IMG/VR virus record: IMGVR_UViG_3300044638_006750
Coordinates: 168,684 to 232,683 of that record
DNA: 64,000 nt
Strand: one strand, 5' to 3'
Below, piece by piece: positions 1 through 64,000 of the stretch. Position 1 is the first letter of the stretch, and each line of letters starts with the position of its first letter. Below the pieces are notes generated by a model. The model was given only the letters and a program-made list of their open reading frames with translations, searched no databases and was not told where the DNA came from. The translations under genes and the position numbers were made by a program.

Positions 1-558
1 TGCTTTCTCAAAAATATTTAAAAGTATATCATGACATTTTCTAATCTCCCACTTACCAATAACAGAGAATATATATTTGTCTGGTTTATTTGTAATTTTA
101 TTAACTAGCGTATGATCGAATATGGAAGTATCAACACCCAATGGAACAACCGTTATAGGTGTTTTGATGCTATATTTATTCACTAATATATCTTTAGCCC
201 AATGACTAGCAACATATACATGATCACAGCAACGGAAATTATGTTGTTCAATATTTGTTATTGTATCTAATTCAAAAAATGGGAAAACCCTATATTCGCC
301 AGATCCTATGCGAGAAGCTAAATCCCAAGCGTGCCATATCTTGAGAGATACAGCTTTGTGATTATAACTATTTCTATTTTCTAGAGCTTGTTCTATAAGA
401 GGTATTTTGTTCTGATTTATAGCTATGGGTTGGCCAATAGGAAATAGTGAAGTTTTTACACCCCGCTCCATAAGAGCCACTAGTATATTACAGCCAGCCA
501 CCCCATATCCTGTGTAAGTTACGGGTGCTTGTAGATTTATTTCTGATAATTTGCTCAC
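1..558 (-). CDS. Glycosyltransferase, GT-B/GT4-like (N-terminal part; runs off the left edge)
   Basis: Not in the ORF track. Manually translated from GTG at 558: MSKLSEINLQAPVTYTGYGVAGCNIL...VVPLGVDTSIF...FSVIGKWEIRKCHDILL, open to base 1. The TGYG, PLGVD and GKWExRK motifs are typical of phage GT4-like enzymes. Confidence 0.75.
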   Translation of the reverse strand, partial: MSKLSEINLQAPVTYTGYGVAGCNILVALMERGVKTSLFPIGQPIAINQNKIPLIEQALENRNSYNHKAVSLKIWHAWDLASRIGSGEYRVFPFFELDTITNIEQHNFRCCDHVYVASHWAKDILVNKYSIKTPITVVPLGVDTSIFDHTLVNKITNKPDKYIFSVIGKWEIRKCHDILLNIFEKA

Positions 559-561
559 TAG

Positions 562-1662
562 TTAGACTCCGAAAATAGGGTTTTTATTAGAATGAATTTG
601 ATTAACTCTACAAAACTGTCCACATTTGATCATATGCTTAATATGTGAGGCGCCAATATAACAGCAGCAAGACCTAATACCTCCTAGTAATTCTTGCACA
701 ACTTTATCTAGAGATCCCCTGTAAGGTATAGTAATTTTTGTCCCCTCTGAGGCTCTATAGCTTTTTTTGCCGTCTTCGAAAATATCTTGTGAATGATGAG
801 TACTCATTCCATAGTATGTGAATCTTCCCTTGCTTTTTTCATCTGTACCAATTACTTTAGAGTAATCTCCACCAAATTCCCATTCTCCCTCACAAGGTTC
901 AGTACCAGCAAAATACCCACCAAGCATCACAAAATCACTTCCTGCACACAATGCTTTACACACATCTCCTACTGTTTTATGTCCACCATCAGAACAGATC
1001 AACCCCAATTTTTTAGGGCCATTTTGAAGACCATGAGCAACATATGAATTTTCTAAAACACAAGATAGTTGCGGTATTCCGCATCCAGTTAAAAATCTGG
1101 TAGTACAAGCACTGCCACCGCCTATACCCGCTTTAACTATGTCTATACCACCATATATTAAAAGTTCTTGCGTTGATGAAGTATTTGTAACATTACCTGC
1201 CATAATAATACTATCAGGAAAACTTTCTCTAACTTTATGACAATATTTAACAAATGCATCCATATGTCCATTTGGAACATCGATACAAATATTTGGTTGT
1301 TTGTGTAATAAATTTTTTAAGTCTAGCAGATAGTTAAGATCGCTTTTTTTATATCCTATCGAAACAAAAGTATAATCAATATTTTGAGGATAATTTGTAA
1401 AATAATCTAGTAGTTGCTGGATTGTGTGATACTTATGTAAACAAGCTATCATTTTATGATTAGCTAGTTGTTTGGCCATTTCAAAAGAACAAAAACTCAT
1501 ATTGGCACACATTATAGGTATGCCCGTCCAATGTCTAGGACTATGATAAAATTGAAAAGTTCTTTCTAGATTAATATCTGATCTACTAGTTAAAGTTGAT
1601 CTTTGAGGAACAATAAGAACATCATCAAAATCTAACTTTGTTTCATTAATAATTTTTTGCAT
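562..1662 (-). CDS. guaC: GMP reductase (IMPDH/GMPR family)
   Basis: KLDFDDVLIVPQRS start, GIGGGSACTTR catalytic-Cys loop, SDGG, YYGMS and YRASEG motifs; no CBS insert. Confidence 0.9.
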   Translation of the reverse strand: MQKIINETKLDFDDVLIVPQRSTLTSRSDINLERTFQFYHSPRHWTGIPIMCANMSFCSFEMAKQLANHKMIACLHKYHTIQQLLDYFTNYPQNIDYTFVSIGYKKSDLNYLLDLKNLLHKQPNICIDVPNGHMDAFVKYCHKVRESFPDSIIMAGNVTNTSSTQELLIYGGIDIVKAGIGGGSACTTRFLTGCGIPQLSCVLENSYVAHGLQNGPKKLGLICSDGGHKTVGDVCKALCAGSDFVMLGGYFAGTEPCEGEWEFGGDYSKVIGTDEKSKGRFTYYGMSTHHSQDIFEDGKKSYRASEGTKITIPYRGSLDKVVQELLGGIRSCCCYIGASHIKHMIKCGQFCRVNQIHSNKNPIFGV

Positions 1663-1665
1663 GTT

Positions 1666-2196
1666 TTATACCGAAAAGAAATACCACCTTTTGTGTGTAT
1701 CAATATTCTCTGAATTATCTATATGAGACAGATAGTTTTTAAGTTCGTCCCAATTAGAAAATATCATTTGGTGAGGTATAGTACCAAATAGCCAGTCCGG
1801 CGTTTGATTCTTACCTTGTTCCATATGTACTATTATGGGTTTTTTTTGTCTATTTGCCCAAAAAATTTCTTCGTATGTTCCACATGGATGAATATCTAAG
1901 TTTAGATTAACAATTAGAAAATCACTAATGTCTACTAATCTCAGATCTACACGACGTATAACCTTCATCATTTCTGCTAGTTCGTCGTATCTTTCAGACG
2001 CCTTTAGCTTTGTTTTTATAATATGAGAATCATTGTCTTCCATACCTGTTGTAGTCGGCTTTGTTATAGGGTTGAATACTACAACACCCTTTTGTTCTAA
2101 AAATGGAGTTATATTATCTCTCCATGTCATACCTCTGTCTGGAACTCTATCCATAGCACCAGCGAGATATACTCTTTGATTCTTTAGTCTATTCAT
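1666..2196 (-). CDS. Nucleoside 2-deoxyribosyltransferase / nucleotide N-hydrolase-like protein
   Basis: VYLAGAM start, DLRLVDISD, GTYEEIFWA with the catalytic Glu, KPII. Confidence 0.7.
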   Translation of the reverse strand: MNRLKNQRVYLAGAMDRVPDRGMTWRDNITPFLEQKGVVVFNPITKPTTTGMEDNDSHIIKTKLKASERYDELAEMMKVIRRVDLRLVDISDFLIVNLNLDIHPCGTYEEIFWANRQKKPIIVHMEQGKNQTPDWLFGTIPHQMIFSNWDELKNYLSHIDNSENIDTHKRWYFFSV

Positions 2197-2249
2197 AGAA
2201 ACACATTAATAAAAAAAGCACAAGAAGAAAAAGTAACATACAACATTAT

Positions 2250-2924
2250 TTATAGGTTAGACCAATCACCATTTAGTTTAGACCATTTGATATGCATAAG
2301 CGTTTCTGAGACACCAAAATAATATGGATTAATCAATCCTCTAAGTTTATTAGATTTAATTGTACTTGAAGCATTGTTGTGATGCTTACATAGTATACCG
2401 GGTGTTTTCTGAATAGTCCAGCCGTTTTTTCTTACACGCTTCATATAATCTATGTCTAAATGATAAAACGGACAACACAACCAGTCCCATTCTCCAACAT
2501 CGCTTAGCATCTCTGTTTTGTATGCACAAAACAAATCTTCATTTTCATTGGCGTCCTGATGAACCCATCCTATTTTTTTAGAGGTGTCACTAAATGATAA
2601 CTTAGCGGCTTCTAGCAGTATATTGTCCCCATTTTCTGTCATAACCTCGCAATCGTTGTGCATAAAGGTTATGAAGTCTGTATTTTCATTAATAGCAATA
2701 AACCTCATCCAATTATAGGTTTGAGCTGTGGTCAATGGTACTGGAGGTCTAATCAGCATGAATCCAAACTCAATATTTTGTCCAATATACTCAGCTAATG
2801 AACCATCATCACTATTGTCTATTAGTAGTGTATTAGGCCATAAATTAGGGACGCTTTTTAAAGCGGATAGGGTTAAATCTGGTCTGTTAACATGCGGAAT
2901 AAAATGAATAAATTTCATAATCAA
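2250..2924 (-). CDS. Glycosyltransferase, GT-A/GT2-like
   Basis: LIDNSDD, FMHND (DxD-like), YHLDIDY, and C-terminal HHNNASSTI. Confidence 0.65.
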   Translation of the reverse strand: MIMKFIHFIPHVNRPDLTLSALKSVPNLWPNTLLIDNSDDGSLAEYIGQNIEFGFMLIRPPVPLTTAQTYNWMRFIAINENTDFITFMHNDCEVMTENGDNILLEAAKLSFSDTSKKIGWVHQDANENEDLFCAYKTEMLSDVGEWDWLCCPFYHLDIDYMKRVRKNGWTIQKTPGILCKHHNNASSTIKSNKLRGLINPYYFGVSETLMHIKWSKLNGDWSNL

Positions 2925-3499
2925 CTATTTTTTTGATTTTGTTTATTATATGTATAGACAAAGACATCATAGTTGCCCCAGATATCTTCAATCAGATCAG
3001 AGATAAAATTCCAATTGCCTCCAGCAATACCAGACCCGAATTTTGGAGTATGTATTTCTATTTTTTGGTTTTCTGATTGTGCTTGAAAATTCTTGATGAA
3101 TTGACCAACAAGAGTCATTGATTTAACTAGTGCCTGATAATTTAAACATCTTCTATGATTTTTATCTGGTAATCCGTTTTGAGCTATCATATTAGCAAAC
3201 ATTAGTTTATAGCCATATTTATTTTTAACCGGAATCTCTATAATTTGTGCGTGTCCAAAATTATTTCTCATAAAGGTTTTACCAAGCATGTGATAATTTT
3301 CTTTTACGATAGGGTAGTGATTAGATACGGCAGCGGCAAAACCTCCGCCAAACACATCTATATTATTACATACATGAGGTACTATGACCGAACTTCCAAG
3401 TTTTTCAGAAGATAGTCTTTTTATTATTCTCTCAAAAATATCGTCATTACTTACTGTGTAAAAAGACCTATGAGATGCGTTGTGGTATTTTGTTTGCAT
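2921..3499 (-). CDS. Macro domain ADP-ribose hydrolase-like protein (TARG1/DarG/Poa1-type)
   Basis: PHVCNNIDVFGGGFAAAV, NMIAQ and TPKFGSGIAGGNW motifs. Confidence 0.8.
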   Translation of the reverse strand: MQTKYHNASHRSFYTVSNDDIFERIIKRLSSEKLGSSVIVPHVCNNIDVFGGGFAAAVSNHYPIVKENYHMLGKTFMRNNFGHAQIIEIPVKNKYGYKLMFANMIAQNGLPDKNHRRCLNYQALVKSMTLVGQFIKNFQAQSENQKIEIHTPKFGSGIAGGNWNFISDLIEDIWGNYDVFVYTYNKQNQKNS

Positions 3500-3560
3500 A
3501 GATTACTCCTCTTTTGACTTATAGTAGCTCCCAACCTACATACAAGCAAACCATCAGCAT

Positions 3561-4394
3561 CTAAGACAAAATCTGTTCTATCAGATCGTCAGATATCGCC
3601 ATTTCTTTATCGCTCGGGGAGTAGTATTTAGATTCTTCGTTAATCGTGGTATTATCAAAAATCCTATCTATCCACGTAAAACCATACTGATCCTTGTCAT
3701 ATTGAAGAACTGGAGTAGAATTATGTTCTAAAAAATTTTGATTAGATATTTTTTTCAAAAAATCAAATGATACTTTTTTTTCTAGCCTTTCTGCAATATT
3801 TTTAAACATAGCCATACTTAATATTCTACAAGGGTGGTTATGAGTAGCAAATAATTTTGTTTTTAAAAAATTTTGATTTATAAAATTACTAACATTTTCA
3901 TAACTGTGTTTAATTAATGATTTATCCAATCTATGTTTAGATTGAATGAAACTATTTCTTGTATCTTCAATAGATTTTTTATATATATGAACAATATCGT
4001 ATGCATATAATTCCAGCTCTAAGTTACTCATTCTAATTTCTTTTAGGTCTGAAATGTCAAATGTTTCAAAAAAGTTATTTGGAATATTTTTGTCTGTATT
4101 TAAAATTTGATAATTTTTTATAGTTTCTGTAATAATTAAATCTGTTTTCTGTAAAATGTTACGAATATCAGAGATCGGAAAAAGATAATTTTTCTCTGCA
4201 TTCCATTTCTGTCCCCAAAACGGAGTATAAATACAATAAATGTTAAACTCTGGAAAAAGTAAACTTAAATAATACATTATTGGAGTTGTTCTACAGCTTC
4301 CCAAAAATAAAATATTTCTAGGTCCACACCCTTTATAAATCATGAAATTATTGCTAGCATTTAATTCACTAAGTTTCGCAGCGAGTATTATCAT
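3561..4394 (-). CDS. WcbI-like polysaccharide biosynthesis protein
   Basis: FLGSCR near the N-terminus and LFATHNHP, resembling the GNCQ...F.T.NHP pattern of the WcbI family. Confidence 0.5.
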   Translation of the reverse strand: MIILAAKLSELNASNNFMIYKGCGPRNILFLGSCRTTPIMYYLSLLFPEFNIYCIYTPFWGQKWNAEKNYLFPISDIRNILQKTDLIITETIKNYQILNTDKNIPNNFFETFDISDLKEIRMSNLELELYAYDIVHIYKKSIEDTRNSFIQSKHRLDKSLIKHSYENVSNFINQNFLKTKLFATHNHPCRILSMAMFKNIAERLEKKVSFDFLKKISNQNFLEHNSTPVLQYDKDQYGFTWIDRIFDNTTINEESKYYSPSDKEMAISDDLIEQILS

Positions 4395-5038
4395 TGAATT
4401 AAATTTAAAATTTCTTTATATTTGTTTGTTTTTAAAGTATTACAACTTGATGATGAGAAGTGTATTAATTTCCCTATTTTTGGATAATTAGCTACAAGAT
4501 TTAAACTTTTATAATCTGTTTTACGGTTAGATAACATAATCATATCTGATGTATGTTCTTTATTATTTATAAGATGAATGTCTATTGGTTTTAGAACCAT
4601 AAATGATTTCAACATATTAAAATAATCTTCAGATCTACCAGACACTACACAAGGGACATGTCCCTGATAAATAGTTAATTCTGTGAAATCAAAAAAATTT
4701 ATATCTTCTTGAAATGTATTATTTATTACATCATAATCAATCATTACTCCTCCTCCTATGTTAGCCATTGCTAACCATCTCATATAACAATGATAGTCGT
4801 AGGACGAAGGATTGATGCTTGGGAATGTTTTTATTATTGTTGAATACTCATTATATAAAGGATGAGACAAAGCGTCTTTTTCGGATATTATCTTCAGTTC
4901 CCATCCATGATTTAGCCAAGATTTTGCACATAGCTCTATTAAAGACTCTTGAGAATATTCTTTTGCAGGCCGATGTTCGATCTCGGGTACAACTTCATAA
5001 TATGTATAGATAATATTATTTTTTGTGCAGTATTGCAT
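4391..5038 (-). CDS. Putative glycosyltransferase (DxD, GT32-like)
   Basis: YMRWLAM...GGVMIDYDV motif; position in the glyco-operon. Confidence 0.55.
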   Translation of the reverse strand: MQYCTKNNIIYTYYEVVPEIEHRPAKEYSQESLIELCAKSWLNHGWELKIISEKDALSHPLYNEYSTIIKTFPSINPSSYDYHCYMRWLAMANIGGGVMIDYDVINNTFQEDINFFDFTELTIYQGHVPCVVSGRSEDYFNMLKSFMVLKPIDIHLINNKEHTSDMIMLSNRKTDYKSLNLVANYPKIGKLIHFSSSSCNTLKTNKYKEILNLIQ

Positions 5039-6266
5039 AGTTATATTTTTCTTTTAGTTCTGTGATCGGCATATTTCTATTCTCTTCACTATTTAAACTT
5101 AAATTAACAATCAATGTTGTATACACATATTGTTTTTTTATATAGTTCCATAATATTTTATTGTGTTTAGATGATTCTCTATCAAAATGATAATGCATTA
5201 CTAATTTAAGCAAATAGTCGTATGGCATGTCTGGACTATGATATTTAATATACTCTGGCATTACAGACTTACAAAACTGCATATATTCCTGAAATAAAGG
5301 ATTTCCAGTAGCATATATAGAAGTTCCTCCATTAATATGGCTATTTAATAAGGACGAATATGATTCATTACTAACGCCATCATACTGAGAACCAGAAATT
5401 AAAAAAGGTTGGGATGAACAGTATTTAACCAGTCTATCTAACCACTTATCAGATAGATAACAGTCGCACTCCAACAATAAGCTAGAGTTGTATTTTCTTA
5501 ACAAATCCATAACTGCAAAGAAAACATAGTTTGGACCCGATTTATATCCGTATAGAGGGATTACATTTTCATCACAATCAGAATTTTTTCCCCAATAAAT
5601 ATCTAAGTCTTGAGGGATATCTAAATAAATAATCTCTAAATGTTTAAATTTGTTTTTTAAATTATTGATACCATTATTGTTTTCATAAAATTGTTGATCA
5701 TATTTTTTATTAGCTATAATTATTAAATCTATATTTTTTGACAAATCGGCATTGGTGTTTTTATCTATCTGGTCTAAGAAATTAAGATATGAGTTATCGG
5801 TAATTTCTTGTTCACCTGTTGCCAGTAAACAAATACATTCTAGGTTATTTTCATAGTGTTTAATGCTATCAAGCGAACAATACTGAGAGATATCTTTAAA
5901 TAATCTAGTATCTTCTTTATTGACTTCAAAATATGACAATATATGATCATTTGTAATTAAAGTTTTATCTATTTCATTAAAATCTTTTTTTAAGTTATTA
6001 ATAATTTGTTTAATATTATGATATTTTTTTTCATATAATTGAATTAGAGTATAATAATACCATTCTGAAAATTCAATATTCTTGCTTTCCAACACTAAAT
6101 TAATTTTTTCATCAATATTATCTATCAGTTCTGAGAGTTTGTAGTATGGCCAAGACTGATTGGGGTTTAAATTAATAGCTTTATATAATAGTTCTTTAGC
6201 TATTTCTGGTTGATTATTTTTAATACACAGCATTGCAGCTTTAGCGTATTCTTCCCAATTATTCAT
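5016..6266 (-). CDS. TPR-like N-terminus plus putative nucleotide-diphospho-sugar transferase domain
   Basis: AKELLYKAINLNPNQSWPYY is TPR-like; SGPN, LLECDC and HINGGTSIYA occur in the C-terminal half. Confidence 0.45.
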   Translation of the reverse strand: MNNWEEYAKAAMLCIKNNQPEIAKELLYKAINLNPNQSWPYYKLSELIDNIDEKINLVLESKNIEFSEWYYYTLIQLYEKKYHNIKQIINNLKKDFNEIDKTLITNDHILSYFEVNKEDTRLFKDISQYCSLDSIKHYENNLECICLLATGEQEITDNSYLNFLDQIDKNTNADLSKNIDLIIIANKKYDQQFYENNNGINNLKNKFKHLEIIYLDIPQDLDIYWGKNSDCDENVIPLYGYKSGPNYVFFAVMDLLRKYNSSLLLECDCYLSDKWLDRLVKYCSSQPFLISGSQYDGVSNESYSSLLNSHINGGTSIYATGNPLFQEYMQFCKSVMPEYIKYHSPDMPYDYLLKLVMHYHFDRESSKHNKILWNYIKKQYVYTTLIVNLSLNSEENRNMPITELKEKYNYAILHKK

Positions 6267-8421
6267 TATATCTTTCTATATTAGAGATGCCTAAATTTTT
6301 GATAATATCTAAGAATTTTTTTTGATTAATAGCTTGAAATTTTTTAGTGCCTTTTAAAATATCTGTTCCGCTAGAGGAACCCTCGTCGTGAATAGCCTCG
6401 CATCTTGGATCATATATGGTTTTTAATCCATAAAAATGAGCCCTGTACTGCCATTCACTATCTTCATAATACATAGAATCTAATTCATGGCTAAAAACAC
6501 CTATTTTATTAATTGCTCCTCTTTTCATATATAATAAACATCCTGAGCAATATCCAGTATATTTAGGAATATTATATTTATAAGTTTTAGGATGGTCATA
6601 TCTACCTTTATTCAAACCAGTACCATCACTGTATAACTCTGCTCCAGCTTCAGCTAGTCTTCCGTCAGGATATATTGTTTTACCTCCAGCCGCCGCTATA
6701 TAATCTGCTATATATGCGCTAGAATATAAATAATTTAACCAATATTTATCTATAATTTCAATATCATCATTAATTAATAATATATCTGACTCTTTGTATC
6801 TTGGATCAAGCATAATCTTATTATTTGGAATAATAAAATATTCATTTTGATTGTTTTTTATATATTCAATAGTATTAGGATATATTTGAACATATTTTTT
6901 TAATAGTCTCTCGGTTTCTTTATTTGTTCCATTATCTGTAACTACAATTTTATAATTTAAATAAGATGTTTTTTGTAAAATAGAATCTATACATTTACGT
7001 AATTTTTTGGGTTGATTATATGTAACTATACTAATTGTAACTTGTTTATCTTGTAGCGTGTGTTTGAGAACATTGATAGCAGACTCTTTGGATACTATTT
7101 TATCTAGATGTTCTTTCCCGGCCTCACCCAGCTGTATTTTTTGTTTATTTTTAAGACTAAAATAGTACTGTAGACCATCTATAAATTCAAAATTAGATTC
7201 TGCTATAATAGCATGGTTTTTATGTATAAAATTAATACCTTCGTTTCCTATACTGGAAGTTATAATAGGAATGCCACTCATACCAGCATCACATATTTTC
7301 CCTTTTATGCCTGCTCCCCAATTTAGAGGAGCAATTAATATACTTGTTTTTTTATATACATCAGAAATTTTTTCTATACAACCCAAGTATTCTATAGAAG
7401 GATCAGAAGAGATATTATCTTGTATTGTTTTATCTAAATTTGGACCAATAAGTAATAGTTTTGGTTTTATTTTAAGATTATTGTATATATTAGTTAGTTG
7501 AAAACTTTTAAAAATTTCTATAGATCTAATAGCACCATCTAGATTGGGACCATGGGCGTAATTTCCTATAAAAACTATATTATTCCCTAGTTTACAAGTA
7601 TGTTTGTGATGAATATTGCTTAATATTTTAATGTTATGATTATATCCTATTTCATCTTGTATATATTCTTTATCTTTTTCTGTAACGGCAAAAATTACAT
7701 TAGCAGATAAATATACTTGTTTTTCTATTTTTTTACGAACATCAAGAATGGATTGTTGTATATTTAAGTGTCCAGAGTCCTTTCCTCGCTGTTCTCTAAT
7801 CCAGTGTACATCAACAGTATCTATAATAATTTTAATATTTGGATAATATTTTTTTACGATGTCAAGATATTGATTAGCTATATCATACCAAGAAAAAATT
7901 ACATTGTCAAAAACAATATTTGATTTTTTAGCTTTTTTTAAATATGTGTCTAAGTATATTTGTTTGTCTATGTCTGGCAAAAAATATGGTATTTTTATAG
8001 CGTCTAGAGCATCTAGATATTTTTTTTTAGAGGATCCATTACAAAGAAACCAGACATTATATTGCAGATCTATTTTTAATATTTTAAGTATCTCTAATAA
8101 TCTATTGCCTCCGCTGCTGGTGTCGTAGTCTGGCGCCATTGGCGAAAAATATAATAGATTTTTACCATTATTCCAAATTTCTGGCACCAGTTCATGTGAT
8201 GAAACGGTCTCTGAAAACGATGGAACAATTTTTTTGTAAGCTCTATTCTCTTTACGTCCATATAAAATATAATGTTCTTTAGCCTTTTGTTCATCGTCTA
8301 TACCGGCGACTATGAGGTCAGGATGTAACAGCGTATAAATAATAGGATCAAAATCTTTAGGTAGCAAAAATCCATATTGCTCAACAACTCTTTTGGTATA
8401 TGTATTTGAAACCCATCTCAT
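6259..8421 (-). CDS. Bifunctional glycosyltransferase (GT4 + GT2) with an N-terminal FD..Y..HPDL..HY..YG.KE.R module
   Basis: SSGGNRL and APLNWGAGIKGKICDAGMSGIPIIT (GT4); IVTYNQ, VTDNG, LLINDDI, YYEDSEW and IHDEGSS (GT2). Confidence 0.85.
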   Translation of the reverse strand: MRWVSNTYTKRVVEQYGFLLPKDFDPIIYTLLHPDLIVAGIDDEQKAKEHYILYGRKENRAYKKIVPSFSETVSSHELVPEIWNNGKNLLYFSPMAPDYDTSSGGNRLLEILKILKIDLQYNVWFLCNGSSKKKYLDALDAIKIPYFLPDIDKQIYLDTYLKKAKKSNIVFDNVIFSWYDIANQYLDIVKKYYPNIKIIIDTVDVHWIREQRGKDSGHLNIQQSILDVRKKIEKQVYLSANVIFAVTEKDKEYIQDEIGYNHNIKILSNIHHKHTCKLGNNIVFIGNYAHGPNLDGAIRSIEIFKSFQLTNIYNNLKIKPKLLLIGPNLDKTIQDNISSDPSIEYLGCIEKISDVYKKTSILIAPLNWGAGIKGKICDAGMSGIPIITSSIGNEGINFIHKNHAIIAESNFEFIDGLQYYFSLKNKQKIQLGEAGKEHLDKIVSKESAINVLKHTLQDKQVTISIVTYNQPKKLRKCIDSILQKTSYLNYKIVVTDNGTNKETERLLKKYVQIYPNTIEYIKNNQNEYFIIPNNKIMLDPRYKESDILLINDDIEIIDKYWLNYLYSSAYIADYIAAAGGKTIYPDGRLAEAGAELYSDGTGLNKGRYDHPKTYKYNIPKYTGYCSGCLLYMKRGAINKIGVFSHELDSMYYEDSEWQYRAHFYGLKTIYDPRCEAIHDEGSSSGTDILKGTKKFQAINQKKFLDIIKNLGISNIERYNE

Positions 8422-9101
8422 ATGATTAAATCAGTATTGTAAAAATTTTGCAATAATTGAATTTCGTATTTAATTTTATTACATATTATGTTTTTTACTT
8501 TGTCTCCTATTATAGAATCAGAATCAACAGGAGACCTATTCATATGGTGATTAGTAATATGTAGTTGAAACGGATTTGAGTCATTAAAAATTTCACAAAG
8601 TTTTTGATTTTCTACCTGAAAAATAAAGTTATATTTTTTAAGTTCTTCTATAGCAATCTCATATTTTTCTTTTAAAGATTTTTCTTTATATTTCACATTA
8701 GTTAAATATTCTATAGTCATATTGCCAAATCTGTCTAAGTAATTATTAAGCAAATTTTCTGAAAGGTTGTCTATGTGTTGACCATAAAAATAATGAATGT
8801 GGCTTATCACTCGTTTAACAGGATCTCTGATAGTCAGTATTCTGTATGTGTCTTCTATAGAAAGCTTAAAAATATCTTCTATATAATAGCTGGGACTATG
8901 GTCTATGAACATCAGAGTATCAGAGTGAATTGTGTCTATTAAATGAGGTTGTTCATATAAACACATATTTCCATGAGTAAATTGCGAGATATATGCTGGG
9001 GCTTGTTGAAAATGTTCGTTGTTCTTATAGCCTTCATAAAATCCTCTTTTAAGACTGGACCCTCCACATCTGGGAATATGATTTAAAACTAAGTATTTCA
9101 T
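8418..9101 (-). CDS. Sulfotransferase family protein
   Basis: HIPRCGGSS (5'-PSB loop) and TIRDPVKRVISH (3'-PB motif). Confidence 0.8.
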   Translation of the reverse strand: MKYLVLNHIPRCGGSSLKRGFYEGYKNNEHFQQAPAYISQFTHGNMCLYEQPHLIDTIHSDTLMFIDHSPSYYIEDIFKLSIEDTYRILTIRDPVKRVISHIHYFYGQHIDNLSENLLNNYLDRFGNMTIEYLTNVKYKEKSLKEKYEIAIEELKKYNFIFQVENQKLCEIFNDSNPFQLHITNHHMNRSPVDSDSIIGDKVKNIICNKIKYEIQLLQNFYNTDLII

Positions 9102-9105
9102 ATGT

Positions 9106-9858
9106 TTAGTTACAAATTAGATTATTAATTAATAGTTTAGATAAAGGAACATCTTTATTGCAGACATACGAGTCTGAGCAATGATGTATGACACAATTGG
9201 GATCAATTAGCGAAAAACTATAGTGTAATAAATTCCTAGAATAATATCCTTGAGGAATATTATAGTAAAGCAATCCTTCAGCCGATGATTCTAATATACC
9301 CTCATGTTTGCCTGTTCCAGCATATTCTTTTGAAGCTGGACATGAAAGATATTCTTTCATCATTATTTTATCCATAATATACATTGCTTGATGATTTTCT
9401 GGTAAATTAATATAATTTGATTTGTATTTTTTAATATCTCTAATGGAGTAAGTCCTGGTTATATCTGTTAAATACCATCTGTTTTGCAAATGCTCTACCC
9501 TGATGAATCCGGGAAAAAATCTTTTATCATCTATTTCTTGTCTATGATATAACCAATAATCTATATTATTCTGATCGATAACTACATCGTCTTCTGTATA
9601 TATAAAATGTGTGTATGATGAGTCATCATAATATTTTTGCATTACTGGAATATGTTTCCACGGTAAATGGAACGGGTGTTCTAGCTCTCCAACATAATAA
9701 TATTCGGTATTTGGATTATTGCATATAACAGTTATATCTATATTATATGACGTATTTTGTAATTTATTTATCACACGTTCTAAAAATTTTTTTCTTTCTT
9801 CTCTGTAATAGAAAGTTATTACACAGGCTATTTTATCCGCCATACCAGTATCTTCCAT
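9106..9858 (-). CDS. Putative GT-A glycosyltransferase
   Basis: FIYTEDDV motif, PGFIRVE and VIHH; operon context. Confidence 0.55.
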   Translation of the reverse strand: MEDTGMADKIACVITFYYREERKKFLERVINKLQNTSYNIDITVICNNPNTEYYYVGELEHPFHLPWKHIPVMQKYYDDSSYTHFIYTEDDVVIDQNNIDYWLYHRQEIDDKRFFPGFIRVEHLQNRWYLTDITRTYSIRDIKKYKSNYINLPENHQAMYIMDKIMMKEYLSCPASKEYAGTGKHEGILESSAEGLLYYNIPQGYYSRNLLHYSFSLIDPNCVIHHCSDSYVCNKDVPLSKLLINNLICN

Positions 9859-10720
9859 TCTCTATTTTATTAGCATTATTTGGAATCAAATGTTCTGGAA
9901 TTTCTGTAATCCAATAATCTTTTGGCTTTCCACCAGAATCAATACCAAATAGTTTTTGTATACCAGAACCCATATGTATAGCATCTATATTAAAAGAATG
10001 AATATAGTCTGTTAGAATACACCCCATTGGACCACATCCCACAAAAGCTATATCAAAACTACCTAGCAATGAATCAATTTGCTCTTTCATTATCTTTATA
10101 TCTGTTAAATAATTGTCGTGTGATCCATTATTAAAAAATGTAAAAGGAGTTTTTATTCCAATCATATTTTTTATAGTACTCATTGATGGATATATTTTTT
10201 TTAAATTACCAGAAAAATATTGATCTAGCATCAAATCAGAAAAACCATTAATAATTAATACTCTTTTATTATCTAATAATGGTAATATGGGGGTATAAAT
10301 ACACCAATAGTCTTTGTATTGATCTAGTTCTGATTTATAAATATTGATTAAATTGGTTGAGCAGACCACTTCGTTCTCGATTGCAAAATTTGTTAGTATG
10401 GTTTTATATGGTTCTTTTAGTAAAAATCCATGAATAAATATATGCCAGTATGTAGCTTTATGTATTGATTGTTGACACATATTCAAAAATTGATTATACA
10501 CATCACTATTTTTTACTGATTCAGTATCTATATCAAAATATGTTCCACCAATAGTTTTATCATAAAATCCTGTAGAACTGTATAACCAATTAATAAATTG
10601 ATTTTCTAAATCAGTAATCATTATTTTATCTATTGAATTATCATATTTTTTAGACTTTAAGAGATGTCTACAAAACATAACGGTTGTTTCTGTGTTTCCG
10701 GGTCTGGTGAGTTTTAACAT
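9833..10720 (-). CDS. Glycan-related protein, possibly GT-D-like
   Basis: RVLII, FDIAFVGCGPMG and AIHMGSGIQKLFGI; operon context. Confidence 0.4.
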   Translation of the reverse strand: MLKLTRPGNTETTVMFCRHLLKSKKYDNSIDKIMITDLENQFINWLYSSTGFYDKTIGGTYFDIDTESVKNSDVYNQFLNMCQQSIHKATYWHIFIHGFLLKEPYKTILTNFAIENEVVCSTNLINIYKSELDQYKDYWCIYTPILPLLDNKRVLIINGFSDLMLDQYFSGNLKKIYPSMSTIKNMIGIKTPFTFFNNGSHDNYLTDIKIMKEQIDSLLGSFDIAFVGCGPMGCILTDYIHSFNIDAIHMGSGIQKLFGIDSGGKPKDYWITEIPEHLIPNNANKIENGRYWYGG

Positions 10721-10722
10721 AA

Positions 10723-11505
10723 TTATTTACAGTTTAATTGATATAATGATATATTGATATCTAAAATATTTGTACGCAGTGGAACCTCATGAATTTCTGC
10801 ATCATGATGGTTGTGATATATAGTAAAAGCATCTGGATGATTAATGCCAGATTTATAAAAACGATCAATAATTGGATAATAACTATAGTATCCGTTTGGT
10901 TTAACTGCCTCAGCAAATTTACGATCCCCTACTACTTCTCCTCTGAGATATCCAAATTTTTCCCATATATGTCGAGGAACGGCGAACTCTGTACAATTAA
11001 GCCAATGTACCTTTTGTATTAAATGCCAATCTTCTATATTCTTTTCAATATTTCTACATGTAGACAAAGCTGATCCGCCATAAGCTTTTTGATCATCTTT
11101 TATAAAAGATTCATATAGTGTTTCATAAAATAATAGATAGTCTTTAGCTAATACCGCATCATCTTCAGTAAAAATTACATAGTCGCTATGCTGGAAACAC
11201 TCATCAATTAAGATTTTTGCTCCTTTATATGGTCCAACATTATTATTAGATAATTTAATTATTATATTTTTATATAAGTATTTTTTCTGTTCTTTATAGC
11301 TATAAATATAGTTAATCACATGTTTATTTGCAGCATACCAATGACTCCTATTGTTATAGGACATATTATGAGTATTGTCAATAAAAAAAACAAGAGTATA
11401 TTTTTCTTTTCCTATACACTTTTCTAAAGACGCGAGCAAATCTTGAAGTGTGTCTATTTTTACAAAACACTGTATTCCTATTACGTAATTATTTTGTTGT
11501 TGCAT
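10723..11505 (-). CDS. GT-A glycosyltransferase (GT2/GT13-like)
   Basis: LVFFID, NNVG and VIFTEDDAVLAKDYL. Confidence 0.65.
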   Translation of the reverse strand: MQQQNNYVIGIQCFVKIDTLQDLLASLEKCIGKEKYTLVFFIDNTHNMSYNNRSHWYAANKHVINYIYSYKEQKKYLYKNIIIKLSNNNVGPYKGAKILIDECFQHSDYVIFTEDDAVLAKDYLLFYETLYESFIKDDQKAYGGSALSTCRNIEKNIEDWHLIQKVHWLNCTEFAVPRHIWEKFGYLRGEVVGDRKFAEAVKPNGYYSYYPIIDRFYKSGINHPDAFTIYHNHHDAEIHEVPLRTNILDINISLYQLNCK

Positions 11506-12490
11506 AGTGGTCTAGTGTCCACGCTATAGTTTTTTTCATAGATGTATCAAAATCTACTTTTGGCTTCCAGCCCATATTAGCTAGTTTTGTTCCGTCTAGA
11601 GCATATCTACGGTCATGTCCTGGCCTGGTTTTATGAAAGTCTACATATTCTAATATTGGTGTCTTGTTCATTATATTGCCAATATATTTAACTATTTCAT
11701 CATTTTTAAATTTGGTATCACCCACTACATTATAATGTTCACCAGATATACCGTGTTCAAGTAAAAATAAAGTAGCATTTGCAGCGTTTCTAGCATGGAG
11801 CCAGTGTCTTTCTCCAACATATTCAATTTTTCCATCATCATCTATTTTGGAATGTATTGGTATGGGTAGGTCATGAACAATATGATGTATAGCTTTCGCT
11901 ATTAATTTTTCTTTATTTTGTCTTTCACCAAACATATTCATCGTATATGTTGTAATAATTGGAAGACCATATGTGACATGGTAACTGATTCCAGCAGCGC
12001 CTTGTCCGCACTTACTTCCACTATATGGATTAGACGGCCTCCATCTATCGTCCTCTTTGTAATCATAATCGTTTGGTGCGGGCCCAAAAACCTCATCTGT
12101 TAAATAATTGATAAATACTGCGTCAGGATTAGTTTTTCTATACCATTCCAGTAAATTAACTGTGCCAATTACATTATCCTCAAAAAATTGTTTTGGATGA
12201 GTAATACTTCTGTCTACATGACTATTAGCAGCAAGATGAATAATATAGTCTACTTTTCCTATGCTTTCTGAAAGATGATCTGAAATATCATATTTTAAAT
12301 CATGATACAAAAATTTAATTCTATTTTGAGAATTCTGTATATGTTTACTCATCACAAGTCTATTCATATCTCCTATGTTAGAAAGTCTACATAAGGCGAT
12401 AATATCCCAATTAGTATCGACCAGAACCTCTTCTATCATATGAGAACCAAAAAATCCTGCCGCGCCAGTAATAAGAACAGTTTTTTTCAT
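11489..12490 (-). CDS. rfbB: dTDP-glucose 4,6-dehydratase-like SDR
   Basis: TGAAGFFG, HLAANSHVDRSI, TDEVFG, YSGSK and RPGHDRRYALD. Confidence 0.85.
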   Translation of the reverse strand: MKKTVLITGAAGFFGSHMIEEVLVDTNWDIIALCRLSNIGDMNRLVMSKHIQNSQNRIKFLYHDLKYDISDHLSESIGKVDYIIHLAANSHVDRSITHPKQFFEDNVIGTVNLLEWYRKTNPDAVFINYLTDEVFGPAPNDYDYKEDDRWRPSNPYSGSKCGQGAAGISYHVTYGLPIITTYTMNMFGERQNKEKLIAKAIHHIVHDLPIPIHSKIDDDGKIEYVGERHWLHARNAANATLFLLEHGISGEHYNVVGDTKFKNDEIVKYIGNIMNKTPILEYVDFHKTRPGHDRRYALDGTKLANMGWKPKVDFDTSMKKTIAWTLDHYATTK

Positions 12491-12511
12491 AGTATTAACA
12501 CCATTAAATTT

Positions 12512-13210
12512 TTAGTTGGTTGGTACGCAATATGTAAATTGTTGATTTTGATTAATATGACAAAATTCTATATCATGTTTGATAACTTTAATATTATTTT
12601 GTCGAAGCCATGTCAAGAGTCTGGTTTCTGAATTACCCGGTATAGCATTACATATATTATAGAAGTCACAATAAATTTGCATAGCTTTTGGTCTACCTAT
12701 AGCCAATCTATCACAAATGCCATCAAAATCGAATTTTTGTGGTACTATAATAGTATGATTATCCAAACCGTTTAAATTTATGTTTAATATTGGCTTATAG
12801 AAAAACAGATCTGGTCGTATTCTGATTATATAGTCAAAGGTATCAGATATTTCTGATATTAAATTATAGGCTCCTTTTACAAAATACCACTGCAACATAA
12901 AATGTTTAAATTTATCTTCATGAACAGTATTATTATTCATTTGACTATGAAATTGTGACCAACCACCTATACCATTAGGTATGCAGAACGCATGAAGGTC
13001 TTCTACTGGATCTTTTTTCCATATTTTTTTTTCTATAATTTTTTGATATTCATTAATAACAGTTTCAATATTATAATTTCCCTCTAGTATATTAAAAACA
13101 TAATTAATGTCATAGTCTTGAAAAATATCTTCAAAATATTTTTGTATAGTTGGATAACTATAGACAAAACCTCTTAATTGTCCAGAAAATAAAAATGCTA
13201 CTTTACTCAT
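12512..13210 (-). CDS. Putative glycosyltransferase (GQLR...RIRPDL type)
   Basis: VAFLFSGQLR, YIIRIRPDL and CDRLAIG motifs, which are common in phage glyco-loci. Confidence 0.45.
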   Translation of the reverse strand: MSKVAFLFSGQLRGFVYSYPTIQKYFEDIFQDYDINYVFNILEGNYNIETVINEYQKIIEKKIWKKDPVEDLHAFCIPNGIGGWSQFHSQMNNNTVHEDKFKHFMLQWYFVKGAYNLISEISDTFDYIIRIRPDLFFYKPILNINLNGLDNHTIIVPQKFDFDGICDRLAIGRPKAMQIYCDFYNICNAIPGNSETRLLTWLRQNNIKVIKHDIEFCHINQNQQFTYCVPTN

Positions 13211-14150
13211 ATAATGATTGATATATTTCTATAAATTCTTTAGATCTCGTTGGTAATACGTCTTCATTATTTATTAATTTTAACGTATTTCTATATCCAA
13301 CAATTTCATTTTCTAAATTTTTAATTAAGTCCTGAGGATTTCTATCTTGATAAACAGATGCCTTATTATATATAAGAGAATTTGGAAAAACTCTTTGTAT
13401 AGTATAGGATGGCCATATGTCATCCATTCTCCCAACATGAGGAAGAACATAATAGTGTTTCATTACAGATTTATGTAAAAATGTATTTTGGCTATTAAAT
13501 GGAGATATGTTAGTGCTACAATATGGTCTGGTAATATCAAATTTAACTAGTGGTTTATATGATAGTCTACACATAGCATCTATATCTGGATCCCCATCCC
13601 ACAAATCAGCTTGAATCAATGGTTTAAGATGTGTTTTCCCTCTATATATAAAAGAATTTTTTTTCCATAAAAGCTCTATAGGAAATCCTCTGTGCCATAA
13701 ATGAGGGTAGTTTGTTACGGAAAGAGGATCGAATACGCCGCTGTCATTTTCATACAGATCACACTCTATAGTTTTATCTATATGTATGTCCGATGACCAT
13801 GAATCATATGGTATATTATCATCATCTACCGTAGCTATAATAGTATTATTAGTTTTTGATGCATATATAAATCCTATATTTCTTCTTTGAATAGAATTCC
13901 ATCCTATATTATCTGATAATTCTTTAAGAGAATATTCTTGTTCATCTGGATGTATATACTGAACAGCTTTTCCGTGTTCTTTAGCTAATTTTTGATATAG
14001 TTCATGTGGAGTTTTTTTATCTCCAACTATAAAAAATATATATTCTTTTTCTTGAGCAATTTTACAAAACTTTATAGTCGCCTCTGTTGGGCTATTGATT
14101 GTTGTGGTAACTATACTAATACTCATTTTTGATAAACGCTTTCTAGCCAT
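13203..14150 (-). CDS. STELLO (DUF288)/RGP-like GT75-type protein
   Basis: VGDKKTP, RRNIGF, TVDDDN, WHRGFP, DGDPDIDA, FNSQNT and GRMDDIW. Confidence 0.75.
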   Translation of the reverse strand: MARKRLSKMSISIVTTTINSPTEATIKFCKIAQEKEYIFFIVGDKKTPHELYQKLAKEHGKAVQYIHPDEQEYSLKELSDNIGWNSIQRRNIGFIYASKTNNTIIATVDDDNIPYDSWSSDIHIDKTIECDLYENDSGVFDPLSVTNYPHLWHRGFPIELLWKKNSFIYRGKTHLKPLIQADLWDGDPDIDAMCRLSYKPLVKFDITRPYCSTNISPFNSQNTFLHKSVMKHYYVLPHVGRMDDIWPSYTIQRVFPNSLIYNKASVYQDRNPQDLIKNLENEIVGYRNTLKLINNEDVLPTRSKEFIEIYQSLYE

Positions 14151-15094
14151 TTATATAGCTTAATAGTACCATCCTTAAGTGGGTAGTTTGGCTGCCATCC
14201 TAGTTTTTGTTTAATAAGAGTATTATCAGAATTTCTACCCTTGACACCCTCTGGACCAGGAATATTTTTAATAGTTAAATTTTTACCAGATATATCAATA
14301 ATCATTTGAGTAAAATTATTAATGCTAATCATTTCATCAGAACCTATATTCACAGGACCAGAAAAATTAGATCTGTTTAATCTAATAATGCCTTCCACAC
14401 ATTCGTCTACGTATAAAAATGACCTAGTTTGATTGCCACTACCCCAAATTTCAATAGTGGAATTATTGGGGGCTTCTAAAACTTTTCTGCATAGTGCTGC
14501 TGGAGATTTTTCCCTGCCCCCTTTGTATGTGCATTCTATACCAAAAATATTATGAAATCTAGCAACATGAATATTTAAACCAAAATTACGTTGGTATGCA
14601 AGATAAAGTCTTTCACTAAATAATTTCTCCCAGCCATACTCACTATCTGGTTCAGCAGGGTATGCTGAAGCTTCGTTGCATTTAGGATTGTCTGGATCTG
14701 TTTGATTATATGCTGGATATGCACAAGCGCTGCTACTATAGAATAAAGATCCGACGCCATATTTATGAGCATACTTTGCAACCAACAGGTTTATAGATGC
14801 GGAGTTAGTCATAACATTAGCGTCATTTTCTCCTGTAAAAATATATCCCGCGCCTCCCATATCAGCAGCTAATTGATATATTTCATCGAATGGTTTATTG
14901 TTGGAATCTAATAAAACAGCTGATACAGTATCCTCGTCTGTAAGATCCCCTATAATAAATTCATCTGCTGGACTAATAGAATAAGCAGGATGGTGAAGAT
15001 CGACACTACGAACCCATAGTCCTTCAAGCTTTAGTCTTTTGACTAAATGAGATCCTATAAATCCTCCGCCTCCTAATACTAATGCAGTTTTCAT
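14123..15094 (-). CDS. GDP-mannose 3,5-epimerase-like NAD-dependent epimerase
   Basis: GGGGFIG, LAADMGGAGYI, YSSSACAYP, YGWEK, RFHNIFG and GPEGVKGRNSDN. Confidence 0.85.
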   Translation of the reverse strand: MKTALVLGGGGFIGSHLVKRLKLEGLWVRSVDLHHPAYSISPADEFIIGDLTDEDTVSAVLLDSNNKPFDEIYQLAADMGGAGYIFTGENDANVMTNSASINLLVAKYAHKYGVGSLFYSSSACAYPAYNQTDPDNPKCNEASAYPAEPDSEYGWEKLFSERLYLAYQRNFGLNIHVARFHNIFGIECTYKGGREKSPAALCRKVLEAPNNSTIEIWGSGNQTRSFLYVDECVEGIIRLNRSNFSGPVNIGSDEMISINNFTQMIIDISGKNLTIKNIPGPEGVKGRNSDNTLIKQKLGWQPNYPLKDGTIKLYKWLESVYQK

Positions 15095-15103
15095 TATTTT
15101 TAT

Positions 15104-15661
15104 TTACTCCTTAATTATGTACCAGCTGTGATCTAAAAAGGTTTTAAGCGAAGTATTTTTATTTAAAATAAACTCATCTATAGCTTGTTTGGTTCCTGGA
15201 TGATCTATACTGTAATCATGTCCAGCTAAAATACCACCACTTATTAGTTTTGGATACCAAACAGAAATGTCTGTTTTCACATTATCATAGTCATGATTAC
15301 CATCTATATAAACCATATCTATAGATTCATTTGCAAATCTAGAACAGGCTTTTGTTGATATGGTTTTTAACTTTTTACATCTGTTGTTTTTAATAAAATC
15401 TTCCAATCTAGCATCAAAAATTTTTTCATAGATCGGATTTTGGTTCCATGGATCGACACAATGTATAGAATGAATATTTTCAAAGCCAAGAAAAATAGTT
15501 GTGGATTCACCAAGGTGAGAACCTATTTCAACCAAATTATTAATATTGGGTTTATCTTTTAGTATACTATTTATCATACTAATTAGTCCAACAACTTGGC
15601 TAGACTCAGCATCTGACCACCAAGGGAAAAATCGTACAGACATAATATAATTAGTGTCCAT
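15104..15661 (-). CDS. Class I SAM-dependent methyltransferase (Methyltransf_24-like)
   Basis: VEIGSHLGES, VDPW, VYIDGNHDY and GGILAGHDY. Confidence 0.85.
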   Translation of the reverse strand: MDTNYIMSVRFFPWWSDAESSQVVGLISMINSILKDKPNINNLVEIGSHLGESTTIFLGFENIHSIHCVDPWNQNPIYEKIFDARLEDFIKNNRCKKLKTISTKACSRFANESIDMVYIDGNHDYDNVKTDISVWYPKLISGGILAGHDYSIDHPGTKQAIDEFILNKNTSLKTFLDHSWYIIKE

Positions 15662-15664
15662 GAT

Positions 15665-15907
15665 CTACCATTTTTCTATAGGACACTTTTGGTCGGCCCA
15701 GGCTAATTTATTTAGAAAATGTTTTTTATTTGATAAATTACAACCACATATGCCACATTGATTATTTACTCTGTCAAAATTTTCACAATATATACAAATA
15801 TTCCATCTTCGATCTATTTCAACCTGGGTTGATTTTGGAAAACCAGCCCATACATGAAACCACAAAGATTTAAGAAAGGTTGTTATTCTTAATAAGAGTA
15901 TCGACAT
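15665..15907 (-). CDS. Small Cys-rich protein (DUF6171-like)
   Basis: R..IC..C......C..CGC...K......CP..KW pattern. Confidence 0.55.
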   Translation of the reverse strand: MSILLLRITTFLKSLWFHVWAGFPKSTQVEIDRRWNICIYCENFDRVNNQCGICGCNLSNKKHFLNKLAWADQKCPIEKW

Positions 15908-16127
15908 TTGTCTGGTTCTTTATAGGATAAAAGTTATTATCTTTATCTAGAGAATATAAGCTAGACTCCTGCACTATAGTATTAGGCTTAAACCAAGATG
16001 CACAGCCATTTTTTAGGTTTATACAATTTTTTTCGCCACTTTTTTTGAAATCTGCTGTTACAATATATAGATTATCTAAATAATTAAAGCAGTCTGCGTG
16101 TTTCAATTCCTCTATGTATTTGTCCAT
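15870..16127 (-). CDS. Hypothetical protein
   Basis: ORF tiles with its neighbours in the operon. Confidence 0.55.
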   Translation of the reverse strand: MDKYIEELKHADCFNYLDNLYIVTADFKKSGEKNCINLKNGCASWFKPNTIVQESSLYSLDKDNNFYPIKNQTNVDTLIKNNNLS

Positions 16128-16137
16128 AAATTAGATC

Positions 16138-16350
16138 TTATCGATTGTACTTTCTCAGTTGTTCTTCCCAATCCTCCCACAGTTCGTCTTGGTTCATGTC
16201 TATTTTTTTAGATTTGAATTCATTCTTGATTTTAATTTTTTTCTTGAATTCCTCATTCTCTTGTTTTTGGATTGGCAAACCCTTTTTCTTAAAAAAATTT
16301 TCTCTTCTTAAAGATTTTCTATCCTCATAATCTTTTTTATTTTTTGACAT
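16138..16350 (-). CDS. Hypothetical basic protein, first gene of the leftward operon
   Basis: GGAG upstream; lies downstream of the promoter at 16402-16429. Confidence 0.55.
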   Translation of the reverse strand: MSKNKKDYEDRKSLRRENFFKKKGLPIQKQENEEFKKKIKIKNEFKSKKIDMNQDELWEDWEEQLRKYNR

Positions 16351-16401
16351 GACAAATCGAATTTTATCTCCCTAGCTATTGAAGTAAAGTGAACAACCAA
16401 T

Positions 16402-16429
16402 ATAGTACACCCAGACTGATGGTTGTCAA
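16402..16429 (-). promoter_or_regulatory. Sigma70-type promoter for the leftward glyco-operon
   Basis: Minus strand TTGACA-16-TACTAT. Confidence 0.6.
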
Positions 16430-16456
16430 TATCTTTTTTGTCTAGATTTTCTTTGC

Positions 16457-16486
16457 TTGACAGAGCTAAAAACGAGCTTATATATT
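16457..16486 (+). promoter_or_regulatory. Sigma70-type promoter for the rightward glyco-operon
   Basis: TTGACA at 16457 and TATATT at 16481 (18 nt spacer); divergent from the previous promoter. Confidence 0.5.
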
Positions 16487-16549
16487 ATGCAGGCCCGGTA
16501 AGATAACTTATAGGGTATACTTTACCTCTAATACAATACAATCTATTAC

Positions 16550-18208
16550 ATGCATAATACAACTCTCGTTACGGGTATATGGGATCTTGGTAGGTCTGGA
16601 CTAGAAGAGGGGTGGTCAAGGAAATTTGATCATTACGTAGACCACTTCAAGAGGCTGCTAGAAGCAACAAAAGACACGAATATGTGTGTTTTTATAGATC
16701 CTGAGCACGAAAAGATAGTATGGGATGTACGAGATAAAAGCAACACAGCAGTCATTAATCAATCTGCAAAATCATTTAACAGTAGTTTTTTTCCATTTTT
16801 TGATAAAGTACAATCTATAAGAACCAATCCAGACTGGTATAATCAGGTTGGATGGCTTAAAGAAAGCACACAAGCTAAAATGGAATGGTATAATCCGATG
16901 GTTATGAGCAAAATGTTCATGCTGCATAACGCTAAATGCTATAACATATTCAATACAGACTATTATTTTTGGATAGATGGAGGTATAACTAATACTATAC
17001 ATCCTGGATATTTTTATCATGACAAAGTAATAGAAAAAATAGAACAATTAGTTAATAAATTCTTGTTCGTATGTTTTCCATATGAAACAAATAGCGAAAT
17101 ACATGGTTTTAAGATAGATGCCATGAAAAAATTCGCACAATCAGAAATTGTCAATAGGGTTGCAAGAGGAGGATTTTTTGGTGGACATAAAGAATTTATA
17201 TCATATGCAAATGATATGTATTATGGTCTTCTAAGAGACTCATTGAACGAAGGGTTGATGGGAACCGAAGAAAGTATTTTTACATTAATGACTTATCTTG
17301 ATCCTGAAGTTTTTCAGGTAGAAATGATTAATGATAATGGTTTGCTTGGTACATTTTTTGAAAATGTGAAGGACAATAAAACAGAATTAGCTAAAAGTAT
17401 TAGTCCTAAAAAAGTATCTCATAAAAATAATGATATTATAGTATATATTAATGCTTTCAATTCTCCAGAGCAACTACAAATGGTTTGCGATTCTTTTGAA
17501 AAGAACGATAAAGCCTTTTTAACAGACACTAAAATTTATCTTATTAATAATACCACAAAAGAAGAACTATTTCCTATATACGATAAAATATCAGAAAAAT
17601 ATGGTTTTACAGAAATAAGGAAAGGCAATATTGGGGTTTGTGGAGGTAGGCAACTAGCCGCCGAACACTTCGCTGAGTTGGGTGCAAAATATATGTTATT
17701 TTTTGAAGATGATATGTTGGTTGATAGTGGAGAAAATAGATATTGTAAATTTGGTTTTAGAAAAAATATTAGCAATTTATTAAAAAACTCTATCTCTATT
17801 ATGGATATAGAGAACTATGATTTTTTGAAGTTAACATTTAGTGAGTTTTATGGTAATAATTCAGAACAATGGGCGTGGCATAATGTGCCAGGAGAGAGGA
17901 AAATAGAATACTTTGGAAATATAAAAAAAAGACCACAAACAAAGTTTTCTTCTATAAAAACATTTAACGGTATTCCATATGCAGAGGGAGAGATTTACTA
18001 TTCCAACTGGCCTCATATTATATCTCAGGACGGAAACAAGAAAATGTTTCTAGACACTACATGGGCGCATCCTTTTGAACAGACATGGATGAGCCATATT
18101 TATACATTAACAAGAGAAAACCAAGTTAAGCCTGCAATTCTTTTAGCTAGTCCAATAACACATAATAGGGTGCATTTCTATGAAGCGTCAGAGAGGAAAG
18201 AAAACTGA
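16550..18208 (+). CDS. HtrL/YibB (WlaTC)-like glycosyltransferase fused to a GT-A domain
   Basis: TLVTGIWDLGR, YFWIDGG, GGFFGG and GTEESIFT (HtrL-like); LFFEDDM in the C-terminal domain. Confidence 0.7.
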   Translation: MHNTTLVTGIWDLGRSGLEEGWSRKFDHYVDHFKRLLEATKDTNMCVFIDPEHEKIVWDVRDKSNTAVINQSAKSFNSSFFPFFDKVQSIRTNPDWYNQVGWLKESTQAKMEWYNPMVMSKMFMLHNAKCYNIFNTDYYFWIDGGITNTIHPGYFYHDKVIEKIEQLVNKFLFVCFPYETNSEIHGFKIDAMKKFAQSEIVNRVARGGFFGGHKEFISYANDMYYGLLRDSLNEGLMGTEESIFTLMTYLDPEVFQVEMINDNGLLGTFFENVKDNKTELAKSISPKKVSHKNNDIIVYINAFNSPEQLQMVCDSFEKNDKAFLTDTKIYLINNTTKEELFPIYDKISEKYGFTEIRKGNIGVCGGRQLAAEHFAELGAKYMLFFEDDMLVDSGENRYCKFGFRKNISNLLKNSISIMDIENYDFLKLTFSEFYGNNSEQWAWHNVPGERKIEYFGNIKKRPQTKFSSIKTFNGIPYAEGEIYYSNWPHIISQDGNKKMFLDTTWAHPFEQTWMSHIYTLTRENQVKPAILLASPITHNRVHFYEASERKEN

Positions 18209-19457
18209 TAATTTGATTTTTGTACAGATAGCGTCATATCGTGATCCAGAGCTATTGAATACTCTAAGAGATATGATTAATAATGCTGTACATCCAGAAA
18301 ATCTTAGAATCGGTATCGCTTGGCAGCATAGCGATGCAGACAGTTGGGATAAACTTGATGAATTTAAAGATGATTCTAGGTTTAGAATTCTAGACATCAA
18401 TTACAAAGACTCTAAGGGTGTTTGTTGGGCGAGAAATGCCGTTCAACAACTATATGATGGAGAAAAGTACACCCTACAACTAGATTCACACCATAGATTT
18501 GCAAAAGACTGGGATAAAACTTTAATAGATATGCTAGTAGGACTACAAAAGGAAGGCTATGCAAAGCCCCTTATTACTGCATATATACCTAGTTTTGATC
18601 CAGAACATGATCCGGAAAAAAGGGTTCAAGAACCATGGAAAATGAATTTCGATAGATTCATACCCGAGGGCGCAATATTCTTTTTGCCAGCATCTCTTGA
18701 ATCTTTCAACGATAAGGATAGACCTATTAAGGGAAGATTCTATTCTGCTCATTTTGCTTTTACTGTTGGAGAATTTTGTAAAGAAGTTCCACATGATCCT
18801 AATTACTACTTTCATGGAGAAGAAATTAGCATAGCAGTTAGAGCATATACTCATGGTTATGATATATTTCATCCTCATAAAGTTGTTTGCTGGCACGAAT
18901 ATACTAGAAAAGGCAGATCAAAACAATGGGACGATGATCCTGTTTGGCCTCAAAGAAATAATGATTCTCATATGAGAAACAGAAAGTTGTTCGAAATGGA
19001 CGGATTAACAAATGATATTGATTTTGGTCCATGGGGTTTTGGTAAAAAGCGTACAGTAGCAGATTATGAGAAATATGCAGGTATATCGTTTAAGAAAAGA
19101 GCTGTACAAAGATACACATTAGACCATAAAGAGCCGCCAAATCCAACTTATGCCACAGAAGAAGAATATCAAAAATCATTTCTGAATATCTTCAAGCACT
19201 GTATTGATATTGGCTATTCTCAAGTACCCGAAACAGATTATGATTTCTGGTGTGTTGCATTTAAAGATGAAAATGGTCAGGATCTTTATAGACAAGATGC
19301 TGATGAAGCAGAAATTGCAAGAATGAAAAATGATCCTGATGGCTACTGTAAGGTATGGAGAGAGTTTTCTACAGAAGTTAAACCAAAAAGTTGGGTGGTG
19401 TGGCCTCATAGTAGATCAAAAGGCTGGTGTGATATGATTCAAGGAAATCTTCCGTGA
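18180..19457 (+). CDS. GT60/Gnt1-like GlcNAc transferase (Skp1-hydroxyproline GlcNAcT family) with a C-terminal extension
   Basis: IFVQIASYRD, GVCWAR, LQLDSHHRF, FHGEEI and AYTHGYDIFHP. Confidence 0.8.
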   Translation: MKRQRGKKTDNLIFVQIASYRDPELLNTLRDMINNAVHPENLRIGIAWQHSDADSWDKLDEFKDDSRFRILDINYKDSKGVCWARNAVQQLYDGEKYTLQLDSHHRFAKDWDKTLIDMLVGLQKEGYAKPLITAYIPSFDPEHDPEKRVQEPWKMNFDRFIPEGAIFFLPASLESFNDKDRPIKGRFYSAHFAFTVGEFCKEVPHDPNYYFHGEEISIAVRAYTHGYDIFHPHKVVCWHEYTRKGRSKQWDDDPVWPQRNNDSHMRNRKLFEMDGLTNDIDFGPWGFGKKRTVADYEKYAGISFKKRAVQRYTLDHKEPPNPTYATEEEYQKSFLNIFKHCIDIGYSQVPETDYDFWCVAFKDENGQDLYRQDADEAEIARMKNDPDGYCKVWREFSTEVKPKSWVVWPHSRSKGWCDMIQGNLP

Positions 19458-20455
19458 CAAATATAAGATTTCATAGAATTGATAATAAAGCATGGGGAAG
19501 ATATCACGCTATTTGGTTTAGAAAATTTGCCAAATATCTGGAACAATTTTTCAATGTGGAATGGAAAGATTATTTTGATCCAGATAATCAAGTAGCTTCG
19601 TCAAGACTTGAACTACTAAGTGATATTAGAGGTTTTGATCATAATCCTCCATTAAGCGATGTTGATTGTGTTATAGAAAATTTAGATACTAAAAAATTTG
19701 TAGTATTAACATTTACAGAATATTTTAATTCTTATGTTGTACACTATTTAAAATCCCCCAACTGTCAAAAATTATTATCCGCACACTTCAATTATCATAA
19801 TATTTACTATTGGCTTAAAAGAGATAATTTAGTACACAGATTGCCCGACGTTGCACCTTGGTTTTTTGGTTCTATAGACGAATGGGATGTTGCAAAATAT
19901 AGAAATGTCAGAAATGAAACGCCGGTCGAAGAACAAAATACTGCTTTGTTTTGGAAAGGGTCCGGTATAGGCTCTTATAGAAAAGTTATAGAGATCCTTA
20001 GAGATAGACAAGTTTTAGATACTCAAACACTACCATTTGATCTATACATGACAACCTTGGCGAAACAAAAAATAGCTTTAGCATATTATATGGATTTAGA
20101 TAGGTATACTAACCCATACGACTATCCCGGCGAATTTTGTTATAGAGATATGGAATATTGCGCTTTAGGCGTTCCATTTATAAGAATAGAATATAAAGAC
20201 TGTGTACATAATGGCCTAATACAAAATTATCATTATATTAGTATACCAAGAGAAACAGCATACGGTATTTATGAAAAAAATGGCAATGATGGTGTAGCAT
20301 CATTAATAGAAGATAAGTATAATGAGATTATTCAGGATAACGACCTATTGGCTTATATTTCTGGTAATCAAAAACAATGGTTCGATAATTATGCGATGTG
20401 GCCTAATAGTGCAAAATTAGCTATACAACTAACCGGAATAGATCAATGGATTTAA
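19454..20455 (+). CDS. Hypothetical, possibly glycosyltransferase-related
   Basis: C-terminal YRDMEYCALGVPFI...HYISI resembles GT-B acceptor/donor-half motifs. Confidence 0.4.
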   Translation: MTNIRFHRIDNKAWGRYHAIWFRKFAKYLEQFFNVEWKDYFDPDNQVASSRLELLSDIRGFDHNPPLSDVDCVIENLDTKKFVVLTFTEYFNSYVVHYLKSPNCQKLLSAHFNYHNIYYWLKRDNLVHRLPDVAPWFFGSIDEWDVAKYRNVRNETPVEEQNTALFWKGSGIGSYRKVIEILRDRQVLDTQTLPFDLYMTTLAKQKIALAYYMDLDRYTNPYDYPGEFCYRDMEYCALGVPFIRIEYKDCVHNGLIQNYHYISIPRETAYGIYEKNGNDGVASLIEDKYNEIIQDNDLLAYISGNQKQWFDNYAMWPNSAKLAIQLTGIDQWI

Positions 20456-21327
20456 AAAATCTGACCATAACAACATGTTTGTACTATGACCTGTGCGGCA
20501 CCGAATTCGGAGGCAGAGTTCATCCAAGAAATAAATATTTCTATGGACTAGTATCCATGCTCAAAATGGATTCCTCTATTGTTCTCTATTGTTGGGAAAA
20601 AAATATTCAAGAACTGACAGATTTTATAGTATCTCAGTGTGGACCTGATGCCTTAAATAAAATTAAATTTATACCATATGATCTTTATAAGAGTCCTCTT
20701 TATGGTGTGATAAGAACACTAAAAGATCCAGAAGAGCAAAAAAAGTCTGATAGAACATATGATTTAATGCAAGCAAAATTCTTAATGGTCAAAAATACAA
20801 TTGAGAATAATTTTTTTAATACTGACAATTTCTACTATATGGATGTAGGGCTATCCAGCTCTGCATTATTTCCATTTAAGTATCTGCCAATGAAAGACGA
20901 TCCTATGAAGAAGTGGTCGGATTGTTCTTTGTTTAATAATACATTAGTTGATGGACTTATTAATTTAATAGATCCAAATAAAGTAGTCATGTGGAGAATA
21001 TCTGATTGGTTACACTGGATAGACCCGTCTCATCTTAGATCAACTGTTAGAGAATCCATTATTGGTGGTATATTTGGAGGCAAAAAAGAACCCATGATTC
21101 AATATTGTAATGATATAACAGATAGATTTATTGACATGGTTATTAATAAAAAAACCTTGTATTTGGATGAAGTTATTATGACTATAGAACATAATTTTAA
21201 TCCTGACAAATATAAAAAGGTAGATTTTGATGTATGGTATCATGAAGATAGTGGAGATTGGTGTCAGGCGGCAATAGTGGGTAAGAAAAGTTTTTATAAA
21301 ACATTCGAGGAGCTTAATAACATATAA
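20446..21327 (+). CDS. Second HtrL/YibB (WlaTC)-like protein
   Basis: ITTCLY, AKFLMV, FYYMDVG, GGIFGG and LDEVIMT. Confidence 0.65.
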   Translation: MDLKNLTITTCLYYDLCGTEFGGRVHPRNKYFYGLVSMLKMDSSIVLYCWEKNIQELTDFIVSQCGPDALNKIKFIPYDLYKSPLYGVIRTLKDPEEQKKSDRTYDLMQAKFLMVKNTIENNFFNTDNFYYMDVGLSSSALFPFKYLPMKDDPMKKWSDCSLFNNTLVDGLINLIDPNKVVMWRISDWLHWIDPSHLRSTVRESIIGGIFGGKKEPMIQYCNDITDRFIDMVINKKTLYLDEVIMTIEHNFNPDKYKKVDFDVWYHEDSGDWCQAAIVGKKSFYKTFEELNNI

Positions 21328-21992
21328 TGCAAACTGATCATGTAGGAAGAATATTAAATCCAGAGGGTGGATATTTAGACATTAATGGGAAACCAATAAC
21401 AGGATGCTGTGCTTTTGCAGGGATTACTGCTATGCAACACGAAGGAGCGTTTGAAGTTTTTAGGTCTTTATTAGAGACAGTTAGACCTGCCAGAGTTCTC
21501 GAAATAGGAACCGCTGCTGGGGGTCTATGTCTTTACATCAGGCACACATTAAATACTTTAGGTATGTCTGATGTACCGATTAAAACTTTTGATATCTATG
21601 ATACATCTACACATAGGGTTTTAGAAAAAGAAAATAATTTAGAAGTTATTTATACTAATATATTTAGTAAAGATTATTTAAACTTAGAGAATCCTGATCT
21701 AATAGAAACTTTTATTAAATCAGAAGGTACAACGCTAGTTTTGTGTGACGGAGGAAATAAAATCAATGAGTTTAATCTAGTAGCTCCTATGTTGAAATCT
21801 GGAGATATTATTATGGCTCATGATTATTCTCCAAACCTTGAATATTTTAAAGAACACATAATGAATAAGGTGTGGTGCTGGATGGAGATTCAAGATTCTG
21901 ATGTGCAGCAGGCCGTCGATAGTAATAATTTAGAACCTTTTATGGCAACAGAATTTGCTAATGTTGTATGGTTATGTCGTCGCAAAGTATAA
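21327..21992 (+). CDS. SAM-dependent O-methyltransferase (CmcI/Methyltransf_24-like)
   Basis: LEIGTAAGG, VLCDGG and GDIIMAHDY. Confidence 0.7.
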   Translation: MQTDHVGRILNPEGGYLDINGKPITGCCAFAGITAMQHEGAFEVFRSLLETVRPARVLEIGTAAGGLCLYIRHTLNTLGMSDVPIKTFDIYDTSTHRVLEKENNLEVIYTNIFSKDYLNLENPDLIETFIKSEGTTLVLCDGGNKINEFNLVAPMLKSGDIIMAHDYSPNLEYFKEHIMNKVWCWMEIQDSDVQQAVDSNNLEPFMATEFANVVWLCRRKV

Positions 21993-22591
21993 TATCGGAA
22001 GAAGATTTTGCTTCAGTATGTTCAAAATTAACAGATGTTTTTTTTGTTCAAATCGGTGCTAATGATGGTGTGTCGTTTGATCCGATACATGATCTAGTCC
22101 TTCGTTACAACTGGTCCGGTATTCTTGTGGAGCCAGGAGCAGAAGCTTTTGATGCACTAAAACATAATTATTCTGGACGAAGCAATTTAATGTTTTTGAA
22201 TTACGCTATATCAGACCGTGATGGTTTTGTAGAATTATACTGTGGTACTACAACTCCACACTTTACGCTTGATTTTATAAAAGCAAAACATATGTTTGAC
22301 GTTGAACCCAAAGCCGTAAGAGTACCCTGTATGTCTATGAAGACACTTATGAACCGATATGTTAAAAATAACAAGATCGATATATTACAGATAGATGCCG
22401 AAGGTCATGATCATATCATACTGAACGATATGGACTTTGAACAATACTTGCCAAAGATAGTTAGATTTGAGTATGTTTCTATAGGAGACAAATTTTTAAA
22501 TAATTGCTTGACCAAACTATTACATTTCGGGTATACTGTACATTACAGTTCTGATGGTGCGGACGTTATAGCTATAAGAGAAATTAAATGA
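21968..22591 (+). CDS. FkbM-family methyltransferase
   Basis: VQIGANDG, ILVEP, IDILQIDAEGHD and PKIVRFE. Confidence 0.85.
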   Translation: MVMSSQSIISEEDFASVCSKLTDVFFVQIGANDGVSFDPIHDLVLRYNWSGILVEPGAEAFDALKHNYSGRSNLMFLNYAISDRDGFVELYCGTTTPHFTLDFIKAKHMFDVEPKAVRVPCMSMKTLMNRYVKNNKIDILQIDAEGHDHIILNDMDFEQYLPKIVRFEYVSIGDKFLNNCLTKLLHFGYTVHYSSDGADVIAIREIK

Positions 22592-22968
22592 AAATTATAT
22601 CTTGGTCTTTTATTTTTTTACTCATGTTTTCGAATGCATATAGTCAAGAACATGTAAATGTTTTTAGTGGATTGCCATTCGTAGGTATGGCCAATACAGC
22701 ACCAGCTGCCTATAACAACAGTGTATCATCTGTTATAGCGGCAGAGGGAGGCTATGCTATAGATATGAGTCAAGCTTTTATTAATAGTCAAGCTGGCTAT
22801 AGTATGGTTTTAGACAATCATACAAAAAGAATAGACACATACTTTAAAGGCAGAGTTAGTAATGCTTACTATAGAGACATGGAAGAATGGAGAAGATCAG
22901 AAAAAACTAGACTGAAACGACTGGGCCTATGGAATGGTGAGACTATTAGAGATTTATATAGACCATAG
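22588..22968 (+). CDS. Secreted hypothetical protein (signal peptide)
   Basis: MKIISWSFIFLLMFSNAYS is a signal peptide. The SQA.IN...A....DN..K...TYF..R..N..YR pattern recalls planctomycete secreted proteins. Confidence 0.55.
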   Translation: MKIISWSFIFLLMFSNAYSQEHVNVFSGLPFVGMANTAPAAYNNSVSSVIAAEGGYAIDMSQAFINSQAGYSMVLDNHTKRIDTYFKGRVSNAYYRDMEEWRRSEKTRLKRLGLWNGETIRDLYRP

Positions 22969-22970
22969 TC

Positions 22971-23876
22971 TCATGGTGTAGGTTGGATGATTCCATACCC
23001 TTCATATTTTCTTATCCCTTTATGCCTAGTATTTTTTAATTGAATAGCTGTTTTTTTGAATAGCTCTATATAGTCTTCTTTAGTTGTCAGTTGATTACCA
23101 TAGTATGATTTAGCTAATGCTGCACACCCAACAGCAAATGGGTTGCTCATGCTCGTACCGCTCATTTTGGCATAAGTATTTCCTGGGTAGCAGCTTAATA
23201 TATCATGTCCTGGGGCAAGAAAATCTAGCTCGTCTCCGCTACAAGTAAAACTAGTTCTTTCAAAATTACTATCTATCGCCCCAATACTTATTGGATAGTC
23301 GTACTTAGCTGGATACAGTATTTCAGAACTCTCACCAGAGTTACCAGCTGCGCAGAATACAACAATATTTTTGCTTTTAGCAAAATCTATAGCTTTTTCT
23401 AGTCTTGGACTAGGAACAGGTGAACCTAGTGACATTGTAATAAAATCTGCCTTATTATCAATAGCCCAATATATACCTTTGATAATATCTTCATTGCTCC
23501 CCATACCACTATCGTTAAGGGCTTTTATTGGCATAATTTTTGCTTTTGGAGCAACACCAACCATGCCTAATCCATTGTCTGAAGCAGCTATAGTTCCTGC
23601 CACATGTGTTCCATGTCCACATTTATCTATGGGGTCTCTTGATGGCTCTACAAAGTTTACTCCTTGTACTAAGTTATGTTTAAGATCATCATGATCTAAA
23701 TCGCATCCAGTATCTATTACAGCAACAACTATACCATCTCCTTTAGAAAATTTCCAATGATTTTTTATTTTGAATGTTTCTATTTCCCATCCATAAAATT
23801 GGCTGTCTTCTGGTGATAAGCCATATACTGGCTCTACTTCATATGGTAATAATGAATAATTATTTTTTCTTTTCAT
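22971..23876 (-). CDS. Subtilisin-like S8 serine peptidase
   Basis: Catalytic triad motifs VIDTG, HGTHVAG and GTSMSNP; oxyanion AAGN. Confidence 0.93.
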   Translation of the reverse strand: MKRKNNYSLLPYEVEPVYGLSPEDSQFYGWEIETFKIKNHWKFSKGDGIVVAVIDTGCDLDHDDLKHNLVQGVNFVEPSRDPIDKCGHGTHVAGTIAASDNGLGMVGVAPKAKIMPIKALNDSGMGSNEDIIKGIYWAIDNKADFITMSLGSPVPSPRLEKAIDFAKSKNIVVFCAAGNSGESSEILYPAKYDYPISIGAIDSNFERTSFTCSGDELDFLAPGHDILSCYPGNTYAKMSGTSMSNPFAVGCAALAKSYYGNQLTTKEDYIELFKKTAIQLKNTRHKGIRKYEGYGIIQPTP

Positions 23877-24657
23877 GCTTTATAGTCTCTCTTATCCATT
23901 CTTTATATAAGCTTACTCTTGTGTGACAACTCTCATCATTGTATGTAGAATTAGAAGATCCATCATATCCTATAACTGATGAATTAATTCCAGCAAGCCT
24001 GTTATCTATAAAAAGACCACCCCCGCTGTCTCCACTACAAATTAAAAATTCTAGCTCTGTAGGCTTTTGATGCCTTTTAGATGGTGAACAGATCAGTACA
24101 TGTCTTTCTATTTTATCTATAAAGTTCGATCCTGCTCTTCTTAAGCCATCATGTTTTTTGGTGCCAGAATTAAATGTTCCCGTAAAACCCCAACCAGATA
24201 TAGAACATAATTTACCAATTTCATCATCTTCTTCATAAATAGATGGATAAAAATCTAAATCTATAGGATCTTCTATGTATCCTAAAGCTATATCAGCATA
24301 GCCAAAAACATTTGTATCATAATCTTTGTGCATAATCATATTTTTAATATTATATTTATTTTCGCCTATATTTACTGTCCAACTATGACAATTCTCAACA
24401 ACATGTGCAGCTGTTATAATCCAGTGAGGATCTATTACTACGGCAGATCCACAGGACATACCCTTGCCGTCAAAACAACATAATTTCACTACACTATGAA
24501 ACTTAGCTCCATAATCAATATATTTTTGATCTGAAGTATGAGGATCTATTGTTCCAGCAATAGAAAAAATTGATAAAAAATTCCATATGAATAAAGCATA
24601 AATATAAGATTTCATATACCGCTCCTTTTCACACCACTTTGTATATATTATATACAC
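23860..24657 (-). CDS. Trypsin-like S1 serine peptidase (exported)
   Basis: TAAHV, DIAL and GDSGGG; hydrophobic N-terminus from MKSYIYALFIW. Confidence 0.9.
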   Translation of the reverse strand: MYIIYTKWCEKERYMKSYIYALFIWNFLSIFSIAGTIDPHTSDQKYIDYGAKFHSVVKLCCFDGKGMSCGSAVVIDPHWIITAAHVVENCHSWTVNIGENKYNIKNMIMHKDYDTNVFGYADIALGYIEDPIDLDFYPSIYEEDDEIGKLCSISGWGFTGTFNSGTKKHDGLRRAGSNFIDKIERHVLICSPSKRHQKPTELEFLICSGDSGGGLFIDNRLAGINSSVIGYDGSSNSTYNDESCHTRVSLYKEWIRETIKHEKKK

Positions 24658-24688
24658 TATAAGTCAAGGGGCCTAGGAATTGTCCAGA

Positions 24689-25012
24689 CTATTCTGTTTT
24701 GTATGGTCTGTGTTGTATTTTTTGATTGATTTCATAGCAATCTTCTACTACGGATGAATTCCAACTTTTAAAATCCATTAGATGCCCGAACATAAGATGA
24801 CATTGTTCAGAGCATAATGTAATTAAATTTGATGGATCAAGTTCTCTATTTGGGTCTATGTGTACAGGAACTATGTGGTGTACTTCAAGATTTTTGTTTT
24901 TCCCGCACGCTCTGCATCTAGATTCTTTTTTTAAATGCTCTTTTCTCACCGCCTGCCACTGAGGAGACCTAACAGCGAATCTTAGCTGTTTAGAAAAAAG
25001 TTTATTAAACAT
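24689..25012 (-). CDS. Small HNH endonuclease
   Basis: CRACG...LEVHHI...NLITLC..CH. Confidence 0.85.
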   Translation of the reverse strand: MFNKLFSKQLRFAVRSPQWQAVRKEHLKKESRCRACGKNKNLEVHHIVPVHIDPNRELDPSNLITLCSEQCHLMFGHLMDFKSWNSSVVEDCYEINQKIQHRPYKTE

Positions 25013-25015
25013 AAT

Positions 25016-26017
25016 CTATAATACCTTAGCAGCTATTAAACATCCTTTAGCTACTGCGTGTAATGGATCATTAGCATGTCTTATTTCTTTTATCTCAACA
25101 GGAAATCCATTTTCTTGCATTTTTAATTTAAAATGTTCGATATATCCATCTGCTAACGATGTACCACCAGCAACCACTATGGTTAATGGATTTTTAAATT
25201 TTGGTAGTGATTTATGATTTATTAATGCAGAAGCTAAATTTTTAGTGGTATAGTCTATAAGTCTTTCATAATATGCTGATACAGCAGCCAACACTGGGTT
25301 GTCGCATGTTTCTCCTATTTTAAATCCACCACCTTCTTTTTCAACCTGTACTACACTATCTGGTTCTCCTGTGGCTACAGCACTCATTCTATCAATCCAG
25401 TCGCCGGATTTAGTTGTGGAAAACAAAACTGTTGGTTCGCCATTAAGCATTACACAAACATTAGTCATTCCCGCTCCACAACTAACCCCAATACCTGTAT
25501 AGTCTTCTGATTCTAATTCAGCATAACATAAGGCTTCTGCTTCATTGATAGCTCTAGCATTATAACCACATTCTGCTAAAATAGTTTTAACAACATCTTC
25601 ATGATATCCAACATCAAAATCGTCGTCTTCTTGATCAACTGGTTGTGCTGGGACACAGAATACCAGTTTTTCATTTTCTTCAGATGCTTTACCTGCTACT
25701 TCTTTTAAAATAAAAGCCAAGATTCTTTTTGCGTCTTTTTCTTTAGCCGAAACAACACCTCTATACATAGGTCTTTTAGCGGTATCATTTCTTTCAATAG
25801 CTTTTTCAATAGCATCTTTACCTAATAGAATAAAAGACCCATCTGAGTCTTTAATAAAAACTTTTCCAGTCAATCCTTTTTCTATCATTTTTGTAGCTAC
25901 TGGTGTTGTTGGTTTAATAACATAAAATGCATCTCTAAAATCTTTATATTGCATTTGATTATTATCGTCAGAAGATAATACTATATATGATGTTCCAACA
26001 TCTAAACCTTTAGCCAT
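25016..26017 (-). CDS. Actin-fold ATPase (MreB/MamK/ParM/FtsA superfamily)
   Basis: Phosphate-1 GLDVGTS, connect-1 NEAEA, phosphate-2 SCGAGMTN, adenosine AGGTS and connect-2 AVAKGC. Confidence 0.85.
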   Translation of the reverse strand: MAKGLDVGTSYIVLSSDDNNQMQYKDFRDAFYVIKPTTPVATKMIEKGLTGKVFIKDSDGSFILLGKDAIEKAIERNDTAKRPMYRGVVSAKEKDAKRILAFILKEVAGKASEENEKLVFCVPAQPVDQEDDDFDVGYHEDVVKTILAECGYNARAINEAEALCYAELESEDYTGIGVSCGAGMTNVCVMLNGEPTVLFSTTKSGDWIDRMSAVATGEPDSVVQVEKEGGGFKIGETCDNPVLAAVSAYYERLIDYTTKNLASALINHKSLPKFKNPLTIVVAGGTSLADGYIEHFKLKMQENGFPVEIKEIRHANDPLHAVAKGCLIAAKVL

Positions 26018-26027
26018 AATTTTACCT

Positions 26028-26342
26028 CTAACCTTTCATATTTTTTAGTTTATTGATAGAAGAACCAATATTTTCCTGACTATTCTTAATTTCTCCTAAA
26101 CCTTCATATTTTTTTTCTAATTGATCAGTTTTAATATCTACTACAAATTTACTGTTATCAATTGATATTGGTTGTCCTGTTGATGTATTTTTGATCGACG
26201 ACAATACTTTTGCAGTAGGCGTCTCTTGTTTAAATACACCATCAAAAGACAATAATCTCCCTACTAGTAGTCCTAATAGGAAGATTATTATGTATGAAAA
26301 TATAAAAAGAGTTATTATGGCTATAATTATTATGTTATTCAT
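26028..26342 (-). CDS. Single-pass membrane protein
   Basis: About 30 hydrophobic N-terminal residues followed by a soluble tail. Confidence 0.6.
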   Translation of the reverse strand: MNNIIIIAIITLFIFSYIIIFLLGLLVGRLLSFDGVFKQETPTAKVLSSIKNTSTGQPISIDNSKFVVDIKTDQLEKKYEGLGEIKNSQENIGSSINKLKNMKG

Positions 26343-26405
26343 TTAGTCTCATAATATATTCCTTAATAGTGTTATTGTCCTCAAGGGGCCGCAAAAATTG
26401 CCTGA

Positions 26406-27305
26406 CTATGACTTATAGTTGCCAATAATACGACCTTTCTGTGTACGATGTACATACCCCATACGAATCAGAAAAGGTTCGATACTATTCTCTATGGTCT
26501 CTACTGCAATACCGGTTAATGAAGATATACTCTTTAGTCCAAGAGGATTAGCTCTATTTTTCTTTAGTAGATCTAGGTACATTCTGTCATATACGTCTAA
26601 ACCCATGCTATCAATTCCTTGATTTAAAAACACTTCATCTACATCGGGCTTAATACTTTTATGAAAGCTTGTATAACTCTTGTACCACATTAAACGAGCA
26701 TTAAGTATTCTAGGAGTACCCTTGCTACGTTTTGCTATCTCTAATAATTCATCATCAGATAATTCAAGTCCAAGCTTAACTGCATTCGATCTTGCTAGTT
26801 TAGCTAATTCATCATCATTATAAAAGGAAAGATGTTCTTTGATTTGAAACCTGTCATAAAATGGTTGACTAAGCCTTCCACCACAAGTTGTTGCTCCAAC
26901 CAAGGTAAAAAGAGGGAGTTCTATTAACTCTGGCTTGTTCTCTACTACGATACTAAGAACAAAATCTTCCATTACAGGATAAAGGAATTCTTCTACAACT
27001 TTTGGAAGTCTATGGATCTCATCAATAAACAAAACCGATCTTGGAGCAATACCCATTAGATACGGAAGTAAATTCTTTATACTTCTAACATTCGCCCCAT
27101 TGACCGTATACAGGTTTTCACCCATTTCTGACGCTATGGCACTAGCCACAGTGGTCTTGCCAAGCCCCGGAGGGCCGTCAATTAAAACATGAGGCATCGT
27201 AGAGCCTGTGCTTTTACAACCCGCCACAACGATGCGTAAACGATTTACAACCTCGTCTTGCCCAATGATATCCTCAAACTTAGAAGGGCGAACAATATTA
27301 GCCAT
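26406..27305 (-). CDS. ruvB: Holliday junction branch-migration helicase RuvB
   Basis: RPSKFEDIIGQ, GPPGLGKTT, LFIDEIHRL, GATT, GTPR and IEPFLI...RTQKGR. Start placed at the ATG after GGAGG. Confidence 0.92.
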   Translation of the reverse strand: MANIVRPSKFEDIIGQDEVVNRLRIVVAGCKSTGSTMPHVLIDGPPGLGKTTVASAIASEMGENLYTVNGANVRSIKNLLPYLMGIAPRSVLFIDEIHRLPKVVEEFLYPVMEDFVLSIVVENKPELIELPLFTLVGATTCGGRLSQPFYDRFQIKEHLSFYNDDELAKLARSNAVKLGLELSDDELLEIAKRSKGTPRILNARLMWYKSYTSFHKSIKPDVDEVFLNQGIDSMGLDVYDRMYLDLLKKNRANPLGLKSISSLTGIAVETIENSIEPFLIRMGYVHRTQKGRIIGNYKS

Positions 27306-27696
27306 TTTTACCTCCAATAGTAACCAAAATATTCTTAATTAGTGACGCCGTATCAGATGTTGGATTGCTTGCATGAGCTTCTGCTACTATAGTTTTAGCT
27401 TCTGAAGCTTTGAATCCATACCCAACTAGAATTTTAACACACTGACCCAGGTCGGCCAATGTCGTTTCTTTTACTACTTTTTGTGTGTTCGTCTTAGCTG
27501 ATTTTTTATCATATAGAATCTCTATATTGCTAATTCTTTTTGGTTTTAGCATAGTTTTACAATCACAAACTATAATAAAACCTTTGGTCTGGGATTCTGC
27601 CAGAGAAAGCCAATGTTCTACAGAACATACTGGACACGTATATTTACAGTGTACGTTTAGCTCAGTCGGTTTCAGGTTTTTGATTTTCTTGTTCAT
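27298..27696 (-). CDS. Zn-ribbon protein with a RuvA C-terminal (domain III)-like tail
   Basis: CPVC...CDC at the N-terminus; the C-terminal CVKILVGYGFKASEAKTIV...TASLIKNIL matches the RuvA-CTD pattern L..LGf...EA..........li+.al. Directly upstream of ruvB. Confidence 0.6.
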   Translation of the reverse strand: MNKKIKNLKPTELNVHCKYTCPVCSVEHWLSLAESQTKGFIIVCDCKTMLKPKRISNIEILYDKKSAKTNTQKVVKETTLADLGQCVKILVGYGFKASEAKTIVAEAHASNPTSDTASLIKNILVTIGGKNG

Positions 27697-28099
27697 CGTT
27701 ATCTTTTATCCAAAATACAAAGTCATTAAGATCAGGATCATACGAACTATCTATAATGTCTTTCTTTACCAAAGTGTGTAGTATATTACTTACCATTCTG
27801 CTGTTAAAAGATTCTATCATTTCCATGAACTTTTTGTCATTAATTAAATATCTAACTTTATCAGATGTTTTACTTTTTTGTATCTTAACTAAGGATTTTG
27901 CAATTACTAAACATTCTTGTTGAGTAAGGACTTCATTTAACTCTGATACCTCATCTTCCGATAGGTCAGACATTAACATACTGAGTTCATCACTTGTCTT
28001 TTCAGATGTAGTACTAAAATTATCAAATACTAAAATTCTAGTACTTTCAACTAATTTATCTAAATCTTCAACTATAAACCATTCTGTATTTTTTCCCAT
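27662..28099 (-). CDS. Hypothetical protein
   Basis: ORF tiles in the operon. Confidence 0.6.
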   Translation of the reverse strand: MGKNTEWFIVEDLDKLVESTRILVFDNFSTTSEKTSDELSMLMSDLSEDEVSELNEVLTQQECLVIAKSLVKIQKSKTSDKVRYLINDKKFMEMIESFNSRMVSNILHTLVKKDIIDSSYDPDLNDFVFWIKDNDEQENQKPETD

Positions 28100-28114
28100 A
28101 ATATTTTTGTGATA

Positions 28115-28525
28115 TTAATTTAGTATATCAAACATTCCTTTGTAGTAATGTGGCTGATTGATAAAATGCACAGCGTGTGACTGTATATGATTTTTATATC
28201 CTATATCAATAGGATCCAAAACAAAATACTTTTTTTTCCAAATTGGAGAACCTTGATAGTTATTCCCCAAATACTGGAAGGAATTACCCTTACCAGTATT
28301 GGAGAAGTAACTATTCACAGGAAACGACTTTTTTGGAAAACCAGAAATATTAGGTATAGTATACCATACATTTGGTGAAGATTCAACTATATCATTCAAA
28401 GCATCTTGTAGCCATTTACTCCAAGCATCCCATGCTGTTGGATCAAACTTGAAGTAATGCTTGTATGGATCTTTAGCATTATCATAGTCATGCTCATCAT
28501 CATTATAGTCATAATCTTCATGCAT
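28115..28525 (-). CDS. Hypothetical protein with an acidic N-terminus
   Basis: ORF tiles in the operon; AGGA upstream. Confidence 0.55.
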   Translation of the reverse strand: MHEDYDYNDDEHDYDNAKDPYKHYFKFDPTAWDAWSKWLQDALNDIVESSPNVWYTIPNISGFPKKSFPVNSYFSNTGKGNSFQYLGNNYQGSPIWKKKYFVLDPIDIGYKNHIQSHAVHFINQPHYYKGMFDILN

Positions 28526-28529
28526 AGTA

Positions 28530-29672
28530 TTATCCTATACAAAACTTGTCACTAATTTGAGAAGCTAGGTCTTTAGCAGCACTGGAGAGGAACCTGTTGT
28601 TACTAAAGTACAAAGGAGTTGATACTTGATTAAGGAACTCCACTACCGTTTTTAAAAGTTTGGTCTGCTGACCATCAAGGTTTATATCTTCGTCAGGCAG
28701 AGCATCCTCCGTATCATCAGACCTATCCTCGTTTATGGGCATCACCGGCATGGGTTCTCCATAGGCACGCTCATATTCAAGGTTATTAATATAAGACGTA
28801 CTATTACAAGCATAGTCATTTTGAAGACTGTTAAGAATTTGTTTCGCAACATTCATTGGTACTGGAACTCCGTTTTCGTCTGACTGCTTATAAGCCTTGG
28901 CGTACCCCTTGTACCATTCATCGCTACACTTTTCAGGAATAATCTGTAGAGTAGCAGGTTGACCAGTAAGGGCTGACTTTAGATCAGCAACATTAATTGG
29001 TTGACCAGTGCTACCGGGAAGGATGCTGGTAAAATAAGGAGCTTTCTTTTCCCACTCCTTACGCCACCAAGTATAAGGAACACGATAAATCTGATTAGGT
29101 TTGATAGCCCTTGGATCGCCATCAAAGTAGTTTACGAGCTTTTTCTGTAGACCATTCCAGAAAGTTTTGTTTGCCCCAACAATATTGCGTGAAGCATCAT
29201 CAAAGATCCAATAACACTGATATCCATTACGAGTATCTATAACCCAACTTGGCTTTACGGGAAACTCATTGATTTTCTTCAGAAACCTCTTCTTGTGCTG
29301 CATAACAATGCTTGGCTTAAAATAAGTACCATCAGCATTTCTGCCAGCGTCCATATCGCAAAAACAACAAGTAAATTGCTTGATAGCATAAAGCTTACGT
29401 CCACCATTAACATAGAAGTAAGCATCAGAGTGCTTATCGACATTTGCTTCTAGCATCTCGTTAAGATCATTGGTATGATTCATACTACTAATCTTCTTGC
29501 GAGGATTTCCATTGTACACAAAGATATGGTTTTGTTTGAAAGAGTTCAAGAAGCAATCTCGTTCATTACGATAATGACCACTATTTAGATTCTTATCAAA
29601 GGGATTAAAACCAAGAACATCACTAAAACTGTTGTTATTCATCTTTTCCACCATTACGTTTCCTGTAATCAT
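28530..29672 (-). CDS. RepB-like primase / primase-polymerase (AEP fold)
   Basis: FCDMDAG (DxD), DTRNGYQCYW (motif II, normally containing His) and GDP....NQIYRVPYT. Confidence 0.65.
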   Translation of the reverse strand: MITGNVMVEKMNNNSFSDVLGFNPFDKNLNSGHYRNERDCFLNSFKQNHIFVYNGNPRKKISSMNHTNDLNEMLEANVDKHSDAYFYVNGGRKLYAIKQFTCCFCDMDAGRNADGTYFKPSIVMQHKKRFLKKINEFPVKPSWVIDTRNGYQCYWIFDDASRNIVGANKTFWNGLQKKLVNYFDGDPRAIKPNQIYRVPYTWWRKEWEKKAPYFTSILPGSTGQPINVADLKSALTGQPATLQIIPEKCSDEWYKGYAKAYKQSDENGVPVPMNVAKQILNSLQNDYACNSTSYINNLEYERAYGEPMPVMPINEDRSDDTEDALPDEDINLDGQQTKLLKTVVEFLNQVSTPLYFSNNRFLSSAAKDLASQISDKFCIG

Positions 29673-29736
29673 CTAGATTATCTGGGGACAAGAACATCTT
29701 ATCCAAGGGCAGTTAATCTTCTCAAGTTATTGATAA

Positions 29737-29801
29737 AGGGAGTTGGGGAATCGAACCCCAAAAGATCATCGTTGAATCTCTCTAGTCCCAGACTACTCCA
29801 C
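29737..29801 (-). ncRNA. tRNA-like (degenerate or mini-tRNA) element
   Basis: T arm TGGGG-TTCGATT-CCCCA, acceptor pairing GGAGT/ACTCC, mini hairpin AGTC-TGG-GACT and arm AGAGAT/ATCTTT with a 9-nt loop; about 65 nt; no CCA. Confidence 0.45.
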
Positions 29802-29806
29802 ATTTT

Positions 29807-30661
29807 TCAGTTATAATACTCCGCATCGGGATCATAATCTTCATCTTCATCGTCAAACTGATCCCAGTAACTTTCATCATAGTCATTTAGATATTCATCG
29901 TCATCGTCGTTGTAATCATCCTCGTCAAAATCACTCTTATAGAGAGGCTTGAGAAGCTCTCCTTGATATTCGCCAACAACCTCATAACGACAAGTACGAA
30001 GTTTCTCGCAATTGCAATCTGTAGGAACGCTGACTACATCCTTGGGATTAATCTTGACGATTACAATCTTATCTCCAGCATCTAGACTACCATAACTAGC
30101 AACATAGTTAAGTGCGCCTGCATGAAGACCATTTGAACAACCTCGACCACGATCATCATCAACTTTTGCCCTAGTCATTTCACAAATATCACCAACCTTG
30201 TTACGGAATTTACCGGCATACTTATCCATATAGTCTCCACGTACTGCCTTATACGCAAGAAAATAACCATCTTCTGTAATTGGCAAATACTGATGCTCCA
30301 AGAAATCATACAGTTCCTTCTGACTTTGCATACTTGGATTTTCCATAAGATTATTTAGGAAATTTACAAGAGGCTCAAAAGGCAATCCCTTACTCATAAA
30401 CTCCAAAATACGCTTACTGATAGCACCGTGAACTTCTTCTCCTTCATAATAGACCTTGCCATTCTTGATCTCGACAAGACCCTGACTAAAGGAAGCAACA
30501 GCTTTTTGAATATCGACAAGCTCAGTCAACTCATCTTCTGTAGCCGATGAAAGCTTCTCCATAATCAGCCTATAGTTAATATGATCCGGCAAAACCTGAT
30601 GAGCCTTATTGTTAAGGATTAGTGTCAGATTTCCATCAACCCACATAAAAGGAACGCTCAT
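29807..30661 (-). CDS. rIIB: rIIB-like protein
   Basis: ITEDGYFLAYKAV, VDDD....CSNGLHAG and KINPKDVVSVPTD...KLRTCRYEV. Confidence 0.88.
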   Translation of the reverse strand: MSVPFMWVDGNLTLILNNKAHQVLPDHINYRLIMEKLSSATEDELTELVDIQKAVASFSQGLVEIKNGKVYYEGEEVHGAISKRILEFMSKGLPFEPLVNFLNNLMENPSMQSQKELYDFLEHQYLPITEDGYFLAYKAVRGDYMDKYAGKFRNKVGDICEMTRAKVDDDRGRGCSNGLHAGALNYVASYGSLDAGDKIVIVKINPKDVVSVPTDCNCEKLRTCRYEVVGEYQGELLKPLYKSDFDEDDYNDDDDEYLNDYDESYWDQFDDEDEDYDPDAEYYN

Positions 30662-30684
30662 AATCTTTCTCCTGTGAAATTAAA

Positions 30685-33330
30685 TCAAACAATTGTCTTA
30701 CTTACCAGTTTTCTGAATGACTCCGTATCATTCATTTTATAGCTCCAACTATTAGGACCATGATAGTATGTGCTTCTAAATGCTGACAACGGATTATCAT
30801 TAGTAAGTTCTCTCAAGTTGCCGTTGACCTCATGGCTACACACAATATACTTCAACATCGGCTGGTTGTCAAGAGCCTCTTTAATCTGCTTTCGCAACTC
30901 ATCGATTTTTATCAATTTATCTTTCAAAGATCCGTCTGGCTTAATAGCCTTCTGGATAGATGTATCATCCGAATAGAGTTCCTTAACCCACCTATTTAGG
31001 TGAAGATAAGCAACATTAGCATCACGAATTTCATTACTATTGATCCCATTGATGCCGATCTTATTAAGAATCTTAGTCATATGGGCAAAGTAATCAGATT
31101 GCTTAAATTTGGCAATATCAAACTTGTTTCTGTGAATGGTATCTGCAAAGAACTCCATGATCATACAATGATCGACCAAATCTACAATCTTGGTATCGGA
31201 AATACTAGAAGCATAATCCAGACCAAAGATATTCAGTATGTGCCAGAGAAACTGCCTATCGGTATAGTTTCTATTATAGTACGAATCTCTATTCTCTTGT
31301 TTATTAAACTCTTCCTTGGCATACTCAACAAGACCATTATAGACAGAAACATCCTTGAATTTATTTGCATAAACCGATTCCAGTTTAGACTTCATAAAAT
31401 CATTAAAATTAATTAGGTTGTATCCTTCTTTGATCAACTTTTGAGCATAGCTTTCCTTAATAGCATAGATATTAGTATCTCCATATAGACTCTTAATGAG
31501 ATCTTTACAAGACTCATCTTTGGTCATTCTGCTGATATCTCTAACAGCAGGATAACCTTGTACAGAACCATATCTTAGAATTGGCACATACACAATATCT
31601 TCTTCGTCAAGAACACTATCTCGCTCATCTTGATCAGTAATTTCTCTCATATAATGAGAGTCGTTCATAGTACCAGACAGAGCCTTGGCACTCGACAGAC
31701 TACCATGAATCAGAAAGATATTATCAACACTAACACTGCCAGCGGGATCACGACTACCAGTTTTGCGTGGGCCGTTACTAAGCAGACTCTTATACTGTGA
31801 TACCAATACTACATTAGATTCTCCACCAATATCCTTGATGATATCGTCAAAACCTTCTGTAGAATCTTCTGGAGTATCGCTATCAATCATTAAATAAGCA
31901 AAGCAGTTATTTTGATTACAGTATTTAGTAACAATTTTCTTTGCTGTTTCAGCACCCTTAACATCAGATCGGAAAAATACCATCTTCCCAGTTTTACGAT
32001 TGGCATTATCCCAATAATAAGAACCTCTTCCGCTAAGAGTTTCATGATGAATTTTATCTGTGAGATAAATCATCCTACGACTACGATATCCAGCAGTTCT
32101 AAAATTGAACACATAAAACTGCTTACTCTTCTTAAACTTGTATTCAAGATCCTTACCGCTTTGAAGATCATAAACCTTACCATTACTATCAGTCCATGAT
32201 GCCCCAGCAGTCCATCCTCCTGCAATATCACTAAGATTATAGTAGGTGGTATATGCTTCAACCAGACTATTAGCATTAGCAAGTTTGTCTGTCATATCTT
32301 GATTGAGTTGCAAATAAATATCTTGTGTACGTTCACGCAGGGTTTTAATAACTTGCTTAGTGTATTGCAAACCCTCACGACTAACATCCATCTCCAATTC
32401 ACCAATGCCAAATTGGATCTCCAAATAAAGACCTTGGTTGAGAATCTCACGCACAAGATTCTTCCAGTTGTCTACGTCGGCCTTACGAAAAGCCCTGTTC
32501 CATGCTTGAATATGATCCGGTTGATCTGGCTTTTCTTCTCCGACAATCTTATTAGCATCAACAGGATAAGCAATATTACCCATAATTGCAACAATACCAC
32601 TACTGATATTATTATGGTTACTTGGATACTTACTACTATCACTAGCGATTCTTCCGATCTTCCAACCAGTACCTTCAATCACAATATTGTTATGAGAATA
32701 TGATCCGTCATTGATAGAGTTACAAACACCACCCTCAATAATTGGCTTTAGCTTAAAATAATGATAAATCCTCTTGCTTTTCTGAGTAAATTCCCAATGG
32801 TCATTTTGTTTAACCGCAAAAGTAATTTCAAGACCATTTGGTTCATTGGTTTTTGTAATACTAACAAGATTCAAACTCGGAACTCCATTCTCATCCATCG
32901 CTGCAATATATGTCAGTTTTTGTCCATCATAATAAGAGATAGTAGTAAAACTCTTAGTATAGGCAAAGGGACTCTTAGAACCTAGACCAAGACAACCAAC
33001 AAAATCATTGCTAGTATTTTTATTACTCGCACCATAAGTAGTATACAGTTCCTCCATATCTGCTTGACTAAGACCAGTACCATAGTCACGCACAGTAAAA
33101 GAAGGATTGGCCTGTGTAGGCAGAATCACCTTAAAAGGATTCTTGTTTCCCGCTGCAATATGAGCATCATATGCATTAGTAGACAACTCACGCACAACAG
33201 CCATAACCTTGTCGGAATAAAGAGAGTCCGACAAAATCTTAAACATTTTGCTTGTCTGTGCGATGCTGAATTGATTAGCACTCTGAACACCAGACGAATG
33301 GATTTCAACTGTCCTATCTGCCAACTTCAT
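30685..33330 (-). CDS. rIIA: rIIA-like protein (N-terminal GHKL/HATPase domain)
   Basis: LSDSLYSDK..AVVRELSTNAYDA, VRDYGTG and GCLGLGSKSPFAYT; upstream of rIIB. Confidence 0.88.
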   Translation of the reverse strand: MKLADRTVEIHSSGVQSANQFSIAQTSKMFKILSDSLYSDKVMAVVRELSTNAYDAHIAAGNKNPFKVILPTQANPSFTVRDYGTGLSQADMEELYTTYGASNKNTSNDFVGCLGLGSKSPFAYTKSFTTISYYDGQKLTYIAAMDENGVPSLNLVSITKTNEPNGLEITFAVKQNDHWEFTQKSKRIYHYFKLKPIIEGGVCNSINDGSYSHNNIVIEGTGWKIGRIASDSSKYPSNHNNISSGIVAIMGNIAYPVDANKIVGEEKPDQPDHIQAWNRAFRKADVDNWKNLVREILNQGLYLEIQFGIGELEMDVSREGLQYTKQVIKTLRERTQDIYLQLNQDMTDKLANANSLVEAYTTYYNLSDIAGGWTAGASWTDSNGKVYDLQSGKDLEYKFKKSKQFYVFNFRTAGYRSRRMIYLTDKIHHETLSGRGSYYWDNANRKTGKMVFFRSDVKGAETAKKIVTKYCNQNNCFAYLMIDSDTPEDSTEGFDDIIKDIGGESNVVLVSQYKSLLSNGPRKTGSRDPAGSVSVDNIFLIHGSLSSAKALSGTMNDSHYMREITDQDERDSVLDEEDIVYVPILRYGSVQGYPAVRDISRMTKDESCKDLIKSLYGDTNIYAIKESYAQKLIKEGYNLINFNDFMKSKLESVYANKFKDVSVYNGLVEYAKEEFNKQENRDSYYNRNYTDRQFLWHILNIFGLDYASSISDTKIVDLVDHCMIMEFFADTIHRNKFDIAKFKQSDYFAHMTKILNKIGINGINSNEIRDANVAYLHLNRWVKELYSDDTSIQKAIKPDGSLKDKLIKIDELRKQIKEALDNQPMLKYIVCSHEVNGNLRELTNDNPLSAFRSTYYHGPNSWSYKMNDTESFRKLVSKTIV

Positions 33331-33374
33331 TTTCTTTCTCCAAAAGTGTTACTTATCGAACCTGTGATTTTGCT

Positions 33375-33403
33375 ATTATAGCATCGGCAACACCGCTTGT
33401 CAA
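33375..33403 (-). promoter_or_regulatory. Consensus sigma70 promoter of rIIA
   Basis: TTGACA-agcggtgttgccgatgc (17)-TATAAT. Confidence 0.85.
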
Positions 33404-33410
33404 GCTTGAA

Positions 33411-33650
33411 TTATTTTTTGTTGCCGTCTAGCAAAATTTTGATACCGATAGATAGATTGACCAATCCCAATATTCTCATCATGGGTACTGGTATAAATAA
33501 TGCCCATATCCCTATACCAACATCGATTATTCCTAATAAGTATTTCATAACTTTTGGTACTATGCCAATTGACGAAATTACGTAGGTGATTGGTCCTAAC
33601 AATATTAAGCATAGCAATATAATTGAGACGACCACCGCTAAACTACCCAT
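33411..33650 (-). CDS. Small membrane protein
   Basis: Three hydrophobic segments. Confidence 0.6.
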   Translation of the reverse strand: MGSLAVVVSIILLCLILLGPITYVISSIGIVPKVMKYLLGIIDVGIGIWALFIPVPMMRILGLVNLSIGIKILLDGNKK

Positions 33651-33961
33651 TACTCGTCCTCATCATCATATGTCTCATAGTCTTCTACTTCATATTCATC
33701 ATCGTATGGATTCCATTCTGTATTATATTTTTCAGATTCTTCTTCTTGAAAATCTTGTAAAATTTCCGCAGCATCCATTATAATTTCAAGCTGTTGTATC
33801 TTATCGATTAAGAGAGATATTTTATTGTCTAAATTTTTAATAGCTCTTTTAATATCTCCAATATCTTTTGATAAATGAGTATCTACTTTATGTATCTCTT
33901 GGTTTGATTTAGCAATTTGCTTGATGATATCGTCATAATCTTTTGGCATCCTTGTACCCAT
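33650..33961 (-). CDS. Coiled-coil hypothetical with an acidic tail
   Basis: Heptad-like pattern; 1-nt overlaps with both neighbours. Confidence 0.6.
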   Translation of the reverse strand: MGTRMPKDYDDIIKQIAKSNQEIHKVDTHLSKDIGDIKRAIKNLDNKISLLIDKIQQLEIIMDAAEILQDFQEEESEKYNTEWNPYDDEYEVEDYETYDDEDE

Positions 33962-34305
33962 TATAGTTTTTTGTACTCTTTTATATCTCCATTTTCAATA
34001 ATCTTTTTATCTTCATAGCTAGAAGCTACTCTACGATAGAATTCTTGCTTGATATTTTCTAATACACCAGTTATGACAGCAATTTTGGAATAGGAAATAT
34101 CACCCATAATACCTGAAATAATCCGAGAAAAAGCATAATTTATATCACCACATATGCTTAAAAATTCTTCATTTGTAAGTTTTTCTTTATATGGGTTTGA
34201 GTAGAGATTATCTTGATTTGTAGATACGTTGCCCCTCAAACACTCCATCATATGATCAATACATCCATCTAAACTGGATCTGTTTTCTTCTTTGATATAA
34301 GGCAT
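33961..34305 (-). CDS. Conserved phage hypothetical (MPYIK..R type)
   Basis: MPYIKEENR...GDINY...EFYRRVASSYEDKKI.ENGD pattern. Confidence 0.6.
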   Translation of the reverse strand: MPYIKEENRSSLDGCIDHMMECLRGNVSTNQDNLYSNPYKEKLTNEEFLSICGDINYAFSRIISGIMGDISYSKIAVITGVLENIKQEFYRRVASSYEDKKIIENGDIKEYKKL

Positions 34306-34307
34306 AA

Positions 34308-34835
34308 TTAGTTATCCTCGCATTGACATTCGTAGGTATTACAATATGAACATTTAGGCCCAGGGTCAGGATTACCCCATGCATTACTATAACCGTTAAA
34401 GCTTTCTTTGCCAGTATCTATACATACTAATTTTTTAGACCGTCCCCTTTTAACAAATCCTACGTTGTACCAATGACAATCCCAAAATTTAAGGTTGGTC
34501 TTTACTGCAATATCTTCAACTAAAGTTTGAAGTTTTTTCATAGTAATTTTAGTATGATTTACAGGACTGGCTTTTTCTACTACATAACCCCATAAGCTTG
34601 GTTCATCAACACAATAAAAACCATATGGGGCATAATCTAATTTACAAATTTTGCTATAAATTTTTGGAGCTAGATCAAACCGAGTTAGTAATTTTTGATA
34701 CTTATAAGATTCTATTGCAGTTTTTTTATTGCCAAATTCTTTAAATACAATATCCTTATGACCAACTATCTCATGGACATTGCAAAACCCTCCCTGAGTA
34801 TGGTCTTTAGATAAGTCTATTAATAGATTAGACAT
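34308..34835 (-). CDS. Minimal protein-kinase-like fold protein
   Basis: GGFCNV (Gly loop-like), VFKEF (Lys), DCHWYNVG (catalytic D.H..N) and CIDTG (DFG-like); C-terminal CxxCxxxxCxC. Confidence 0.55.
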   Translation of the reverse strand: MSNLLIDLSKDHTQGGFCNVHEIVGHKDIVFKEFGNKKTAIESYKYQKLLTRFDLAPKIYSKICKLDYAPYGFYCVDEPSLWGYVVEKASPVNHTKITMKKLQTLVEDIAVKTNLKFWDCHWYNVGFVKRGRSKKLVCIDTGKESFNGYSNAWGNPDPGPKCSYCNTYECQCEDN

Positions 34836-35152
34836 TAGTATGAAATAATATGGGGTATTTCACCAGTAATATTATACAAAAATTCTTTAGCTTTATCCAG
34901 TGAATAGAACTCTCCTAAAAAAATAGGAGAATACCTATCATCATATTCGTATCTTTTGCCATATATTTGATAGAATGGTTCGTCAAGAGCCTCTTCTTCT
35001 GTATTCAAGAATTGTTCAGCGGTTTTAATTTGATCTATAAATGTGCCGCCTTCATAGTCTGGGAATTCTCTTACTGTAACTAGTTCAAAATATTCTATCG
35101 GAGATTTTGAATTTGTATTTTTAACTAAACCATTGCACAGAGTATTTGTCAT
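34835..35152 (-). CDS. Hypothetical protein
   Basis: ORF tiles with 1-nt overlaps. Confidence 0.55.
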   Translation of the reverse strand: MTNTLCNGLVKNTNSKSPIEYFELVTVREFPDYEGGTFIDQIKTAEQFLNTEEEALDEPFYQIYGKRYEYDDRYSPIFLGEFYSLDKAKEFLYNITGEIPHIISY

Positions 35153-35454
35153 TAGTTTTTCCTATACAGGGGAACCACTGTCGTTTGATCAACATAGGGA
35201 TTATTTTGGGTTCTAAGATCGAATAGATCTCCACGATCATTTATTCTAGCCCAAGCAACAGGACTAGTAAAATTTGGCCCCCTTAGTTTTTTGAGTTCAT
35301 CCTTTGCATTATTGACCCAAAATATATCAGCACCGGATGCCCAAGCAAAATCAATGATAGATTCAAGGGGATCAGCATTTTTATCCATATAGTCTGCCAG
35401 TTCTATAAAAGTTCTTCGTATACTATCTTCCCAATTTTCATACTCTTCGATCAT
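35152..35454 (-). CDS. Hypothetical protein
   Basis: ORF tiles with overlaps. Confidence 0.55.
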   Translation of the reverse strand: MIEEYENWEDSIRRTFIELADYMDKNADPLESIIDFAWASGADIFWVNNAKDELKKLRGPNFTSPVAWARINDRGDLFDLRTQNNPYVDQTTVVPLYRKN

Positions 35455-35666
35455 GCAAATCCTATGCGGGTTTTCTCGCTAAGAGTAACCTCTATTTCAT
35501 TTTCATGAAACCACTTACTATCATGAGAACGACCATTCCACCAACTACATTCATAGGTTACATGATTATTACCACGAACGCAAACAGCACTAATCGTGCC
35601 AAACACATCGTCTGCCAACTTAACCTTACTACCGATTTTAAATGTTTCTAGAGAGTTTTTGCTCAT
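35451..35666 (-). CDS. Small SH3-like (YodC/DUF2158-like) protein
   Basis: FKIGSKVKL...V......YECSWWNG...F.E.E+. Confidence 0.45.
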   Translation of the reverse strand: MSKNSLETFKIGSKVKLADDVFGTISAVCVRGNNHVTYECSWWNGRSHDSKWFHENEIEVTLSEKTRIGFA

Positions 35667-35692
35667 AAAATTTCCTTTTATTTTTAGTTTAG

Positions 35693-35917
35693 TTAAGCTT
35701 CTTCTGAAGCATCATAATATCCAGTATCGTATCCTTCTTCGTGACCCATAGCATATGCTGCCAACAACCACTTGATTATATCATCCGTTCGTTCTTGTTC
35801 AACAGACACTTTTATATCATCCAACATTCGGTCTATTCTTGGCCCGAATCCTTCATCTTGATACAACCATTGATCAAATGTCATAATATTTCTTTTCTGT
35901 GAAGTTTCATATGGCAA
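35693..35917 (-). CDS. Hypothetical protein
   Basis: ORF in the operon; probable start at MTFDQW. Confidence 0.5.
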   Translation of the reverse strand: MPYETSQKRNIMTFDQWLYQDEGFGPRIDRMLDDIKVSVEQERTDDIIKWLLAAYAMGHEEGYDTGYYDASEEA

Positions 35918-36351
35918 TTAGCGCATAATAGTATACATTTCTTGATTTCTTTTAATATTGTTGTCCAAGCCCTATGCCAATTACTACATAGGTTGAATTT
36001 TTTTGTATTTGGATTTTTATGATGAAAAGTTAATACATCACGGTCACAATTTCCACAATTCTTACATTTGCCTCCAAGGATATTTATAGCTTTCGATCTT
36101 TGAATACCTCGTCTTTTGAAGGTTCTACAAGTAGGACAAACATTGTTTTTTGTCCATTTAAAATCTCTACCACATTCAGTACAGTGTTTTTTACTATTTT
36201 TATCTCTTTGTGGAAGATGCAATCTTTTTGTATTGCGCTTACCGAAGGGCGAACATTCTAGACAATATATTCTTTTGTTTATGTTTCTTTCTATTCCATC
36301 AATTACAACACGATTTGTAAATTCTTTTGAACACTTTAAGCATTTTTTCAT
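35881..36351 (-). CDS. HNH homing endonuclease-like protein with Zn fingers
   Basis: GGKCKNCG...LTFHHKNP...KCILLCANCH..LH; GGAG RBS. Confidence 0.85.
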   Translation of the reverse strand: MKKCLKCSKEFTNRVVIDGIERNINKRIYCLECSPFGKRNTKRLHLPQRDKNSKKHCTECGRDFKWTKNNVCPTCRTFKRRGIQRSKAINILGGKCKNCGNCDRDVLTFHHKNPNTKKFNLCSNWHRAWTTILKEIKKCILLCANCHMKLHRKEIL

Positions 36352-36425
36352 CTTTCCATCTCCTGAGTGTAGTCTAGTTCTGATTTACACCGAAGATGAA
36401 AATATCTACCATTTATCCTACATAG

Positions 36426-36510
36426 TACCGGGGGCGGGATTCGAACCCGCAGCGTTTCTTATGTGAGGGATTTTAAGTCCCTTGCGTTTCGCCAATTTCG
36501 CCACCCCGGC
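36426..36510 (-). tRNA. trnL: tRNA-Leu(UAA), CCA not encoded
   Basis: GCCGGGG/CCCCGGT acceptor stem, AGGGA-CTTAAAA-TCCCT anticodon arm, long variable region and GCGGG-TTCGAAT-CCCGC T arm; followed by CTA. Confidence 0.93.
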
Positions 36511-36512
36511 AT

Positions 36513-36596
36513 GATACCCCTGACTACCAAACTAGTGACTTGAGGTTGATTATTGCAGTTTGTAGCCTCATAGTTTAGTTTTAGTAGCAGGGATAC
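36513..36596 (-). ncRNA. Long imperfect hairpin directly 5' of tRNA-Leu
   Basis: Arms 36513-36534 and 36576-36596 are near-complementary; inner TGAGG (36541-45) pairs with CCTCA (36566-70). Confidence 0.4.
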
Positions 36597-36608
36597 TTGG
36601 GTTTTATA

Positions 36609-36893
36609 TCAACCGTTCAGATGAGCGGCCTTGAGACGGCGAACAGTCTCAGCCATAGCCTCGACATTATCAATCGTCTTAGTGGGCTTCGCACGCTCCA
36701 TAGCGGGAAGATCAATACCCTTCTTTGCAAGAGCAGCCTTGGCTCTAGCATAACGAGCCATTGTACTAGCAACCTTCTGTCCAGTCTTACTGGAAATCTC
36801 AGCATAAGTCTTGCTAGAGAAAACAGCCTCAAGAAACGCATCATCACTGCAACGAACCCTAGTCTGCTTTTCCGTAGTAGTAACTTCAGCCAT
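36609..36893 (-). CDS. Small basic, Ala-rich protein, possibly HTH DNA-binding
   Basis: GGAGG RBS before MAEVTT; TYAEISSKTGQKVASTMARYARAK is HTH-like; has its own promoter. Confidence 0.6.
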   Translation of the reverse strand: MAEVTTTEKQTRVRCSDDAFLEAVFSSKTYAEISSKTGQKVASTMARYARAKAALAKKGIDLPAMERAKPTKTIDNVEAMAETVRRLKAAHLNG

Positions 36894-36975
36894 AATCAAC
36901 CTCCAAATTCTTAACCAAACTTTTGCAACGCTAGGCTCAATCTCATGATTGATGTTACCCGTCGTTGACTCTTTC

Positions 36976-37004
36976 ATTCTACAACACAGTATCGGCACTG
37001 TCAA
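36976..37004 (-). promoter_or_regulatory. Sigma70 promoter
   Basis: TTGACA-gtgccgatactgtgttg (17)-TAGAAT. Confidence 0.8.
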
Positions 37005-37041
37005 TGGGTTGTCTTGAAAAAATTTCGTTCTAAGCTGAAAT

Positions 37042-37227
37042 TTATTCGTTAGACGGCAATACAATAGCCAGTGCTAAATAAACCCAAAATAGAATACTAC
37101 CGGTAAATATAGCTCCTAATAAGAATCCTAGTCTTAGTAATGATACGTCAATGCCAGTAGTCTCAGATATTCCTCCGCAAACGCCGAATATAACTTTATT
37201 GTTTTTACTTTTGTGTAGATTTGACAT
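37042..37227 (-). CDS. pspC: PspC-domain membrane protein
   Basis: LHKSKNNKVIFGVCGGISE..GID...LRL...YLALAIVLP. Confidence 0.85.
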   Translation of the reverse strand: MSNLHKSKNNKVIFGVCGGISETTGIDVSLLRLGFLLGAIFTGSILFWVYLALAIVLPSNE

Positions 37228-37233
37228 GGTATA

Positions 37234-37500
37234 TTAGTATAGGGTAATTTTAAGTATAAAATAATCTTCTTGATCGTTTTCTATGTTCTGTATATTGGCT
37301 ATTTCGCCTTTGCCTAAAAAAGAATCTCCAACTAATAAAAATGGTCCACTCTCTATATTAGCAGATGTAATAAATGCTGGATCAAATTGGCAACCAAACT
37401 TAGCCCAATCACAGTAGCCTTCTATTAAATATTCTTTTTCACCAATTTGAGTAATAATTCTTTGGTTTCTGTTTTTATCAGAACGAACACACCGGCTCAT
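37234..37500 (-). CDS. Hypothetical protein
   Basis: ORF tiles in the operon. Confidence 0.55.
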   Translation of the reverse strand: MSRCVRSDKNRNQRIITQIGEKEYLIEGYCDWAKFGCQFDPAFITSANIESGPFLLVGDSFLGKGEIANIQNIENDQEDYFILKITLY

Positions 37501-37693
37501 TCAAAGTCTCACTATCAAGAATATAGCCTTCATTGTTGTATGACGTTAGGCCACTAAGAACGTCTTTAAGCCTTTTGTTTTCTTCCTCTAGTGTATTCAT
37601 GATATTTTCCGCTTGATTCAAAGCGGCTTGCAGATGCTTGATTCTTTCAGCTAATTGATCGTTCATAAATTCTGACATTGTTCTAACAACCAT
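37478..37693 (-). CDS. Coiled-coil hypothetical
   Basis: GGAGG before MVVRT; heptad repeats. Confidence 0.55.
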   Translation of the reverse strand: MVVRTMSEFMNDQLAERIKHLQAALNQAENIMNTLEEENKRLKDVLSGLTSYNNEGYILDSETLNEPVCSF

Positions 37694-37739
37694 GATTAGC
37701 CTCCATTTAGTTGATAGGTATACAGTATCATATACACCT

Positions 37740-38018
37740 TTAGAGGCTAAGTCCATTCAAGAAATTTTGTAAATCTCTTAGCTGTTTTTTATCCAGAACC
37801 ATCTGATCGGCGTATGGTTTTCTACGCAATAAAACATTATAGCAATACCTCAATCTCTGCCATAATGACATCTTATGACTATAAGAATCCGCATTTTCAT
37901 ATATGGCAACATCTGCCATATTAATGGTATGATCATATTCTATAACCAATAACTCGCTTTTACAAGAGCATGGTATGAATATTGTCTTATTTTCTCTTAG
38001 ATTTGTTACGCTTCCCAT
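37740..38018 (-). CDS. Hypothetical protein
   Basis: Probable start MGSVT; CSC motif. Confidence 0.5.
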   Translation of the reverse strand: MGSVTNLRENKTIFIPCSCKSELLVIEYDHTINMADVAIYENADSYSHKMSLWQRLRYCYNVLLRRKPYADQMVLDKKQLRDLQNFLNGLSL

Positions 38019-38083
38019 GTTTAAAAATCCTGTCGTAATTTTTAGCCCATGTTTTTGCGTCAACACTCTTTGGCCTTGGACAA

Positions 38084-38287
38084 CTACCCTTGCCGTTCTG
38101 GCTCATTTTCTTCCTCTGTGATATGCACAAAGCCATCTTCTTTTAGAAGATAAACCTTCCCAGAATCACCGTATATTTCATACATGTATGATAAATCCTC
38201 TTGAGGCATCATCTTATTGAGATAACCTCTTTCTACAACATCACCATTTTTCATTATTTCTACTCTGTTAAATCTCATTGGATTCAT
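38084..38287 (-). CDS. Hypothetical protein
   Basis: Overlaps the stop of the upstream gene. Confidence 0.5.
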   Translation of the reverse strand: MNPMRFNRVEIMKNGDVVERGYLNKMMPQEDLSYMYEIYGDSGKVYLLKEDGFVHITEEENEPERQG

Positions 38288-38994
38288 TCTAGTACATAGC
38301 TCCAGTACCTACTATCTGATTTATTTTGAAGAGCATCCCAATAGATCGACCTTGCAATATAAGATGGAACATTCAACTTGCCGCAATTAACACTCCAATG
38401 CTGTTCCATCCTCTTATACTTTGTTGTGCCTTCCTTACTTTTATTATAAGTCAGATGCTCCATGTTGTACAGTCTGAGTTGGTGAACATCCCCACACAAA
38501 ACCCTACATTCATTAGGATGTATCATTTCCAAAGCAAAACTAACTTTTGCCATACCCAAACCCACAATACGGTTGACAATCTCGTCTCTCTTCTTAACAT
38601 GATACTTCTTGGTTGTAAAATAAAAGTCTTTCGGATTCTGCCAAAACTGTTGACTAAAATTCCAAATATACTTAGTTCTATTATTATGCAAACCCACGCC
38701 TGAGTTAGCCAGTTTGTTTCTCAGAACTTCTTCACTATCTATCCATTGATCAAAGTCTTTAATGGCTTGATAACCGGAGCAGTTACCCTTCCAAGTAGTG
38801 TGAACAGAGCAATAAGCAAAAAGATACCTCCTAAAAATATCATCGGTATTCTGTGGTCGTACACTTTCCCAGTATTCCTTATACGATACAACCTTTTCTC
38901 TAGGAAAGTTTGCAAAAAATTCATCGGCCTTGCTCCTACAATAAGTTGTTTTCTTCTCTTTGTTTGTTTCGACCAGTTCCATTGTTTGCTCCAA
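38284..38994 (-). CDS. HhH-GPD-like DNA glycosylase/AP lyase (Ogg-type)
   Basis: GLHNNRTKYI, IVGLGMAKVSF (HhH with Lys) and LCGDVHQLR (catalytic Asp-His). Confidence 0.7.
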   Translation of the reverse strand: MEQTMELVETNKEKKTTYCRSKADEFFANFPREKVVSYKEYWESVRPQNTDDIFRRYLFAYCSVHTTWKGNCSGYQAIKDFDQWIDSEEVLRNKLANSGVGLHNNRTKYIWNFSQQFWQNPKDFYFTTKKYHVKKRDEIVNRIVGLGMAKVSFALEMIHPNECRVLCGDVHQLRLYNMEHLTYNKSKEGTTKYKRMEQHWSVNCGKLNVPSYIARSIYWDALQNKSDSRYWSYVLE

Positions 38995-39018
38995 ATGTCT
39001 TGTGTACCAATGCTATCG

Positions 39019-39047
39019 ATTCTACACCTGTGTGATCGACTTGTCAA
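39019..39047 (-). promoter_or_regulatory. Sigma70 promoter of the glycosylase operon
   Basis: TTGACA-agtcgatcacacaggtg (17)-TAGAAT, followed by GGAG and the ATG at 38994. Confidence 0.8.
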
Positions 39048-39100
39048 CAGCATTTCTTTAATCTCGTTTGGACCCAACACAAATACAAGTTTTTATTGTT

Positions 39101-39790
39101 TTAATTATCTAGTCTAAAAGTATCAACACCCGAAAAAGAAACATATCTATTATTATTTTTTTGAATAAAAATATCATTATTAGACTTAGGAATATTTTTA
39201 AATAAATCTTCTGTTAGTATAAAATCATAAATTGGTTTATATTCCATAGGTAAATTTTCATTCTTACAAGAATTATCGTTTAGAGTAAAAATAAAAGTTC
39301 TATGATTTATATGTTTATAATAAAGAGAATTATTTTGTCCAGGCACTATAAATACAACAATATAATTAAGACCAGGATATTTTATATCTATAATATTTAA
39401 AAATTTATCTATCAATAGAATTTCTTCTTCATAATTTTGTTTAATTATTGTTCTTATAAATATTGTGTTGGTTGTTTGATTATTTAATACATTATTTAAT
39501 CTTTCAATTCTACGATAAAAATCATTGATTATTTTTGGATCTAATAAATTATGATGATAAAACCCAAAATATTTTCCTCTAAAACTCAACCCTGAATATG
39601 AATAATTTTCTATTATATCTACTTCTAATTTTTTAGGAAAAAAATTTTGAAAATTAGTTTCGAAACAATCTATTATACCAGCAAAAGTTGATCTAATATT
39701 ATCAAAAGGAAGTGCTTGTTCGTATAAATTATTACCCCTCAAACTGATTGTAGTACCACACCACCCCCCTATAGAAATGAACTTATACAT
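39101..39790 (-). CDS. DUF1796-like putative papain-fold peptidase
   Basis: FISIGGWC, ALPFDNI, FYHH and FYRRIERL. Confidence 0.65.
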   Translation of the reverse strand: MYKFISIGGWCGTTISLRGNNLYEQALPFDNIRSTFAGIIDCFETNFQNFFPKKLEVDIIENYSYSGLSFRGKYFGFYHHNLLDPKIINDFYRRIERLNNVLNNQTTNTIFIRTIIKQNYEEEILLIDKFLNIIDIKYPGLNYIVVFIVPGQNNSLYYKHINHRTFIFTLNDNSCKNENLPMEYKPIYDFILTEDLFKNIPKSNNDIFIQKNNNRYVSFSGVDTFRLDN

Positions 39791-39793
39791 GGT

Positions 39794-40045
39794 TCAATCC
39801 ATTAGGTCTGGATAAAAATTTTCTATTCTACTATCCTCTATTTGTTTAGCAATGCTTGCTATAAGCTCTTCTATAGATTTTGCTTTTGTTGTATGCCAAA
39901 CATTTTGAGCTTGGTGTTGAGCCTTTACCTCTCCTATCCAATATTCTTTTTCTTTTCTAATGAAGAGACCTTTTTTGCCAATGATATCATCCAAATTCGG
40001 AGGGAATTGCTCTATTGTTTCTAATAATTTTTCGATTTCTCGCAT
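39794..40045 (-). CDS. Hypothetical protein
   Basis: ORF between island genes. Confidence 0.5.
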   Translation of the reverse strand: MREIEKLLETIEQFPPNLDDIIGKKGLFIRKEKEYWIGEVKAQHQAQNVWHTTKAKSIEELIASIAKQIEDSRIENFYPDLMD

Positions 40046-40051
40046 AATATT

Positions 40052-41206
40052 TTACTCCTTATGATTGACTATAAAAAAACTTTGATATACTTCTTTTTGA
40101 GTTAACCTAAATCTGATACCATAATTTGTAGTAAATTCTTCAACAGCCTGACAAACACCCGGAAATCTTTCTCTCATATAGTCATGTCCACAGATAAGAC
40201 CGTTATTTTTAACAACTCTTCTAGCTGCATTAAGTTCTTGTATGCATTGTTCGTATGTGTGAACAGTATCTATATATACAAAATCTAAAGTATTATCTTC
40301 TAAGGAATTTAAAAATCCAACAGAATCTTGTTTTACTACATGAATATTTTCATTATTAATAAATCTTTGTTTAACGTGATCAAATAAAATACTCCCATCT
40401 TGATATATTTTTTCTTTAGTCCCATGAATAACACCACTAAAAGTATCTACTAAATATAGTTTTTTGAATTTTTTAGTATCTATTAGGACTTTAGAAAAAT
40501 CTCCCTCAAAAACACCTAGCTCACAACCAACAATATCTTCTGGTAAGACACTCTTTATTTGATGTCTATAATCTATAAACCAGTATTTATCTACTGCATT
40601 TTGTCTATTTTGAAAATGGTTTGGTTGTTTCCATAGTGCAAAATCATCTGGTAATTCTAGTATTTGATCTTTTAATAAATGAGGAACAATCAATTTTTGA
40701 TTATATTTTTTTTCTAAAGTGGCACATAGTTGTATGTCATCTTCTAAATCATCAATAATAATATTTTTTAAATTTTTTTGTTTAGTGAATATAAATCTAC
40801 CAAGTAGAAAATCTACCGCTGTATCTTCATCTACATTAGTGATCCATCCCCAGTTTTTATAGGGCAAATATTTATGGATTTTTTTGCCAAAACCACCCAC
40901 AGCGATACAATCAGAGTTGTTATCTAACAACTTAATTAGTTCATTAAAAATTTCTATATCTTTAAATATTAAATCATCATCTAAAGAACACACAAAATCT
41001 GTCTGTGCTTGTTGTAACATCCACCATCTAGGAGGACATTTGCTATTGATGGATGATGTAATTTGCCAATCGATCCTAGAATCTTTGGGCCAGACTCCAC
41101 TATTATCCCATAGAAAAATTTTTACTTTTCCATATAAAAAATCGAGTATTTTGTTTAAATTATCTGGTCTTCGCCAATTCAACAAGCCTACTGTTAAATT
41201 TATCAT
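40052..41206 (-). CDS. GT-A glycosyltransferase fused to a class I methyltransferase
   Basis: LLNWRR, LWDN and SLDDD (GT); ELGVFEG, VYIDTVHTY and GHDY (MTase). Confidence 0.8.
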   Translation of the reverse strand: MINLTVGLLNWRRPDNLNKILDFLYGKVKIFLWDNSGVWPKDSRIDWQITSSINSKCPPRWWMLQQAQTDFVCSLDDDLIFKDIEIFNELIKLLDNNSDCIAVGGFGKKIHKYLPYKNWGWITNVDEDTAVDFLLGRFIFTKQKNLKNIIIDDLEDDIQLCATLEKKYNQKLIVPHLLKDQILELPDDFALWKQPNHFQNRQNAVDKYWFIDYRHQIKSVLPEDIVGCELGVFEGDFSKVLIDTKKFKKLYLVDTFSGVIHGTKEKIYQDGSILFDHVKQRFINNENIHVVKQDSVGFLNSLEDNTLDFVYIDTVHTYEQCIQELNAARRVVKNNGLICGHDYMRERFPGVCQAVEEFTTNYGIRFRLTQKEVYQSFFIVNHKE

Positions 41207-43058
41207 ACTTAAGTTTTTTCCTTTTTAATAAATTAGAATAGTATTGTAAAATTAATTCATTTGATGAGTATGAGTTTTTAGTTAAATGCACAAAAAGAAC
41301 AGGACTATCATCTTCTATAGTATACCATTTTTTATGATCACGATATGTGTGTATTACATTAGAATTCCATGGTGCGATATTACAGCCTTTATTTTGTGAT
41401 ATTTTAACTATATTATTATATTCTAAAGCCATAATATCTAAATATTTTTGATCATCAAATAACCCAGCTTGAAAATTTTTTTCACATTTCCACTCTACTG
41501 CTTTTTTCCACCAATTAATTGCAGGCAATCCCTGTTTGGAAGAACCAACAAATCCCGCATTAAAAAAACCATCAGTAAAATTTAGAGCATATTGATACCC
41601 TTCAGGAATTAATGACCTATGGTGTTTAGTTAATAATACTCCGTCTATATCATCAAAAAGAAAATTCCAATAGTTAATAAATAATATGTCACAATCTATA
41701 TATATAACTTTATCATATGATTGTAAAAAGTATTCAATTAAAACAGGTTTAAGATACCATCTTATAATGTCGTTATTTGATTTATATTTATCTGGTATGA
41801 GCCTATTAATTGCTTCTGGTAAAGACTGGAAAGATATTTTATTAAATTGAAACTCTTGAAATTGTTCATCTATAATAACGCTTTTATAATCGGAATATTT
41901 ATTATATTTCATTGCATTTTTTAAACATATTAAAGCTTCTTTTTTATAATTTCTATCAACAATAGTAAATAATAGTGTTTTGGTATTGGAACTGAATGGG
42001 TTGGAGATTAATAACCTCTCCTGTTCTTTATAATGGTCAAACCCTATTTTTTGTCTTTCTAACATTTTAAATTTCTCTATATCTAAAGTATCACCAAACC
42101 ATTTATAATGATTAGTAATAAAAGTTTGATAGAAAAATTTTATATATTGAGCATTATACACTGAGTGATGTCCTGCTAGAATATCTATTTTATAGTGCAT
42201 CAGTATGCATTTCGCTGAATCTGCCAACATTATATCTTTAGTAATATTTTTTTTAATAGGAAATTGCCTAATAATAGGCTGATATCTTTCTATATTTTTA
42301 GGTATGTCATAAGACATACTAATTCTATCTAATAATACTGAACGAACAAAATAAGAACCTGTTTTTATACATTCATCTCTTAATTTTTTAAAAGATTGAT
42401 ATGGGGATATATCATGAAATTCATCTAGATCAGCCACAACATACCAACATTTTGTTTGTGATTTAATATTGTTGATTCTTATAGAATCATTTGTACCATT
42501 ATGTCCTATCGGACTAGACATTGAACCATCATTATAGACAATAAACTTTAATTTATTTAATATTATTATATCTAGATTAAGAGATAAGACATATAATTTA
42601 ACAGATTCATCGCATATAAAAATAATATTATCTATATCTAAATTAGTATAGTGTTCTAAAAAATGAGGTAATAAATCTTTATATCTATTTGATTTTGAAT
42701 AAATATTACAAATTAAAATTATATCATTCGATACTACATCTGGAGAAGAATTATAATATTGTTCAGGATTGGTCGATGCTAATTTATCTTGATAGTTTTT
42801 AAAAAATTTTGAATTTGATTGACCGTATTTCATCCAATGAAAATATAATCTTTGTTTATCTGATATTCCTTGATCTGAACAGTAAGGCTGATAAAAATCT
42901 ATACATTCAGGATATTCTGATTGATAAAAAATTTCATCGAAACTAGAATCTAATATATTACTCTTATAAAAATCTTCTATCATAATAATTATCTTAATTT
43001 TTCCAGTAGGCTGGGGTTTAGTTTCATAAAATTTGAGCGAATATATTCTGGGCCACAA
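41160..43058 (-). CDS. Dual glycosyltransferase (GT2-like + GT8-like) with an N-terminal FDE.FY module
   Basis: HFLEHY..L and VADLDEF; YIDCDI, FNAGFVG, DDQKYLD and NIAPWN. True start is probably about 42983. Confidence 0.8.
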   Translation of the reverse strand: MWPRIYSLKFYETKPQPTGKIKIIIMIEDFYKSNILDSSFDEIFYQSEYPECIDFYQPYCSDQGISDKQRLYFHWMKYGQSNSKFFKNYQDKLASTNPEQYYNSSPDVVSNDIILICNIYSKSNRYKDLLPHFLEHYTNLDIDNIIFICDESVKLYVLSLNLDIIILNKLKFIVYNDGSMSSPIGHNGTNDSIRINNIKSQTKCWYVVADLDEFHDISPYQSFKKLRDECIKTGSYFVRSVLLDRISMSYDIPKNIERYQPIIRQFPIKKNITKDIMLADSAKCILMHYKIDILAGHHSVYNAQYIKFFYQTFITNHYKWFGDTLDIEKFKMLERQKIGFDHYKEQERLLISNPFSSNTKTLLFTIVDRNYKKEALICLKNAMKYNKYSDYKSVIIDEQFQEFQFNKISFQSLPEAINRLIPDKYKSNNDIIRWYLKPVLIEYFLQSYDKVIYIDCDILFINYWNFLFDDIDGVLLTKHHRSLIPEGYQYALNFTDGFFNAGFVGSSKQGLPAINWWKKAVEWKCEKNFQAGLFDDQKYLDIMALEYNNIVKISQNKGCNIAPWNSNVIHTYRDHKKWYTIEDDSPVLFVHLTKNSYSSNELILQYYSNLLKRKKLKYDKFNSRLVELAKTR

Positions 43059-44254
43059 CCATTTCTTTTTGTTTTATTTTGAACTTTTATATCTATAACT
43101 TTACATAAATTTTCTATAGAAATAGAACCATCGAATTCAAAATATATATCCTCAATTATTTTTTGTTTATGATCTGTATATATATTATTTTTAAATGTTA
43201 TTACCTTATTATTAATATATAAATTTTCTAATACAACATATGGACAAGGATCCTCTTCTGAAAATAATATAAAATAATCTATGGCTTTATAATAAATATA
43301 AGGAAGACTAACTTCTGGTATATGATATATATTATGCATTGATGGAAAATAGTTTGCGGTCCCGCCTATCCATAAAAAATTATATTGAGGGTATATTTTG
43401 GAGATTTCGATAAATAGATTGGGATTTTTTCTATTTTCGGTTTGTCCGCACATACCTATAGTTATTTTAGAATGATTTAAGTATCCATAGCTATTAATAA
43501 TAGCTGGAATATTTTTTTTGGATTCTGAATCTATTAAACTTAAAGTATCATCTAAAAATATTGGTTGCTGTATTTCTGGTCTATAATTATGTTTTATATA
43601 AAACTGGTTTTGTATTCTATCAGATACAACATATGTTGGCAGAATACCATATCTTCCGTATGCGTGTTCTGGTTCATGACTATGTATAATAATATTATTG
43701 TAATGATTATATAGTTTAATAAATTGCACAAAACAAATATTTATACCATTAATATAAAAAATCTTTGGCTGTAATTTTTCATATATATAACATAATAATA
43801 ATAAATTTTGTTTATATGAAATAATATCATTATTATTTATTTTGTATTTATTATATAAATTTACATTATATTGCGCATCTAAAATACAAACTTTATATCC
43901 TTGATTTTGTAAATATTTATATAGACTGAATAGGTGGTGGCTGGCTCCATATAGATTAGACACACTATTTACTAAAATTATACTATTTTTATGTTGTTCA
44001 TATTGATTAATAACTTTAAATAAAGACTGATTAATATTATAGATATACTTATTAACATTTAAAGTTGACGATACTTCGTCTTTAGGAAGACTATAATTCA
44101 TATAATGAAAATATAATCTATGTTTATCATCTATATTATTATGTTTACAATAAGGCTGATAAAAATCTTTTGTTTCCGGATATCTTGCAGCATAAAAATG
44201 CTCATCGAAGTCCATATCTATTTTATTGTTTTTGTAAAATTCAAGAATATCCAT
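42989..44254 (-). CDS. GT4-like glycosyltransferase with an N-terminal FDE.FY module
   Basis: YGASHHL, HSHE, GQTENRKNP, FLWIG and SEEDPCPYVVLE. Confidence 0.8.
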   Translation of the reverse strand: MDILEFYKNNKIDMDFDEHFYAARYPETKDFYQPYCKHNNIDDKHRLYFHYMNYSLPKDEVSSTLNVNKYIYNINQSLFKVINQYEQHKNSIILVNSVSNLYGASHHLFSLYKYLQNQGYKVCILDAQYNVNLYNKYKINNNDIISYKQNLLLLCYIYEKLQPKIFYINGINICFVQFIKLYNHYNNIIIHSHEPEHAYGRYGILPTYVVSDRIQNQFYIKHNYRPEIQQPIFLDDTLSLIDSESKKNIPAIINSYGYLNHSKITIGMCGQTENRKNPNLFIEISKIYPQYNFLWIGGTANYFPSMHNIYHIPEVSLPYIYYKAIDYFILFSEEDPCPYVVLENLYINNKVITFKNNIYTDHKQKIIEDIYFEFDGSISIENLCKVIDIKVQNKTKRNGCGPEYIRSNFMKLNPSLLEKLR

Positions 44255-44465
44255 TACTGCAAAACATTTTTAAGATTAATCTGAAATATTGTTTGATTTA
44301 GTTCTATTAGTTCTTTATTTTTTGTAGGTAGTATACTATATAGATTCGTATCTAAACAATAGAAAAAAAGTTATCTATGCCTAGTCGATCAAACTCCGTA
44401 ATTCTATCTAAACATTGTCCTAGATACTTAGTATTAGCAAAAATTACTATCCTATAGTTTGACAT
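44254..44465 (-). pseudogene. Frameshifted small ORF (GT77/nucleotide-diphospho-sugar transferase N-terminus-like)
   Basis: The ATG at 44465 lies 3 nt after the upstream stop and the TAA overlaps the next ATG (TAATG). The span is 212 nt; one extra T in the T7 run (44363-44369) gives a 70-aa ORF YRIVIFANTKY...GIDNFFFYCLD. Confidence 0.5.
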
Positions 44466-44468
44466 AGA

Positions 44469-45023
44469 TTATTCATGTTCATAACTTTCAGTAGACCAAC
44501 CATCCTTGGTTACTGTTACACGCACATGATCTCCAAATATAGATTTATAACAATCTTCATCTATAGATGATAGAATTTGACCAATATCTTCTAAAATAGC
44601 AAGTCTATTTTTGGTTTCGTCAATTGAGCCACTCTCTATGCGATTGATTTCATCTTCTAGATAGCTATAGCCATATTTTTCTTTTTTACATTCCTCTATT
44701 CTTTTTTGCAGTGCTGCTATCTCTTTCTTTGGGTTGTGTAATACATCTAAAAATTGTCTAAGTTCATAGGTGCTTTCGTCTTGTTCTGAACCATTAATAG
44801 AAATATAATCTGTATGGGCGCTAAAAACACACTCATCTCCATCATTAAAATATGGAGTATATTGAGTCCAACTAAAACTTTTAAGGTCTGGGTATTTTTT
44901 GAAAATATCTTTGAAACCTTTAGATATCAGCTTTGAACTTTCTTTTTGTGCCTGTTTTTCTAGTTTCTCTATTTGTTTTTGAATATCGTTGAGCTTAGAT
45001 TTAATTTCTTTAATATTTACCAT
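44469..45023 (-). CDS. Conserved phage hypothetical (WTQYTPYFNDG motif)
   Basis: FSWTQYTPYFNDGDECVF; coiled coils. Confidence 0.65.
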   Translation of the reverse strand: MVNIKEIKSKLNDIQKQIEKLEKQAQKESSKLISKGFKDIFKKYPDLKSFSWTQYTPYFNDGDECVFSAHTDYISINGSEQDESTYELRQFLDVLHNPKKEIAALQKRIEECKKEKYGYSYLEDEINRIESGSIDETKNRLAILEDIGQILSSIDEDCYKSIFGDHVRVTVTKDGWSTESYEHE

Positions 45024-45034
45024 TATGGTATCTC

Positions 45035-45439
45035 CTAGTCAAAATTAACAGTTGTGTATTTTTTGGTTTTTTCTATCTTCTTAAAACTATCAGGAATACC
45101 TTCCCTGCCATTGTTCATCCAGTTTTTAATTTCAATTTCTTGTAAATAATCTTGTGCTGTAGGAATAAATTTCATTCCAAAGTCTTCGAGAATATGTTGT
45201 TCTCCAATGTCTCTTACAGAAACTTCTCTACCATCACTATTGATTATAATAGGCCCAAAAATTTTTTCAAGTGGGCCGTCTGCTCCTATAAACCAACTAT
45301 TATGAGTCAAACATCTATGCCTATTATCACCAATACAATCTTTACTACTATCCATTAGATTATGAATAGGCATATAATCCTCTGGTTGTCCACCAAATTT
45401 TTTAACACTATTTTTAGCGTGAATCCAAGGTTTAGACAT
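45035..45439 (-). CDS. DUF6915-like protein
   Basis: PWIHAKNSVKKFGG..EDY..IH..MDSSK....DNRHR..THN.W and GEQHILED. Confidence 0.6.
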   Translation of the reverse strand: MSKPWIHAKNSVKKFGGQPEDYMPIHNLMDSSKDCIGDNRHRCLTHNSWFIGADGPLEKIFGPIIINSDGREVSVRDIGEQHILEDFGMKFIPTAQDYLQEIEIKNWMNNGREGIPDSFKKIEKTKKYTTVNFD

Positions 45440-46746
45440 TATACAGTCCTAGCAACCCCATGAAGGATTTTAAAAGTAGGAAAACGAAGACTTATACCAC
45501 CTTCTTGGTTTTGACTCTCACTAAAATATTGAACAGTAATAATTTTTCCTAGAATTTTCTTGGGATTCTTATAAAAATCTTGTCTTTGTTCAATACTAAA
45601 GCCCGACCCAACCCTAACAGGATGATTTTTATGCATGATGGTGACACAAGACAGCATAGTTTCCTCACATTCTGCCCCATCCTTAACATAGCGAAATGGT
45701 CCCATTTCAACATCGACTACTTCATATTCATCATCGCTAAAACTTTTATACTTGAGTAGTTCTTTACTTCTTTTCCCCTTATACGGAGCATCTGCCCGAA
45801 GCATGAGTCCTTCCCACTTTTCTTCGCTAGAATAAGAGATCAAAGACTCAAAATCATCGTCTGTATCAACCCGTACTTGCTCAAGTAAACTTAGACAATC
45901 ACACTCATTCTTTTTCATAATCTCTTTAAGATTATTGAGTCTAATACTGAACGGTCGATTCTTTTCTCCCTTTTTAGTATAAAATTCATCGTGAGAAATC
46001 ATATCAAAAATTTTATAAGAAGGATTCTGGATAGTATGATCTTTCTTGCGGAGTTCTTTCATTACTCCTTGAAAATCTTCATTACCGTCTTCATCAAGAA
46101 GGCACAATTCTCCATCTAATACTACATTAGATATACCGAGAGCCTTAATGCCACCAGCAACAATATCCAAAGTTTCAAAAGTTTTTCCCGTGCGGGAATA
46201 AAAAGAAGTGTTACCATTATCATCAACAACAGCAATACATCTAGCACCATCGATCTTCCGACTAACATACCAGCCATCCTTCCAGTCTACAATATTAGGA
46301 TCGTACTTATCTGCCAAAGCGACACTAAACTCTGGTATATGATCTGGTATAGCCTTATTAATAATTTTATCACCAGCACGAGTTTTTAGATCCTTATCAA
46401 TAATACAATGAATCAGCTCCTCGTATTCTTCATGCTGATCAATGAAACTATTAACAGCACCAATAGCATCATGGCCGGTAATAGAACGAGAGTTAAGAGC
46501 ATCCAAAAGCTTAAAAATAGTGTCATGAGTCTTACCTTTAAGAGAGAACTTTTTCTTTAGATTATCGCTGGTAACATTATATTGCCACAATGGATGATAT
46601 GTATAAAGCAAAATTTTCTTCGTGAAATTTGCCGCTTCACTGTTATGATTGCAATAATCCTCTATAATGCCCTGTTTATCAATAGTGCTACTAGTAGCAC
46701 GAAGATCCCGAACCATCCCCCAAACATAATCAAAATGATGAGTCAT
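45439..46746 (-). CDS. lig: ATP-dependent DNA ligase
   Basis: KIDGAR (motif I), LDGEL, IFD, EGLMLR, LLKYK and LRFPTF. Start moved to MTHHF after the CACAGGAG RBS. Confidence 0.93.
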   Translation of the reverse strand: MTHHFDYVWGMVRDLRATSSTIDKQGIIEDYCNHNSEAANFTKKILLYTYHPLWQYNVTSDNLKKKFSLKGKTHDTIFKLLDALNSRSITGHDAIGAVNSFIDQHEEYEELIHCIIDKDLKTRAGDKIINKAIPDHIPEFSVALADKYDPNIVDWKDGWYVSRKIDGARCIAVVDDNGNTSFYSRTGKTFETLDIVAGGIKALGISNVVLDGELCLLDEDGNEDFQGVMKELRKKDHTIQNPSYKIFDMISHDEFYTKKGEKNRPFSIRLNNLKEIMKKNECDCLSLLEQVRVDTDDDFESLISYSSEEKWEGLMLRADAPYKGKRSKELLKYKSFSDDEYEVVDVEMGPFRYVKDGAECEETMLSCVTIMHKNHPVRVGSGFSIEQRQDFYKNPKKILGKIITVQYFSESQNQEGGISLRFPTFKILHGVARTV

Positions 46747-46771
46747 CCAAATTTTCTCCTGTGTTTGTCCT

Positions 46772-46800
46772 AGTATAGCACACGACGATCTCTTTGTCAA
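46772..46800 (-). promoter_or_regulatory. Sigma70 promoter of the ligase gene
   Basis: TTGACA-aagagatcgtcgtgtgc (17)-TATACT. Confidence 0.8.
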
Positions 46801-47009
46801 GTATCGTCTATTCGTTTGCGTTTCTTGAACACAATAGCCAATGACTGCACCAAATCACTTCCTGCCGTTTGAAATATACACGGTAAAATAGCATGTATAA
46901 TTAAACAGAGACCGGCTAGAATACAAACTACACCATGAAAAGTAGCAAATTTAAAATGCTGATAATAAGTCATATTATTTTCTTGTATATGTTTTTTTAT
47001 ACTATTCAT
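46797..47009 (-). CDS. Small membrane protein (DUF6356-like)
   Basis: KHIQENNMTYYQHFKFA...IIHAILPCIF. Confidence 0.55.
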   Translation of the reverse strand: MNSIKKHIQENNMTYYQHFKFATFHGVVCILAGLCLIIHAILPCIFQTAGSDLVQSLAIVFKKRKRIDDT

Positions 47010-47349
47010 ATCTTTTGGGTCTCGATAAAAAGTAATTCATAGCGTTAACTACGGATTGAAAGTTGTCTCCGAGCTTGCCTATCCCAGTATTACATGGTTC
47101 ACATAGCCATCCTCTAAAGCTATTATCTTCATGATCGTGGTCTAAGCACCATTTGTATGGTATTTTTCCGCAACACTCACAGACTTCTGGTTTTGGTGGT
47201 GCCTTTTTGTGTAATTTGTTTCTCACCTTCGATTGTTTTTTTACACATTTTCTACATCTGCTATCTAGATTGTCTTTGTACATACTATGTTTGGGAAAAC
47301 TAGCTTTATTTTTTCTTTTACCGCAGTACGAACAAATTTTTCTAGTCAT
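47002..47349 (-). CDS. Endonuclease VII-like protein
   Basis: CECCG...LDHDH....RGWLC..CNTGIG..GD; N-terminal Zn finger. Confidence 0.85.
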   Translation of the reverse strand: MTRKICSYCGKRKNKASFPKHSMYKDNLDSRCRKCVKKQSKVRNKLHKKAPPKPEVCECCGKIPYKWCLDHDHEDNSFRGWLCEPCNTGIGKLGDNFQSVVNAMNYFLSRPKRYE

Positions 47350-48593
47350 GAGAATAATTCATGAATCACTTTACCATTATTGGCAATTTTCATGGGTCTA
47401 CCATTTTTGGCAGTGAATATAGTTTCTAATGAAATATCTATAGATTTTAGTACACTAGCCATTAAGTCTTGAGAGGTATATGGTTCAGAAATTACTTCTT
47501 TACCATCTTTACTCGTCTCACCAACAATTACTCCCTTTTTAAAACCAGCCCCTCCAACAACAACACTCCAACTTCTTGCCCAATGATCTCTACCGGCATT
47601 TCCATTAATATTTGGTGTGCGTCCAAATTCTCCCATCCATACTATTGCTGTGCTATCCAACAACCCTCTGTTATTTAAATCTTCTATTAAAGCACTCATA
47701 GCCTTGTCCATTTCGGGAAGTTTTTGATTTTGCAATGTTGGGAATACATCTTGATGGTTATCCCACCCACCAAGATCTACTTCTATAAATGGCGCCCCTA
47801 TTTCTACTAGACGCCTAGCCATCAAACAACCTCTGCCAAACCCTGTATTTCCATATCGTTCCTGAATTTGCTTGGGTTCTTTGGACACTTTAAAAACATC
47901 CATCTGAGAACTACTCATCAACTTTACTGTTTTGGTTAAAAGCTTGGCATGGTCATTGGCATACTCTCCACGATTTTCTTTTATAAATTTGTCTTCTATT
48001 GTTTTGAGCATTTGTAATCTTTGATTAACTCTGTTAGGCTCTATACCCATATCTAAATCACGAACTGTCCCATTAGAATTAACCACAAATGGAGCATAAG
48101 TAGCTCCTAAAAAACCTGGACCTACACTTGGACTCCCGATACTAACGAATGGAGGAATGTCAAGCTCTGGAATACTAGATATTAATTCATGAGATACAAC
48201 AGAACCATAGCTTGGATGTTCTATATTTGGATTAGGAACATAGCCAGTATGTAAATAATAGCGTCCTCTCATATGATCTGCTTCTCTTGTACTCATACTT
48301 CGTACAATATTCATGTGATGCATTTGTTTTGACATAAGAGGTAAATGCTCACAAATTTCAATGCCGTCAGCAGACGTTGAGATGGGTTTAAATGGCCCCC
48401 CAGTTGGACTCCCAGGCTTTAAATCCCATATGTCAATGGTGCTAGGACCGCCGCCCATCCATAGCAGAATGACAGACTTGGTTTTTTTTGTCGTATCAGC
48501 AGTATTAGCTAATATAGAATTAGCAAAATATGTTGAAGAAGATGCCAGACAAGAAGATGCTGCTAAATGTGATAAAAAATGTCTTCTGTTCAT
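47346..48593 (-). CDS. DUF1501-family protein with a Tat signal
   Basis: MNRRHFL, LLWMGGGPSTIDIWDLKP, ARRLVEIG, GGWDNH, WMGEFGRTP and GRDHW. Confidence 0.9.
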   Translation of the reverse strand: MNRRHFLSHLAASSCLASSSTYFANSILANTADTTKKTKSVILLWMGGGPSTIDIWDLKPGSPTGGPFKPISTSADGIEICEHLPLMSKQMHHMNIVRSMSTREADHMRGRYYLHTGYVPNPNIEHPSYGSVVSHELISSIPELDIPPFVSIGSPSVGPGFLGATYAPFVVNSNGTVRDLDMGIEPNRVNQRLQMLKTIEDKFIKENRGEYANDHAKLLTKTVKLMSSSQMDVFKVSKEPKQIQERYGNTGFGRGCLMARRLVEIGAPFIEVDLGGWDNHQDVFPTLQNQKLPEMDKAMSALIEDLNNRGLLDSTAIVWMGEFGRTPNINGNAGRDHWARSWSVVVGGAGFKKGVIVGETSKDGKEVISEPYTSQDLMASVLKSIDISLETIFTAKNGRPMKIANNGKVIHELFS

Positions 48594-48608
48594 ATAATAT
48601 GCTTTAAG

Positions 48609-48960
48609 TGGAGGCGAGGGGAGTCGAACCCCTGTCCTATCAGTAGTTCATTATATCTTCTACAAGTTTAGGTTGTTCATAAGTTTTATGAAAGATTAAA
48701 GAACAAACAACATTCATCTTTCCGTACCAACTAATCTCAGGCTAGAACCCGTTGGCAATTCTAGCAGCCGAAGGCTTTTACGACGATTTTTTGGACGCTA
48801 CCTTCATTGCTTCCTAAAATCGTTACTGCTTTTTATTAAGCAGCAAGTGCTAACTGATTTGCGCCAGTTAAAGCGTTTAATCTGGTTTTATAGTAGCCAC
48901 CAGATCAACTACTACTTGCCAATATAAATCTGCTATTGTAGTCGAAACCTTTACGCCCCC
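48609..48960 (-). ncRNA. ssrA: tmRNA, tag peptide (A)GANQLALAA
   Basis: 5' GGGGGCGTAAAGGTTTCGAC; 3' GGGGTTCGACTCCCCTCGCCTCCA; G3-U pair; tag ORF 48865-48833 after TTTAACT, ending TAA TAA; CCA not encoded. Confidence 0.95.
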
Positions 48961-48966
48961 ATATTT

Positions 48967-49146
48967 TTATAGCCAGCCAAATACTTTTAACATAATTACT
49001 GTAGACATACACAGACCAATCAAAGAAGATATTGTTCTTATAAATTCCATTTTATGGTTATGTTTATCTATCCATAACTCAGCCCTATCTCTTAATTTAC
49101 CTCTTTTTTTAAGTTTCTCCAGTCTTTTTTGACTAATGGAAGTCAT
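48967..49146 (-). CDS. Small membrane protein (59 aa)
   Basis: Manual translation MTSISQKRLEKLKK...LIGLCMSTVIMLKVFGWL. Confidence 0.5.
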   Translation of the reverse strand: MTSISQKRLEKLKKRGKLRDRAELWIDKHNHKMEFIRTISSLIGLCMSTVIMLKVFGWL

Positions 49147-49147
49147 A

Positions 49148-49387
49148 TTAAACTGTTCTTTCTCTGAGAATTTTTTTCATAATTTCTTTTAGTAGTTCAT
49201 TCATTTCTTCATCAGATATATTAGGTTTTGGTATCTCTGGTTCAAGAAATAAACCTCTGGCCGGACCAGCCTCAAGTTTTTGGACTCTATAAAGTAATCT
49301 CTTATTATCTATGCTATATAAAATATTGAAACCCATTGAACATATCAATAAGCCGGTTAACAGAACAATATAAGGAGATATTTTCAT
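49148..49387 (-). CDS. Membrane-anchored hypothetical
   Basis: N-terminal TM segment; promoter TTGACA-16-TACAAT at 49419-49446. Confidence 0.55.
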   Translation of the reverse strand: MKISPYIVLLTGLLICSMGFNILYSIDNKRLLYRVQKLEAGPARGLFLEPEIPKPNISDEEMNELLKEIMKKILRERTV

Positions 49388-49442
49388 TACAGTTCCTTGT
49401 GGGTTGCATGACTCATGTATTGTAAGAGATGTTTTTGATATG

Positions 49443-49979
49443 TCAAGAGTTTTCCATAAGGTATCTCTGCCACCCCATAACTATACCACTTGCAGTACCA
49501 ACATTTAATGATCTTACACTTCCATAACCCGGAATCGTAATAATACTGTCTACTTGTTGAAGAATTTGACTATCTAATCCAGAATTCTCTTCTCCAAATA
49601 TAAAAACAGTATTTTCCACATACTGATTATAAGAATATAGATTAATGGTTTTATCTTCAAACTCAGGAATATTATTTTCTATCGCAACGGTGCGACAGTT
49701 TTGTTTGTGCATCTCTTCAAAGAAACTATCAAAATTATTATAGTGATGAATAGGAGTGTAGTGATATGTTCCGACACTGCCCCTTTTATCCCATTTTTTC
49801 TTTGGGGCTATATGATATACGTTCCTAAATCCAAAAAAGTTAGCATTTCTAACCATTGTACTAAAATTAAAATCTCCACCAATATTAACCATAGCAACAC
49901 TAGAACAGATTGTCCTACTGCAACAATATTCTTTAATATCTGGAATCGAATAATTTTTTAAGCTATCTATTACGTTCAT
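49443..49979 (-). CDS. SpoU/TrmH-family (SPOUT) RNA 2'-O-methyltransferase
   Basis: NFSTMVRNANFFG, IFGEENSGL and ITIPGYGSVRSLNVGTASGI. Confidence 0.88.
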   Translation of the reverse strand: MNVIDSLKNYSIPDIKEYCCSRTICSSVAMVNIGGDFNFSTMVRNANFFGFRNVYHIAPKKKWDKRGSVGTYHYTPIHHYNNFDSFFEEMHKQNCRTVAIENNIPEFEDKTINLYSYNQYVENTVFIFGEENSGLDSQILQQVDSIITIPGYGSVRSLNVGTASGIVMGWQRYLMENS

Positions 49980-50497
49980 AGTCTAGACATCACTTGATTG
50001 GCTATGTATTCTGCACTCTCAAATTTTCTAGCAATATTTTCGTATGAAATATAAAACTCTTCAAGAAAAGTTAAGATTTTTTCATCTATCTTTCTAGCCA
50101 TATTTATACTGGATAATCGTCCAGATGAATCATAGTCATCGTTACATCTTTCAATATAGTAATTGGTATTTTGAAAACTATTAAATATATCAATAACAGA
50201 CTGAGAAAAAGACGGAGGATATCTATCTGCTTTATAGAAAAGACTCAAACATATAGGAGAGTCTGTAATAATAACATCTACTTTGTCTATCAAAACTTCT
50301 AAACTATAAAGTTGTTTGCCAAAAACATATGGTTGACACTCAAGGGTCGAGTGCCTATTTTCCCATGTAAGAGTTTTCGCATATTCTGTAACTAATTCAC
50401 AACTGATTTTCTGTTGTTTTAAACAGAAAAAAGTTCCAGCGGCTAATGTGCTTTTGCCAACACCGGGACCACCAAACAAATTAACTATTAGTGTCAT
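49976..50497 (-). CDS. P-loop NTPase / nucleotide kinase-like (AAA_28/NadR type)
   Basis: GGPGVGKST, VTEYAK and IITDSP. Confidence 0.75.
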   Translation of the reverse strand: MTLIVNLFGGPGVGKSTLAAGTFFCLKQQKISCELVTEYAKTLTWENRHSTLECQPYVFGKQLYSLEVLIDKVDVIITDSPICLSLFYKADRYPPSFSQSVIDIFNSFQNTNYYIERCNDDYDSSGRLSSINMARKIDEKILTFLEEFYISYENIARKFESAEYIANQVMSRL

Positions 50498-50651
50498 CGA
50501 TATTTAAAAGTGTTGATAATTCTTGAATATATTGATCTAGTTGTAGAGCAATTTCTCCGCAACTTCTACAAGTGTCTGAATATAAGTATTCTTTTAAGTC
50601 ATCTATTTTGATTTTTAGATCTATGATTTTTTCTCTTTTTTCATTTGACAT
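50481..50651 (-). CDS. Small hypothetical (56 aa)
   Basis: Manual translation MSNEKREKII...CRSC...; fills the gap between genes. Confidence 0.45.
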   Translation of the reverse strand: MSNEKREKIIDLKIKIDDLKEYLYSDTCRSCGEIALQLDQYIQELSTLLNIDDTNS

Positions 50652-50653
50652 TA

Positions 50654-51010
50654 TTAAGAAGGCTTGTTAGGAATACTGGTTTGTGCTTTATCAGATAACC
50701 AAAAAACCATCTCATTGGTCTTTTCGTCCCAGGCACATTCAAGATAACCTCTAGACGCTAACCTAGCCAAACCAACACCATATAACCACTCTCTAATTTC
50801 GTTAAAGATGTTGTCAAAAATCGTTTCTGTAATAATCAGATGATCATCCTCATCTAATCCCAGACTATGTTTTTTGATTAAAGAAATAACTTGGTTGATA
50901 CTAATAAAATTATCCAAATTTTCACTGTAGTTTTCTGCAAAAGATTTTGCAGCACCTTCTCTCATTGCGACGGCATATCCTTGCAAATCTATGATTGAGT
51001 ATTTTTCCAT
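50654..51010 (-). CDS. Hypothetical protein
   Basis: ORF tiles in the operon. Confidence 0.6.
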   Translation of the reverse strand: MEKYSIIDLQGYAVAMREGAAKSFAENYSENLDNFISINQVISLIKKHSLGLDEDDHLIITETIFDNIFNEIREWLYGVGLARLASRGYLECAWDEKTNEMVFWLSDKAQTSIPNKPS

Positions 51011-51025
51011 TATTATCTCTTTACA

Positions 51026-51310
51026 TCAAAAATATTTTTTGACCCCCTTTTGGGAATCCTCTTTATCTCTACACCGAGCCAGTAAATTATCAATAGTATT
51101 TTGCATACTATATTCTCCTCTACTTAGCCACTTTTGATCTTCATAAAGAGCCGTTGTAATTTGAGGCAAATAGAATTGTATTGCTCTTTCAAATTCTTCA
51201 GGAAAATAGGTTTTTAGTATACGCTCTATATGAAAAAGAGCATCAACTATCTGATCTCTATGATCAATTAACTTATTTATCTGATGTTTCTGCTCGTTTG
51301 TAAGACTCAC
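51026..51310 (-). CDS. Hypothetical protein
   Basis: ORF tiles in the operon. Confidence 0.6.
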   Translation of the reverse strand: MSLTNEQKHQINKLIDHRDQIVDALFHIERILKTYFPEEFERAIQFYLPQITTALYEDQKWLSRGEYSMQNTIDNLLARCRDKEDSQKGVKKYF

Positions 51311-51717
51311 GACACAACCTCTGTTTTTTGTTTAAGCTTCATCAACTTATGCTTAGTTTTCCAAACACCAGTTTCTTTGTTCTGAATATCTCCACCCATA
51401 TAAATATGTGCGAATCCACTATGCTTGTCCAAACCCCATGCTTGAATACCATTTGCGTCAATCGCATGAACAACAAAACGACCTCTATAGCCCATTGGAA
51501 TGAACTCTCCATGACTGACAAAATATGGGCCTCCAGCCACTCTAATGCGATCACCCTTTACCAGTTCTTTCCAATTAAAATCCCTGATAATCTTGGTATT
51601 CTTCGCTTCCTTGCTCTTAGCCTTAAAAACAAATGGAGTGTTACACTTCTTGCACATATAAGCACGCGGACCAGTTGTAGTGCCGCACTTTTCGCAAGTT
51701 TTTTGACCCTTAGCCAT
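51307..51717 (-). CDS. Zn-ribbon protein
   Basis: CEKCG...CKKC; CACAGGAG RBS and its own promoter. Confidence 0.65.
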   Translation of the reverse strand: MAKGQKTCEKCGTTTGPRAYMCKKCNTPFVFKAKSKEAKNTKIIRDFNWKELVKGDRIRVAGGPYFVSHGEFIPMGYRGRFVVHAIDANGIQAWGLDKHSGFAHIYMGGDIQNKETGVWKTKHKLMKLKQKTEVVS

Positions 51718-51755
51718 AAATCAATTCTCCTGTGATTGGTTATCGTTATGCTCTA

Positions 51756-51783
51756 AGCATACCATACATATCGTCTCTGTCAA
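51756..51783 (-). promoter_or_regulatory. Sigma70 promoter
   Basis: TTGACA-gagacgatatgtatgg (16)-TATGCT. Confidence 0.65.
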
Positions 51784-51793
51784 GAGGTTTTCT

Positions 51794-52063
51794 TTAGCGA
51801 TTCTGAAATTGAACGATAGGCAGAGCGCTCATGACTATTAATTCTTCTAGGGTTTTTAAATCATTTGTATTAATTGATCTTAAATAAGCATCAAACTTAT
51901 TCCAATCTTTACTGTCTATGATCAAAGAATATTCTCTATTAGAATAGCCATAAGAATTTTTATCATCATAACATTCTATTCTTCCAGCAGACCAATTATT
52001 ACCATTTTCATCAATCCATGTCTGATTCATTATTAATTCTTGTACAAGATAATAACTCCACAT
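51794..52063 (-). CDS. Hypothetical protein
   Basis: ORF in the operon. Confidence 0.5.
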   Translation of the reverse strand: MWSYYLVQELIMNQTWIDENGNNWSAGRIECYDDKNSYGYSNREYSLIIDSKDWNKFDAYLRSINTNDLKTLEELIVMSALPIVQFQNR

Positions 52064-52485
52064 TATATTTTTCCCTTACAACTTTTGCAGATGGTGGTTA
52101 TCCAACCGCTCTTGTCAGGCTCTCCTCTTTCTCCACATTTTTCGCAAGTGTTAAAACTCCAACATTCTGCCATACGAATCAAGCCCCGGATATAGTCATC
52201 TCCTCCATAGTAATAAATTCTTAATCCTCCAAATTTCTCTTTTATTTGAGTGAACCTAAATTTTTCATATGAAACGGTTTCTTTGTTATTTTCGGTTAAA
52301 TAGTGATTATTTTGTTGTATGTTTAATTCGTGTTGAGCAACAATAAAACAAAAAGACTGTAGAATCTGATACCATCCATCTCCACATTCTATTCCATAAG
52401 CTCCTATTGGTTCTGTCTTATTATCTTTTAGAGAAAACATTTCTGGATACTTAGAATATAGTGACAGCTCTAGTATTTCTTGCAT
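52063..52485 (-). CDS. Conserved phage hypothetical (QIKEKFG motif, C-terminal Zn finger)
   Basis: ECGDGWY, QIKEKFGGLRIY and CEKCG...ICKSC. Confidence 0.65.
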   Translation of the reverse strand: MQEILELSLYSKYPEMFSLKDNKTEPIGAYGIECGDGWYQILQSFCFIVAQHELNIQQNNHYLTENNKETVSYEKFRFTQIKEKFGGLRIYYYGGDDYIRGLIRMAECWSFNTCEKCGERGEPDKSGWITTICKSCKGKI

Positions 52486-52734
52486 CTAAAACTTCCTTTT
52501 TAAGTCATCTGGCTTCTTATCTGTATCTGGTATAATTTCTAGCTTACCAGGAAAATAGTGACAAAAATAACTAGCACTAATACGCTTTTTAATCAAACCC
52601 TCTTCCTCTACTTGAATATAGACATTAATACGATATCTATTTTCATAGACATTAATAATACGTGTCATCAAAAAATGCTTAGGCTTCTCAACCTGCTTAA
52701 ACAATAGGCTTTCTATTTCAATAGTGTGCATCAA
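52486..52734 (-). CDS. Hypothetical protein
   Basis: ORF tiles in the operon. Confidence 0.55.
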   Translation of the reverse strand: MMHTIEIESLLFKQVEKPKHFLMTRIINVYENRYRINVYIQVEEEGLIKKRISASYFCHYFPGKLEIIPDTDKKPDDLKRKF

Positions 52735-52949
52735 GAGTGTCCCTGCCCTTTCTCTGCAAAAATTGAGTCCATATTTATAGTAAGAGTCATTTTATCGTCA
52801 AATATATATGTATCACAATCATATTCATTACCAGTTTCAGCATCATGAATAAGAACCGGAGTATTCCAGTCGAACTTACCAATATTCTCAATGTTATTTG
52901 CTTGATTATAAAGATAGCTATACAAATCAAGCCATGTCATTTGTTTCAT
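52731..52949 (-). CDS. Hypothetical protein
   Basis: ORF tiles in the operon. Confidence 0.55.
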   Translation of the reverse strand: MKQMTWLDLYSYLYNQANNIENIGKFDWNTPVLIHDAETGNEYDCDTYIFDDKMTLTINMDSIFAEKGQGHS

Positions 52950-53164
52950 CTTGCTCTCCTATTTGCTCTATCAAGTATACGAATAGTTTCTTTAGCATTA
53001 GCGGCAACCATAACTAAACTTGGGGCTGTTTTATGATTCCAGTCCATATAGCCCACTCTACGTTCTTCCGAAGAACATTCAATACAAACCATAGGACGAT
53101 TATATTCAGTAAGAAATTCAACCCGTCCCTCTGGAATCGAACCTTTGCAATAGTTGCAGACCAT
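52946..53164 (-). CDS. TraR/DksA-like C4 zinc-finger protein
   Basis: CNYCKGSIPEGRVEFL.....CIECS matches C..CG..IP..RL.......CI.C. Confidence 0.65.
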   Translation of the reverse strand: MVCNYCKGSIPEGRVEFLTEYNRPMVCIECSSEERRVGYMDWNHKTAPSLVMVAANAKETIRILDRANRRAR

Positions 53165-53200
53165 ATAACGCTCCGATGGGTAATGATGCCAAGAGTCCCA

Positions 53201-53229
53201 TTTATATCACACTATCGGCGTTCTGTCAA
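53201..53229 (-). promoter_or_regulatory. Sigma70 promoter
   Basis: TTGACA-gaacgccgatagtgtga (17)-TATAAA. Confidence 0.75.
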
Positions 53230-53243
53230 CAGTTCTTTAAACA

Positions 53244-53993
53244 TTAAGTCCACAGGTGGCGGCGAATTTTAATAAGCTCTATCATCATATCCTCGTCCTC
53301 TTTATCATAGGCTTCTTCTATTTGTAGAAGCTTTAAATAATGCTTATGACATCCTTTTGGAGCCTTCATCTTAAAATTGCTTGATTCCATCGTATCATAT
53401 ATTTCAGCCCAACCACTTTTTTCCATTGGGCTAGGTCTATTTGGTCTTTTATTTTTCCACCATTCATAAAGCTTTTGTACTTTACGGCTAGACTTTGCTT
53501 GTTCGCTCAAAACACGTTTACCATCCTTATTTTTCTGTTTCAGATTATTGGCCCACTTAAAGTAATCGTAAGCGGCATCAATACAGCGACCATTTTTGAA
53601 TTTGTATTTTTTGCTATCTTTCCAAGACATATTATGAGCGAGTTCAATTTCTACAAAATCAACCAACTCATTAAATAGACCGTGCATCATCCTATGATCA
53701 AATTCATAGTAATGTCCCGGCCTTAATCCGGTTTTAAGAAAATGGGTTTTGTCTATCCACCTATTACGAATGTAAAACTTAACTTCTCTATAAACATCAT
53801 ACGGAAAACATAGTGTGTTCTGTAGTTTCTTGAGAAATTTTTCTGTAAACCAATATCTGACAGGCTTTCTTTTCTTTAGATCACTATAATAGTCATCCCA
53901 TGCGTCCCATTCTAAAGCAAAGGGTTTCTGTTCTCCCCTAATCCAGTCAGCAAATTTACTAGATGACCAATAATGAGTTCTTGTTCTTAGCAT
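53244..53993 (-). CDS. Conserved phage hypothetical (Trp-rich)
   Basis: Long ORF; probable start MLRTR; ends MIELIKIRRHLWT. Confidence 0.65.
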   Translation of the reverse strand: MLRTRTHYWSSSKFADWIRGEQKPFALEWDAWDDYYSDLKKRKPVRYWFTEKFLKKLQNTLCFPYDVYREVKFYIRNRWIDKTHFLKTGLRPGHYYEFDHRMMHGLFNELVDFVEIELAHNMSWKDSKKYKFKNGRCIDAAYDYFKWANNLKQKNKDGKRVLSEQAKSSRKVQKLYEWWKNKRPNRPSPMEKSGWAEIYDTMESSNFKMKAPKGCHKHYLKLLQIEEAYDKEDEDMMIELIKIRRHLWT

Positions 53994-54459
53994 AAAATTT
54001 ACCTTTAGCATATCTAAAAAAGTAATCACTATCTATTGTTATCTGATCACCATCACTATCTTCAAAATTATTGTCGCCCAAACTCCAGTAAATATCATTC
54101 AATCCAACTGCATTTAAAATTTTAGCACAATTAACACAAGGCTTACTGAGCCTCATTCTTCCATCTCTTCCAATTCGTACAACAACAATGCTCCAATTAG
54201 AATCAATGGAATTATACCTATCAAGTAATTGAGAAATAAGATGAGATTCAGCATGACTGTACGGAAACTCCTTGTATGTAGGAATATTAAATTTCTGACC
54301 CATTCTAAATGCCTTGGCATTAACCTTAATCGGGTTGTTTTGGCTGAGACAAACAGGTTTATTGCCATCAAATGCTATAGCGAAGTGATAGCGTCTTTGA
54401 TAGATATTTGGAACGAATCTTTCATATGAAAGTTTAATTGCTGTTTTCAGAATCTTCAT
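53959..54459 (-). CDS. Zn-dependent cytidine/dCMP deaminase-like protein
   Basis: HAESHLI and LSKPCVNC. Confidence 0.75.
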   Translation of the reverse strand: MKILKTAIKLSYERFVPNIYQRRYHFAIAFDGNKPVCLSQNNPIKVNAKAFRMGQKFNIPTYKEFPYSHAESHLISQLLDRYNSIDSNWSIVVVRIGRDGRMRLSKPCVNCAKILNAVGLNDIYWSLGDNNFEDSDGDQITIDSDYFFRYAKGKFYAKNKNSLLVI

Positions 54460-54652
54460 TAGAAATCTCATCCAAAACTTTGTTAATTTTATCCAAGTTA
54501 TTTTTGATCGGGGTATACACAGAATCAGAATCTGGATAGTAAATATCGTCTGTCATAGCTTCTGGATATAATTGACTACGCATAGGAATAGGTGTAACTT
54601 TTTTAGCCCTGGGTGTAGTTGGGTCTAATGGTGTTCTCTCCGGTTCTTTCAT
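54434..54652 (-). CDS. Pro-rich hypothetical
   Basis: GGAG RBS. Confidence 0.5.
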   Translation of the reverse strand: MKEPERTPLDPTTPRAKKVTPIPMRSQLYPEAMTDDIYYPDSDSVYTPIKNNLDKINKVLDEISNEDSENSN

Positions 54653-54662
54653 ATTCTACTCC

Positions 54663-54809
54663 TTATTTTGATGCTAACATATACAAGCCAACATTAGCAA
54701 AAGCATATCCAAGATAAGCTATTAGCATACCAATATTACCCTTGTATCCTTGTTCTAAAGCAACATACAAGTAGACCACTCCGGTTAATGCTATTAGCCA
54801 TGCACTCAT
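54663..54809 (-). CDS. Small two-TM membrane protein (48 aa)
   Basis: Manual translation MSAWLIALTGVVYLYVA...YLGYAFANVGLYMLASK. Confidence 0.55.
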   Translation of the reverse strand: MSAWLIALTGVVYLYVALEQGYKGNIGMLIAYLGYAFANVGLYMLASK

Positions 54810-54968
54810 ATTAATTTTTTTCTATTGGGATATATCTAGTTCCATCTTCAGATACTTGCTCCTTACCAATAATAATCTTTGGATCTTGCTTGAGCAAGCC
54901 AATAATAGCTTGGGTATTTACATTATCACTAATCGCAATAGTACCAATTTGAGGCATACTTAATTCCT

Positions 54969-55883
54969 TTAAATAAGAGTTGTGTTTAAAATCTTCCTAT
55001 ATTCAGCAATTGCTAAGTCTTTAGCTTTGAGTTCCATATCAATATCAAACTCCAAACCATAATTATCAAACTTTTGTTCTGCATAATCAGCATGGGCGCG
55101 TGGATTATTACCCGGACGACTTTCGCTATAATGAAAAAGAGGTCTGGTTTGCCAAGTATCCCAGCACATATTAATTGCTTCAATTTCTGTTGTGTTGTTT
55201 GGATGGCACTTATGGTGGAGATAGTCAAAACAAATCGGTATACGAGTAATTGGATGAAAAATATCTACAAGTTCACGCACACTCCAACAATTAAGCTTGT
55301 CATCATTTTCTATAGTGAGTCGAGCCTGACAGTTTTCGTCTAATCGTTTAAAGTTTTGAAAAAATCTGTTGGCGATTTCTTTTCTTGTTCCATTGTTATT
55401 ATGAACATGAAGATTCATTGGAGATCTAGTATCTGCCGGAAGTCCAATTCTATCAAAGAAACTGCTGTAGAAGTTGAGTTCTGTAATGGTTTTTTCGACA
55501 ACTTTTTCGGAGAGACTAGCCAAACTGTTAAATTCACTTGGATGAGCAGAAACACGAACCCCAGTAGAGGAAATAGTTTCCGCAATATCATCAAACTCGT
55601 CTTGTATTTCGTCATGATTAGGCAAGTCCTCAAGGTTAACATTCGCCTGATCATAAGTGATCAGAGGGAAAATGTCACTACTGACCCTATAAACATAATC
55701 ATTTTCTGCACAAAACTGAATTGTTTTATTAGTTACAGCAAGATTGTTGAGTATGCGTGAGCCAAGAATCCTAAGTGCTTCTTCTCGCGGCAAAGAACTA
55801 AAACGCTTGTAAGTCATTGTTTGGTGACTAAAACCTTGATCTTTAAGAGTGAGAGAGATACAGCAGAGGCCGAGTTTTATCAT
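54969..55883 (-). CDS. uvsE: UV-damage endonuclease UvsE/UvdE
   Basis: KLGLCCISL, YRVSSDIFP, RVSAHP, LTIENDDK, FDYLHH, HYSE, HADY and ELKAKDLA. Confidence 0.93.
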   Translation of the reverse strand: MIKLGLCCISLTLKDQGFSHQTMTYKRFSSLPREEALRILGSRILNNLAVTNKTIQFCAENDYVYRVSSDIFPLITYDQANVNLEDLPNHDEIQDEFDDIAETISSTGVRVSAHPSEFNSLASLSEKVVEKTITELNFYSSFFDRIGLPADTRSPMNLHVHNNNGTRKEIANRFFQNFKRLDENCQARLTIENDDKLNCWSVRELVDIFHPITRIPICFDYLHHKCHPNNTTEIEAINMCWDTWQTRPLFHYSESRPGNNPRAHADYAEQKFDNYGLEFDIDMELKAKDLAIAEYRKILNTTLI

Positions 55884-55927
55884 TTTGGTGTAAATATGAG
55901 TAAATTGGGTTTGTGTTCGTTCAAGCC

Positions 55928-55955
55928 ATTATACCGGAGGTTCTATGAAAGTCAA
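55928..55955 (-). promoter_or_regulatory. Sigma70 promoter of uvsE, overlapping the start of the HNH gene
   Basis: TTGACT-16-TATAAT. Confidence 0.65.
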
Positions 55956-56505
55956 GACGTGTATCAAGTGCAATATGACTAAAACATTGTCTAAATTTCC
56001 TAAAAAAACCAATCAATGTAAAAGCTGTAGGGCTGAGTATATGAAACAGTGGCAAAAAACACGAATAGATACTAGAGATAGAACAGAATATAGAAAAGAA
56101 TATTATGCTAAAAATAAACAAAAATTTAAACAATGGAATAAAACTTGGAGAAAAAATAATGACCGCTCTGAATATCATAGAAAGTATCGAGATAAAAATC
56201 CATCCGCAAAATTAGCCTGTTATTGTAGAAACAGGATTAGGGCCGCTATAAAAAATCAATGGAAAGCGGAGAGTTCTTTGTGTCTTACTGGCTGTAAAAG
56301 TTGGCATGAAGTTAAAAATCATTTGGAATCAAAATTTGAAAAAGGAATGAGTTGGGAAAACATGGGAGAGTGGCATATTGATCATATAAAACCATGCTCT
56401 AGTTTTGATTTAACCGATCCAGAAGAACAAAAGCGGTGTTTTCATTACACTAATTTACAGCCTTTATGGGCAAAGGACAACTTGTCTAAGTCTGATAAGG
56501 TGTAA
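55945..56505 (+). CDS. HNH homing-endonuclease-like protein, inverted relative to its neighbours
   Basis: C..C N-terminal Zn finger, WHIDHIKPC, HYTNLQPLWAKDNLSKS; GGAGG RBS. Confidence 0.88.
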   Translation: MKVKTCIKCNMTKTLSKFPKKTNQCKSCRAEYMKQWQKTRIDTRDRTEYRKEYYAKNKQKFKQWNKTWRKNNDRSEYHRKYRDKNPSAKLACYCRNRIRAAIKNQWKAESSLCLTGCKSWHEVKNHLESKFEKGMSWENMGEWHIDHIKPCSSFDLTDPEEQKRCFHYTNLQPLWAKDNLSKSDKV

Positions 56506-56535
56506 ATCGTCACTTTGTCAACCGACACTTGAGAA

Positions 56536-57141
56536 TTATTCGTATTCAACCAACAATGCCTTTCGGACAGAATCAGTTAAATTATTACGATCTAGATAAA
56601 AAGACAGATCGTTATTAAAAATATTAGGCATATGTTCTAATACTCTTTGAGAATATATTGGGCGTAGAGGTTTGAGTCTTAATTCTCTATTAATATGATA
56701 GCTCCATAAATATGCATTAATAGCACGAATATATTTGTCGGCGTCAAAATCTTCAATAGGACAGTTTCTTATAAGTTTTAATACTTTTTTTTCGCAATCA
56801 TGTTCTATCTCTAGTATGTCGTGCAAACTTTTATTCAATGCCTCTTCAGGTACAATAGATTCTTTGTTTGATATCCAGTCGAATAAAATGTCGTATGTTT
56901 CTGTGCTTTTTTCCCATAGTTTGCGATCAGTTTTCCATTGGAGAAAATGACAATATTCATGAATTAATATTTCAAAACCCATATCGTGTTTCATGGCTAC
57001 AACAAATTCTTCTGACCCTGTATCCGTACCAAACCAACCACCATATCCATCAATATGTTCTTTTTGATGAAGATGTACAGAAAACCCGTGTGATAAAAGA
57101 TCTCTTATTACTTTAATTGTAAAATTTTGTTTGGTTTCCAT
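56536..57141 (-). CDS. Hypothetical with a zincin HExxH motif
   Basis: LIHEYCHFLQ followed by IEHDCE. Confidence 0.5.
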   Translation of the reverse strand: METKQNFTIKVIRDLLSHGFSVHLHQKEHIDGYGGWFGTDTGSEEFVVAMKHDMGFEILIHEYCHFLQWKTDRKLWEKSTETYDILFDWISNKESIVPEEALNKSLHDILEIEHDCEKKVLKLIRNCPIEDFDADKYIRAINAYLWSYHINRELRLKPLRPIYSQRVLEHMPNIFNNDLSFYLDRNNLTDSVRKALLVEYE

Positions 57142-57143
57142 GT

Positions 57144-57323
57144 TTATATCTGTTCTACTGAATAAATTTTGACTACTTTTCTATTAGGGTTTGGATGCTG
57201 ATGCTGATATTTATATGCAGCTTCTTCTTTGGAGGAAGCAGATATTGTTTCATTAACTAATAGTGTTTGTTTATGGTCATCGATTATGTTGTAAACCTGT
57301 GCAGATACACTATATTCTTTCAT
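57144..57323 (-). CDS. Small hypothetical (59 aa)
   Basis: Manual translation MKEYSVSAQVY...KIYSVEQI; fills the gap between genes. Confidence 0.45.
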   Translation of the reverse strand: MKEYSVSAQVYNIIDDHKQTLLVNETISASSKEEAAYKYQHQHPNPNRKVVKIYSVEQI

Positions 57324-57960
57324 CGTTCCACCCCAAAGCCTCTGCTGTCATAGGAAATTGTTGAGCAAAAATATCTTTGCATTGATTAGCTATAATCATA
57401 TGTTCTTTTTGAGTGCCGTGTCCAGATCTTAATTGTATATAATGTATCCAACTACGAACTGTTCCGCTCATATAAATGCGGGTAGGAGTTGCTAATGGTA
57501 ATACAAATCTTGCACACTCTTTAGCAACGCCATCGGCTATCATAGCATCATAAATAGCCTTTGCTTTGGCGAAATGTTCACGAATTTTTACATTCCATTT
57601 GACTCTCAGTTCATTTGGAATATCATCTATACTATTTTGTCTATTCTTATTATCTTGTCTTCTAATCTCAAATAGAGGAATTTCTTCTGCTAATAGCGTA
57701 GTATCCGCATATCTTTGACTAAATTCTTGAAATGTAAAACTTCTATGTCTTAAAATTTGTGCTGCTAGTCCTCTAGTGGTATTAATTTCTAGCGTCATAA
57801 ATCCTTGTTCAAAAATACTCCAATGCTGATGATCAATACAATACTTTAATAGTTTTGCATAATTATCATTATTTTGATTGCTCGGATTGCTTACTCTGGC
57901 ACAATATGCCATTAGTTTTTCAGCATCTGGCGTAACAGCAATTATTTTGACATTAGACAT
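57310..57960 (-). CDS. thyX: Flavin-dependent thymidylate synthase
   Basis: ARVSNP, HWSIFE, RHRSFTFQEFSQRY, ECARFVLP and TQKEH. Confidence 0.95.
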   Translation of the reverse strand: MSNVKIIAVTPDAEKLMAYCARVSNPSNQNNDNYAKLLKYCIDHQHWSIFEQGFMTLEINTTRGLAAQILRHRSFTFQEFSQRYADTTLLAEEIPLFEIRRQDNKNRQNSIDDIPNELRVKWNVKIREHFAKAKAIYDAMIADGVAKECARFVLPLATPTRIYMSGTVRSWIHYIQLRSGHGTQKEHMIIANQCKDIFAQQFPMTAEALGWNDERI

Positions 57961-57975
57961 ATGATTCCTTCTATT

Positions 57976-58554
57976 TTATTCAAAAATAGTCCAACAAGTT
58001 TTGGATATTGGTTTAAAATTTAATGAACTATTTGAAGCAAATTCTTGAACAGCTTTTTTAACTCCGGCCCAATCATCATGATAATCATGTCCGTACATTT
58101 TTTTATGTCCAGACTTAATCTTTGGCCACCATGTAGTTATGTCATTAATGACATCAATATATTCATGGCTAGCGTCTATAAACACAGTATCAAAATATTC
58201 ATCTGGAAAATCTTTTGCAGCATCGACAGACTTTTTCCTGATGATTTTTATCTTTTCTTGAACCGGAGATAAATTATTTAGAAAATGTAGATATAGTCCA
58301 TCTGTTGTTTGTAAAAGGGGGTCGTATGCTGGCATATTCGGCATATGTTCTAATGATCCAGCCCATGTGTCGATAGCATATGCTTCAAAATTTTTATTAC
58401 TATTGATAGCTTCCACAATAAAGTAAGCTAAACTTTTACCTTTCCAAACACCTACTTCTGCAAATTTAAAAGTGTTTGGTGCTGAATTAACAATATGCGA
58501 ATATAAATCTTCAAAATCAAACCAGCCATCTATGTTTTGATAGAAATGATTCAT
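57976..58554 (-). CDS. Class I SAM methyltransferase (Methyltransf_24-like)
   Basis: EVGVWKGKS, IDTW, VFIDASHEY and GHDY. Confidence 0.85.
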   Translation of the reverse strand: MNHFYQNIDGWFDFEDLYSHIVNSAPNTFKFAEVGVWKGKSLAYFIVEAINSNKNFEAYAIDTWAGSLEHMPNMPAYDPLLQTTDGLYLHFLNNLSPVQEKIKIIRKKSVDAAKDFPDEYFDTVFIDASHEYIDVINDITTWWPKIKSGHKKMYGHDYHDDWAGVKKAVQEFASNSSLNFKPISKTCWTIFE

Positions 58555-58556
58555 GA

Positions 58557-58811
58557 TTAATAGTTAGATATTTCTGGGAAATCTATTGTTTTATTTTCTT
58601 GATATTCTTTTTGGTATTCAGTCCACTTATTGTCTGTCATTGTATTAAAAATAGCTGTGGCTAATTTACTAACGCTTGGAGCAATACCACTAATAGTATG
58701 ATCTGAGCTTTTAGCCCAGTAGTACGATGCTCCGTTTATTGAATCGTCTTTTTCTTTAACTACTTCAAAACCTTTATCCTTAGCCCATCTTTTAACTTCT
58801 GACCAAAGCAT
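58557..58811 (-). CDS. Hypothetical protein
   Basis: GAGG RBS. Confidence 0.55.
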   Translation of the reverse strand: MLWSEVKRWAKDKGFEVVKEKDDSINGASYYWAKSSDHTISGIAPSVSKLATAIFNTMTDNKWTEYQKEYQENKTIDFPEISNY

Positions 58812-58822
58812 AATTTATTACC

Positions 58823-59068
58823 TCAAATATATTTTCTAGTCTTAGAATCGTAAGACTCTATCGGTTTATCGTAATGTTTCCATGCTTCTTGATGCTTGAA
58901 TCCTATAAGTTGTTTTTCTTGTTGTCCAATAATCTCTCTTTGGTATTCAATAAGACGATAAAGTTCTATAATATAATCAAGAACTTGTTGACCTTTATAC
59001 TCCTCAAGTATTTCATTAACTCTAGATGGATTAACAGGCTCGTATTTAAAAGTTCCATCCCAACTCAT
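58823..59068 (-). CDS. Hypothetical protein
   Basis: ORF tiles in the operon. Confidence 0.55.
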   Translation of the reverse strand: MSWDGTFKYEPVNPSRVNEILEEYKGQQVLDYIIELYRLIEYQREIIGQQEKQLIGFKHQEAWKHYDKPIESYDSKTRKYI

Positions 59069-59277
59069 TTACTTTCCTTTTCTACCATATTAGCAATTTT
59101 CATTAGCTCTCTATCATCCATTTTAGATAGTTCATTTCTACACTCAGACAACAAGTTAAACAAAGAATAATCTTGACCGGGATCTTTTTCGACCAAAACA
59201 TCCGTGTATACTTTTTGGCTTAACATACTTAATGCTTTACTAAGTTTAAGAATCAATTTATTGTGTTGACCAGTCAT
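59065..59277 (-). CDS. Hypothetical protein
   Basis: ORF tiles in the operon. Confidence 0.5.
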   Translation of the reverse strand: MTGQHNKLILKLSKALSMLSQKVYTDVLVEKDPGQDYSLFNLLSECRNELSKMDDRELMKIANMVEKESK

Positions 59278-59639
59278 TTCTGCATCATCTCCTCATAAGT
59301 TAGTTGCTTCTTATAATCAAAACCACGACAGAATCCAGTTTTGTATATTTCTTTCATAGTTTCTATATGATCAAACTCTGCGAAAAAATCTCTATTGTTT
59401 TTTGCCCATTCTACCCAAGATTTTTCATCATCGCTCTCACCATATAGGTCTTCAAAATAAACATCGACAGGATCATAATTTGCATTATGAAGCCTAGTGT
59501 CTACAGTTCCAAAGACTATACTATGAAATTTTCCATCATCTCCAACTTTTTTGGAAATAGATGAGACTACTAACTTATCCATAAAGCAATTATAAATTGT
59601 GTCTCCAATTTTAACGCCCTGAGCTAAATCTATTCTCAT
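59274..59639 (-). CDS. Hypothetical protein
   Basis: ORF downstream of the promoter at 59726. Confidence 0.55.
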   Translation of the reverse strand: MRIDLAQGVKIGDTIYNCFMDKLVVSSISKKVGDDGKFHSIVFGTVDTRLHNANYDPVDVYFEDLYGESDDEKSWVEWAKNNRDFFAEFDHIETMKEIYKTGFCRGFDYKKQLTYEEMMQK

Positions 59640-59725
59640 ATTGATAACATTAGTTTAAAAAAGTAATATGTTACAAACACCAATAATATCTCTAATACCC
59701 ATGTGTAATCTGTTCGCATACACTC

Positions 59726-59754
59726 ATCATATCATATCGGCTGGCAACAGTCAA
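59726..59754 (-). promoter_or_regulatory. Sigma70 promoter
   Basis: TTGACT-gttgccagccgatatga (17)-TATGAT. Confidence 0.7.
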
Positions 59755-59758
59755 GACC

Positions 59759-60040
59759 TTAATCGTCATCTTCGCAGGATAATTTTCCTATCGGATAATT
59801 CGGATTTGCCAATAAAGAAATTCTGCCATCACTATAATTTACTTTATAGATATAAATATCTTTTACATTTGGATCTTTTTTTAAGTCTTCAATTAGTTGC
59901 TCGGTATTATATTCACTCAGTCTAGTACGATATTTGGGTAAATATTCTTTATATTCTTTTCCCATACTTTTATATGTATAATACATACGGCCTTGACATT
60001 CACTATCTATTGAACTTCGTATTATCATAGTAGCCTCCAT
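59759..60040 (-). CDS. Hypothetical protein
   Basis: ORF present in the track. Confidence 0.5.
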   Translation of the reverse strand: MEATMIIRSSIDSECQGRMYYTYKSMGKEYKEYLPKYRTRLSEYNTEQLIEDLKKDPNVKDIYIYKVNYSDGRISLLANPNYPIGKLSCEDDD

Positions 60041-60067
60041 TAAATGCTACTATAAATATACCCCTAA

Positions 60068-60580
60068 TTAGTTAGTTTTTATTTTCTCTCTAGACTCATA
60101 TTCTTCTTGAGTTAAATACTTTTGAGTTTTCATATCAAAACTTGAGAATGTTCCCATCCCCATACATTTGCTGCAACCTGTTTTTTCTACTTTTGGCCCA
60201 ATCTCAGCATATTCTTTCATCATGGTCATAAAAGTAGTTTGGGCTAATGGACAAAGAAATTTACCACCAAAAGGATATTTATCCTTGTCTTCGATGTTAT
60301 CACAAACTTTGCATCTGTCAATACTTATATGTTTATTGAACCATAGTGTCATCTTGGCTTGATACATTAGTTCATTAACATCTTCTTTTCTTTCTCCAGT
60401 ACCTTTACAATACAAGCATTTGATAAAGATTTCTTTATATTTTTCATTATAAGATTGTAATCGTATAGATTTTAGATAGTCATATAAGTTATACTTTTCT
60501 GGTATAAAAAATGTTAAAATGAATAAAATTATAGCAGATACTATTAGGAATTGTTGATAGGGTTCGATTTTAGTGTTCAT
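60068..60580 (-). CDS. Membrane-anchored protein with DnaJ-type CxxCxGxG zinc motifs
   Basis: N-terminal TM segment, CLYCKGTG and CSKCMGMG. Confidence 0.6.
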   Translation of the reverse strand: MNTKIEPYQQFLIVSAIILFILTFFIPEKYNLYDYLKSIRLQSYNEKYKEIFIKCLYCKGTGERKEDVNELMYQAKMTLWFNKHISIDRCKVCDNIEDKDKYPFGGKFLCPLAQTTFMTMMKEYAEIGPKVEKTGCSKCMGMGTFSSFDMKTQKYLTQEEYESREKIKTN

Positions 60581-60703
60581 GATATTAACTCCACAAATTT
60601 CCAGATTCCTAGTCCCATAAGAAGTAATAGCATCACCATACCTAGTGTAGCTAAAGTTGCTACTACAGAAAACATTAGCTTAAATATTGGATCTGGTTCA
60701 AGA

Positions 60704-60955
60704 TTATGGAACATAATCAACACACTCTACTTTCTTAACAACTGCGTTATTATTAATATGTTTAATCATTTCAATATGTTTTTTAGCTTTATCAAATGAA
60801 GTAAATTTAATTACGCTTCTAATTGGTGGAACTTCTGAATGACCAAACCATTCATATTCAGATAGATAACTCCAAAATAACCATCCTTTTTTCTGAATCT
60901 GATACCACTCGTACCCATTTCCATTAACAAATTTACATATTTTATATTTGGTCAT
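60704..60955 (-). CDS. Hypothetical protein
   Basis: ORF present in the track. Confidence 0.5.
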   Translation of the reverse strand: MTKYKICKFVNGNGYEWYQIQKKGWLFWSYLSEYEWFGHSEVPPIRSVIKFTSFDKAKKHIEMIKHINNNAVVKKVECVDYVP

Positions 60956-61211
60956 TATCTAATTTCCTATTTAGATTGTAAATACGACACTTTTGTAATG
61001 TTGCATAAACAGTGATGAAAATACCAATAAGTTGCATAGAATACCAGAAGTATAGTTCAATTATTAAACCATTCATAAATTTCAAACCATCTCCAATTCT
61101 CTATTGATTTTCTATTAGATCTACTATGATAGTCATTATACTGAATCTTGAATCCTCTTGGACTAAATTTGTAATGATAAGATCCAAACCTAACATTAAA
61201 ATATAAATCAC

Positions 61212-61649
61212 TCATTCCATACCACCCATCAACCACTTCTTAACATTAATAGGATGCTCATTACTAAACTGAGGAGTTGAACTAATGTAGCCAGCAGCAA
61301 GATTAATAATAACATTTTGTTTCTCTATCACATTTTCCAAGTCTTTAATTCGTTGAAAATTATTAAGATCAGACTTAAATGCGTTATTAAGTTTAATATC
61401 TTGCTCTTCGGTTTTCTTTTGTAAAGGGATTATTCTTGTTGTCCATAATTCATCTATATCTTTTTTTCTTTGCTCTTCTGATTTTGCTAGTTTTTCTTCT
61501 AAGTCTTTATAACTTTTATTAGGTGAATAAACTCTCGCTGTGCATTTTTCAAATTCTGCTTTTTCTTTTTTCAAGTCAGCTATGATATATCTTAGCTCAT
61601 CATTTATTTGAACTAACTCGTCATAAGTTAGTTTATTGGAGTCTCTCAT
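61212..61649 (-). CDS. Coiled-coil hypothetical
   Basis: Heptad pattern. Confidence 0.55.
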   Translation of the reverse strand: MRDSNKLTYDELVQINDELRYIIADLKKEKAEFEKCTARVYSPNKSYKDLEEKLAKSEEQRKKDIDELWTTRIIPLQKKTEEQDIKLNNAFKSDLNNFQRIKDLENVIEKQNVIINLAAGYISSTPQFSNEHPINVKKWLMGGME

Positions 61650-62107
61650 ATAAATAACCTATCTTTAAGTAATTCTCTAACGGTTTCTGTGATATTAATT
61701 CCATTAACTATAATGGTATCTTTGTTTGGAAATCTTCCAGCTTCCCGATCATACAACCACCATATAGCAAACTCTTGATCTTTAGTCAACTTGATATCGC
61801 TAGGCATATTTTTATTCATGTCTAGCAATAATTGATTTAGGGTTTCTTTGTCGGCATAAATAGTTTGATTGTACTGTTCTGCTGTTGTTATCCTATTAAT
61901 ATCAGTAGCAGAAATATACGAGCAATTATTTACAGGAAAAGGAGCGTATTTGAGAGGGTTTTGATATTGCCCCCAATTATTCTTATCATACAAATCCTGC
62001 ATCTTCTCATCAAGTTCTGTAGTTAATTCTTGATAAGTCTTTGATGGAAACATCCAATCAAACAGACTAGACAAACCTTTTATAAAACTCATTTTGATAG
62101 CATCCAC
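61646..62107 (-). CDS. Hypothetical protein
   Basis: ORF tiles in the operon. Confidence 0.5.
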   Translation of the reverse strand: MDAIKMSFIKGLSSLFDWMFPSKTYQELTTELDEKMQDLYDKNNWGQYQNPLKYAPFPVNNCSYISATDINRITTAEQYNQTIYADKETLNQLLLDMNKNMPSDIKLTKDQEFAIWWLYDREAGRFPNKDTIIVNGINITETVRELLKDRLFI

Positions 62108-62361
62108 AGTGTTAATACGACTAAAATTGCTTCACTAATGGGAAATAAACCAAATACCAATGATCTAAACCAATAAGTTAAAAACGCACAAACCCAACAA
62201 ACTATTGGAAAACTCAAAAAAATATAGCAAACTAAAATAGCCCAAGGATCATGTTGAGCCTGTGGACTATCCATAACCATTGTTCCCATTAAACAAGGAA
62301 CTACGGCAAATAGTCCTAATACTATATTCCAAAAAGCTAAAGCATCTACAAAGTTATTCAT
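62089..62361 (-). CDS. Small membrane protein
   Basis: Three hydrophobic segments. Confidence 0.55.
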   Translation of the reverse strand: MNNFVDALAFWNIVLGLFAVVPCLMGTMVMDSPQAQHDPWAILVCYIFLSFPIVCWVCAFLTYWFRSLVFGLFPISEAILVVLTLWMLSK

Positions 62362-62555
62362 TTTGATCCCACTTTACTACCAGCAACTAGACCTGTTAGC
62401 CATAATGCTGCTAAATATGTCCACAGATTAGTTTGAATATTAGTATGGAACAGAGTATTAATAGCCCAAATACTAATAAAAGGAGACAGAAACAACAATA
62501 CCACCACCAGTAGAACTATTCCACCAAGAAGTCCATAATCACTATTTCTAATCAT
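62358..62555 (-). CDS. Small membrane protein
   Basis: Two hydrophobic segments. Confidence 0.55.
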   Translation of the reverse strand: MIRNSDYGLLGGIVLLVVVLLFLSPFISIWAINTLFHTNIQTNLWTYLAALWLTGLVAGSKVGSK

Positions 62556-62711
62556 ATTTGCTTTCTGTAAAAAAAGTTTCGTTAGCCATAAAGCCTAAAA
62601 TAAATCCAGCACTCAATAAAGATACCAGTTGCTCTTGATAAAAACAGCAAGCTAGAAAAATAGCAGCAATGCTATAAACTAGTATTAATTTTTGTTTTTG
62701 CGATTTAGTCA

Positions 62712-63191
62712 TTATTTCCCTACTTTCACTATTTCAAACCCAAACCCTAATAAGCGAAAGTTAAAACCATAACCCCAGTCATATGTATAGTAATAAAATT
62801 CTGTGGTCAAGTCGAGACTAAAACCGTACTGGTAAAGATCATCACTTGGATGCCATTCAGAATCTAATTTAGGACGTTGATAAAACAAGAAATTAAACGG
62901 ATGAAACCATTTTACTTCAATATTATCATACCACTTTCTGTTATCTTCAGGAAGATAGTTTTCTTGACAATTTTCACAAATCCACAATCCTCCAGCAGAT
63001 TCAATTCCGTTATTATGACTCTTGATGGGACAAAGATAACTATTATTCACACTAGTTTCTCTTTCACAAGTATAGATAGTTTCTCCACAGAATACACATT
63101 TTTCAGTAGGGGCATCGGGATTAACACACTTATCAGTATCACTCATAATAATGAAGTTTTCTCTTATAAATTTCTGGATATTGATCTTCAA
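62712..63191 (-). CDS. Zn-finger hypothetical
   Basis: CVFCG...CPIKSH...CENC. Confidence 0.5.
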   Translation of the reverse strand: MKINIQKFIRENFIIMSDTDKCVNPDAPTEKCVFCGETIYTCERETSVNNSYLCPIKSHNNGIESAGGLWICENCQENYLPEDNRKWYDNIEVKWFHPFNFLFYQRPKLDSEWHPSDDLYQYGFSLDLTTEFYYYTYDWGYGFNFRLLGFGFEIVKVGK

Positions 63192-63342
63192 TATTACTAG
63201 AATCGTCTTCGATTCCTAAAGCATACAAAGCGTGACAATAAAATGCAAGTCCTTCAAATTCACTTTCTGGATATTCTCTATGATCTCTATCATAATCTAC
63301 TACTAAAGTTCGTAGTTTTTCTAAAAATTCTTGATTAGTCAT
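63139..63342 (-). CDS. Hypothetical protein
   Basis: ORF tiles in the operon. Confidence 0.5.
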   Translation of the reverse strand: MTNQEFLEKLRTLVVDYDRDHREYPESEFEGLAFYCHALYALGIEDDSSNIEDQYPEIYKRKLHYYE

Positions 63343-63677
63343 AATACTTCCGTCAGAATTCTCCAGCTTTTAAGTTTGAGTCCTTCGTTAATAACTTCGA
63401 TTGGTTTGTTTTTGAGTTGATCTATGGTAGAGACTTTAGCGTCTTTGAGCAACTGGTTGATTTTTTTGACCATCTCTACTCTTTGATTAGACCGATCTTC
63501 TTCTGTCCATTTAGTATATTTATCTACCTTAACATCTTCGCTCCATCCACCCTCAATAAAATCAATACAACCCATCCCACTAAAACTTAATGTTACAGTA
63601 AGTCCGAATTGCATATCTTGGTATCCACCATATCCAAAACTAACCTTCTCAATTTTGCCTAGTGCCTTTTCTTCCAT
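63339..63677 (-). CDS. Conserved phage hypothetical
   Basis: LGKIEKVSFGYGGYQD..FGL pattern. Confidence 0.55.
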   Translation of the reverse strand: MEEKALGKIEKVSFGYGGYQDMQFGLTVTLSFSGMGCIDFIEGGWSEDVKVDKYTKWTEEDRSNQRVEMVKKINQLLKDAKVSTIDQLKNKPIEVINEGLKLKSWRILTEVL

Positions 63678-63678
63678 T

Positions 63679-63999
63679 TTATTCTTTCAACAAAAAGTCA
63701 TTATTGATAGCTTTAAAACTAACTTCTCCACAAAAGCTCCGAATTACTATTCCTTCACGGTCTTGACTTGGTTTAGCAGAGTTGAAGTGGTCGCTATATT
63801 TGCCCTTCGCCATCTCTAGTAGATCGGTCTTAGTATATCCGAAACTTGAGCCTTTGTCAACTATAGGAACAAAATTCAAGCCAAGTTGAGAGGCTACAAT
63901 CAAAGATTTATCCAAACATAACTTCTGACCAGTTCTAATATCTATCACATTAAATATGTAAAGATCAGCATGAGATAATCCTAATGGGTTTTTTTTGTA
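63679..63999 (-). CDS. RNA ligase (Rnl2/DRB0094-like), C-terminal part; runs off the right edge
   Basis: The frame stays open to the edge: KNPLGLSHADLYIFNVID (motif III/IIIa), REGIV (IV) and SFKAINNDFLLK (V). Confidence 0.75.
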   Translation of the reverse strand, partial: YKKNPLGLSHADLYIFNVIDIRTGQKLCLDKSLIVASQLGLNFVPIVDKGSSFGYTKTDLLEMAKGKYSDHFNSAKPSQDREGIVIRSFCGEVSFKAINNDFLLKE

Positions 64000-64000
64000 T

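What the first reader, a model, noticed from the sequence alone, without database searches (positions are those of the whole stretch)
1..22591. A phage carrying a more than 20 kb, back-to-back double operon for complex glycan synthesis
About 15 GT-like genes, two nucleotide-sugar enzymes (RmlB-like, GME-like), a sulfotransferase, a WcbI-like protein and three O-methyltransferases tile in two operons. These are driven from divergent TTGACA promoters at 16402-16486. I recognise no Wzx/Wzy, ABC exporter or priming phosphoglycosyl transferase, which argues against a captured O-antigen or capsule locus. It instead suggests soluble enzymes decorating a phage acceptor such as virion proteins or DNA, as in giant-virus glycosylation. 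This is the best candidate in the window for an undescribed system: phage-encoded methylated and sulfated glycan armour.
Basis: partly seen in the sequence, partly recalled or inferred. Interest (0 to 1): 0.85.

Follow-up and report, generated by a model that had tools for sequence, protein, structure and literature searches.

The report
Huge-phage protein glycosylation gene cluster
A roughly 230 kb phage carries about 22 kb of soluble sugar-building enzymes, built around two conserved enzymes that most likely attach strain-specific sugar chains to threonine/proline-rich phage proteins rather than to the host's surface or to DNA.

Summary
Window 1-22968 is a tightly tiled, divergently transcribed gene set in a real phage: rIIA/rIIB are present and the window is the last 64 kb of a 232,683 bp IMG/VR contig. 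It encodes 9 well-supported and up to 4 weaker glycosyltransferase-like genes. It also encodes a GDP-mannose 3,5-epimerase, an RmlB-like dehydratase, a sulfotransferase and three methyltransferases. There is no polytopic membrane protein.

Comparison shows two layers. A conserved pair, a two-domain GT-A enzyme (16550-18208) and a GT60-family enzyme (18180-19457), occurs in 78 viral loci, four cultured jumbo phages and many bacteria. The 12 kb minus-strand operon is a hypervariable, low-GC island.

The GT60-like enzyme has the DxH motif, and its nearest solved folds are mucin-type polypeptide GalNAc-transferases. Thr/Pro-rich proteins, some of them virion structural proteins, lie next to the pair in 20 of 36 phage lineages and 37 of 80 bacterial loci. 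In the reverse direction, 9 of 120 viral loci chosen only for (TP)5 repeats carry a GT60 gene.

Best reading: cytoplasmic O-glycosylation of phage proteins. The acceptor is not in this window.

Large polymorphic GT clusters in jumbo phages and virion glycosylation are already known, so this is a new variant, not a new kind.

The parts
1..558 (-). First 186 codons of a GT4-family glycosyltransferase; the full gene is 361 aa and runs off the window start
   Evidence: Translation. The full gene on L110 and on the 178 kb contig carries Glycos_transf_1/Glyco_trans_1_4. It is conserved in relatives (cluster c51).
562..1662 (-). GMP reductase, embedded in the cluster but not a glycan enzyme
   Evidence: PDB 2ble, 2e-80; Pfam IMPDH.
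1666..2196 (-). Nucleoside 2-deoxyribosyltransferase-like protein; part of the conserved frame, not a glycan enzyme
   Evidence: Pfam E 4e-6, just below the cut-off. Conserved in 11 related loci.
2250..2924 (-). Weak glycosyltransferase candidate
   Evidence: PHROG 29879 'galactosyl transferase', E 3e-6.
2921..3499 (-). Phosphatase-like protein; in relatives it lies next to the conserved pair
   Evidence: PHROG 335, E 2e-18. Found in 11 related loci, directly upstream of the HtrL-like gene.
3561..4394 (-). Unknown protein with a sub-threshold WcbI-like match
   Evidence: Pfam E 1.2e-3, 19 bits against a cut-off of 29.2. Homologue at 42% identity in L003.
4391..5038 (-). Member of a large unnamed family with an invariant RW..GG..DxD motif; possible GT-A, not assigned
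   Evidence: 1367 relatives. Invariant residues listed. No PDB or HtrL profile match.
5016..6266 (-). TPR domain (about residues 1-140) fused to a GT8/WavE-like GT-A domain
   Evidence: ESM Atlas, by features and by structure. Weak TPR Pfam hits.
6259..8421 (-). Two-domain glycosyltransferase: a GT4-like domain and a GT2 domain
   Evidence: Pfam Glyco_trans_1_4 at residues 280-396 and Glycos_transf_2 at 463-627.
8418..9101 (-). Sulfotransferase
   Evidence: PAPS-binding motifs invariant in 15 homologues. 7 of 29 homologues carry PF03567. The best PDB profile match is heparan sulfate 2-O-sulfotransferase, aligned over both motifs but with E 0.39.
9106..9858 (-). Unknown protein; on other contigs it travels with a homologue of the next gene
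   Evidence: Only 5 homologues, none annotated.
9833..10720 (-). GT-D-fold-like glycosyltransferase
   Evidence: 8 of 20 homologues carry PF22882. The query's own hit has E 0.03.
10723..11505 (-). Weak GT-A candidate with an MGAT2-like N-terminus
   Evidence: Pfam E 5.5e-4, below the cut-off.
11489..12490 (-). NDP-hexose 4,6-dehydratase (RmlB-like)
   Evidence: TIGR01181, 234 bits, below the equivalog cut-off. PDB 2hun, 5e-50.
12512..13210 (-). DUF7796 protein of unknown function
   Evidence: Pfam 29.8 bits against a cut-off of 27. PHROG 13607.
13203..14150 (-). STELLO/RGP-like GT-A fold protein
   Evidence: ESM Atlas score 0.99. Structural TM 0.95 to viral clusters and about 0.6 to GT2.
14123..15094 (-). 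GDP-mannose 3,5-epimerase (would make GDP-L-galactose or GDP-L-gulose)
   Evidence: PDB 2c59, 2e-85. Homologues at 52-56% identity lie near TP-repeat genes in 6 of 120 loci.
15104..15661 (-). Class I methyltransferase (Methyltransf_24)
   Evidence: Pfam E 1.3e-18.
15665..16350 (-). Three small ORFs of 80, 85 and 70 aa; the first has CxxC pairs
16402..16486 (.). Divergent sigma-70-type promoters: minus strand TTGACA-16-TACTAT, plus strand TTGACA-18-TATATT followed by GCAG
   Evidence: Best matches in the region. Conserved in 12 relatives. The extended plus-strand motif is unique in the window.
16550..18208 (+). Conserved core enzyme 1: two tandem GT-A domains (HtrL_YibB-like N-domain and a DxD C-domain)
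   Evidence: Pfam. AF2 model with pLDDT 89. Foldseek hits to LH3, COLGALT1, K4CP and PmHS2. Present in 78 viral loci and 4 cultured phages.
18180..19457 (+). Conserved core enzyme 2: GT60-family putative polypeptide HexNAc-transferase
   Evidence: PF11397, E 9e-75. Invariant D102-S103-H104. AF2 model with pLDDT 93; the top 29 PDB matches are ppGalNAc-transferases.
19454..20455 (+). GT-B-like glycosyltransferase (Glyco_trans_1_2 / RXYLT1_C-like)
   Evidence: ESM Atlas scores 0.95-0.97. Found in 12 related loci by tblastn; its protein cluster spans 18 module neighbourhoods.
20446..21327 (+). Paralogue of the N-domain of core enzyme 1
   Evidence: phmmer E 2.9e-7. Present in 22 related loci and next to the core in XacN1 and RAS14.
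21327..21992 (+). CmcI / rhamnosyl-O-methyltransferase-like methyltransferase (weak)
   Evidence: Pfam E 8e-4; NCBIfam NF045824 E 1.4e-4. Present in 25 related loci.
21968..22591 (+). FkbM-family methyltransferase
   Evidence: Pfam E 2.4e-18; TIGR01444 above its cut-off.
22588..22968 (+). 126 aa protein with a signal-peptide-like N-terminus; last gene of the plus-strand operon
   Evidence: Translation. Found in 8 related loci by tblastn; its protein cluster holds 17 members.

Best explanation
This is a phage-encoded, cytoplasmic protein O-glycosylation system with a conserved core and a variable outer layer.

Shown:
- Two host-type promoters fire in opposite directions.
- The plus-strand operon starts with a pair that is co-inherited across huge phages and bacteria. 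One member is a GT60-family enzyme with the DxH motif and a fold closest to mucin-type polypeptide GalNAc-transferases. The other is a two-domain GT-A enzyme resembling collagen glycosyltransferases and two-domain glycosaminoglycan polymerases.
- The rest of the cluster differs between phages whose core genes are about 90% identical.

Inferred:
- The GT60-like enzyme puts the first HexNAc on Thr/Ser of Thr/Pro-rich tracts in phage proteins.
- The two-domain enzyme extends this sugar.
- The variable genes then build a strain-specific glycan. They comprise at least 7 further GT-like genes, GDP-mannose 3,5-epimerase (L-galactose or L-gulose), an NDP-hexose 4,6-dehydratase (6-deoxyhexose), a sulfotransferase and three methyltransferases.
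- The likely acceptors are fibre, baseplate or other virion proteins encoded elsewhere in the 232 kb genome.
- The turnover of the island suggests diversifying selection on an exposed glycan.
For: 1. GT60 identity. PF11397 hit at E 9e-75. D-S-H is invariant in 36 sequences. The model has pLDDT 93, and its 29 best PDB matches are all ppGalNAc-transferases. GT27 and GT60 share Ser/Thr polypeptide glycosylation and the DxH motif (PMC7185993).

2. Neighbours. Proteins with at least 60% S+T+P over 40 aa make up 95 of 1311 genes in 43 of 80 loci that hold the pair. In rIIA-centred control loci they make up 2 of 421 genes in 1 of 29 loci. By lineage the figure is 20 of 36, with distances of 23-7500 bp.

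3. Some of these neighbours are virion proteins. They match tail-fibre, virion-structural or baseplate PHROGs. They include XacN1 ORF325, which lies beside that phage's baseplate genes (PMC5852040).

4. Reverse test. Of 120 viral loci picked only for a (TP)5-coding repeat, 9 carry a GT60-family ORF 0.6-3.7 kb away, and 6 carry a homologue of this window's GME. By contrast, only 4 of 50,697 GenBank phage records have the GT60 gene.

5. Bacteria. The pair is adjacent in roughly 35 of 80 loci. 37 of 80 loci have TP-rich ORFs, several of them perfect (PT)n. A PqqD-like peptide-binding protein lies beside the pair in 20 loci, and in Gemmatimonadota it carries a TP-rich tail.

6. Experimental support in a relative. 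XacN1 has the same core (GT60, carbamoyltransferase, HtrL paralogue, HtrL), and at least two virion glycoproteins were detected in it (PMC5852040).

7. No membrane machinery. All cluster proteins are predicted soluble. Among 1388 genes in 80 related loci plus the window, no Wzx/Wzy/ABC/PGT-like polytopic protein was found.

8. One island gene fuses a TPR domain to a GT. TPR domains usually bind proteins.
Against: - No Thr/Pro-rich protein occurs in the 64 kb window or within 10 kb of the pair in this phage's own lineage. The acceptor is therefore unidentified here, and 168 kb of the genome was not seen.
- The control loci for the neighbour test sit in early-gene regions, and many test loci are close relatives. 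The raw 95-versus-2 contrast overstates independence; the lineage count and the reverse test are the fairer measures.
- The core pair also lives in bacteria, which have no virion. 'Protein' is thus better supported than 'virion protein'.
- HtrL/YibB, WcbI and RmlB-type genes also occur in LPS and capsule loci. Two-domain GT-A polymerases such as K4CP act on lipid-linked capsule primers.
- There is no direct link showing that the minus-strand island feeds the same glycan as the core.
- No biochemical data exist for any member of this pair.
Confidence: 0.5

Rival explanations
1. Host-envelope remodelling. The soluble enzymes act at the inner face of the membrane on the host's own lipid-linked LPS, O-antigen or capsule intermediates and rely on host flippases and exporters. 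This would change the infected cell's surface to block superinfection or to stop progeny from sticking to debris. It is the published reading of cyanophage 'LPS' clusters.
For: - Polymorphic clusters of NDP-sugar enzymes and GTs in jumbo cyanophages are interpreted this way (PMC7824862, PMC12801897).
- The N-domain of the core enzyme belongs to HtrL_YibB, a family named from the E. coli LPS-core region.
- Structural matches include capsule polymerases K4CP and PmHS2 and the wall teichoic acid enzymes TarP and TarS.
- In one Gemmatimonadaceae locus, a Bac_transf priming enzyme and a Wzi-like gene lie within 6 kb.
- There are weak WcbI-like and RmlB-like hits.
Against: - The initiating-type enzyme is GT60/GT27-like, not a polyprenyl-phosphate transferase.
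- No exporter, polymerase or priming gene occurs in 80 related viral loci.
- This reading gives no reason for the linkage with TP-repeat proteins, seen in both directions.
- XacN1 has virion glycoproteins (PMC5852040).
Confidence: 0.2
2. Split function. The conserved plus-strand core glycosylates proteins, while the hypervariable minus-strand island is an independent cassette that modifies another target, such as host polysaccharide or a small molecule. On this view the two only share a promoter region.
For: - The island is absent from L007 and differs completely in other close relatives, whereas the core is constant.
- The island has lower GC (0.27-0.30 against about 0.33-0.37).
- A second, unlinked low-GC glycan-like island exists at 39101-44254.
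Against: - Variable GT and methyltransferase genes lie on both sides of the core in relatives, and they come from one shared pool of cassettes.
- The island's GME has homologues next to TP-repeat genes in 6 of 120 independent loci.
- The divergent promoters are conserved together.
Confidence: 0.15
3. DNA hypermodification. The glycosyltransferases decorate hydroxymethylated bases of the phage genome with an oligosaccharide to block restriction, as proposed for Yersinia phage YerA41.
For: - YerA41 carries a roughly 1 kDa sugar-like group on thymidine and has several GT genes (PMC9023294).
- GMP reductase, a nucleoside-deoxyribosyltransferase-like gene and ThyX lie in or near the cluster.
Against: - No dCMP/dUMP hydroxymethylase, DNA glycosylase-type transferase or T4-like alpha/beta-glucosyltransferase was found in the window.
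- The core pair is absent from YerA41: tblastn hits only the XacN1 group.
- The pair is common in bacterial chromosomes, next to TP-repeat proteins.
Confidence: 0.05

Closest known systems
Mucin-type / GT60 polypeptide O-glycosylation (animal ppGalNAc-transferases GT27; Dictyostelium and Trypanosoma GT60 GlcNAc-transferases)
   Same: Pfam PF11397 membership, the DxH metal-binding motif, and a GT-A fold closest to ppGalNAc-transferases. The genes are also genomically linked to Thr/Pro-rich tracts, which are the classic acceptor type.
   Different: The setting is prokaryotic and viral, and the enzyme is cytoplasmic and soluble. The C-terminal beta-rich domain is not shown to be a ricin-type lectin. 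No PDB sequence-level match was found. Donor sugar and acceptor are untested.
Mycobacteriophage virion glycosylation (Freeman et al. 2023, as cited in PMC12619734)
   Same: Phage-encoded soluble glycosyltransferases, and in some cases methyltransferases, that modify virion proteins. The proposed role is shielding or altered recognition.
   Different: There it is a few genes acting on C-terminal tails of the capsid and tail-tube subunits. Here it is about 22 kb with sugar-nucleotide enzymes, a sulfotransferase, a GT60/two-domain GT-A core, and internal TP-rich tracts of large fibre or baseplate proteins as the predicted acceptors. Homology between the two systems was not tested.
Jumbo cyanophage 'LPS / capsular polysaccharide modification' clusters (Iyer et al. 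2021, PMC7824862; S-SCSM2R, PMC12801897)
   Same: Large clusters of NDP-sugar enzymes with many paralogous GTs and methyltransferases, polymorphic between related phages. No experimental acceptor is known.
   Different: No sugar kinase or nucleotidyltransferase occurs here. A conserved GT60 + HtrL-like core and the link to TP-repeat proteins point to a protein acceptor rather than a host polysaccharide.
Giant-virus glycosylation machinery (chlorovirus capsid glycans, mimivirus fibril polysaccharides)
   Same: Virus-encoded soluble GTs, sugar-nucleotide enzymes and methyltransferases act on virion proteins independently of host secretory pathways. The structural neighbours of the core enzyme include pithovirus, moumouvirus and megavirus GTs.
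   Different: The host is bacterial and the virus is tailed. The initiating enzyme family is different. The similarity is one of fold and logic, not demonstrated orthology.
Xanthomonas jumbo phage XacN1 ORF328-334 region
   Same: Full-length homologues of both core enzymes (42% and 48% identity) and of the HtrL paralogue, placed next to baseplate genes and a TP-containing giant protein. Virion glycoproteins were detected (PMC5852040).
   Different: XacN1 has a carbamoyltransferase and only a few accessory genes. It lacks a 12 kb variable island, GME and a sulfotransferase.

Membership tests
CAZy GT60 / Pfam PF11397 (polypeptide alpha-GlcNAc-transferase family) | Significant match to the family profile above the curated cut-off | tested here: met
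   252.8 bits against a cut-off of 21, E 8.8e-75.
CAZy GT60 / Pfam PF11397 | DxH in place of the DxD metal-binding motif (shared by GT27 and GT60; PMC7185993) | tested here: met
   D102-S103-H104 is invariant in 36 aligned sequences.
CAZy GT60 / Pfam PF11397 | GT-A fold nearest to the GT27 polypeptide GalNAc-transferases | tested here: met
   Model pLDDT 93. The top 29 Foldseek PDB matches are ppGalNAc-transferases, E down to 4e-10, TM about 0.5.
CAZy GT60 / Pfam PF11397 | Transfers GlcNAc from UDP-GlcNAc to Ser/Thr/Hyp of a polypeptide | not testable with these tools
   Only indirect evidence: linkage to TP-rich proteins.
HtrL_YibB (PF09612 / TIGR02192) | Match to the family profile | tested here: met
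   Pfam 45.5 bits against a cut-off of 24.1, residues 3-257.
HtrL_YibB (PF09612 / TIGR02192) | Equivalog of E. coli YibB (NCBIfam trusted cut-off) | tested here: not met
   49.5 bits against a cut-off of 264.9. The protein also has a second GT-A domain that the family model does not cover.
Wzx/Wzy- or ABC-dependent O-antigen / capsule locus | Flippase, polymerase or ABC permease, plus a polyprenyl-phosphate priming transferase | tested here: not met
   No Pfam hit of these kinds. No clear TM segment in the cluster ORFs. No polytopic protein over 331 aa among 1388 genes of the related loci.
Jumbo-phage polymorphic glycan clusters (Iyer 2021) | NDP-sugar-modifying enzymes plus several paralogous GT families, differing between related phages | tested here: met
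Jumbo-phage polymorphic glycan clusters (Iyer 2021) | Sugar kinase and sugar-1-phosphate nucleotidyltransferase in the cluster | tested here: not met
   None among the Pfam or NCBIfam hits of the window ORFs.
Phage virion glycosylation (mycobacteriophage type) | GT genes beside structural genes whose products carry S/T-rich acceptor segments | tested here: inconclusive
   Met in 20 of 36 related lineages and in XacN1. Not met in this window or in its own lineage within 10 kb.
Phage virion glycosylation (mycobacteriophage type) | Glycans demonstrated on virion proteins | not testable with these tools
   Only the XacN1 report of at least two glycoproteins (PMC5852040).
Sulfotransferase (PF03567-type) | 5'-phosphosulfate-binding loop and 3'-phosphate-binding RDPxxRxxS motif | tested here: met
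   HIPRCGGSS and RDPVKRVIS. P10, R11, G13, G14, S16, R92, P94, R97 and S100 are invariant in 15 sequences. Both motifs align to HS 2-O-sulfotransferase.
Sulfotransferase (PF03567-type) | Profile score above the curated cut-off | tested here: inconclusive
   19.8 bits against a cut-off of 22 for the query. 7 of 29 homologues carry the domain in precomputed hits.
GDP-mannose 3,5-epimerase | Full-length high similarity to characterised GME | tested here: met
   PDB 2c59 and 8sg0, E about 1e-85 over residues 6-320.
Glycosylated-DNA systems (T4, YerA41 type) | Base hydroxymethylase or other base-activating enzyme together with DNA GTs | tested here: not met
   Only ThyX was found in the 64 kb window. 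The core genes are absent from YerA41. The rest of the genome was not seen.

The most novel reading that the evidence does not exclude
Huge phages and many bacteria share a previously unrecognised 'prokaryotic mucin-type' pathway. A cytoplasmic GT60-family enzyme starts O-glycans on (Thr-Pro)n tracts, and a two-domain GT-A enzyme extends them. In phages, a fast-swapping island of tailoring genes (L-galactose, deoxyhexose, O-methyl, sulfate) then gives each strain's fibres its own glycan coat, analogous to O-antigen serotypes but carried on the virion.
Probability: 0.35. Interest if true: 0.8.

Novelty: new variant of a known kind. Interest (0 to 1): 0.62.

Why it matters
If the reading is right, it gives the many unexplained glycosyltransferase clusters of huge environmental phages a concrete and testable acceptor: Thr/Pro-rich tracts of fibre and baseplate proteins. 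It also identifies a two-gene marker for finding such systems. It would extend mucin-type initiation chemistry (GT27/GT60) to phages and bacteria. It would also suggest that virion surface glycans are under diversifying selection, which bears on host recognition, on defence and grazing pressures, and on how phages behave as antigens. Cultured XacN1-type phages carry the same core, so the idea can be tested at the bench now.

Tried and rejected
- Megablast of 1-23000 against GenBank phages found no match.
- PDB sequence-profile searches gave nothing usable for the GT60-like protein, for the HtrL-like protein (only chance-level hits), or for the 4391-5038 family.
- hhalign of the 4391-5038 family against the HtrL family showed no relation, so that ORF stays unassigned.
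- Pfam at E<=10 and PHROGs left 9106-9858 unexplained.
- Jackhmmer with the Gemmatimonadaceae PqqD protein was contaminated by its low-complexity tail. I used it only as a pointer and reran the search with the tail-less Luminiphilus PqqD. No PqqD-like ORF was found in any phage locus.
- A search for an acceptor in this phage failed. There is no S/T/P-rich ORF in the window. The TP-rich protein of relative L017 has no homologue in this contig.
- I could not establish whether this contig belongs to the 'moraphage' lineage (PMC12619734). One related contig of 306,759 bp (L056) matches that paper's stated maximum genome size, and nothing more.
- I considered and rejected a captured O-antigen or capsule locus, because it has no export or priming genes.
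- I considered and rejected a cellular contig. rIIA/rIIB are present and the record is a viral contig. The tmRNA and tRNA are also seen in other huge phages, so they do not indicate a cell.

Full report
**What is in the sequence**

The window is AT-rich (GC about 0.32) and almost all genes run on the minus strand. The exception is 16550-22968. From 15661 down to 562, seventeen ORFs tile with overlaps or gaps of at most 61 bp. From 16550 to 22968, seven ORFs tile on the plus strand. The roughly 890 bp between the two sets is not empty. Three small minus-strand ORFs fill 15665-16350, which leaves a 200 bp intergenic region. In that region the two best sigma-70-type matches face away from each other. 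They are TTGACA-18-TATATT at 16457-16486 (+) and TTGACA-16-TACTAT at 16429-16402 (-). In an alignment with 11 related phages, both -35 elements and the plus-strand -10 (followed by GCAG) stay conserved while the surrounding sequence diverges. The promoter claim is therefore supported by more than a consensus match.

**Is it a phage?**

Yes. rIIA (30685-33330) and rIIB (29807-30661) match their PHROG families at E 1e-110 and 2.5e-72. ThyX, UvdE, an ATP-dependent ligase, RuvB and an actin homologue follow. The actin homologue's only GenBank phage relatives are 485-595 kb uncultured phages. The window is identical to the last 64 kb of a 232,683 bp IMG/VR contig. A tmRNA and one tRNA are present, but there are no ribosomal genes.

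**Gene content**

Firm assignments:
- GT4+GT2 fusion at 6259-8421.
- RmlB-like 4,6-dehydratase at 11489-12490.
- GDP-mannose 3,5-epimerase at 14123-15094 (2e-85 to the plant enzyme).
- Methyltransferases at 15104-15661 and 21968-22591, and more weakly at 21327-21992.
- An HtrL_YibB-like 552 aa protein.
- A PF11397 (GT60) protein at E 9e-75.

ORFs with no Pfam hit that were resolved by other means:
- 5016-6266 is a TPR domain fused to a GT8/WavE-like GT-A domain.
- 19454-20455 is GT-B-like.
- 13203-14150 has a STELLO/RGP-like GT-A fold.
- 9833-10720 is GT-D-like, judged from its homologues.
- 20446-21327 is a paralogue of the HtrL N-domain.

The sulfotransferase call (8418-9101) rests on motifs. 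Both PAPS-binding motifs are invariant across 15 homologues and align to heparan sulfate 2-O-sulfotransferase.

Weak or open assignments are 2250-2924, 3561-4394 (WcbI hit below threshold), 4391-5038, 9106-9858, 10723-11505 and 12512-13210.

Two genes inside the stated span are nucleotide enzymes, not glycan enzymes. They are GMP reductase and a deoxyribosyltransferase-like protein. The cluster also continues beyond base 1: a GT4 gene is cut by the window edge.

None of the cluster proteins has a convincing transmembrane segment.

**Two layers revealed by comparison**

The 552 aa protein recovered 78 IMG/VR loci at 41-100% identity. It also recovered four cultured jumbo phages: XacN1, Xoo-sp13, CM1 and RAS14. 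The GT60-like gene hits exactly the same four cultured phages and accompanies the 552 aa gene in about 70 of the 78 loci. It is sometimes duplicated. In contrast, the genes of 6259-15661 occur only in the two loci that are the same phage.

A relative whose core genes are 89-92% identical (L003) has a different island. It shares only four genes with this one, at 38-78% identity. Another relative (L007) has no island at all. The island is also lower in GC than the backbone.

I ran a Pfam census of 93 representative variable genes from the relatives. It found GT2, GT10, GT11, GT7, GT31, GT47, GT92, RXYLT1-like, FkbM and TylF methyltransferases, carbamoyltransferase and SDR enzymes. No exporter appeared among the 25 families listed, out of 47 families hit. 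A hydropathy census of 1388 genes in these loci found no polytopic protein larger than 331 aa.

**What the core enzymes look like**

The 552 aa protein models with pLDDT 89 as two tandem GT-A domains. W141-x-D143-x-G145 and E386-D387-D388 are invariant. Its best solved matches are human LH3 and COLGALT1, which are collagen glycosylation enzymes, and the two-domain polymerases K4CP and PmHS2. Its viral matches are giant-virus and phage GTs.

The GT60-like protein models with pLDDT 93. Its 29 best PDB matches are all polypeptide GalNAc-transferases. It carries an invariant D-S-H. This is the DxH variant that, according to PMC7185993, marks GT27 and GT60, the families that share Ser/Thr polypeptide glycosylation.

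**The acceptor**

The bacterial scan found 417 relatives of the GT60-like gene. The two-domain gene lies beside it in roughly 35 of the 80 loci kept, including isolate genomes and megabase contigs. Annotated contexts are as follows:
- Jiulongibacter has the XacN1-like order: GT60, carbamoyltransferase, FkbM-HtrL.
- In a Neisseriaceae genome the pair sits inside a type VI secretion cluster.
- In Gemmatimonadaceae and Luminiphilus a PqqD-like protein lies beside the pair.

A PqqD-like ORF lies next to the pair in 20 bacterial loci. In Gemmatimonadota it ends in a long TPTPT/ST-rich tail.

This led me to scan for such tracts. In loci holding the pair, 95 of 1311 genes in 43 of 80 loci have at least 60% S+T+P over 40 residues. 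In 29 rIIA-centred control loci the figure is 2 of 421 genes. Collapsed to lineages, 20 of 36 have one, and several lie within 23-400 bp of the pair. These proteins include a collagen-like tail fibre and a virion structural protein. They also include proteins matching baseplate-wedge and virion-structural PHROGs, and XacN1 ORF325 and its RAS14 homologue. In XacN1 the module lies beside the baseplate genes, and the authors detected at least two virion glycoproteins (PMC5852040).

In the bacterial loci, 37 of 80 have T-containing STP-rich ORFs, several of them perfect (PT)n proteins of 800-950 aa.

As a reverse test I scanned IMG/VR for a (TP)5-coding repeat. Of the first 120 loci (1.14 Mb), 9 hold a GT60-family ORF 0.6-3.7 kb from the repeat. 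Another 6 hold a 52-56% homologue of this window's GME. Only 4 of 50,697 GenBank phage records carry the GT60 gene at all.

**Limits**

This window has no S/T/P-rich protein, and neither do the 10 kb flanks in its own lineage. The remaining 168 kb of the genome could not be read, so the acceptor in this phage is inferred, not seen. The control set is small and sits in an early-gene region. Many loci are near-duplicates, which is why I rely more on the lineage count and the reverse test. Because the pair also exists in bacteria, 'protein acceptor' is better supported than 'virion acceptor'. Nothing directly ties the minus-strand island to the same glycan, apart from the shared conserved promoter region, the shared cassette pool and the GME/TP-repeat link.

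**Comparison with what is known**

Large, polymorphic clusters of sugar-nucleotide enzymes and glycosyltransferases in jumbo phages have been described and read as host-surface modification systems (PMC7824862). A cyanophage with 13 GTs is on record (PMC12801897). Virion glycosylation is established for mycobacteriophages (cited in PMC12619734) and giant viruses. A DNA-linked oligosaccharide is proposed for YerA41 (PMC9023294). A recent survey of large aquatic phages lists four core GT orthogroups without assigning a target (PMC12619734).

In the searchable library I found no description of three things. These are the GT60-like plus two-domain GT-A pair, its linkage to TP-repeat proteins, and the core-plus-hypervariable-island layout. 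That search does not cover subscription journals.

**Verdict**

The claim of an entirely undescribed system is too strong. I rate it a new variant of a known kind, of moderate to high interest, because it offers a testable acceptor and cultured phages in which to test it.

Noticed in passing
window 48606-48960 (-) and 36425-36510 (-): A full-length tmRNA (Rfam 119.6 bits; tag peptide GANQLALAA) and a tRNA-Leu(taa) are encoded by the phage.
   Followed up: no
window 25016-26017 (-): An actin-fold protein matches the Volactin family (E 1.9e-63). Its only GenBank phage relatives are two uncultured huge phages of 485 and 595 kb, at about 34% identity. It is conserved in 15 related loci.
   Followed up: partly
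window 39101-44254 (-): A second glycan-like island with very low GC (0.24-0.28). It holds a DUF1796 papain-like protein, a 384 aa Methyltransf_24 fusion, a 632 aa protein with a weak GT2_4 hit and a 421 aa unknown. Its clusters contain only this phage.
   Followed up: partly
window 47346-48593 (-): A strong DUF1501 protein (E 1.7e-101) lies directly beside the tmRNA. From memory, this family belongs to the sulfatase/alkaline-phosphatase superfamily, which would be notable in a phage that also encodes a sulfotransferase. I did not test this.
   Followed up: no
window 22971-24657 (-): A subtilase and a trypsin-like protease (with an N-terminal hydrophobic segment) converge on the plus-strand operon. 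They are conserved at this position in about 20 relatives. In some relatives the trypsin slot holds a Cys-rich, TP- or PPS-rich 520 aa protein instead.
   Followed up: partly
window 22588-22968 (+): The last gene of the plus-strand operon encodes a 126 aa protein with a signal-peptide-like start (MKIISWSFIFLLMFSNAYS). It is the only apparently exported product of the cluster.
   Followed up: no
window 562-2196 (-): GMP reductase and a nucleoside-deoxyribosyltransferase-like gene sit between glycosyltransferase genes and form part of the conserved frame in relatives. In a distant relative (L036) an IMPDH-family gene lies directly after the HtrL-like gene.
   Followed up: partly
window 15665-15907 (-): An 80 aa ORF with two CxxC pairs (zinc-ribbon-like) is the third gene downstream of the minus-strand promoter, after the 70 aa and 85 aa ORFs.
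   Followed up: no
L193 10001-12226 (Neisseriaceae bacterium TC5R-5): A GT60-like gene and an HtrL-N-like gene lie inside a type VI secretion gene cluster (TssF, TssG, ImpA, a fimbrial-like protein, DotU, OmpA). This suggests glycosylation of a component of another contractile-tail-like machine.
   Followed up: no
L194 9386-9967; L125, L127, L129, L130, L132, L136 equivalents: Gemmatimonadota PqqD-like proteins next to the GT60/HtrL pair carry long TP/ST-rich C-terminal tails. In other phyla the PqqD-like partner is only about 90-115 aa and lacks the tail.
   Followed up: partly
left of window start (contig about 158-168 kb; L110, L111): Beyond the GT4 gene lie a ferritin-like protein, a sigma-70 region-4-like protein and a ClpP protease.
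   Followed up: no
L050, L051, L053 and several loci: Contigs labelled as giant-virus MAGs (GVMAG) carry the HtrL-like gene or TP repeats. They may be huge-phage contigs binned as giant viruses.
   Followed up: no

What the first reader, a model, noticed from the sequence alone, without database searches (positions are those of the whole stretch)
25016..26342. Phage-encoded actin-fold ATPase with an adjacent membrane anchor
All five actin ATPase motifs are recognisable in a 333-aa protein directly downstream of a single-TM gene and of ruvB. Phage cytoskeletons are mostly tubulin (PhuZ); actin-like examples such as corynephage AlpC are rare. This could be a filament with a membrane tether that positions replicating or recombining DNA in a compartmentalised planctomycete cell.
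Basis: partly seen in the sequence, partly recalled or inferred. Interest (0 to 1): 0.72.

Follow-up and report, generated by a model that had tools for sequence, protein, structure and literature searches.

The report
Jumbo-phage volactin-type actin with membrane adaptor
An uncultured freshwater jumbo phage encodes its own, very strongly conserved actin-like protein of the volactin family. Directly upstream lies a small membrane protein whose conserved tail probably docks onto it, so the virus may build a membrane-tethered cytoskeleton of a kind not yet studied in any phage.

Summary
ORF 25016-26017(-) encodes a 333-aa actin-fold protein. It matches Pfam PF25216 (Volactin) end to end (E 1.9e-63), and its AlphaFold model has pLDDT 96. 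The nearest solved relatives are the filament formers MamK, BeeR and MreB, not EutJ or sugar kinases.

The gene sits in a complete 232.7-kb, 35% GC lake phage genome. That genome has rIIA/rIIB and a terminase but no tubulin.

The 104-aa gene upstream (26028-26342) has an N-terminal transmembrane helix and a cytoplasmic tail. It directly precedes the actin gene in 76 of 80 related IMG/VR loci and lies upstream in all 80, while ruvB, HNH and protease genes move around.

The actin is the slowest-evolving gene locally (dN 0.12, against 0.23 to 0.47 for its neighbours).

The adaptor's C-terminal peptide (INKLKNM) recurs at the end of the gene upstream of volactin-family genes in 9 of 14 lineages, including bacterial genomes. 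It occurs in only 1 of 585 ORFs in this phage. Co-folding gives weak support for binding (0.51 against 0.00 for controls).

Filament formation and the biological role (DNA positioning or envelope/protease coupling) are inferred, not shown. A planctomycete host is unsupported. No paper in the library describes a phage volactin.

The parts
25016..26017 (-). Actin-like ATPase gene (333 aa), phage subfamily of the Volactin family PF25216
   Evidence: Pfam Volactin E 1.9e-63, full length. AF2 pLDDT 96.3. Foldseek top hits are MamK, BeeR and MreB. Family-profile search of PDB sequences gives MamK at 1e-16. Lowest dN of the neighbourhood.
25979..26008 (-). Phosphate-1 motif GLDVGTSYIV (D6, G8 invariant in the family)
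25451..25498 (-). Phosphate-2 motif TGIGVSCGAGMTNVCV. The family has Ser179 where MamK, BeeR and MreB have Asp. Inteins insert in this loop in relatives.
25391..25408 (-). SGDWID motif (G205, D206, D209 invariant). It aligns with AGNYVD of MamK and GGDKMD of MreB. A second intein insertion site lies here in relatives.
25142..25177 (-). Adenosine motif VVAGGTSLADGY (G284, G285 invariant)
26018..26027 (-). 10-nt spacer with a GAGG-type ribosome-binding site that overlaps the adaptor's stop codon. The adaptor and actin genes are probably read as one operon.
   Evidence: No convincing promoter or terminator lies between the genes.
26028..26342 (-). Adaptor gene (104 aa): bitopic membrane protein with a very short external N-terminus, one TM helix and a cytoplasmic tail
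   Evidence: No Pfam, PHROG, NCBIfam or PADLOC hit. A homologue lies upstream of the actin gene in 80/80 IMG/VR loci, directly adjacent in 76.
26253..26333 (-). Transmembrane helix (residues 4-30). It is hydrophobic but poorly conserved in sequence.
   Evidence: Kyte-Doolittle maximum 3.16. Alignment. The first basic residue lies on the C-terminal side. The signal-peptide-protease-TM-tail fusions in L039 and L056 put the tail in the cytoplasm.
26031..26168 (-). Conserved cytoplasmic tail (residues 59-104)
   Evidence: Alignment A2: I27, V33, I36, I58, K64, L65 invariant and 12 further columns at 90% or more. Tail residues 47-69 contact both actin copies in the co-fold.
26037..26057 (-). C-terminal peptide INKLKNM, the proposed actin-docking motif ([ILVMA]x[KR]L[KR]x[ILVM])
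   Evidence: Found at the C-terminus of the gene upstream of volactin-family genes in 9 of 14 lineages. Background is 1 of 585 ORFs in this genome, and that one is this gene.
26406..27317 (-). RuvB-like AAA+ helicase: a neighbour, not part of the conserved two-gene module
   Evidence: Pfam RuvB_N, AAA_lid_4 and RuvB_C. Its position relative to the actin gene varies among loci.
24689..25012 (-). HNH endonuclease gene, a variable neighbour
   Evidence: Pfam HNH E 1.6e-8. Present in 48/80 loci at varying positions.
23860..24657 (-). Secreted trypsin-like S1 protease. It is linked to the module through gene fusions in related phages.
   Evidence: Pfam Trypsin E 5.7e-19. N-terminal hydrophobic signal-like segment. 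Fused in frame to the TM+tail in L039 and L056.
22971..23876 (-). Subtilisin-like S8 protease, a frequent neighbour
   Evidence: PADLOC subtilase model E 2.5e-23. The homologue in L082 carries Peptidase_S8. Present in 41/80 loci.

Best explanation
A two-gene cytoskeletal module of an uncultured freshwater jumbo phage.

The 333-aa protein is a nucleotide-binding actin homologue of the Volactin family. It most likely polymerises into filaments, as H. volcanii volactin does in vivo. This step is inferred.

The protein has no membrane-targeting helix of its own. The 104-aa product of the co-transcribed upstream gene is a bitopic inner-membrane protein with a 3-residue N-terminus outside and its tail inside. 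Its conserved C-terminal peptide (...SSINKLKNMKG) docks onto the actin. This is inferred from comparative data, with weak support from co-folding. Filaments would thereby be tethered to the cytoplasmic face of the membrane.

The logic resembles ParR-ParM, MamJ-MamK or RodZ-MreB: a constant actin-binding tail on an adaptor whose other end is exchangeable. In this phage group that other end is a bare TM anchor. In sister lineages it is a periplasmic trypsin-like protease followed by a TM helix. In other phages and in bacteria it is a coiled coil.

What the tethered filament organises is not shown. The two best candidates are membrane-linked positioning of phage DNA replication or recombination, and transmembrane coupling to the phage's secreted proteases or the host envelope.
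For: Family and fold:
- Pfam Volactin scores 215 bits over its full length; MreB_Mbl falls below its cut-off.
- NCBIfam gives only sub-threshold hits, all to actin-like filament families (salactin, BeeR, MamK, MreB).
- The AF2 model has pLDDT 96.3. The Foldseek PDB ranking is MamK (TM 0.73), then BeeR, then MreB, with EutJ at rank 26.
- The family profile against PDB sequences gives MamK 1e-16, BeeR 2e-10, MreB 1e-8, FtsA 3e-6 and EutJ 1.5e-3.
- It is 35% identical over its full length to a haloarchaeal volactin homologue.
- Volactin forms dynamic filaments that touch the membrane by their tips in H. volcanii (PMC10869688).

Selection:
- Actin dN is 0.12, against RuvB 0.23, HNH 0.32, trypsin 0.42 and the adaptor 0.47, with synonymous sites saturated.
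- Inteins sit in the phosphate-2 loop and the SGDWID motif of relatives.

Module:
- An adaptor homologue lies upstream in 80/80 loci and directly adjacent in 76, while other neighbours shuffle.
- The spacer is 10 nt and carries an RBS.
- The tail is conserved while the TM helix and linker are variable.

Topology:
- The positive-inside distribution fits a cytoplasmic tail.
- A 382-aa fusion of signal peptide, trypsin, TM helix and tail is retained across two lineages that are only 47% identical.

Docking motif:
- It is present in 9 of 14 lineages, including bacterial genomes, against 1/585 ORFs in the phage genome. In the other loci 8/190 ORFs carry it, and 7 of those are the upstream partners.

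Co-fold:
- ipSAE is 0.51 with a best control of 0.00, and the conserved tail contacts both actin copies.

Other:
- The genome has no tubulin and no second actin.
Against: - No experiment exists on any phage member. Polymerisation rests on family membership alone.
- The phosphate-2 Asp is replaced by Ser, so the ATPase chemistry may differ from MamK or MreB.
- By the co-fold tool's own calibration, a pass at this score is 'weak support... more often wrong than right unless the guess was likely beforehand', and it was run with my own alignments.
- The motif's regular expression was written after seeing most of the positive cases. Of three lineages looked at afterwards, only one matched (L102 yes; L101 and L111 no).
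- Three phage lineages lack a motif-bearing upstream gene: L086, which has ClpP upstream, L087 and L088.
- Metatranscriptome contigs cover relatives of the actin gene, but DNA carry-over cannot be excluded.
Confidence: 0.55

Rival explanations
1. DNA-positioning system (a functional reading of the same module). The membrane-tethered filaments hold or move replicating or recombining phage DNA. This would resemble ParM/AlpC-type segregation, or phi29, whose small bitopic protein p16.7 and host MreB organise membrane-associated replication.
For: - The module lies in a block of DNA-metabolism genes: ruvB, a RuvA domain III-like ORF, HNH, and DNA ligase further on.
- Cellular family members are fused to a ParB-type HTH (P0146, P0174) or to HU-type DNA-binding domains (Atlas cluster). 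The family is therefore repeatedly wired to DNA.
- The tail is basic, with pI about 9.
Against: - The phage adaptor has no recognisable DNA-binding domain.
- ruvB is not a fixed neighbour.
- No centromere-like repeat was looked for or seen.
- The conserved motif also occurs in partners of quite different architecture, which fits actin binding better than DNA binding.
Confidence: 0.25
2. Envelope or protease coupling (RodZ-MreB-like). The cytoplasmic filament positions or clusters periplasmic phage proteases, or reshapes or enlarges the host cell, through the transmembrane adaptor.
For: - A secreted trypsin-like protease lies within 6 kb in 72/80 loci, and an S8 protease in 41/80.
- In two diverged lineages the protease is fused in frame to the TM+tail adaptor directly upstream of the actin gene.
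- More distant phage relatives have ClpP-like or trypsin-like genes beside the actin gene.
- Volactin itself acts in cell-shape transitions.
Against: - In this window the adaptor has only about three extracytoplasmic residues, so no periplasmic cargo is attached.
- The protease link could simply reflect shared timing of expression.
- The function of the proteases is unknown.
Confidence: 0.2
3. A non-polymerising, membrane-associated actin-fold scaffold or ATPase, like PilM bound to the PilN peptide or FtsA, rather than a dynamic filament.
For: - PilM and FtsA are also actin-fold proteins that bind a short cytoplasmic peptide of an adjacent bitopic membrane protein.
- PilM, FtsA and EutJ appear among the structural and profile hits.
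- The phosphate-2 Asp is replaced by Ser.
Against: - PilM aligns much worse (TM about 0.52, rmsd about 10 A) than MamK or MreB (TM 0.65-0.73).
- The best sequence-profile relatives are all filament formers.
- The founding family member, which has the same Ser variant, polymerises in vivo.
Confidence: 0.12
4. The 104-aa gene is functionally unrelated to the actin (for example a holin, spanin-like or superinfection-exclusion membrane protein), and adjacency reflects only tight phage gene packing.
For: - The adaptor has no family annotation.
- The co-fold support is only weak.
Against: - Adjacency holds in 80/80 loci while all other neighbours rearrange.
- The C-terminal motif recurs upstream of volactin-family genes in unrelated phages and in bacteria.
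- Its topology, with the tail in the cytoplasm, is wrong for an i-spanin.
Confidence: 0.08

Closest known systems
Volactin (VolA, HVO_2015) of Haloferax volcanii; Pfam PF25216
   Same: Same Pfam family, with a full-length match. It is 35% identical to a Halogeometricum volactin homologue and shares the same variant phosphate-2 motif (S-x-G-A-G-M-T-N). Volactin filaments are dynamic and touch the membrane by their tips (PMC10869688), which is what a membrane adaptor would produce.
   Different: - This protein is viral, is a bare 333-aa actin domain, and sits in a separate clade of ~330-aa phage-context proteins in a midpoint-rooted FastTree.
- The partner is a 104-aa TM protein.
- Volactin's partners are unknown, and its role (the rod-to-disk transition) cannot apply to a phage as such.
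MamK (with MamJ) and BeeR
   Same: Nearest solved structures and nearest families by sequence profile. Both are filament-forming bacterial actins that work with adaptor proteins.
   Different: Only 17-19% identity. The NCBIfam MamK and BeeR models score 22-27 bits against cut-offs of 400-530. There is no magnetosome context.
ParM-ParR-parC and AlpC-AlpA (prophage CGP3 of Corynebacterium glutamicum, PMC4446434)
   Same: An actin-like ATPase encoded next to a small adaptor whose terminal peptide is proposed to bind the filament. AlpC is the one studied phage-encoded actin, and it supports viral DNA replication.
   Different: There is no sequence-family relation: no ParM/StbA or ALP Pfam hit at E<=0.01. 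The adaptor here is a membrane protein without a DNA-binding fold. No centromere has been identified.
MreB-RodZ
   Same: A cytoplasmic actin filament bound by the cytoplasmic domain of a bitopic membrane protein that can reach into the periplasm. MreB is among the closest structures.
   Different: MreB_Mbl scores 25.6 bits, below its cut-off of 27, and TIGR00904 scores 17 against 366. RodZ binds through an N-terminal HTH domain, not a C-terminal peptide. MreB also has its own membrane-binding elements.
PilM-PilN and FtsA-FtsN
   Same: An actin-fold protein plus the short cytoplasmic peptide of an adjacent single-pass membrane protein.
   Different: In those systems the peptide is N-terminal. 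PilM is structurally much more distant (TM about 0.52), and those proteins are not cytomotive filaments.
phi29 p16.7 with host MreB; PhuZ tubulin of nucleus-forming jumbo phages
   Same: Phage strategies that use a cytoskeleton, and in phi29 a small bitopic membrane protein, to organise replication in space. This comparison rests on established knowledge of those systems, not on a test made here.
   Different: Here the phage brings its own actin rather than using the host's. The genome has no tubulin, and its terminase and rIIA are at most 36% identical to those of any cultured phage.

Membership tests
Actin/ASKHA fold, cytomotive-actin branch | Five nucleotide-binding motifs (phosphate 1, connect 1, phosphate 2, adenosine, connect 2) in order | tested here: met
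   All five were located, and the invariant residues D6, G8, E159, G181, G183, G284, G285 and G325 hold across 53 family members. The phosphate-2 Asp is Ser.
Actin/ASKHA fold, cytomotive-actin branch | Four-subdomain actin fold, closest to filament formers rather than to kinases or EutJ | tested here: met
   The AF2 model (pLDDT 96) searched against PDB gives MamK TM 0.73, BeeR 0.73 and MreB 0.62-0.69, with EutJ at rank 26 and TM 0.53. The family profile gives MamK 1e-16 against EutJ 1.5e-3.
Actin/ASKHA fold, cytomotive-actin branch | Nucleotide-dependent polymerisation into filaments | not testable with these tools
   This needs biochemistry or imaging. It is inferred only from family membership.
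Volactin family (Pfam PF25216) | Score above the curated gathering threshold over the whole domain | tested here: met
   215.3 bits against a cut-off of 35, covering profile positions 1-321/321. The same search rings over the cut-off in only one of 14 control genomes; Haloferax volcanii is among the four listed hits.
Volactin family (Pfam PF25216) | Family-specific motif variants (S-x-G-A-G-M-x-N phosphate 2; RPM..G; SGDWID) | tested here: met
   Shared with the Halogeometricum and Planctomycetota homologues.
Volactin family (Pfam PF25216) | Orthology with haloarchaeal VolA (same clade, same role in the disk-shape transition) | tested here: not met
   In the FastTree of 125 domains, the phage protein falls in a clade of ~330-aa proteins whose sampled contexts are phage contigs. 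That clade is separate from the clade holding the acidic and multidomain cellular proteins. The tree is midpoint-rooted and support values were not inspected.
MreB/Mbl (PF06723, TIGR00904) | HMM score above the curated cut-off | tested here: not met
   25.6 bits against 27 (Pfam, partial match) and 16.9 against 365.75 (TIGR00904). The whole-genome search with PF06723 finds nothing.
MamK (NF040964), BeeR (NF053558), salactin (NF053533) | HMM score above the curated cut-off | tested here: not met
   22.1/400, 26.9/530 and 31.7/400 bits respectively.
ParM/StbA and Alp families (type II partition) | Match to the ParM/StbA or ALP profiles | tested here: not met
   The Pfam scan at E<=0.01 reports only Volactin and MreB_Mbl.
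ParMRC-like logic (adaptor-actin pair) | An adjacent adaptor whose terminal peptide binds the actin | tested here: inconclusive
   Synteny holds in 80/80 loci. The C-terminal motif is present in 9/14 lineages against 1/585 ORFs as background. The co-fold gives ipSAE 0.51 against 0.00, rated 'weak support'.
ParMRC-like logic (adaptor-actin pair) | A centromere-like DNA site bound by the adaptor | not tested
   No repeat search was done around the module. The adaptor has no DNA-binding domain hit.
PilM-PilN type | An N-terminal cytoplasmic peptide of the membrane partner binds the actin-fold protein, with close structural match to PilM | tested here: not met
   The partner's cytoplasmic part is C-terminal. 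PilM aligns at TM about 0.52 and rmsd about 10 A.

The most novel reading that the evidence does not exclude
Volactin-family actins in phages, bacteria and archaea may work as a general adaptor-actin system. The upstream partner would dock through a C-terminal phi-x-K-L-K-x-phi peptide and carry an exchangeable cargo end. An abundant lineage of lake jumbo phages would then have turned this into a virus-built, transmembrane-coupled actin cytoskeleton. Tethered to the inner membrane, and in some lineages directly to a periplasmic protease, it would organise infection (DNA factories or envelope remodelling) from inside the host cell. If so, this is the first viral actin cytoskeleton of this kind, and it points directly to the so far unknown volactin-binding factors of cellular organisms.
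Probability: 0.2. Interest if true: 0.85.

Novelty: new variant of a known kind. Interest (0 to 1): 0.62.

Why it matters
Studied phage cytoskeletons are essentially tubulins (PhuZ, TubZ) plus one prophage actin (AlpC).

This actin belongs to a different, recently named family. It is carried by a widespread, uncultured lineage of ~230-kb lake phages: 318 IMG/VR loci and about 2,000 protein clusters at 90% identity. It is the most strongly conserved gene in its neighbourhood, and it always comes with a membrane adaptor.

The held literature does not mention phage volactins, and that includes a 224-genome jumbo-phage comparison and a 2026 review. No close relative appears among the viral structures of BFVD.

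The analysis also gives a concrete prediction that can be tested by mutation: a short C-terminal peptide on the upstream gene product is the actin-binding handle. This prediction extends to bacterial (Planctomycetota-type) members of the family. The discoverers of volactin explicitly noted that its binding factors are unknown.

Tried and rejected
- A single-sequence search of PDB sequences found nothing; only the family profile reached MamK, BeeR and MreB.
- PHROGs has no family for either gene. PADLOC has none either, so there is no sign of a defence or anti-defence role.
- Megablast of 12 kb against GenBank phages gave no match. By tblastn, only two unannotated huge-phage metagenome records carry a 34%-identical homologue.
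- 'Relatives' cannot be drawn for a virus record.
- Host identification was tried in several ways:
  - A degenerate pattern for the exact tmRNA tag found no genome.
  - A single-protein scan found five short MAG contigs from five differently labelled bins, probably mis-binned phage DNA.
  - The terminase and rIIA have no close cultured relative.
  - The host therefore stays unresolved. There are only weak hints towards Bacteroidota (35% GC; tag GANQLALAA against GENNYALAA in a Flavobacteriales MAG), and nothing points to Planctomycetota.
- Expression: four lake metatranscriptomes hold 150-730-nt contigs that are 80-90% identical to the actin gene, and one contig also reaches the adaptor's 3' end. 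However, DNA carry-over and contig chimerism cannot be excluded.
- I considered a fused N-terminal membrane anchor in longer relatives. None has a TM segment in its extension.
- I considered an i-spanin or holin reading for the 104-aa protein and rejected it on topology.
- A phylogeny with MreB, ParM and FtsA outgroups was not built, because no tool-supplied reference sequences were at hand. Curated HMM cut-offs and profile and structure rankings were used instead.
Full report
**What is there**

The window is the last 64 kb of a single 232,683-bp IMG/VR virus record. It is 35% GC, its two ends overlap by about 365 bp, and CheckV rates it complete.

On the minus strand the genes run in this order: rIIA (30685-33330), rIIB (29807-30661), four small ORFs, ruvB (26406-27317), a 104-aa ORF (26028-26342), a 333-aa ORF (25016-26017), an HNH endonuclease, a trypsin-like protease and an S8 protease. 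The last of the four small ORFs has a RuvA domain III-like C-terminus.

**The 333-aa protein**

- It matches Pfam PF25216 (Volactin) from end to end: E 1.9e-63, 215 bits against a cut-off of 35. MreB_Mbl is only a partial hit below its threshold.
- NCBIfam reports only far sub-threshold hits, all to actin-like filament families: salactin, BeeR, MamK and MreB.
- An AlphaFold2 model built on 53 family members has pLDDT 96.3 and pTM 0.93.
- Its best solved-structure matches are MamK (TM 0.73), BeeR and many MreB entries. EutJ and PilM come well behind.
- A profile of the family finds MamK (1e-16), BeeR (2e-10), MreB (1e-8), FtsA (3e-6) and only then EutJ (1.5e-3) among PDB sequences.
- All five actin motifs are present with family-invariant glycines and acidic residues.
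- The HMMER alignment to MamK, BeeR and MreB shows that the phosphate-2 Asp of those proteins is Ser179 here. The same holds in 90% or more of the sampled family, including a haloarchaeal volactin homologue that is 35% identical over the full length.
- The founding member, H. volcanii volactin, forms dynamic filaments that span the cytoplasm and touch the membrane by their tips (PMC10869688).

The protein therefore does not group with non-filament ASKHA enzymes. Polymerisation itself remains an inference.

**How widespread and how constrained**

- The word-indexed search finds 1,956 homologues, and the best 120 are all 82-91% identical.
- The exhaustive search of 50%-identity representatives finds 954 clusters, 271 of them at E<=1e-30.
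- IMG/VR holds 318 loci. The DNA is present in lake and freshwater metagenomes sequenced from 2016 to 2025.
- Against 79 related loci, the actin has a median dN of 0.12 while synonymous sites are saturated (dS about 1.5). The corresponding dN values are 0.23 for RuvB, 0.32 for HNH, 0.42 for the trypsin-like protease and 0.47 for the 104-aa protein.
- Relatives carry inteins at three or more sites within the phosphate-2 loop and the SGDWID motif. This is typical of conserved functional sites in phage genes.
- The genome has a large terminase but no tubulin and no second actin.
- Its terminase and rIIA are at most 36% identical to those of any cultured phage.

**The 104-aa protein**

It has one very hydrophobic segment (residues 4-30) and no family hit in any library.

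In all 80 IMG/VR loci fetched, a homologue lies upstream of the actin gene. In 76 of them it ends 0-14 nt before the actin start. The other four have an insertion of about 600 nt. Meanwhile ruvB, HNH and the proteases change place or are absent. In the window the spacer is 10 nt and carries a GAGG ribosome-binding site that overlaps the stop codon.

The alignment shows three parts: a TM helix of variable sequence, a variable linker, and a strongly conserved C-terminal stretch of about 45 residues that ends in NKLKNMKG or NKLKNMKR.

Topology rests on two observations:
- The first basic residues follow the helix.
- In two lineages (L039 and L056, only 47% identical to each other), a single 382-aa ORF reads signal peptide, trypsin-like protease, TM helix, then the conserved tail, directly upstream of the actin gene. 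An exported protease domain followed by one TM helix puts the tail in the cytoplasm.

**A shared docking peptide**

I looked at the gene immediately upstream of volactin-family genes in more distant lineages. The same kind of C-terminal peptide ([ILVMA]x[KR]L[KR]x[ILVM] within the last 25 residues) turned up repeatedly:

| Locus | Peptide | Partner / context |
|---|---|---|
| L082 | INKLKEL | TM protein, phage, 52%-identical actin |
| L084 | VSKLRNL | 245-aa coiled coil, phage |
| L089 | IDKLRQL | upstream gene product, no TM segment, phage-type contig |
| L090 | AKRLRDI | upstream gene product, no TM segment, phage-type contig |
| L100 | IKKLRDL | truncated upstream ORF, short metagenome contig |
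| L097 | VERLKQI | cellular contig with paired volactin genes |
| L099 | LDRLKSL | cellular contig with paired volactin genes |
| L102 | LNKLKSM | 236-aa coiled coil overlapping the start of a volactin gene whose protein NCBI assigns to a Planctomycetota MAG |

The peptide is absent upstream in L086 (ClpP upstream), L087 (near miss), L088, L101 (Halogeometricum, where the upstream gene is a 4-TM CdpA_N-domain protein) and L111. L112 could not be tested. The tally is 9 of 14 lineages.

As background, 1 of 585 ORFs of 60 aa or more in this phage genome has the peptide, and that one is the adaptor. In the other loci 8 of 190 ORFs have it, and 7 of those are the upstream partners. The pattern was written after most of the positives had been seen. 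Of the three testable lineages examined afterwards, one matched. The enrichment is therefore real but its exact size is overstated.

Co-folding two actin copies with the 70-residue tail gave ipSAE 0.51 (three runs: 0.46-0.53) against 0.00 for all three controls. Tail residues 47-69 touch both actin copies. The tool rates this as 'weak support'.

**Reading**

The best-supported picture is an adaptor-actin module. The filament-forming actin has no membrane-binding element of its own. It is tethered to the inner membrane by a co-expressed bitopic protein through that protein's conserved cytoplasmic tail.

The adaptor's other end is exchangeable. It is a bare anchor in this phage, a periplasmic protease in sister lineages, and a coiled coil in other phages and in bacteria.

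What the filament organises is open, and two ideas have some support:
- **DNA positioning.** The module lies among DNA-metabolism genes. Cellular family members are fused to ParB-type HTH domains or HU-type domains.
- **Envelope or protease coupling.** This rests on the protease fusions and on the near-constant presence of secreted proteases nearby.

A PilM-like non-filament scaffold, and a functionally unrelated neighbour gene, are less likely but not excluded.

**Host**

Nothing supports a planctomycete host. The phage is low in GC and comes from lakes. Five short GTDB MAG contigs carry close copies. They come from bins labelled Chitinophagia, Flavobacteriales, Alphaproteobacteria, unclassified and Thermoplasmatales, and are probably mis-binned phage fragments.

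The phage's own tmRNA tag, GANQLALAA, is not found in any GTDB genome. It resembles the GENNYALAA tag of the Flavobacteriales MAG in length, in its Gly start and in its ALAA end. These are weak hints towards Bacteroidota and no more than that.

**Known or new**

- The family is known (Pfam). NCBI names some Planctomycetota proteins 'disk-shape morphogenesis protein volactin'. The ESM Atlas has automatically named 'Volactin domain-containing' clusters made up of Uroviricota proteins.
- None of the 14 listed of the 17 library papers that mention volactin deals with phages, judging by title and abstract.
- Searches for phage-encoded actins return only AlpC and plasmid-prophage ParM-type systems.
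- A 224-genome jumbo-phage comparison and a 2026 review of jumbo-phage biology do not mention a phage actin.
- BFVD has no close structural relative; the best matches are viral Hsp70s at TM about 0.6.
- GenBank phages hold only two unannotated huge-phage records with a 34%-identical homologue.

I therefore rate this a new variant of a known kind: a viral, membrane-adaptor-linked branch of the volactin family, with a testable docking-peptide hypothesis.

Metatranscriptome contigs at 80-90% identity cover the actin gene in four lake RNA libraries but do not prove transcription.

Noticed in passing
window 48608-48960 (-): The phage encodes a tmRNA with tag peptide GANQLALAA. No GTDB species genome encodes exactly this tag. 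A Flavobacteriales MAG has GENNYALAA, which has the same length, the same Gly start and the same ALAA end.
   Followed up: partly
window 36425-36510 (-): tRNA-Leu (anticodon TAA), the only tRNA gene in the window.
   Followed up: no
window 27298-27696 (-): A 132-aa ORF overlaps the start of ruvB. It has a Cys-rich (zinc-ribbon-like) N-terminus and a C-terminus that weakly matches RuvA domain III, the RuvB-binding domain (Pfam RuvA_C E 4e-3; TIGR00084 positions 145-201, E 6e-4). It may be a minimal RuvA-like partner for the phage RuvB.
   Followed up: partly
L039:4848-5996 and L056:1285-2433: In two diverged sister lineages the secreted trypsin-like protease is fused in frame to the TM helix and conserved tail of the adaptor. 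The result is a 382-aa ORF directly upstream of the actin gene, and the two versions are 47% identical.
   Followed up: yes
proteins P0122, P0130, P0143, P0152, P0250, P0253, P0267 (relatives): Volactin-family genes of other phages carry LAGLIDADG inteins at three or more different sites: after Ser179 and after Gly181 of the phosphate-2 loop, and after Lys203 just before the SGDWID motif.
   Followed up: yes
proteins P0146, P0174, P0125, P0138, P0180; Atlas clusters: Cellular family members occur in several fused forms: with an N-terminal ParB-type HTH, with an HU-type DNA-binding domain, as tandem double-actin proteins, and joined to a Wzz/GNVR/ParA-like tyrosine-kinase module.
   Followed up: partly
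L101:1800-2699 (Halogeometricum borinquense): The gene upstream of a haloarchaeal volactin homologue encodes a 4-TM protein with a CdpA_N domain. CdpA anchors the haloarchaeal division ring. This protein lacks the KLK-type C-terminal peptide, and a 300-nt gap separates the two genes.
   Followed up: no
L097 and L099: In cellular contigs, volactin-family genes come in adjacent pairs (381 + 517 aa; 338 + 654 aa), preceded by a coiled-coil partner gene of about 330 aa.
   Followed up: no
window 16550-22968 (+): A plus-strand island of glycosyltransferase and methyltransferase-like genes interrupts the otherwise minus-strand gene array and coincides with a reversal of GC skew. Further glycosyltransferase-like genes lie at 6259-8421.
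   Followed up: no
window 42001-44000: There is a local GC minimum (24%) over two large ORFs (41160-43058 and 42989-44254) that have no PHROG match.
   Followed up: no
L108 (G003:C23): The Flavobacteriales MAG that carries a copy of the actin gene holds a second tmRNA with tag ADTSVLALAA on another contig. This may be another phage-derived or contaminating sequence.
   Followed up: no

What the first reader, a model, noticed from the sequence alone, without database searches (positions are those of the whole stretch)
26406..27696. RuvB partnered by a Zn-ribbon/RuvA-domain-III chimera instead of RuvA
The gene just upstream of ruvB has only the RuvB-binding C-terminal helix bundle of RuvA. Its N-terminal Zn ribbon replaces the OB and HhH junction-binding domains. 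This suggests an adaptor that loads RuvB on a non-canonical substrate or partner, with endonuclease VII (47002-47349) as a possible resolvase. The phage RuvB is also short at the C-terminus.
Basis: partly seen in the sequence, partly recalled or inferred. Interest (0 to 1): 0.62.

Follow-up and report, generated by a model that had tools for sequence, protein, structure and literature searches.

The report
Phage RuvB with a zinc-ribbon adaptor
A 233-kb phage encodes a complete RuvB DNA-branch-migration motor, and in place of RuvA a small protein that keeps only RuvA's RuvB-docking domain, joined by a flexible linker to a basic zinc ribbon; this gene pair recurs across a large clade of uncultured jumbo phages.

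Summary
On the minus strand, a 132-aa gene (27298-27696) overlaps a ruvB gene (26406-27305) by 8 nt.

RuvB has all three RuvB domains and passes one NCBIfam RuvB equivalog cut-off.

The 132-aa protein has three parts:
- a C4 zinc ribbon, strongly basic;
- a disordered linker of variable length;
- a three-helix bundle whose best matches by sequence profile, Foldseek and an independent structural search are all RuvA domain III, ahead of generic UBA folds.

A controlled complex prediction scored 0.62, against 0.01 for the best control. [quoted passage not shown] The contacts use residues that align with E. coli RuvA L167 and L170.

The pair is adjacent in 72 of 80 related IMG/VR loci. The family has at least 274 clusters at 50% identity. 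The genome has no RuvA_N, HhH or RuvC, but it does have a RecA-like gene, two endonuclease VII genes and a DNA ligase.

Caveats:
- The adaptor was lost at least 4 times while RuvB and its docking surface were kept.
- The role of the zinc ribbon is inferred only.
- The "short C-terminus" of RuvB is trivial.

I rate this a new variant of the RuvAB system, interest about 0.6.

The parts
26406..27305 (-). Phage ruvB (299 aa from ATG 27305; the ORF listing gives an alternative TTG at 27317). It has an AAA+ large domain with Walker A/B, a presensor-1 beta-hairpin 4 residues shorter than in E. coli, a lid domain, and a winged-helix head with R291/K294/R296.
   Evidence: Pfam RuvB_N 2.7e-46, AAA_lid_4, RuvB_C 1e-18. 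NF000868 298 bits > 282; TIGR00635 276.8 < 299. Aligns to E. coli RuvB residues 22-319. Invariant motifs in alignment A3.
27298..27318 (-). Junction between the two genes. GGAGG (27311-27315) lies 5 nt before the ruvB ATG (27303-27305). The ATG overlaps the adaptor's TAA stop (27298-27300) in the 8-nt string ATGGCTAA, an arrangement typical of translational coupling.
   Evidence: Sequence read directly. Overlaps or near-abutment recur in the 72 related loci that have the adaptor.
27307..27462 (-). Adaptor residues 79-130: a three-helix bundle homologous to RuvA domain III. It has invariant L90, Y93, G94 and E99; L90 and Y93 align with E. coli RuvA L167 and L170. This is the predicted RuvB-docking face.
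27463..27510 (-). Adaptor residues 63-78: a disordered linker of low conservation and variable length (12-61 aa across the family). It is analogous to the flexible domain II-III linker of RuvA.
   Evidence: pLDDT ~41. Mean pairwise identity 17.5%, against 48% for the N domain and 37% for the C domain. Length range.
27511..27669 (-). Adaptor residues 10-62: a C4 zinc ribbon (C21, C24, C44, C46 invariant), strongly basic (family mean net charge +6.9). Its role as a DNA or partner anchor is inferred.
   Evidence: Alignment invariants. pLDDT ~90 with beta-hairpin knuckles. Charge. Only generic zinc-ribbon neighbours were found.
27662..28099 (-). Conserved 145-aa gene overlapping the adaptor's start by 35 nt. 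It is present in all 80 related loci, including those without the adaptor. Its fold has no clear relative, and it is not RuvA domain I/II. Membership of the module is inferred from synteny only.
28115..28525 (-). Conserved 136-aa gene of the same co-oriented block, function unknown, present in 79 of 80 loci.
28530..29672 (-). 380-aa gene resembling RepB/PriCT-type primases by language-model features only. It suggests that the block is a replication/recombination module.
   Evidence: Atlas feature scores 0.92-0.95 to clusters carrying RepB_primase/PriCT. No Pfam hit.
47002..47349 (-). Endonuclease VII family gene, a candidate junction resolvase. It is linked to ruvB only by being in the same genome.
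   Evidence: Pfam Endonuclease_7 1e-11. A second, better-scoring copy lies at genome 1075-1332.

Best explanation
The 132-aa protein is a minimal, phage-specific stand-in for RuvA.

Its C-terminal three-helix bundle is a true homologue of RuvA domain III. [quoted passage not shown] In bacterial RuvAB, domain III bound at this site acts as nucleotide-exchange factor and fulcrum for the RuvB hexamer.

A flexible linker joins the bundle to a very basic C4 zinc ribbon. The ribbon takes the place of the junction-binding OB and HhH domains of RuvA, and most likely anchors the complex on phage DNA.

The two proteins are made together from overlapping genes. Together they would drive branch migration or fork remodelling during recombination-dependent replication and repair of the 233-kb phage genome. 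They would act alongside the phage's RecA-like recombinase, endonuclease VII-family nucleases and DNA ligase.

Shown here: domain III homology, a canonical predicted interface, conserved gene pairing, and absence of RuvA and RuvC from the genome.

Inferred: DNA binding by the zinc ribbon, activation of RuvB, branch migration, and the pathway.
For: Homology of the C-terminal bundle to RuvA domain III:
- The family profile's best PDB hits are RuvA D3 (1ixs_A, E 5.7e-4), followed by further RuvAs.
- 7 of 21 family members hit Pfam RuvA_C on their own.
- TIGR00084 matches profile positions 145-201 only.
- hhalign against three RuvA D3 sequences gives P 1e-4.
- The top 17 Foldseek hits are all RuvA D3, rmsd 1.0-1.3 A, 25-32% identity.
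- A search independent of Foldseek gives Z 8.9/8.2/7.4/7.3/6.5 for RuvA D3, against 5-6 for UBA/CUE.

Docking on RuvB:
- Complex prediction scored 0.62, best of 3 controls 0.01. That mark was reached by 58 of 80 solved complexes and 2 of 110 mismatched pairs. The runs agreed in at least 84% of contacts, and partner pLDDT was at least 78.
- The interface is RuvB 78-89 and 121-132. The second stretch is equivalent to the E. coli hairpin L135-L152 (PMC2628435). This matches the alpha3 plus presensor-1 hairpin site described in PMC9477746.
- Adaptor contacts include L90 and Y93. These are invariant in the family and align with RuvA L167 and L170. L167A and L170A abolish RuvB function in E. coli (PMC2628435).

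Gene pairing and spread:
- There is an 8-nt start/stop overlap with a GGAGG upstream.
- The adaptor abuts ruvB in 72 of 80 loci.
- The same order is seen in contigs found through the adaptor itself.
- The architecture is uniform in the best 150 of 534 cluster representatives.

Other support:
- N-domain mean net charge is +6.9 and the linker is variable.
- The genome has no RuvA_N, RuvA_C (Pfam) or RuvC.
- The genome has a RecA-like gene, two endonuclease VII genes and a ligase.
Against: - All sequence scores for domain III are modest for a 50-residue domain: Pfam 18 bits (below the gathering score of 24), Foldseek E 0.1-0.3, hhalign probability 57%.
- The complex score could come from the model's memory of solved RuvA-D3/RuvB complexes. 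My own alignments were used, so the calibration holds only roughly.
- The adaptor is missing from 8 of 80 loci and from three complete genomes. The RuvB tree needs at least 4 losses. The RuvB docking residues stay conserved in those genomes. RuvB can therefore persist without the adaptor, perhaps by using host RuvA.
- Nothing tests DNA binding or oligomerisation of the zinc ribbon. Its structural neighbours are generic zinc ribbons.
Confidence: 0.55

Rival explanations
1. The adaptor tethers RuvB to a protein rather than to DNA. The zinc ribbon would bind another phage or host factor, such as the conserved 145-aa or 136-aa neighbours, the primase-like protein, SSB or the replisome. RuvB would then be delivered to stalled forks or replication intermediates as part of a larger machine.
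For: - The 136-aa, 145-aa and adaptor genes and ruvB form a fixed co-oriented block in 72 of 80 loci.
- A primase-like gene lies just upstream.
- Zinc ribbons often mediate protein contacts.
- The N domain is the best conserved part of the adaptor (48% mean identity).
Against: - A mean net charge of +6.9 on about 66 residues fits nucleic-acid binding better.
- The 145-aa protein is acidic, has no recognisable fold, and persists where the adaptor is lost.
- No interaction was tested.
Confidence: 0.2
2. The protein is a regulator or decoy rather than a loader. A free domain III would compete with host RuvA. It would either keep phage RuvB away from host RuvA-junction complexes or occupy host RuvB and disable host RuvAB. 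Real junction targeting would come from host RuvA.
For: - The adaptor has been lost repeatedly while RuvB was retained.
- The docking surface of RuvB is just as conserved in genomes without the adaptor.
- Cross-species RuvA/RuvB complementation is established (PMC9477746), so host RuvA could serve phage RuvB.
Against: - Tight translational coupling with the phage's own ruvB and a strictly conserved two-domain architecture with a basic N domain suggest a stoichiometric working partner rather than a simple competitor.
- A decoy would not need a conserved zinc ribbon.
- The host is unknown, so binding to host RuvB could not be modelled.
Confidence: 0.15
3. There is no functional link. The C-terminal bundle would be a generic UBA-like three-helix fold that resembles RuvA D3 by chance, and the gene would merely sit next to ruvB.
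For: - Every single sequence score is weak (Pfam below threshold; Foldseek E above 0.1).
- Three-helix bundles are common, with many Z 5-6 hits.
Against: - Three independent searches all rank RuvA D3 first, with 23-32% identity, ahead of UBA/CUE domains.
- The residues invariant in the family coincide with the RuvB-contact residues of RuvA.
- The controlled complex model passes.
- Adjacency holds in 72 of 80 loci across RuvB divergence down to about 70% identity, while the adaptor itself has diverged to roughly 40%.
Confidence: 0.05

Closest known systems
Bacterial RuvA-RuvB branch migration complex (E. coli, T. thermophilus, S. thermophilus; PDB 1IXR/1IXS, 7PBL and related entries)
   Same: - A RuvB AAA+ motor with all three domains.
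- A partner gene immediately upstream.
- The partner ends in a domain III three-helix bundle on a flexible linker.
- The bundle is predicted to dock on RuvB helix alpha3 plus the presensor-1 hairpin.
- The hydrophobic contact residues equivalent to RuvA L167 and L170 are conserved.
   Different: - The partner has no OB-fold domain I and no HhH domain II. These parts build the RuvA tetramer and recognise the four-way junction.
- A roughly 55-residue basic C4 zinc ribbon stands in their place.
- The partner is 132 aa, against about 200 for RuvA.
- RuvB is trimmed at both termini and its hairpin tip is 4 residues shorter.
- No RuvC is encoded.
- The system belongs to a phage.
Isolated RuvA domain III fragment used in biochemistry and cryo-EM (1IXS, 7X7P)
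   Same: A domain III without the junction-binding core still binds RuvB. PMC9477746, citing earlier work, says it regulates branch migration and raises RuvB's ATPase activity. The phage protein is a natural case of domain III separated from domains I and II.
   Different: The laboratory fragment has no targeting module. The phage protein carries a conserved zinc ribbon and is a stable, widespread natural gene.
T4-type recombination-dependent replication toolkit (UvsX recombinase, UvsW branch-migration helicase, endonuclease VII)
   Same: - A large virulent-type phage with rIIA/rIIB.
- A RecA-like recombinase, endonuclease VII family nucleases and its own ligase.
- It would need a branch-migration activity.
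   Different: The candidate motor here is a bacterial-type RuvB AAA+ hexamer with a domain III adaptor, not an SF2 helicase of the UvsW type. A review of 224 cultured jumbo phages states that their RuvC is not coupled to a RuvB-like ATPase (PMC7824862).

Membership tests
RuvB (Holliday junction branch migration ATPase) | AAA+ large domain with Walker A, Walker B, sensor 1 and arginine finger (Pfam RuvB_N) | tested here: met
   RuvB_N 2.7e-46 over profile positions 1-159. GPPGLGKTT, DEIH, GATT and DRF are invariant in A3.
RuvB (Holliday junction branch migration ATPase) | Presensor-1 beta-hairpin that binds RuvA domain III | tested here: met
   It is present at residues 121-134 and aligns to E. 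coli L135-L152 with a 4-residue deletion at the tip. It forms part of the predicted interface.
RuvB (Holliday junction branch migration ATPase) | Lid (small ATPase) domain and C-terminal winged-helix head with DNA-contacting basic hairpin | tested here: met
   AAA_lid_4 4e-8 and RuvB_C 1e-18. R291, K294 and R296 are invariant; by motif (RTQKGR here, RTPRGR in E. coli RuvB) they appear to correspond to P. aeruginosa R314/R317/R319, though Pa RuvB was not aligned residue by residue.
RuvB (Holliday junction branch migration ATPase) | Curated equivalog score thresholds | tested here: inconclusive
   NF000868 scores 298.1 against a cut-off of 282 (pass). TIGR00635 scores 276.8 against 299.05 (just below).
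RuvB (Holliday junction branch migration ATPase) | ATP-dependent branch migration of Holliday junctions | not testable with these tools
   This needs biochemistry.
RuvA | Domain I OB fold (Pfam RuvA_N) | tested here: not met
   The 132-aa protein and its 21 homologues have no hit. The whole genome in six frames has none either. The model shows a zinc ribbon instead.
RuvA | Domain II with two helix-hairpin-helix motifs | tested here: not met
   No HhH family appears among the Pfam hits at E <= 1. The model has no helical domain between the ribbon and the bundle.
RuvA | Domain III three-helix bundle that binds RuvB (Pfam RuvA_C) | tested here: met
   - The single-sequence Pfam score is below the cut-off (18 vs 24 bits).
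- The family profile hits RuvA D3 in the PDB at E 5.7e-4.
- Structure: Z 8.9, rmsd 1.0-1.5 A.
- Contact residues are conserved.
- The interface model passes its controls.
RuvA | Full-length equivalog score (TIGR00084) | tested here: not met
   19.5 bits against a cut-off of 85. Only profile positions 145-201 are matched.
RuvA | Tetramer that binds four-way junctions | not testable with these tools
The oligomeric state and DNA binding of the zinc ribbon are unknown.

The most novel reading that the evidence does not exclude
This clade of jumbo phages runs a self-contained RuvB machine that needs no RuvA. A monomeric or loosely oligomeric zinc-ribbon anchor would replace the junction-specific RuvA tetramer. 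The motor would then be aimed at DNA structures other than classical Holliday junctions, such as reversed or stalled forks, D-loops or protein roadblocks on the phage chromosome. It would also show that domain III plus any DNA anchor is enough to supply the fulcrum and nucleotide-exchange function for RuvB.
Probability: 0.3. Interest if true: 0.75.

Novelty: new variant of a known kind. Interest (0 to 1): 0.6.

Why it matters
RuvB is known as the partner of RuvA. The current mechanism (Wald et al. 2022) has RuvA domain III acting as exchange factor and fulcrum because it is held by the junction-bound RuvA core.

This phage protein is a natural separation of functions: domain III is kept and the whole junction-binding core is swapped for a zinc ribbon. 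It is widespread, with at least 274 clusters at 50% identity, and was not found described in the literature searched.

It offers a small, tractable system to ask two questions:
- What does domain III need to be attached to in order to drive RuvB?
- Which DNA structures does a RuvB motor act on in phage replication?

It also adds a bacterial-type branch-migration motor to the recombination toolkit of large phages. The jumbo-phage survey read here notes no coupling of RuvC to a RuvB-like ATPase.

Tried and rejected
1. The conserved 145-aa gene just upstream as a split-off RuvA domain I/II. Rejected: the confident model (pLDDT 82) has no OB or HhH match. The best Foldseek E is 0.13 with rmsd above 10 A, and the best VIA Z is 5.0.

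2. Rosetta-stone fusions of the adaptor to RuvB or to other domains. None were found: the best 150 of 534 representatives are all 80-184 aa with the same two domains.

3. The adaptor in known phage genomes. tblastn against 50,697 phage records gave no match. BFVD structures gave nothing informative. PHROGs gave none.

4. RuvB hits in the 'phages' collection. All are at or below 41% identity. The three examined are bacterial-type genes in host-like flanks, two of them with a canonical ruvA next door. They are not relatives of this system.

5. Relaxed RuvB docking residues in genomes that lost the adaptor. Not seen: the interface is equally conserved.

6. A diverged adaptor or a lone domain III elsewhere in the adaptor-less complete genomes. 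None at E <= 10.

7. Function of the zinc ribbon from structural neighbours. Only generic ribbons turned up: eS27, MJ0042-type, DUF1922 and SprT-like.

8. Expression evidence from public sequencing runs.

9. Literature search for a prior description. Terms combined RuvA, domain III and zinc ribbon, or RuvB with jumbo phage or phage genome. Nothing was found.

Full report
**What is there.** The window is the last 64 kb of a 232,683-bp IMG/VR virus record that CheckV rates as complete. At the finding's coordinates two minus-strand genes overlap.

The downstream gene (26406-27317 as listed) is a RuvB:
- Pfam RuvB_N 2.7e-46, AAA_lid_4 4e-8, RuvB_C 1e-18.
- NCBIfam NF000868 scores 298 bits against a cut-off of 282. 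TIGR00635 falls just short, at 276.8 against 299.

Reading the junction directly shows GGAGG five bases before an ATG at 27305. That ATG overlaps the upstream gene's TAA stop in the eight bases ATGGCTAA. The real RuvB is therefore very likely 299 aa, as gene callers also chose (P0022), and the two genes are arranged for coupled translation.

**The RuvB.** Against E. coli RuvB the alignment runs from residue 22 to residue 319 of 336. The phage protein lacks about 18 N-terminal and 11 C-terminal tail residues, and 4 residues at the tip of the presensor-1 hairpin. Walker A/B, sensor and arginine-finger motifs and the basic hairpin of the winged-helix head (R291, K294, R296) are invariant among relatives. 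By motif, these three match the residues shown to be essential in P. aeruginosa RuvB.

**The upstream protein.** The 132-aa product has 21 word-search homologues. Their alignment (A1) shows invariant C21, C24, C44 and C46 (CPxC...CxC), a poorly conserved middle, and a C-terminal block with invariant L90, Y93, G94, E99 and K121.

The AlphaFold2 model has three parts:
- a zinc ribbon (residues ~10-60, pLDDT ~90);
- a disordered linker (63-78);
- three helices (79-130, pLDDT 70-80).

No member hits RuvA_N or any HhH family.

**Is the bundle RuvA domain III or a generic UBA fold?** Each single score is modest for a 50-residue domain, but every approach picks RuvA:
- Pfam RuvA_C scores 18 bits for the window protein, below the gathering score of 24. 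Seven of 21 members hit it on their own.
- TIGR00084 matches only its last 57 positions.
- The family profile searched against all PDB sequences finds T. thermophilus RuvA domain III first (1ixs_A, E 5.7e-4), then other RuvAs.
- hhalign against three RuvA domain III sequences gives P 1e-4 over 44 columns.
- The first 17 Foldseek rows are all RuvA domain III from four species, rmsd 1.0-1.3 A over 43-49 residues at 25-32% identity.
- A search that does not use Foldseek ranks RuvA domain III first (Z 8.9, 8.2, 7.4, 7.3, 6.5). UBA, CUE and EF-Ts domains score Z 5-6 at lower identity.

**Does it dock on RuvB?** The one controlled complex job used the RuvB alignment A3 and the bundle alignment A2. 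It scored 0.62, against 0.01 for the best of three controls. That mark was reached by 58 of 80 solved complexes and 2 of 110 mismatched pairs. The runs agreed in at least 84% of contacts, and partner pLDDT was at least 78.

The contacts on RuvB are residues 78-89 and 121-132. With the +14 offset, the second stretch lies in the E. coli hairpin L135-L152, which binds RuvA (PMC2628435). Together the two stretches match the "helix alpha3 plus presensor-1 beta-hairpin" composite site seen by cryo-EM (PMC9477746).

On the adaptor, the contacts include L90 and Y93. These align with E. coli RuvA L167 and L170, whose alanine mutants abolish RuvB function in vivo.

The tool warns that such a pass can reflect memory of solved RuvA-D3/RuvB complexes. 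It therefore shows likeness of the interface, not binding.

**How general is the pairing?**
- Contigs found through the adaptor carry rIIA, rIIB, two small genes, the adaptor and ruvB in the same order.
- RuvB relatives at 70-100% identity are very numerous: more than 7,900 clusters at 90% identity, and 508 confirmed IMG/VR stretches.
- In the 80 best loci, 72 have a gene with the cysteine pattern and the YGF motif abutting or overlapping ruvB.
- Across 53 distinct adaptors the ribbon is 48% identical on average, the bundle 37% and the linker 17.5%. Linker length ranges from 12 to 61 residues.
- An exhaustive profile search finds 534 cluster representatives at E <= 1e-3, and 274 at E <= 1e-10. 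The best 150 are all 80-184 aa with both domains and no fusions.

**An important caveat.** Eight of the 80 loci lack the adaptor. There, ruvB follows the 145-aa gene directly. Three complete genomes of this kind have no match to the full family profile or to the bundle alone.

On a RuvB tree these cases need at least four separate changes. Their RuvB docking residues are as conserved as in the others. The adaptor can therefore be lost while RuvB and its domain-III-binding surface are kept. This leaves room for host RuvA to serve the phage motor, since cross-species RuvA/RuvB complementation is established.

**Genomic setting.**
- The phage genome has no RuvA_N, no Pfam-level RuvA_C and no RuvC in six-frame searches whose controls worked.
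- It has a RecA-like gene.
- It has two endonuclease VII family genes. The one outside the window scores better (68.8 against 46 bits).
- It has an ATP-dependent ligase.
- The genes upstream of the pair are conserved too. The 145-aa protein folds confidently but resembles nothing solved, and is not an OB/HhH protein. The 380-aa protein resembles RepB/PriCT primases by language-model features only.

**Interpretation.** The best-supported reading is a RuvAB-like machine in which the junction-binding core of RuvA has been replaced by a basic zinc ribbon. The ribbon's family mean net charge is +6.9, against -1.1 for the bundle.

Domain III would dock on RuvB and act as exchange factor and fulcrum, as in bacteria. 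The ribbon would provide the anchor, most likely on DNA. The first step is supported by homology and modelling. The anchoring step, and the role in recombination-dependent replication, are inferences.

The rivals are a protein-tether role for the ribbon, a decoy or regulator role in competition with host RuvA, and chance resemblance (now unlikely).

**Novelty.** No description was found in the open literature searched. A comparative review of 224 jumbo phages states that their RuvC is not coupled to a RuvB-like ATPase. The adaptor has no match in 50,697 phage records or in PHROGs. One ESM Atlas cluster of related viral hypothetical proteins carries an automatic RuvA_C label in half its members, so databases hold a trace of the domain but no interpretation of it. 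I class it as a new variant of a known system.

Noticed in passing
window 48606-48960 (-): A full-length tmRNA gene (Rfam RF00023, 119.6 bits; ARAGORN tag peptide GANQLALAA) is carried by the phage. It might help to identify the host.
   Followed up: partly
window 25016-26017 (-): An actin-fold protein matches Pfam Volactin end to end (1.9e-63), two genes downstream of ruvB. The same family recurs next to ruvB in related contigs (L001, L003, L004). A phage-encoded volactin-like cytoskeletal protein is unusual.
   Followed up: partly
window 27662-28099 (-) and 28115-28525 (-): Two small genes (145 aa and 136 aa) lie upstream of the adaptor/ruvB pair in 80 and 79 of 80 related loci. The 145-aa protein gives a confident model (pLDDT 82, pTM 0.71) with no convincing structural relative (best Z 5.0).
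   Followed up: partly
window 28530-29672 (-): A 380-aa protein has no Pfam hit, but its language-model features resemble RepB_primase/PriCT clusters (0.92-0.95). It is possibly an archaeo-eukaryotic-type primase.
   Followed up: partly
   Followed up: no
window 47346-48593 (-): A 415-aa protein matches DUF1501 over its full length (1.7e-101), directly upstream of the endonuclease VII gene and next to the tmRNA. This is an odd gene for a phage.
   Followed up: no
window 22971-24657 (-): A subtilase S8 (1.1e-55) lies next to an ORF (23860-24657) with trypsin-type sequence motifs, not scanned against Pfam here. Related contigs L001 and L003 carry a Trypsin-family gene near the volactin gene, and L002 and L004 a Peptidase_S8 gene.
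   Followed up: no
window 29807-33330 (-): An rIIB (PHROG 609, 2.5e-72) and rIIA-like (881 aa, HATPase_c_3) gene pair lies immediately upstream of the replication/recombination block. Gene order is conserved in relatives.
   Followed up: partly
window 40000-44300: A low-GC stretch (0.24-0.28, against about 0.33 elsewhere) carries glycosyltransferase- and methyltransferase-like genes. It may be a horizontally acquired surface-modification island.
   Followed up: no
L013, L019, L021, L051, L056, L057, L069, L081: These related phage loci keep ruvB but have cleanly lost the adaptor gene. On the RuvB tree this needs at least four independent events.
   Followed up: yes
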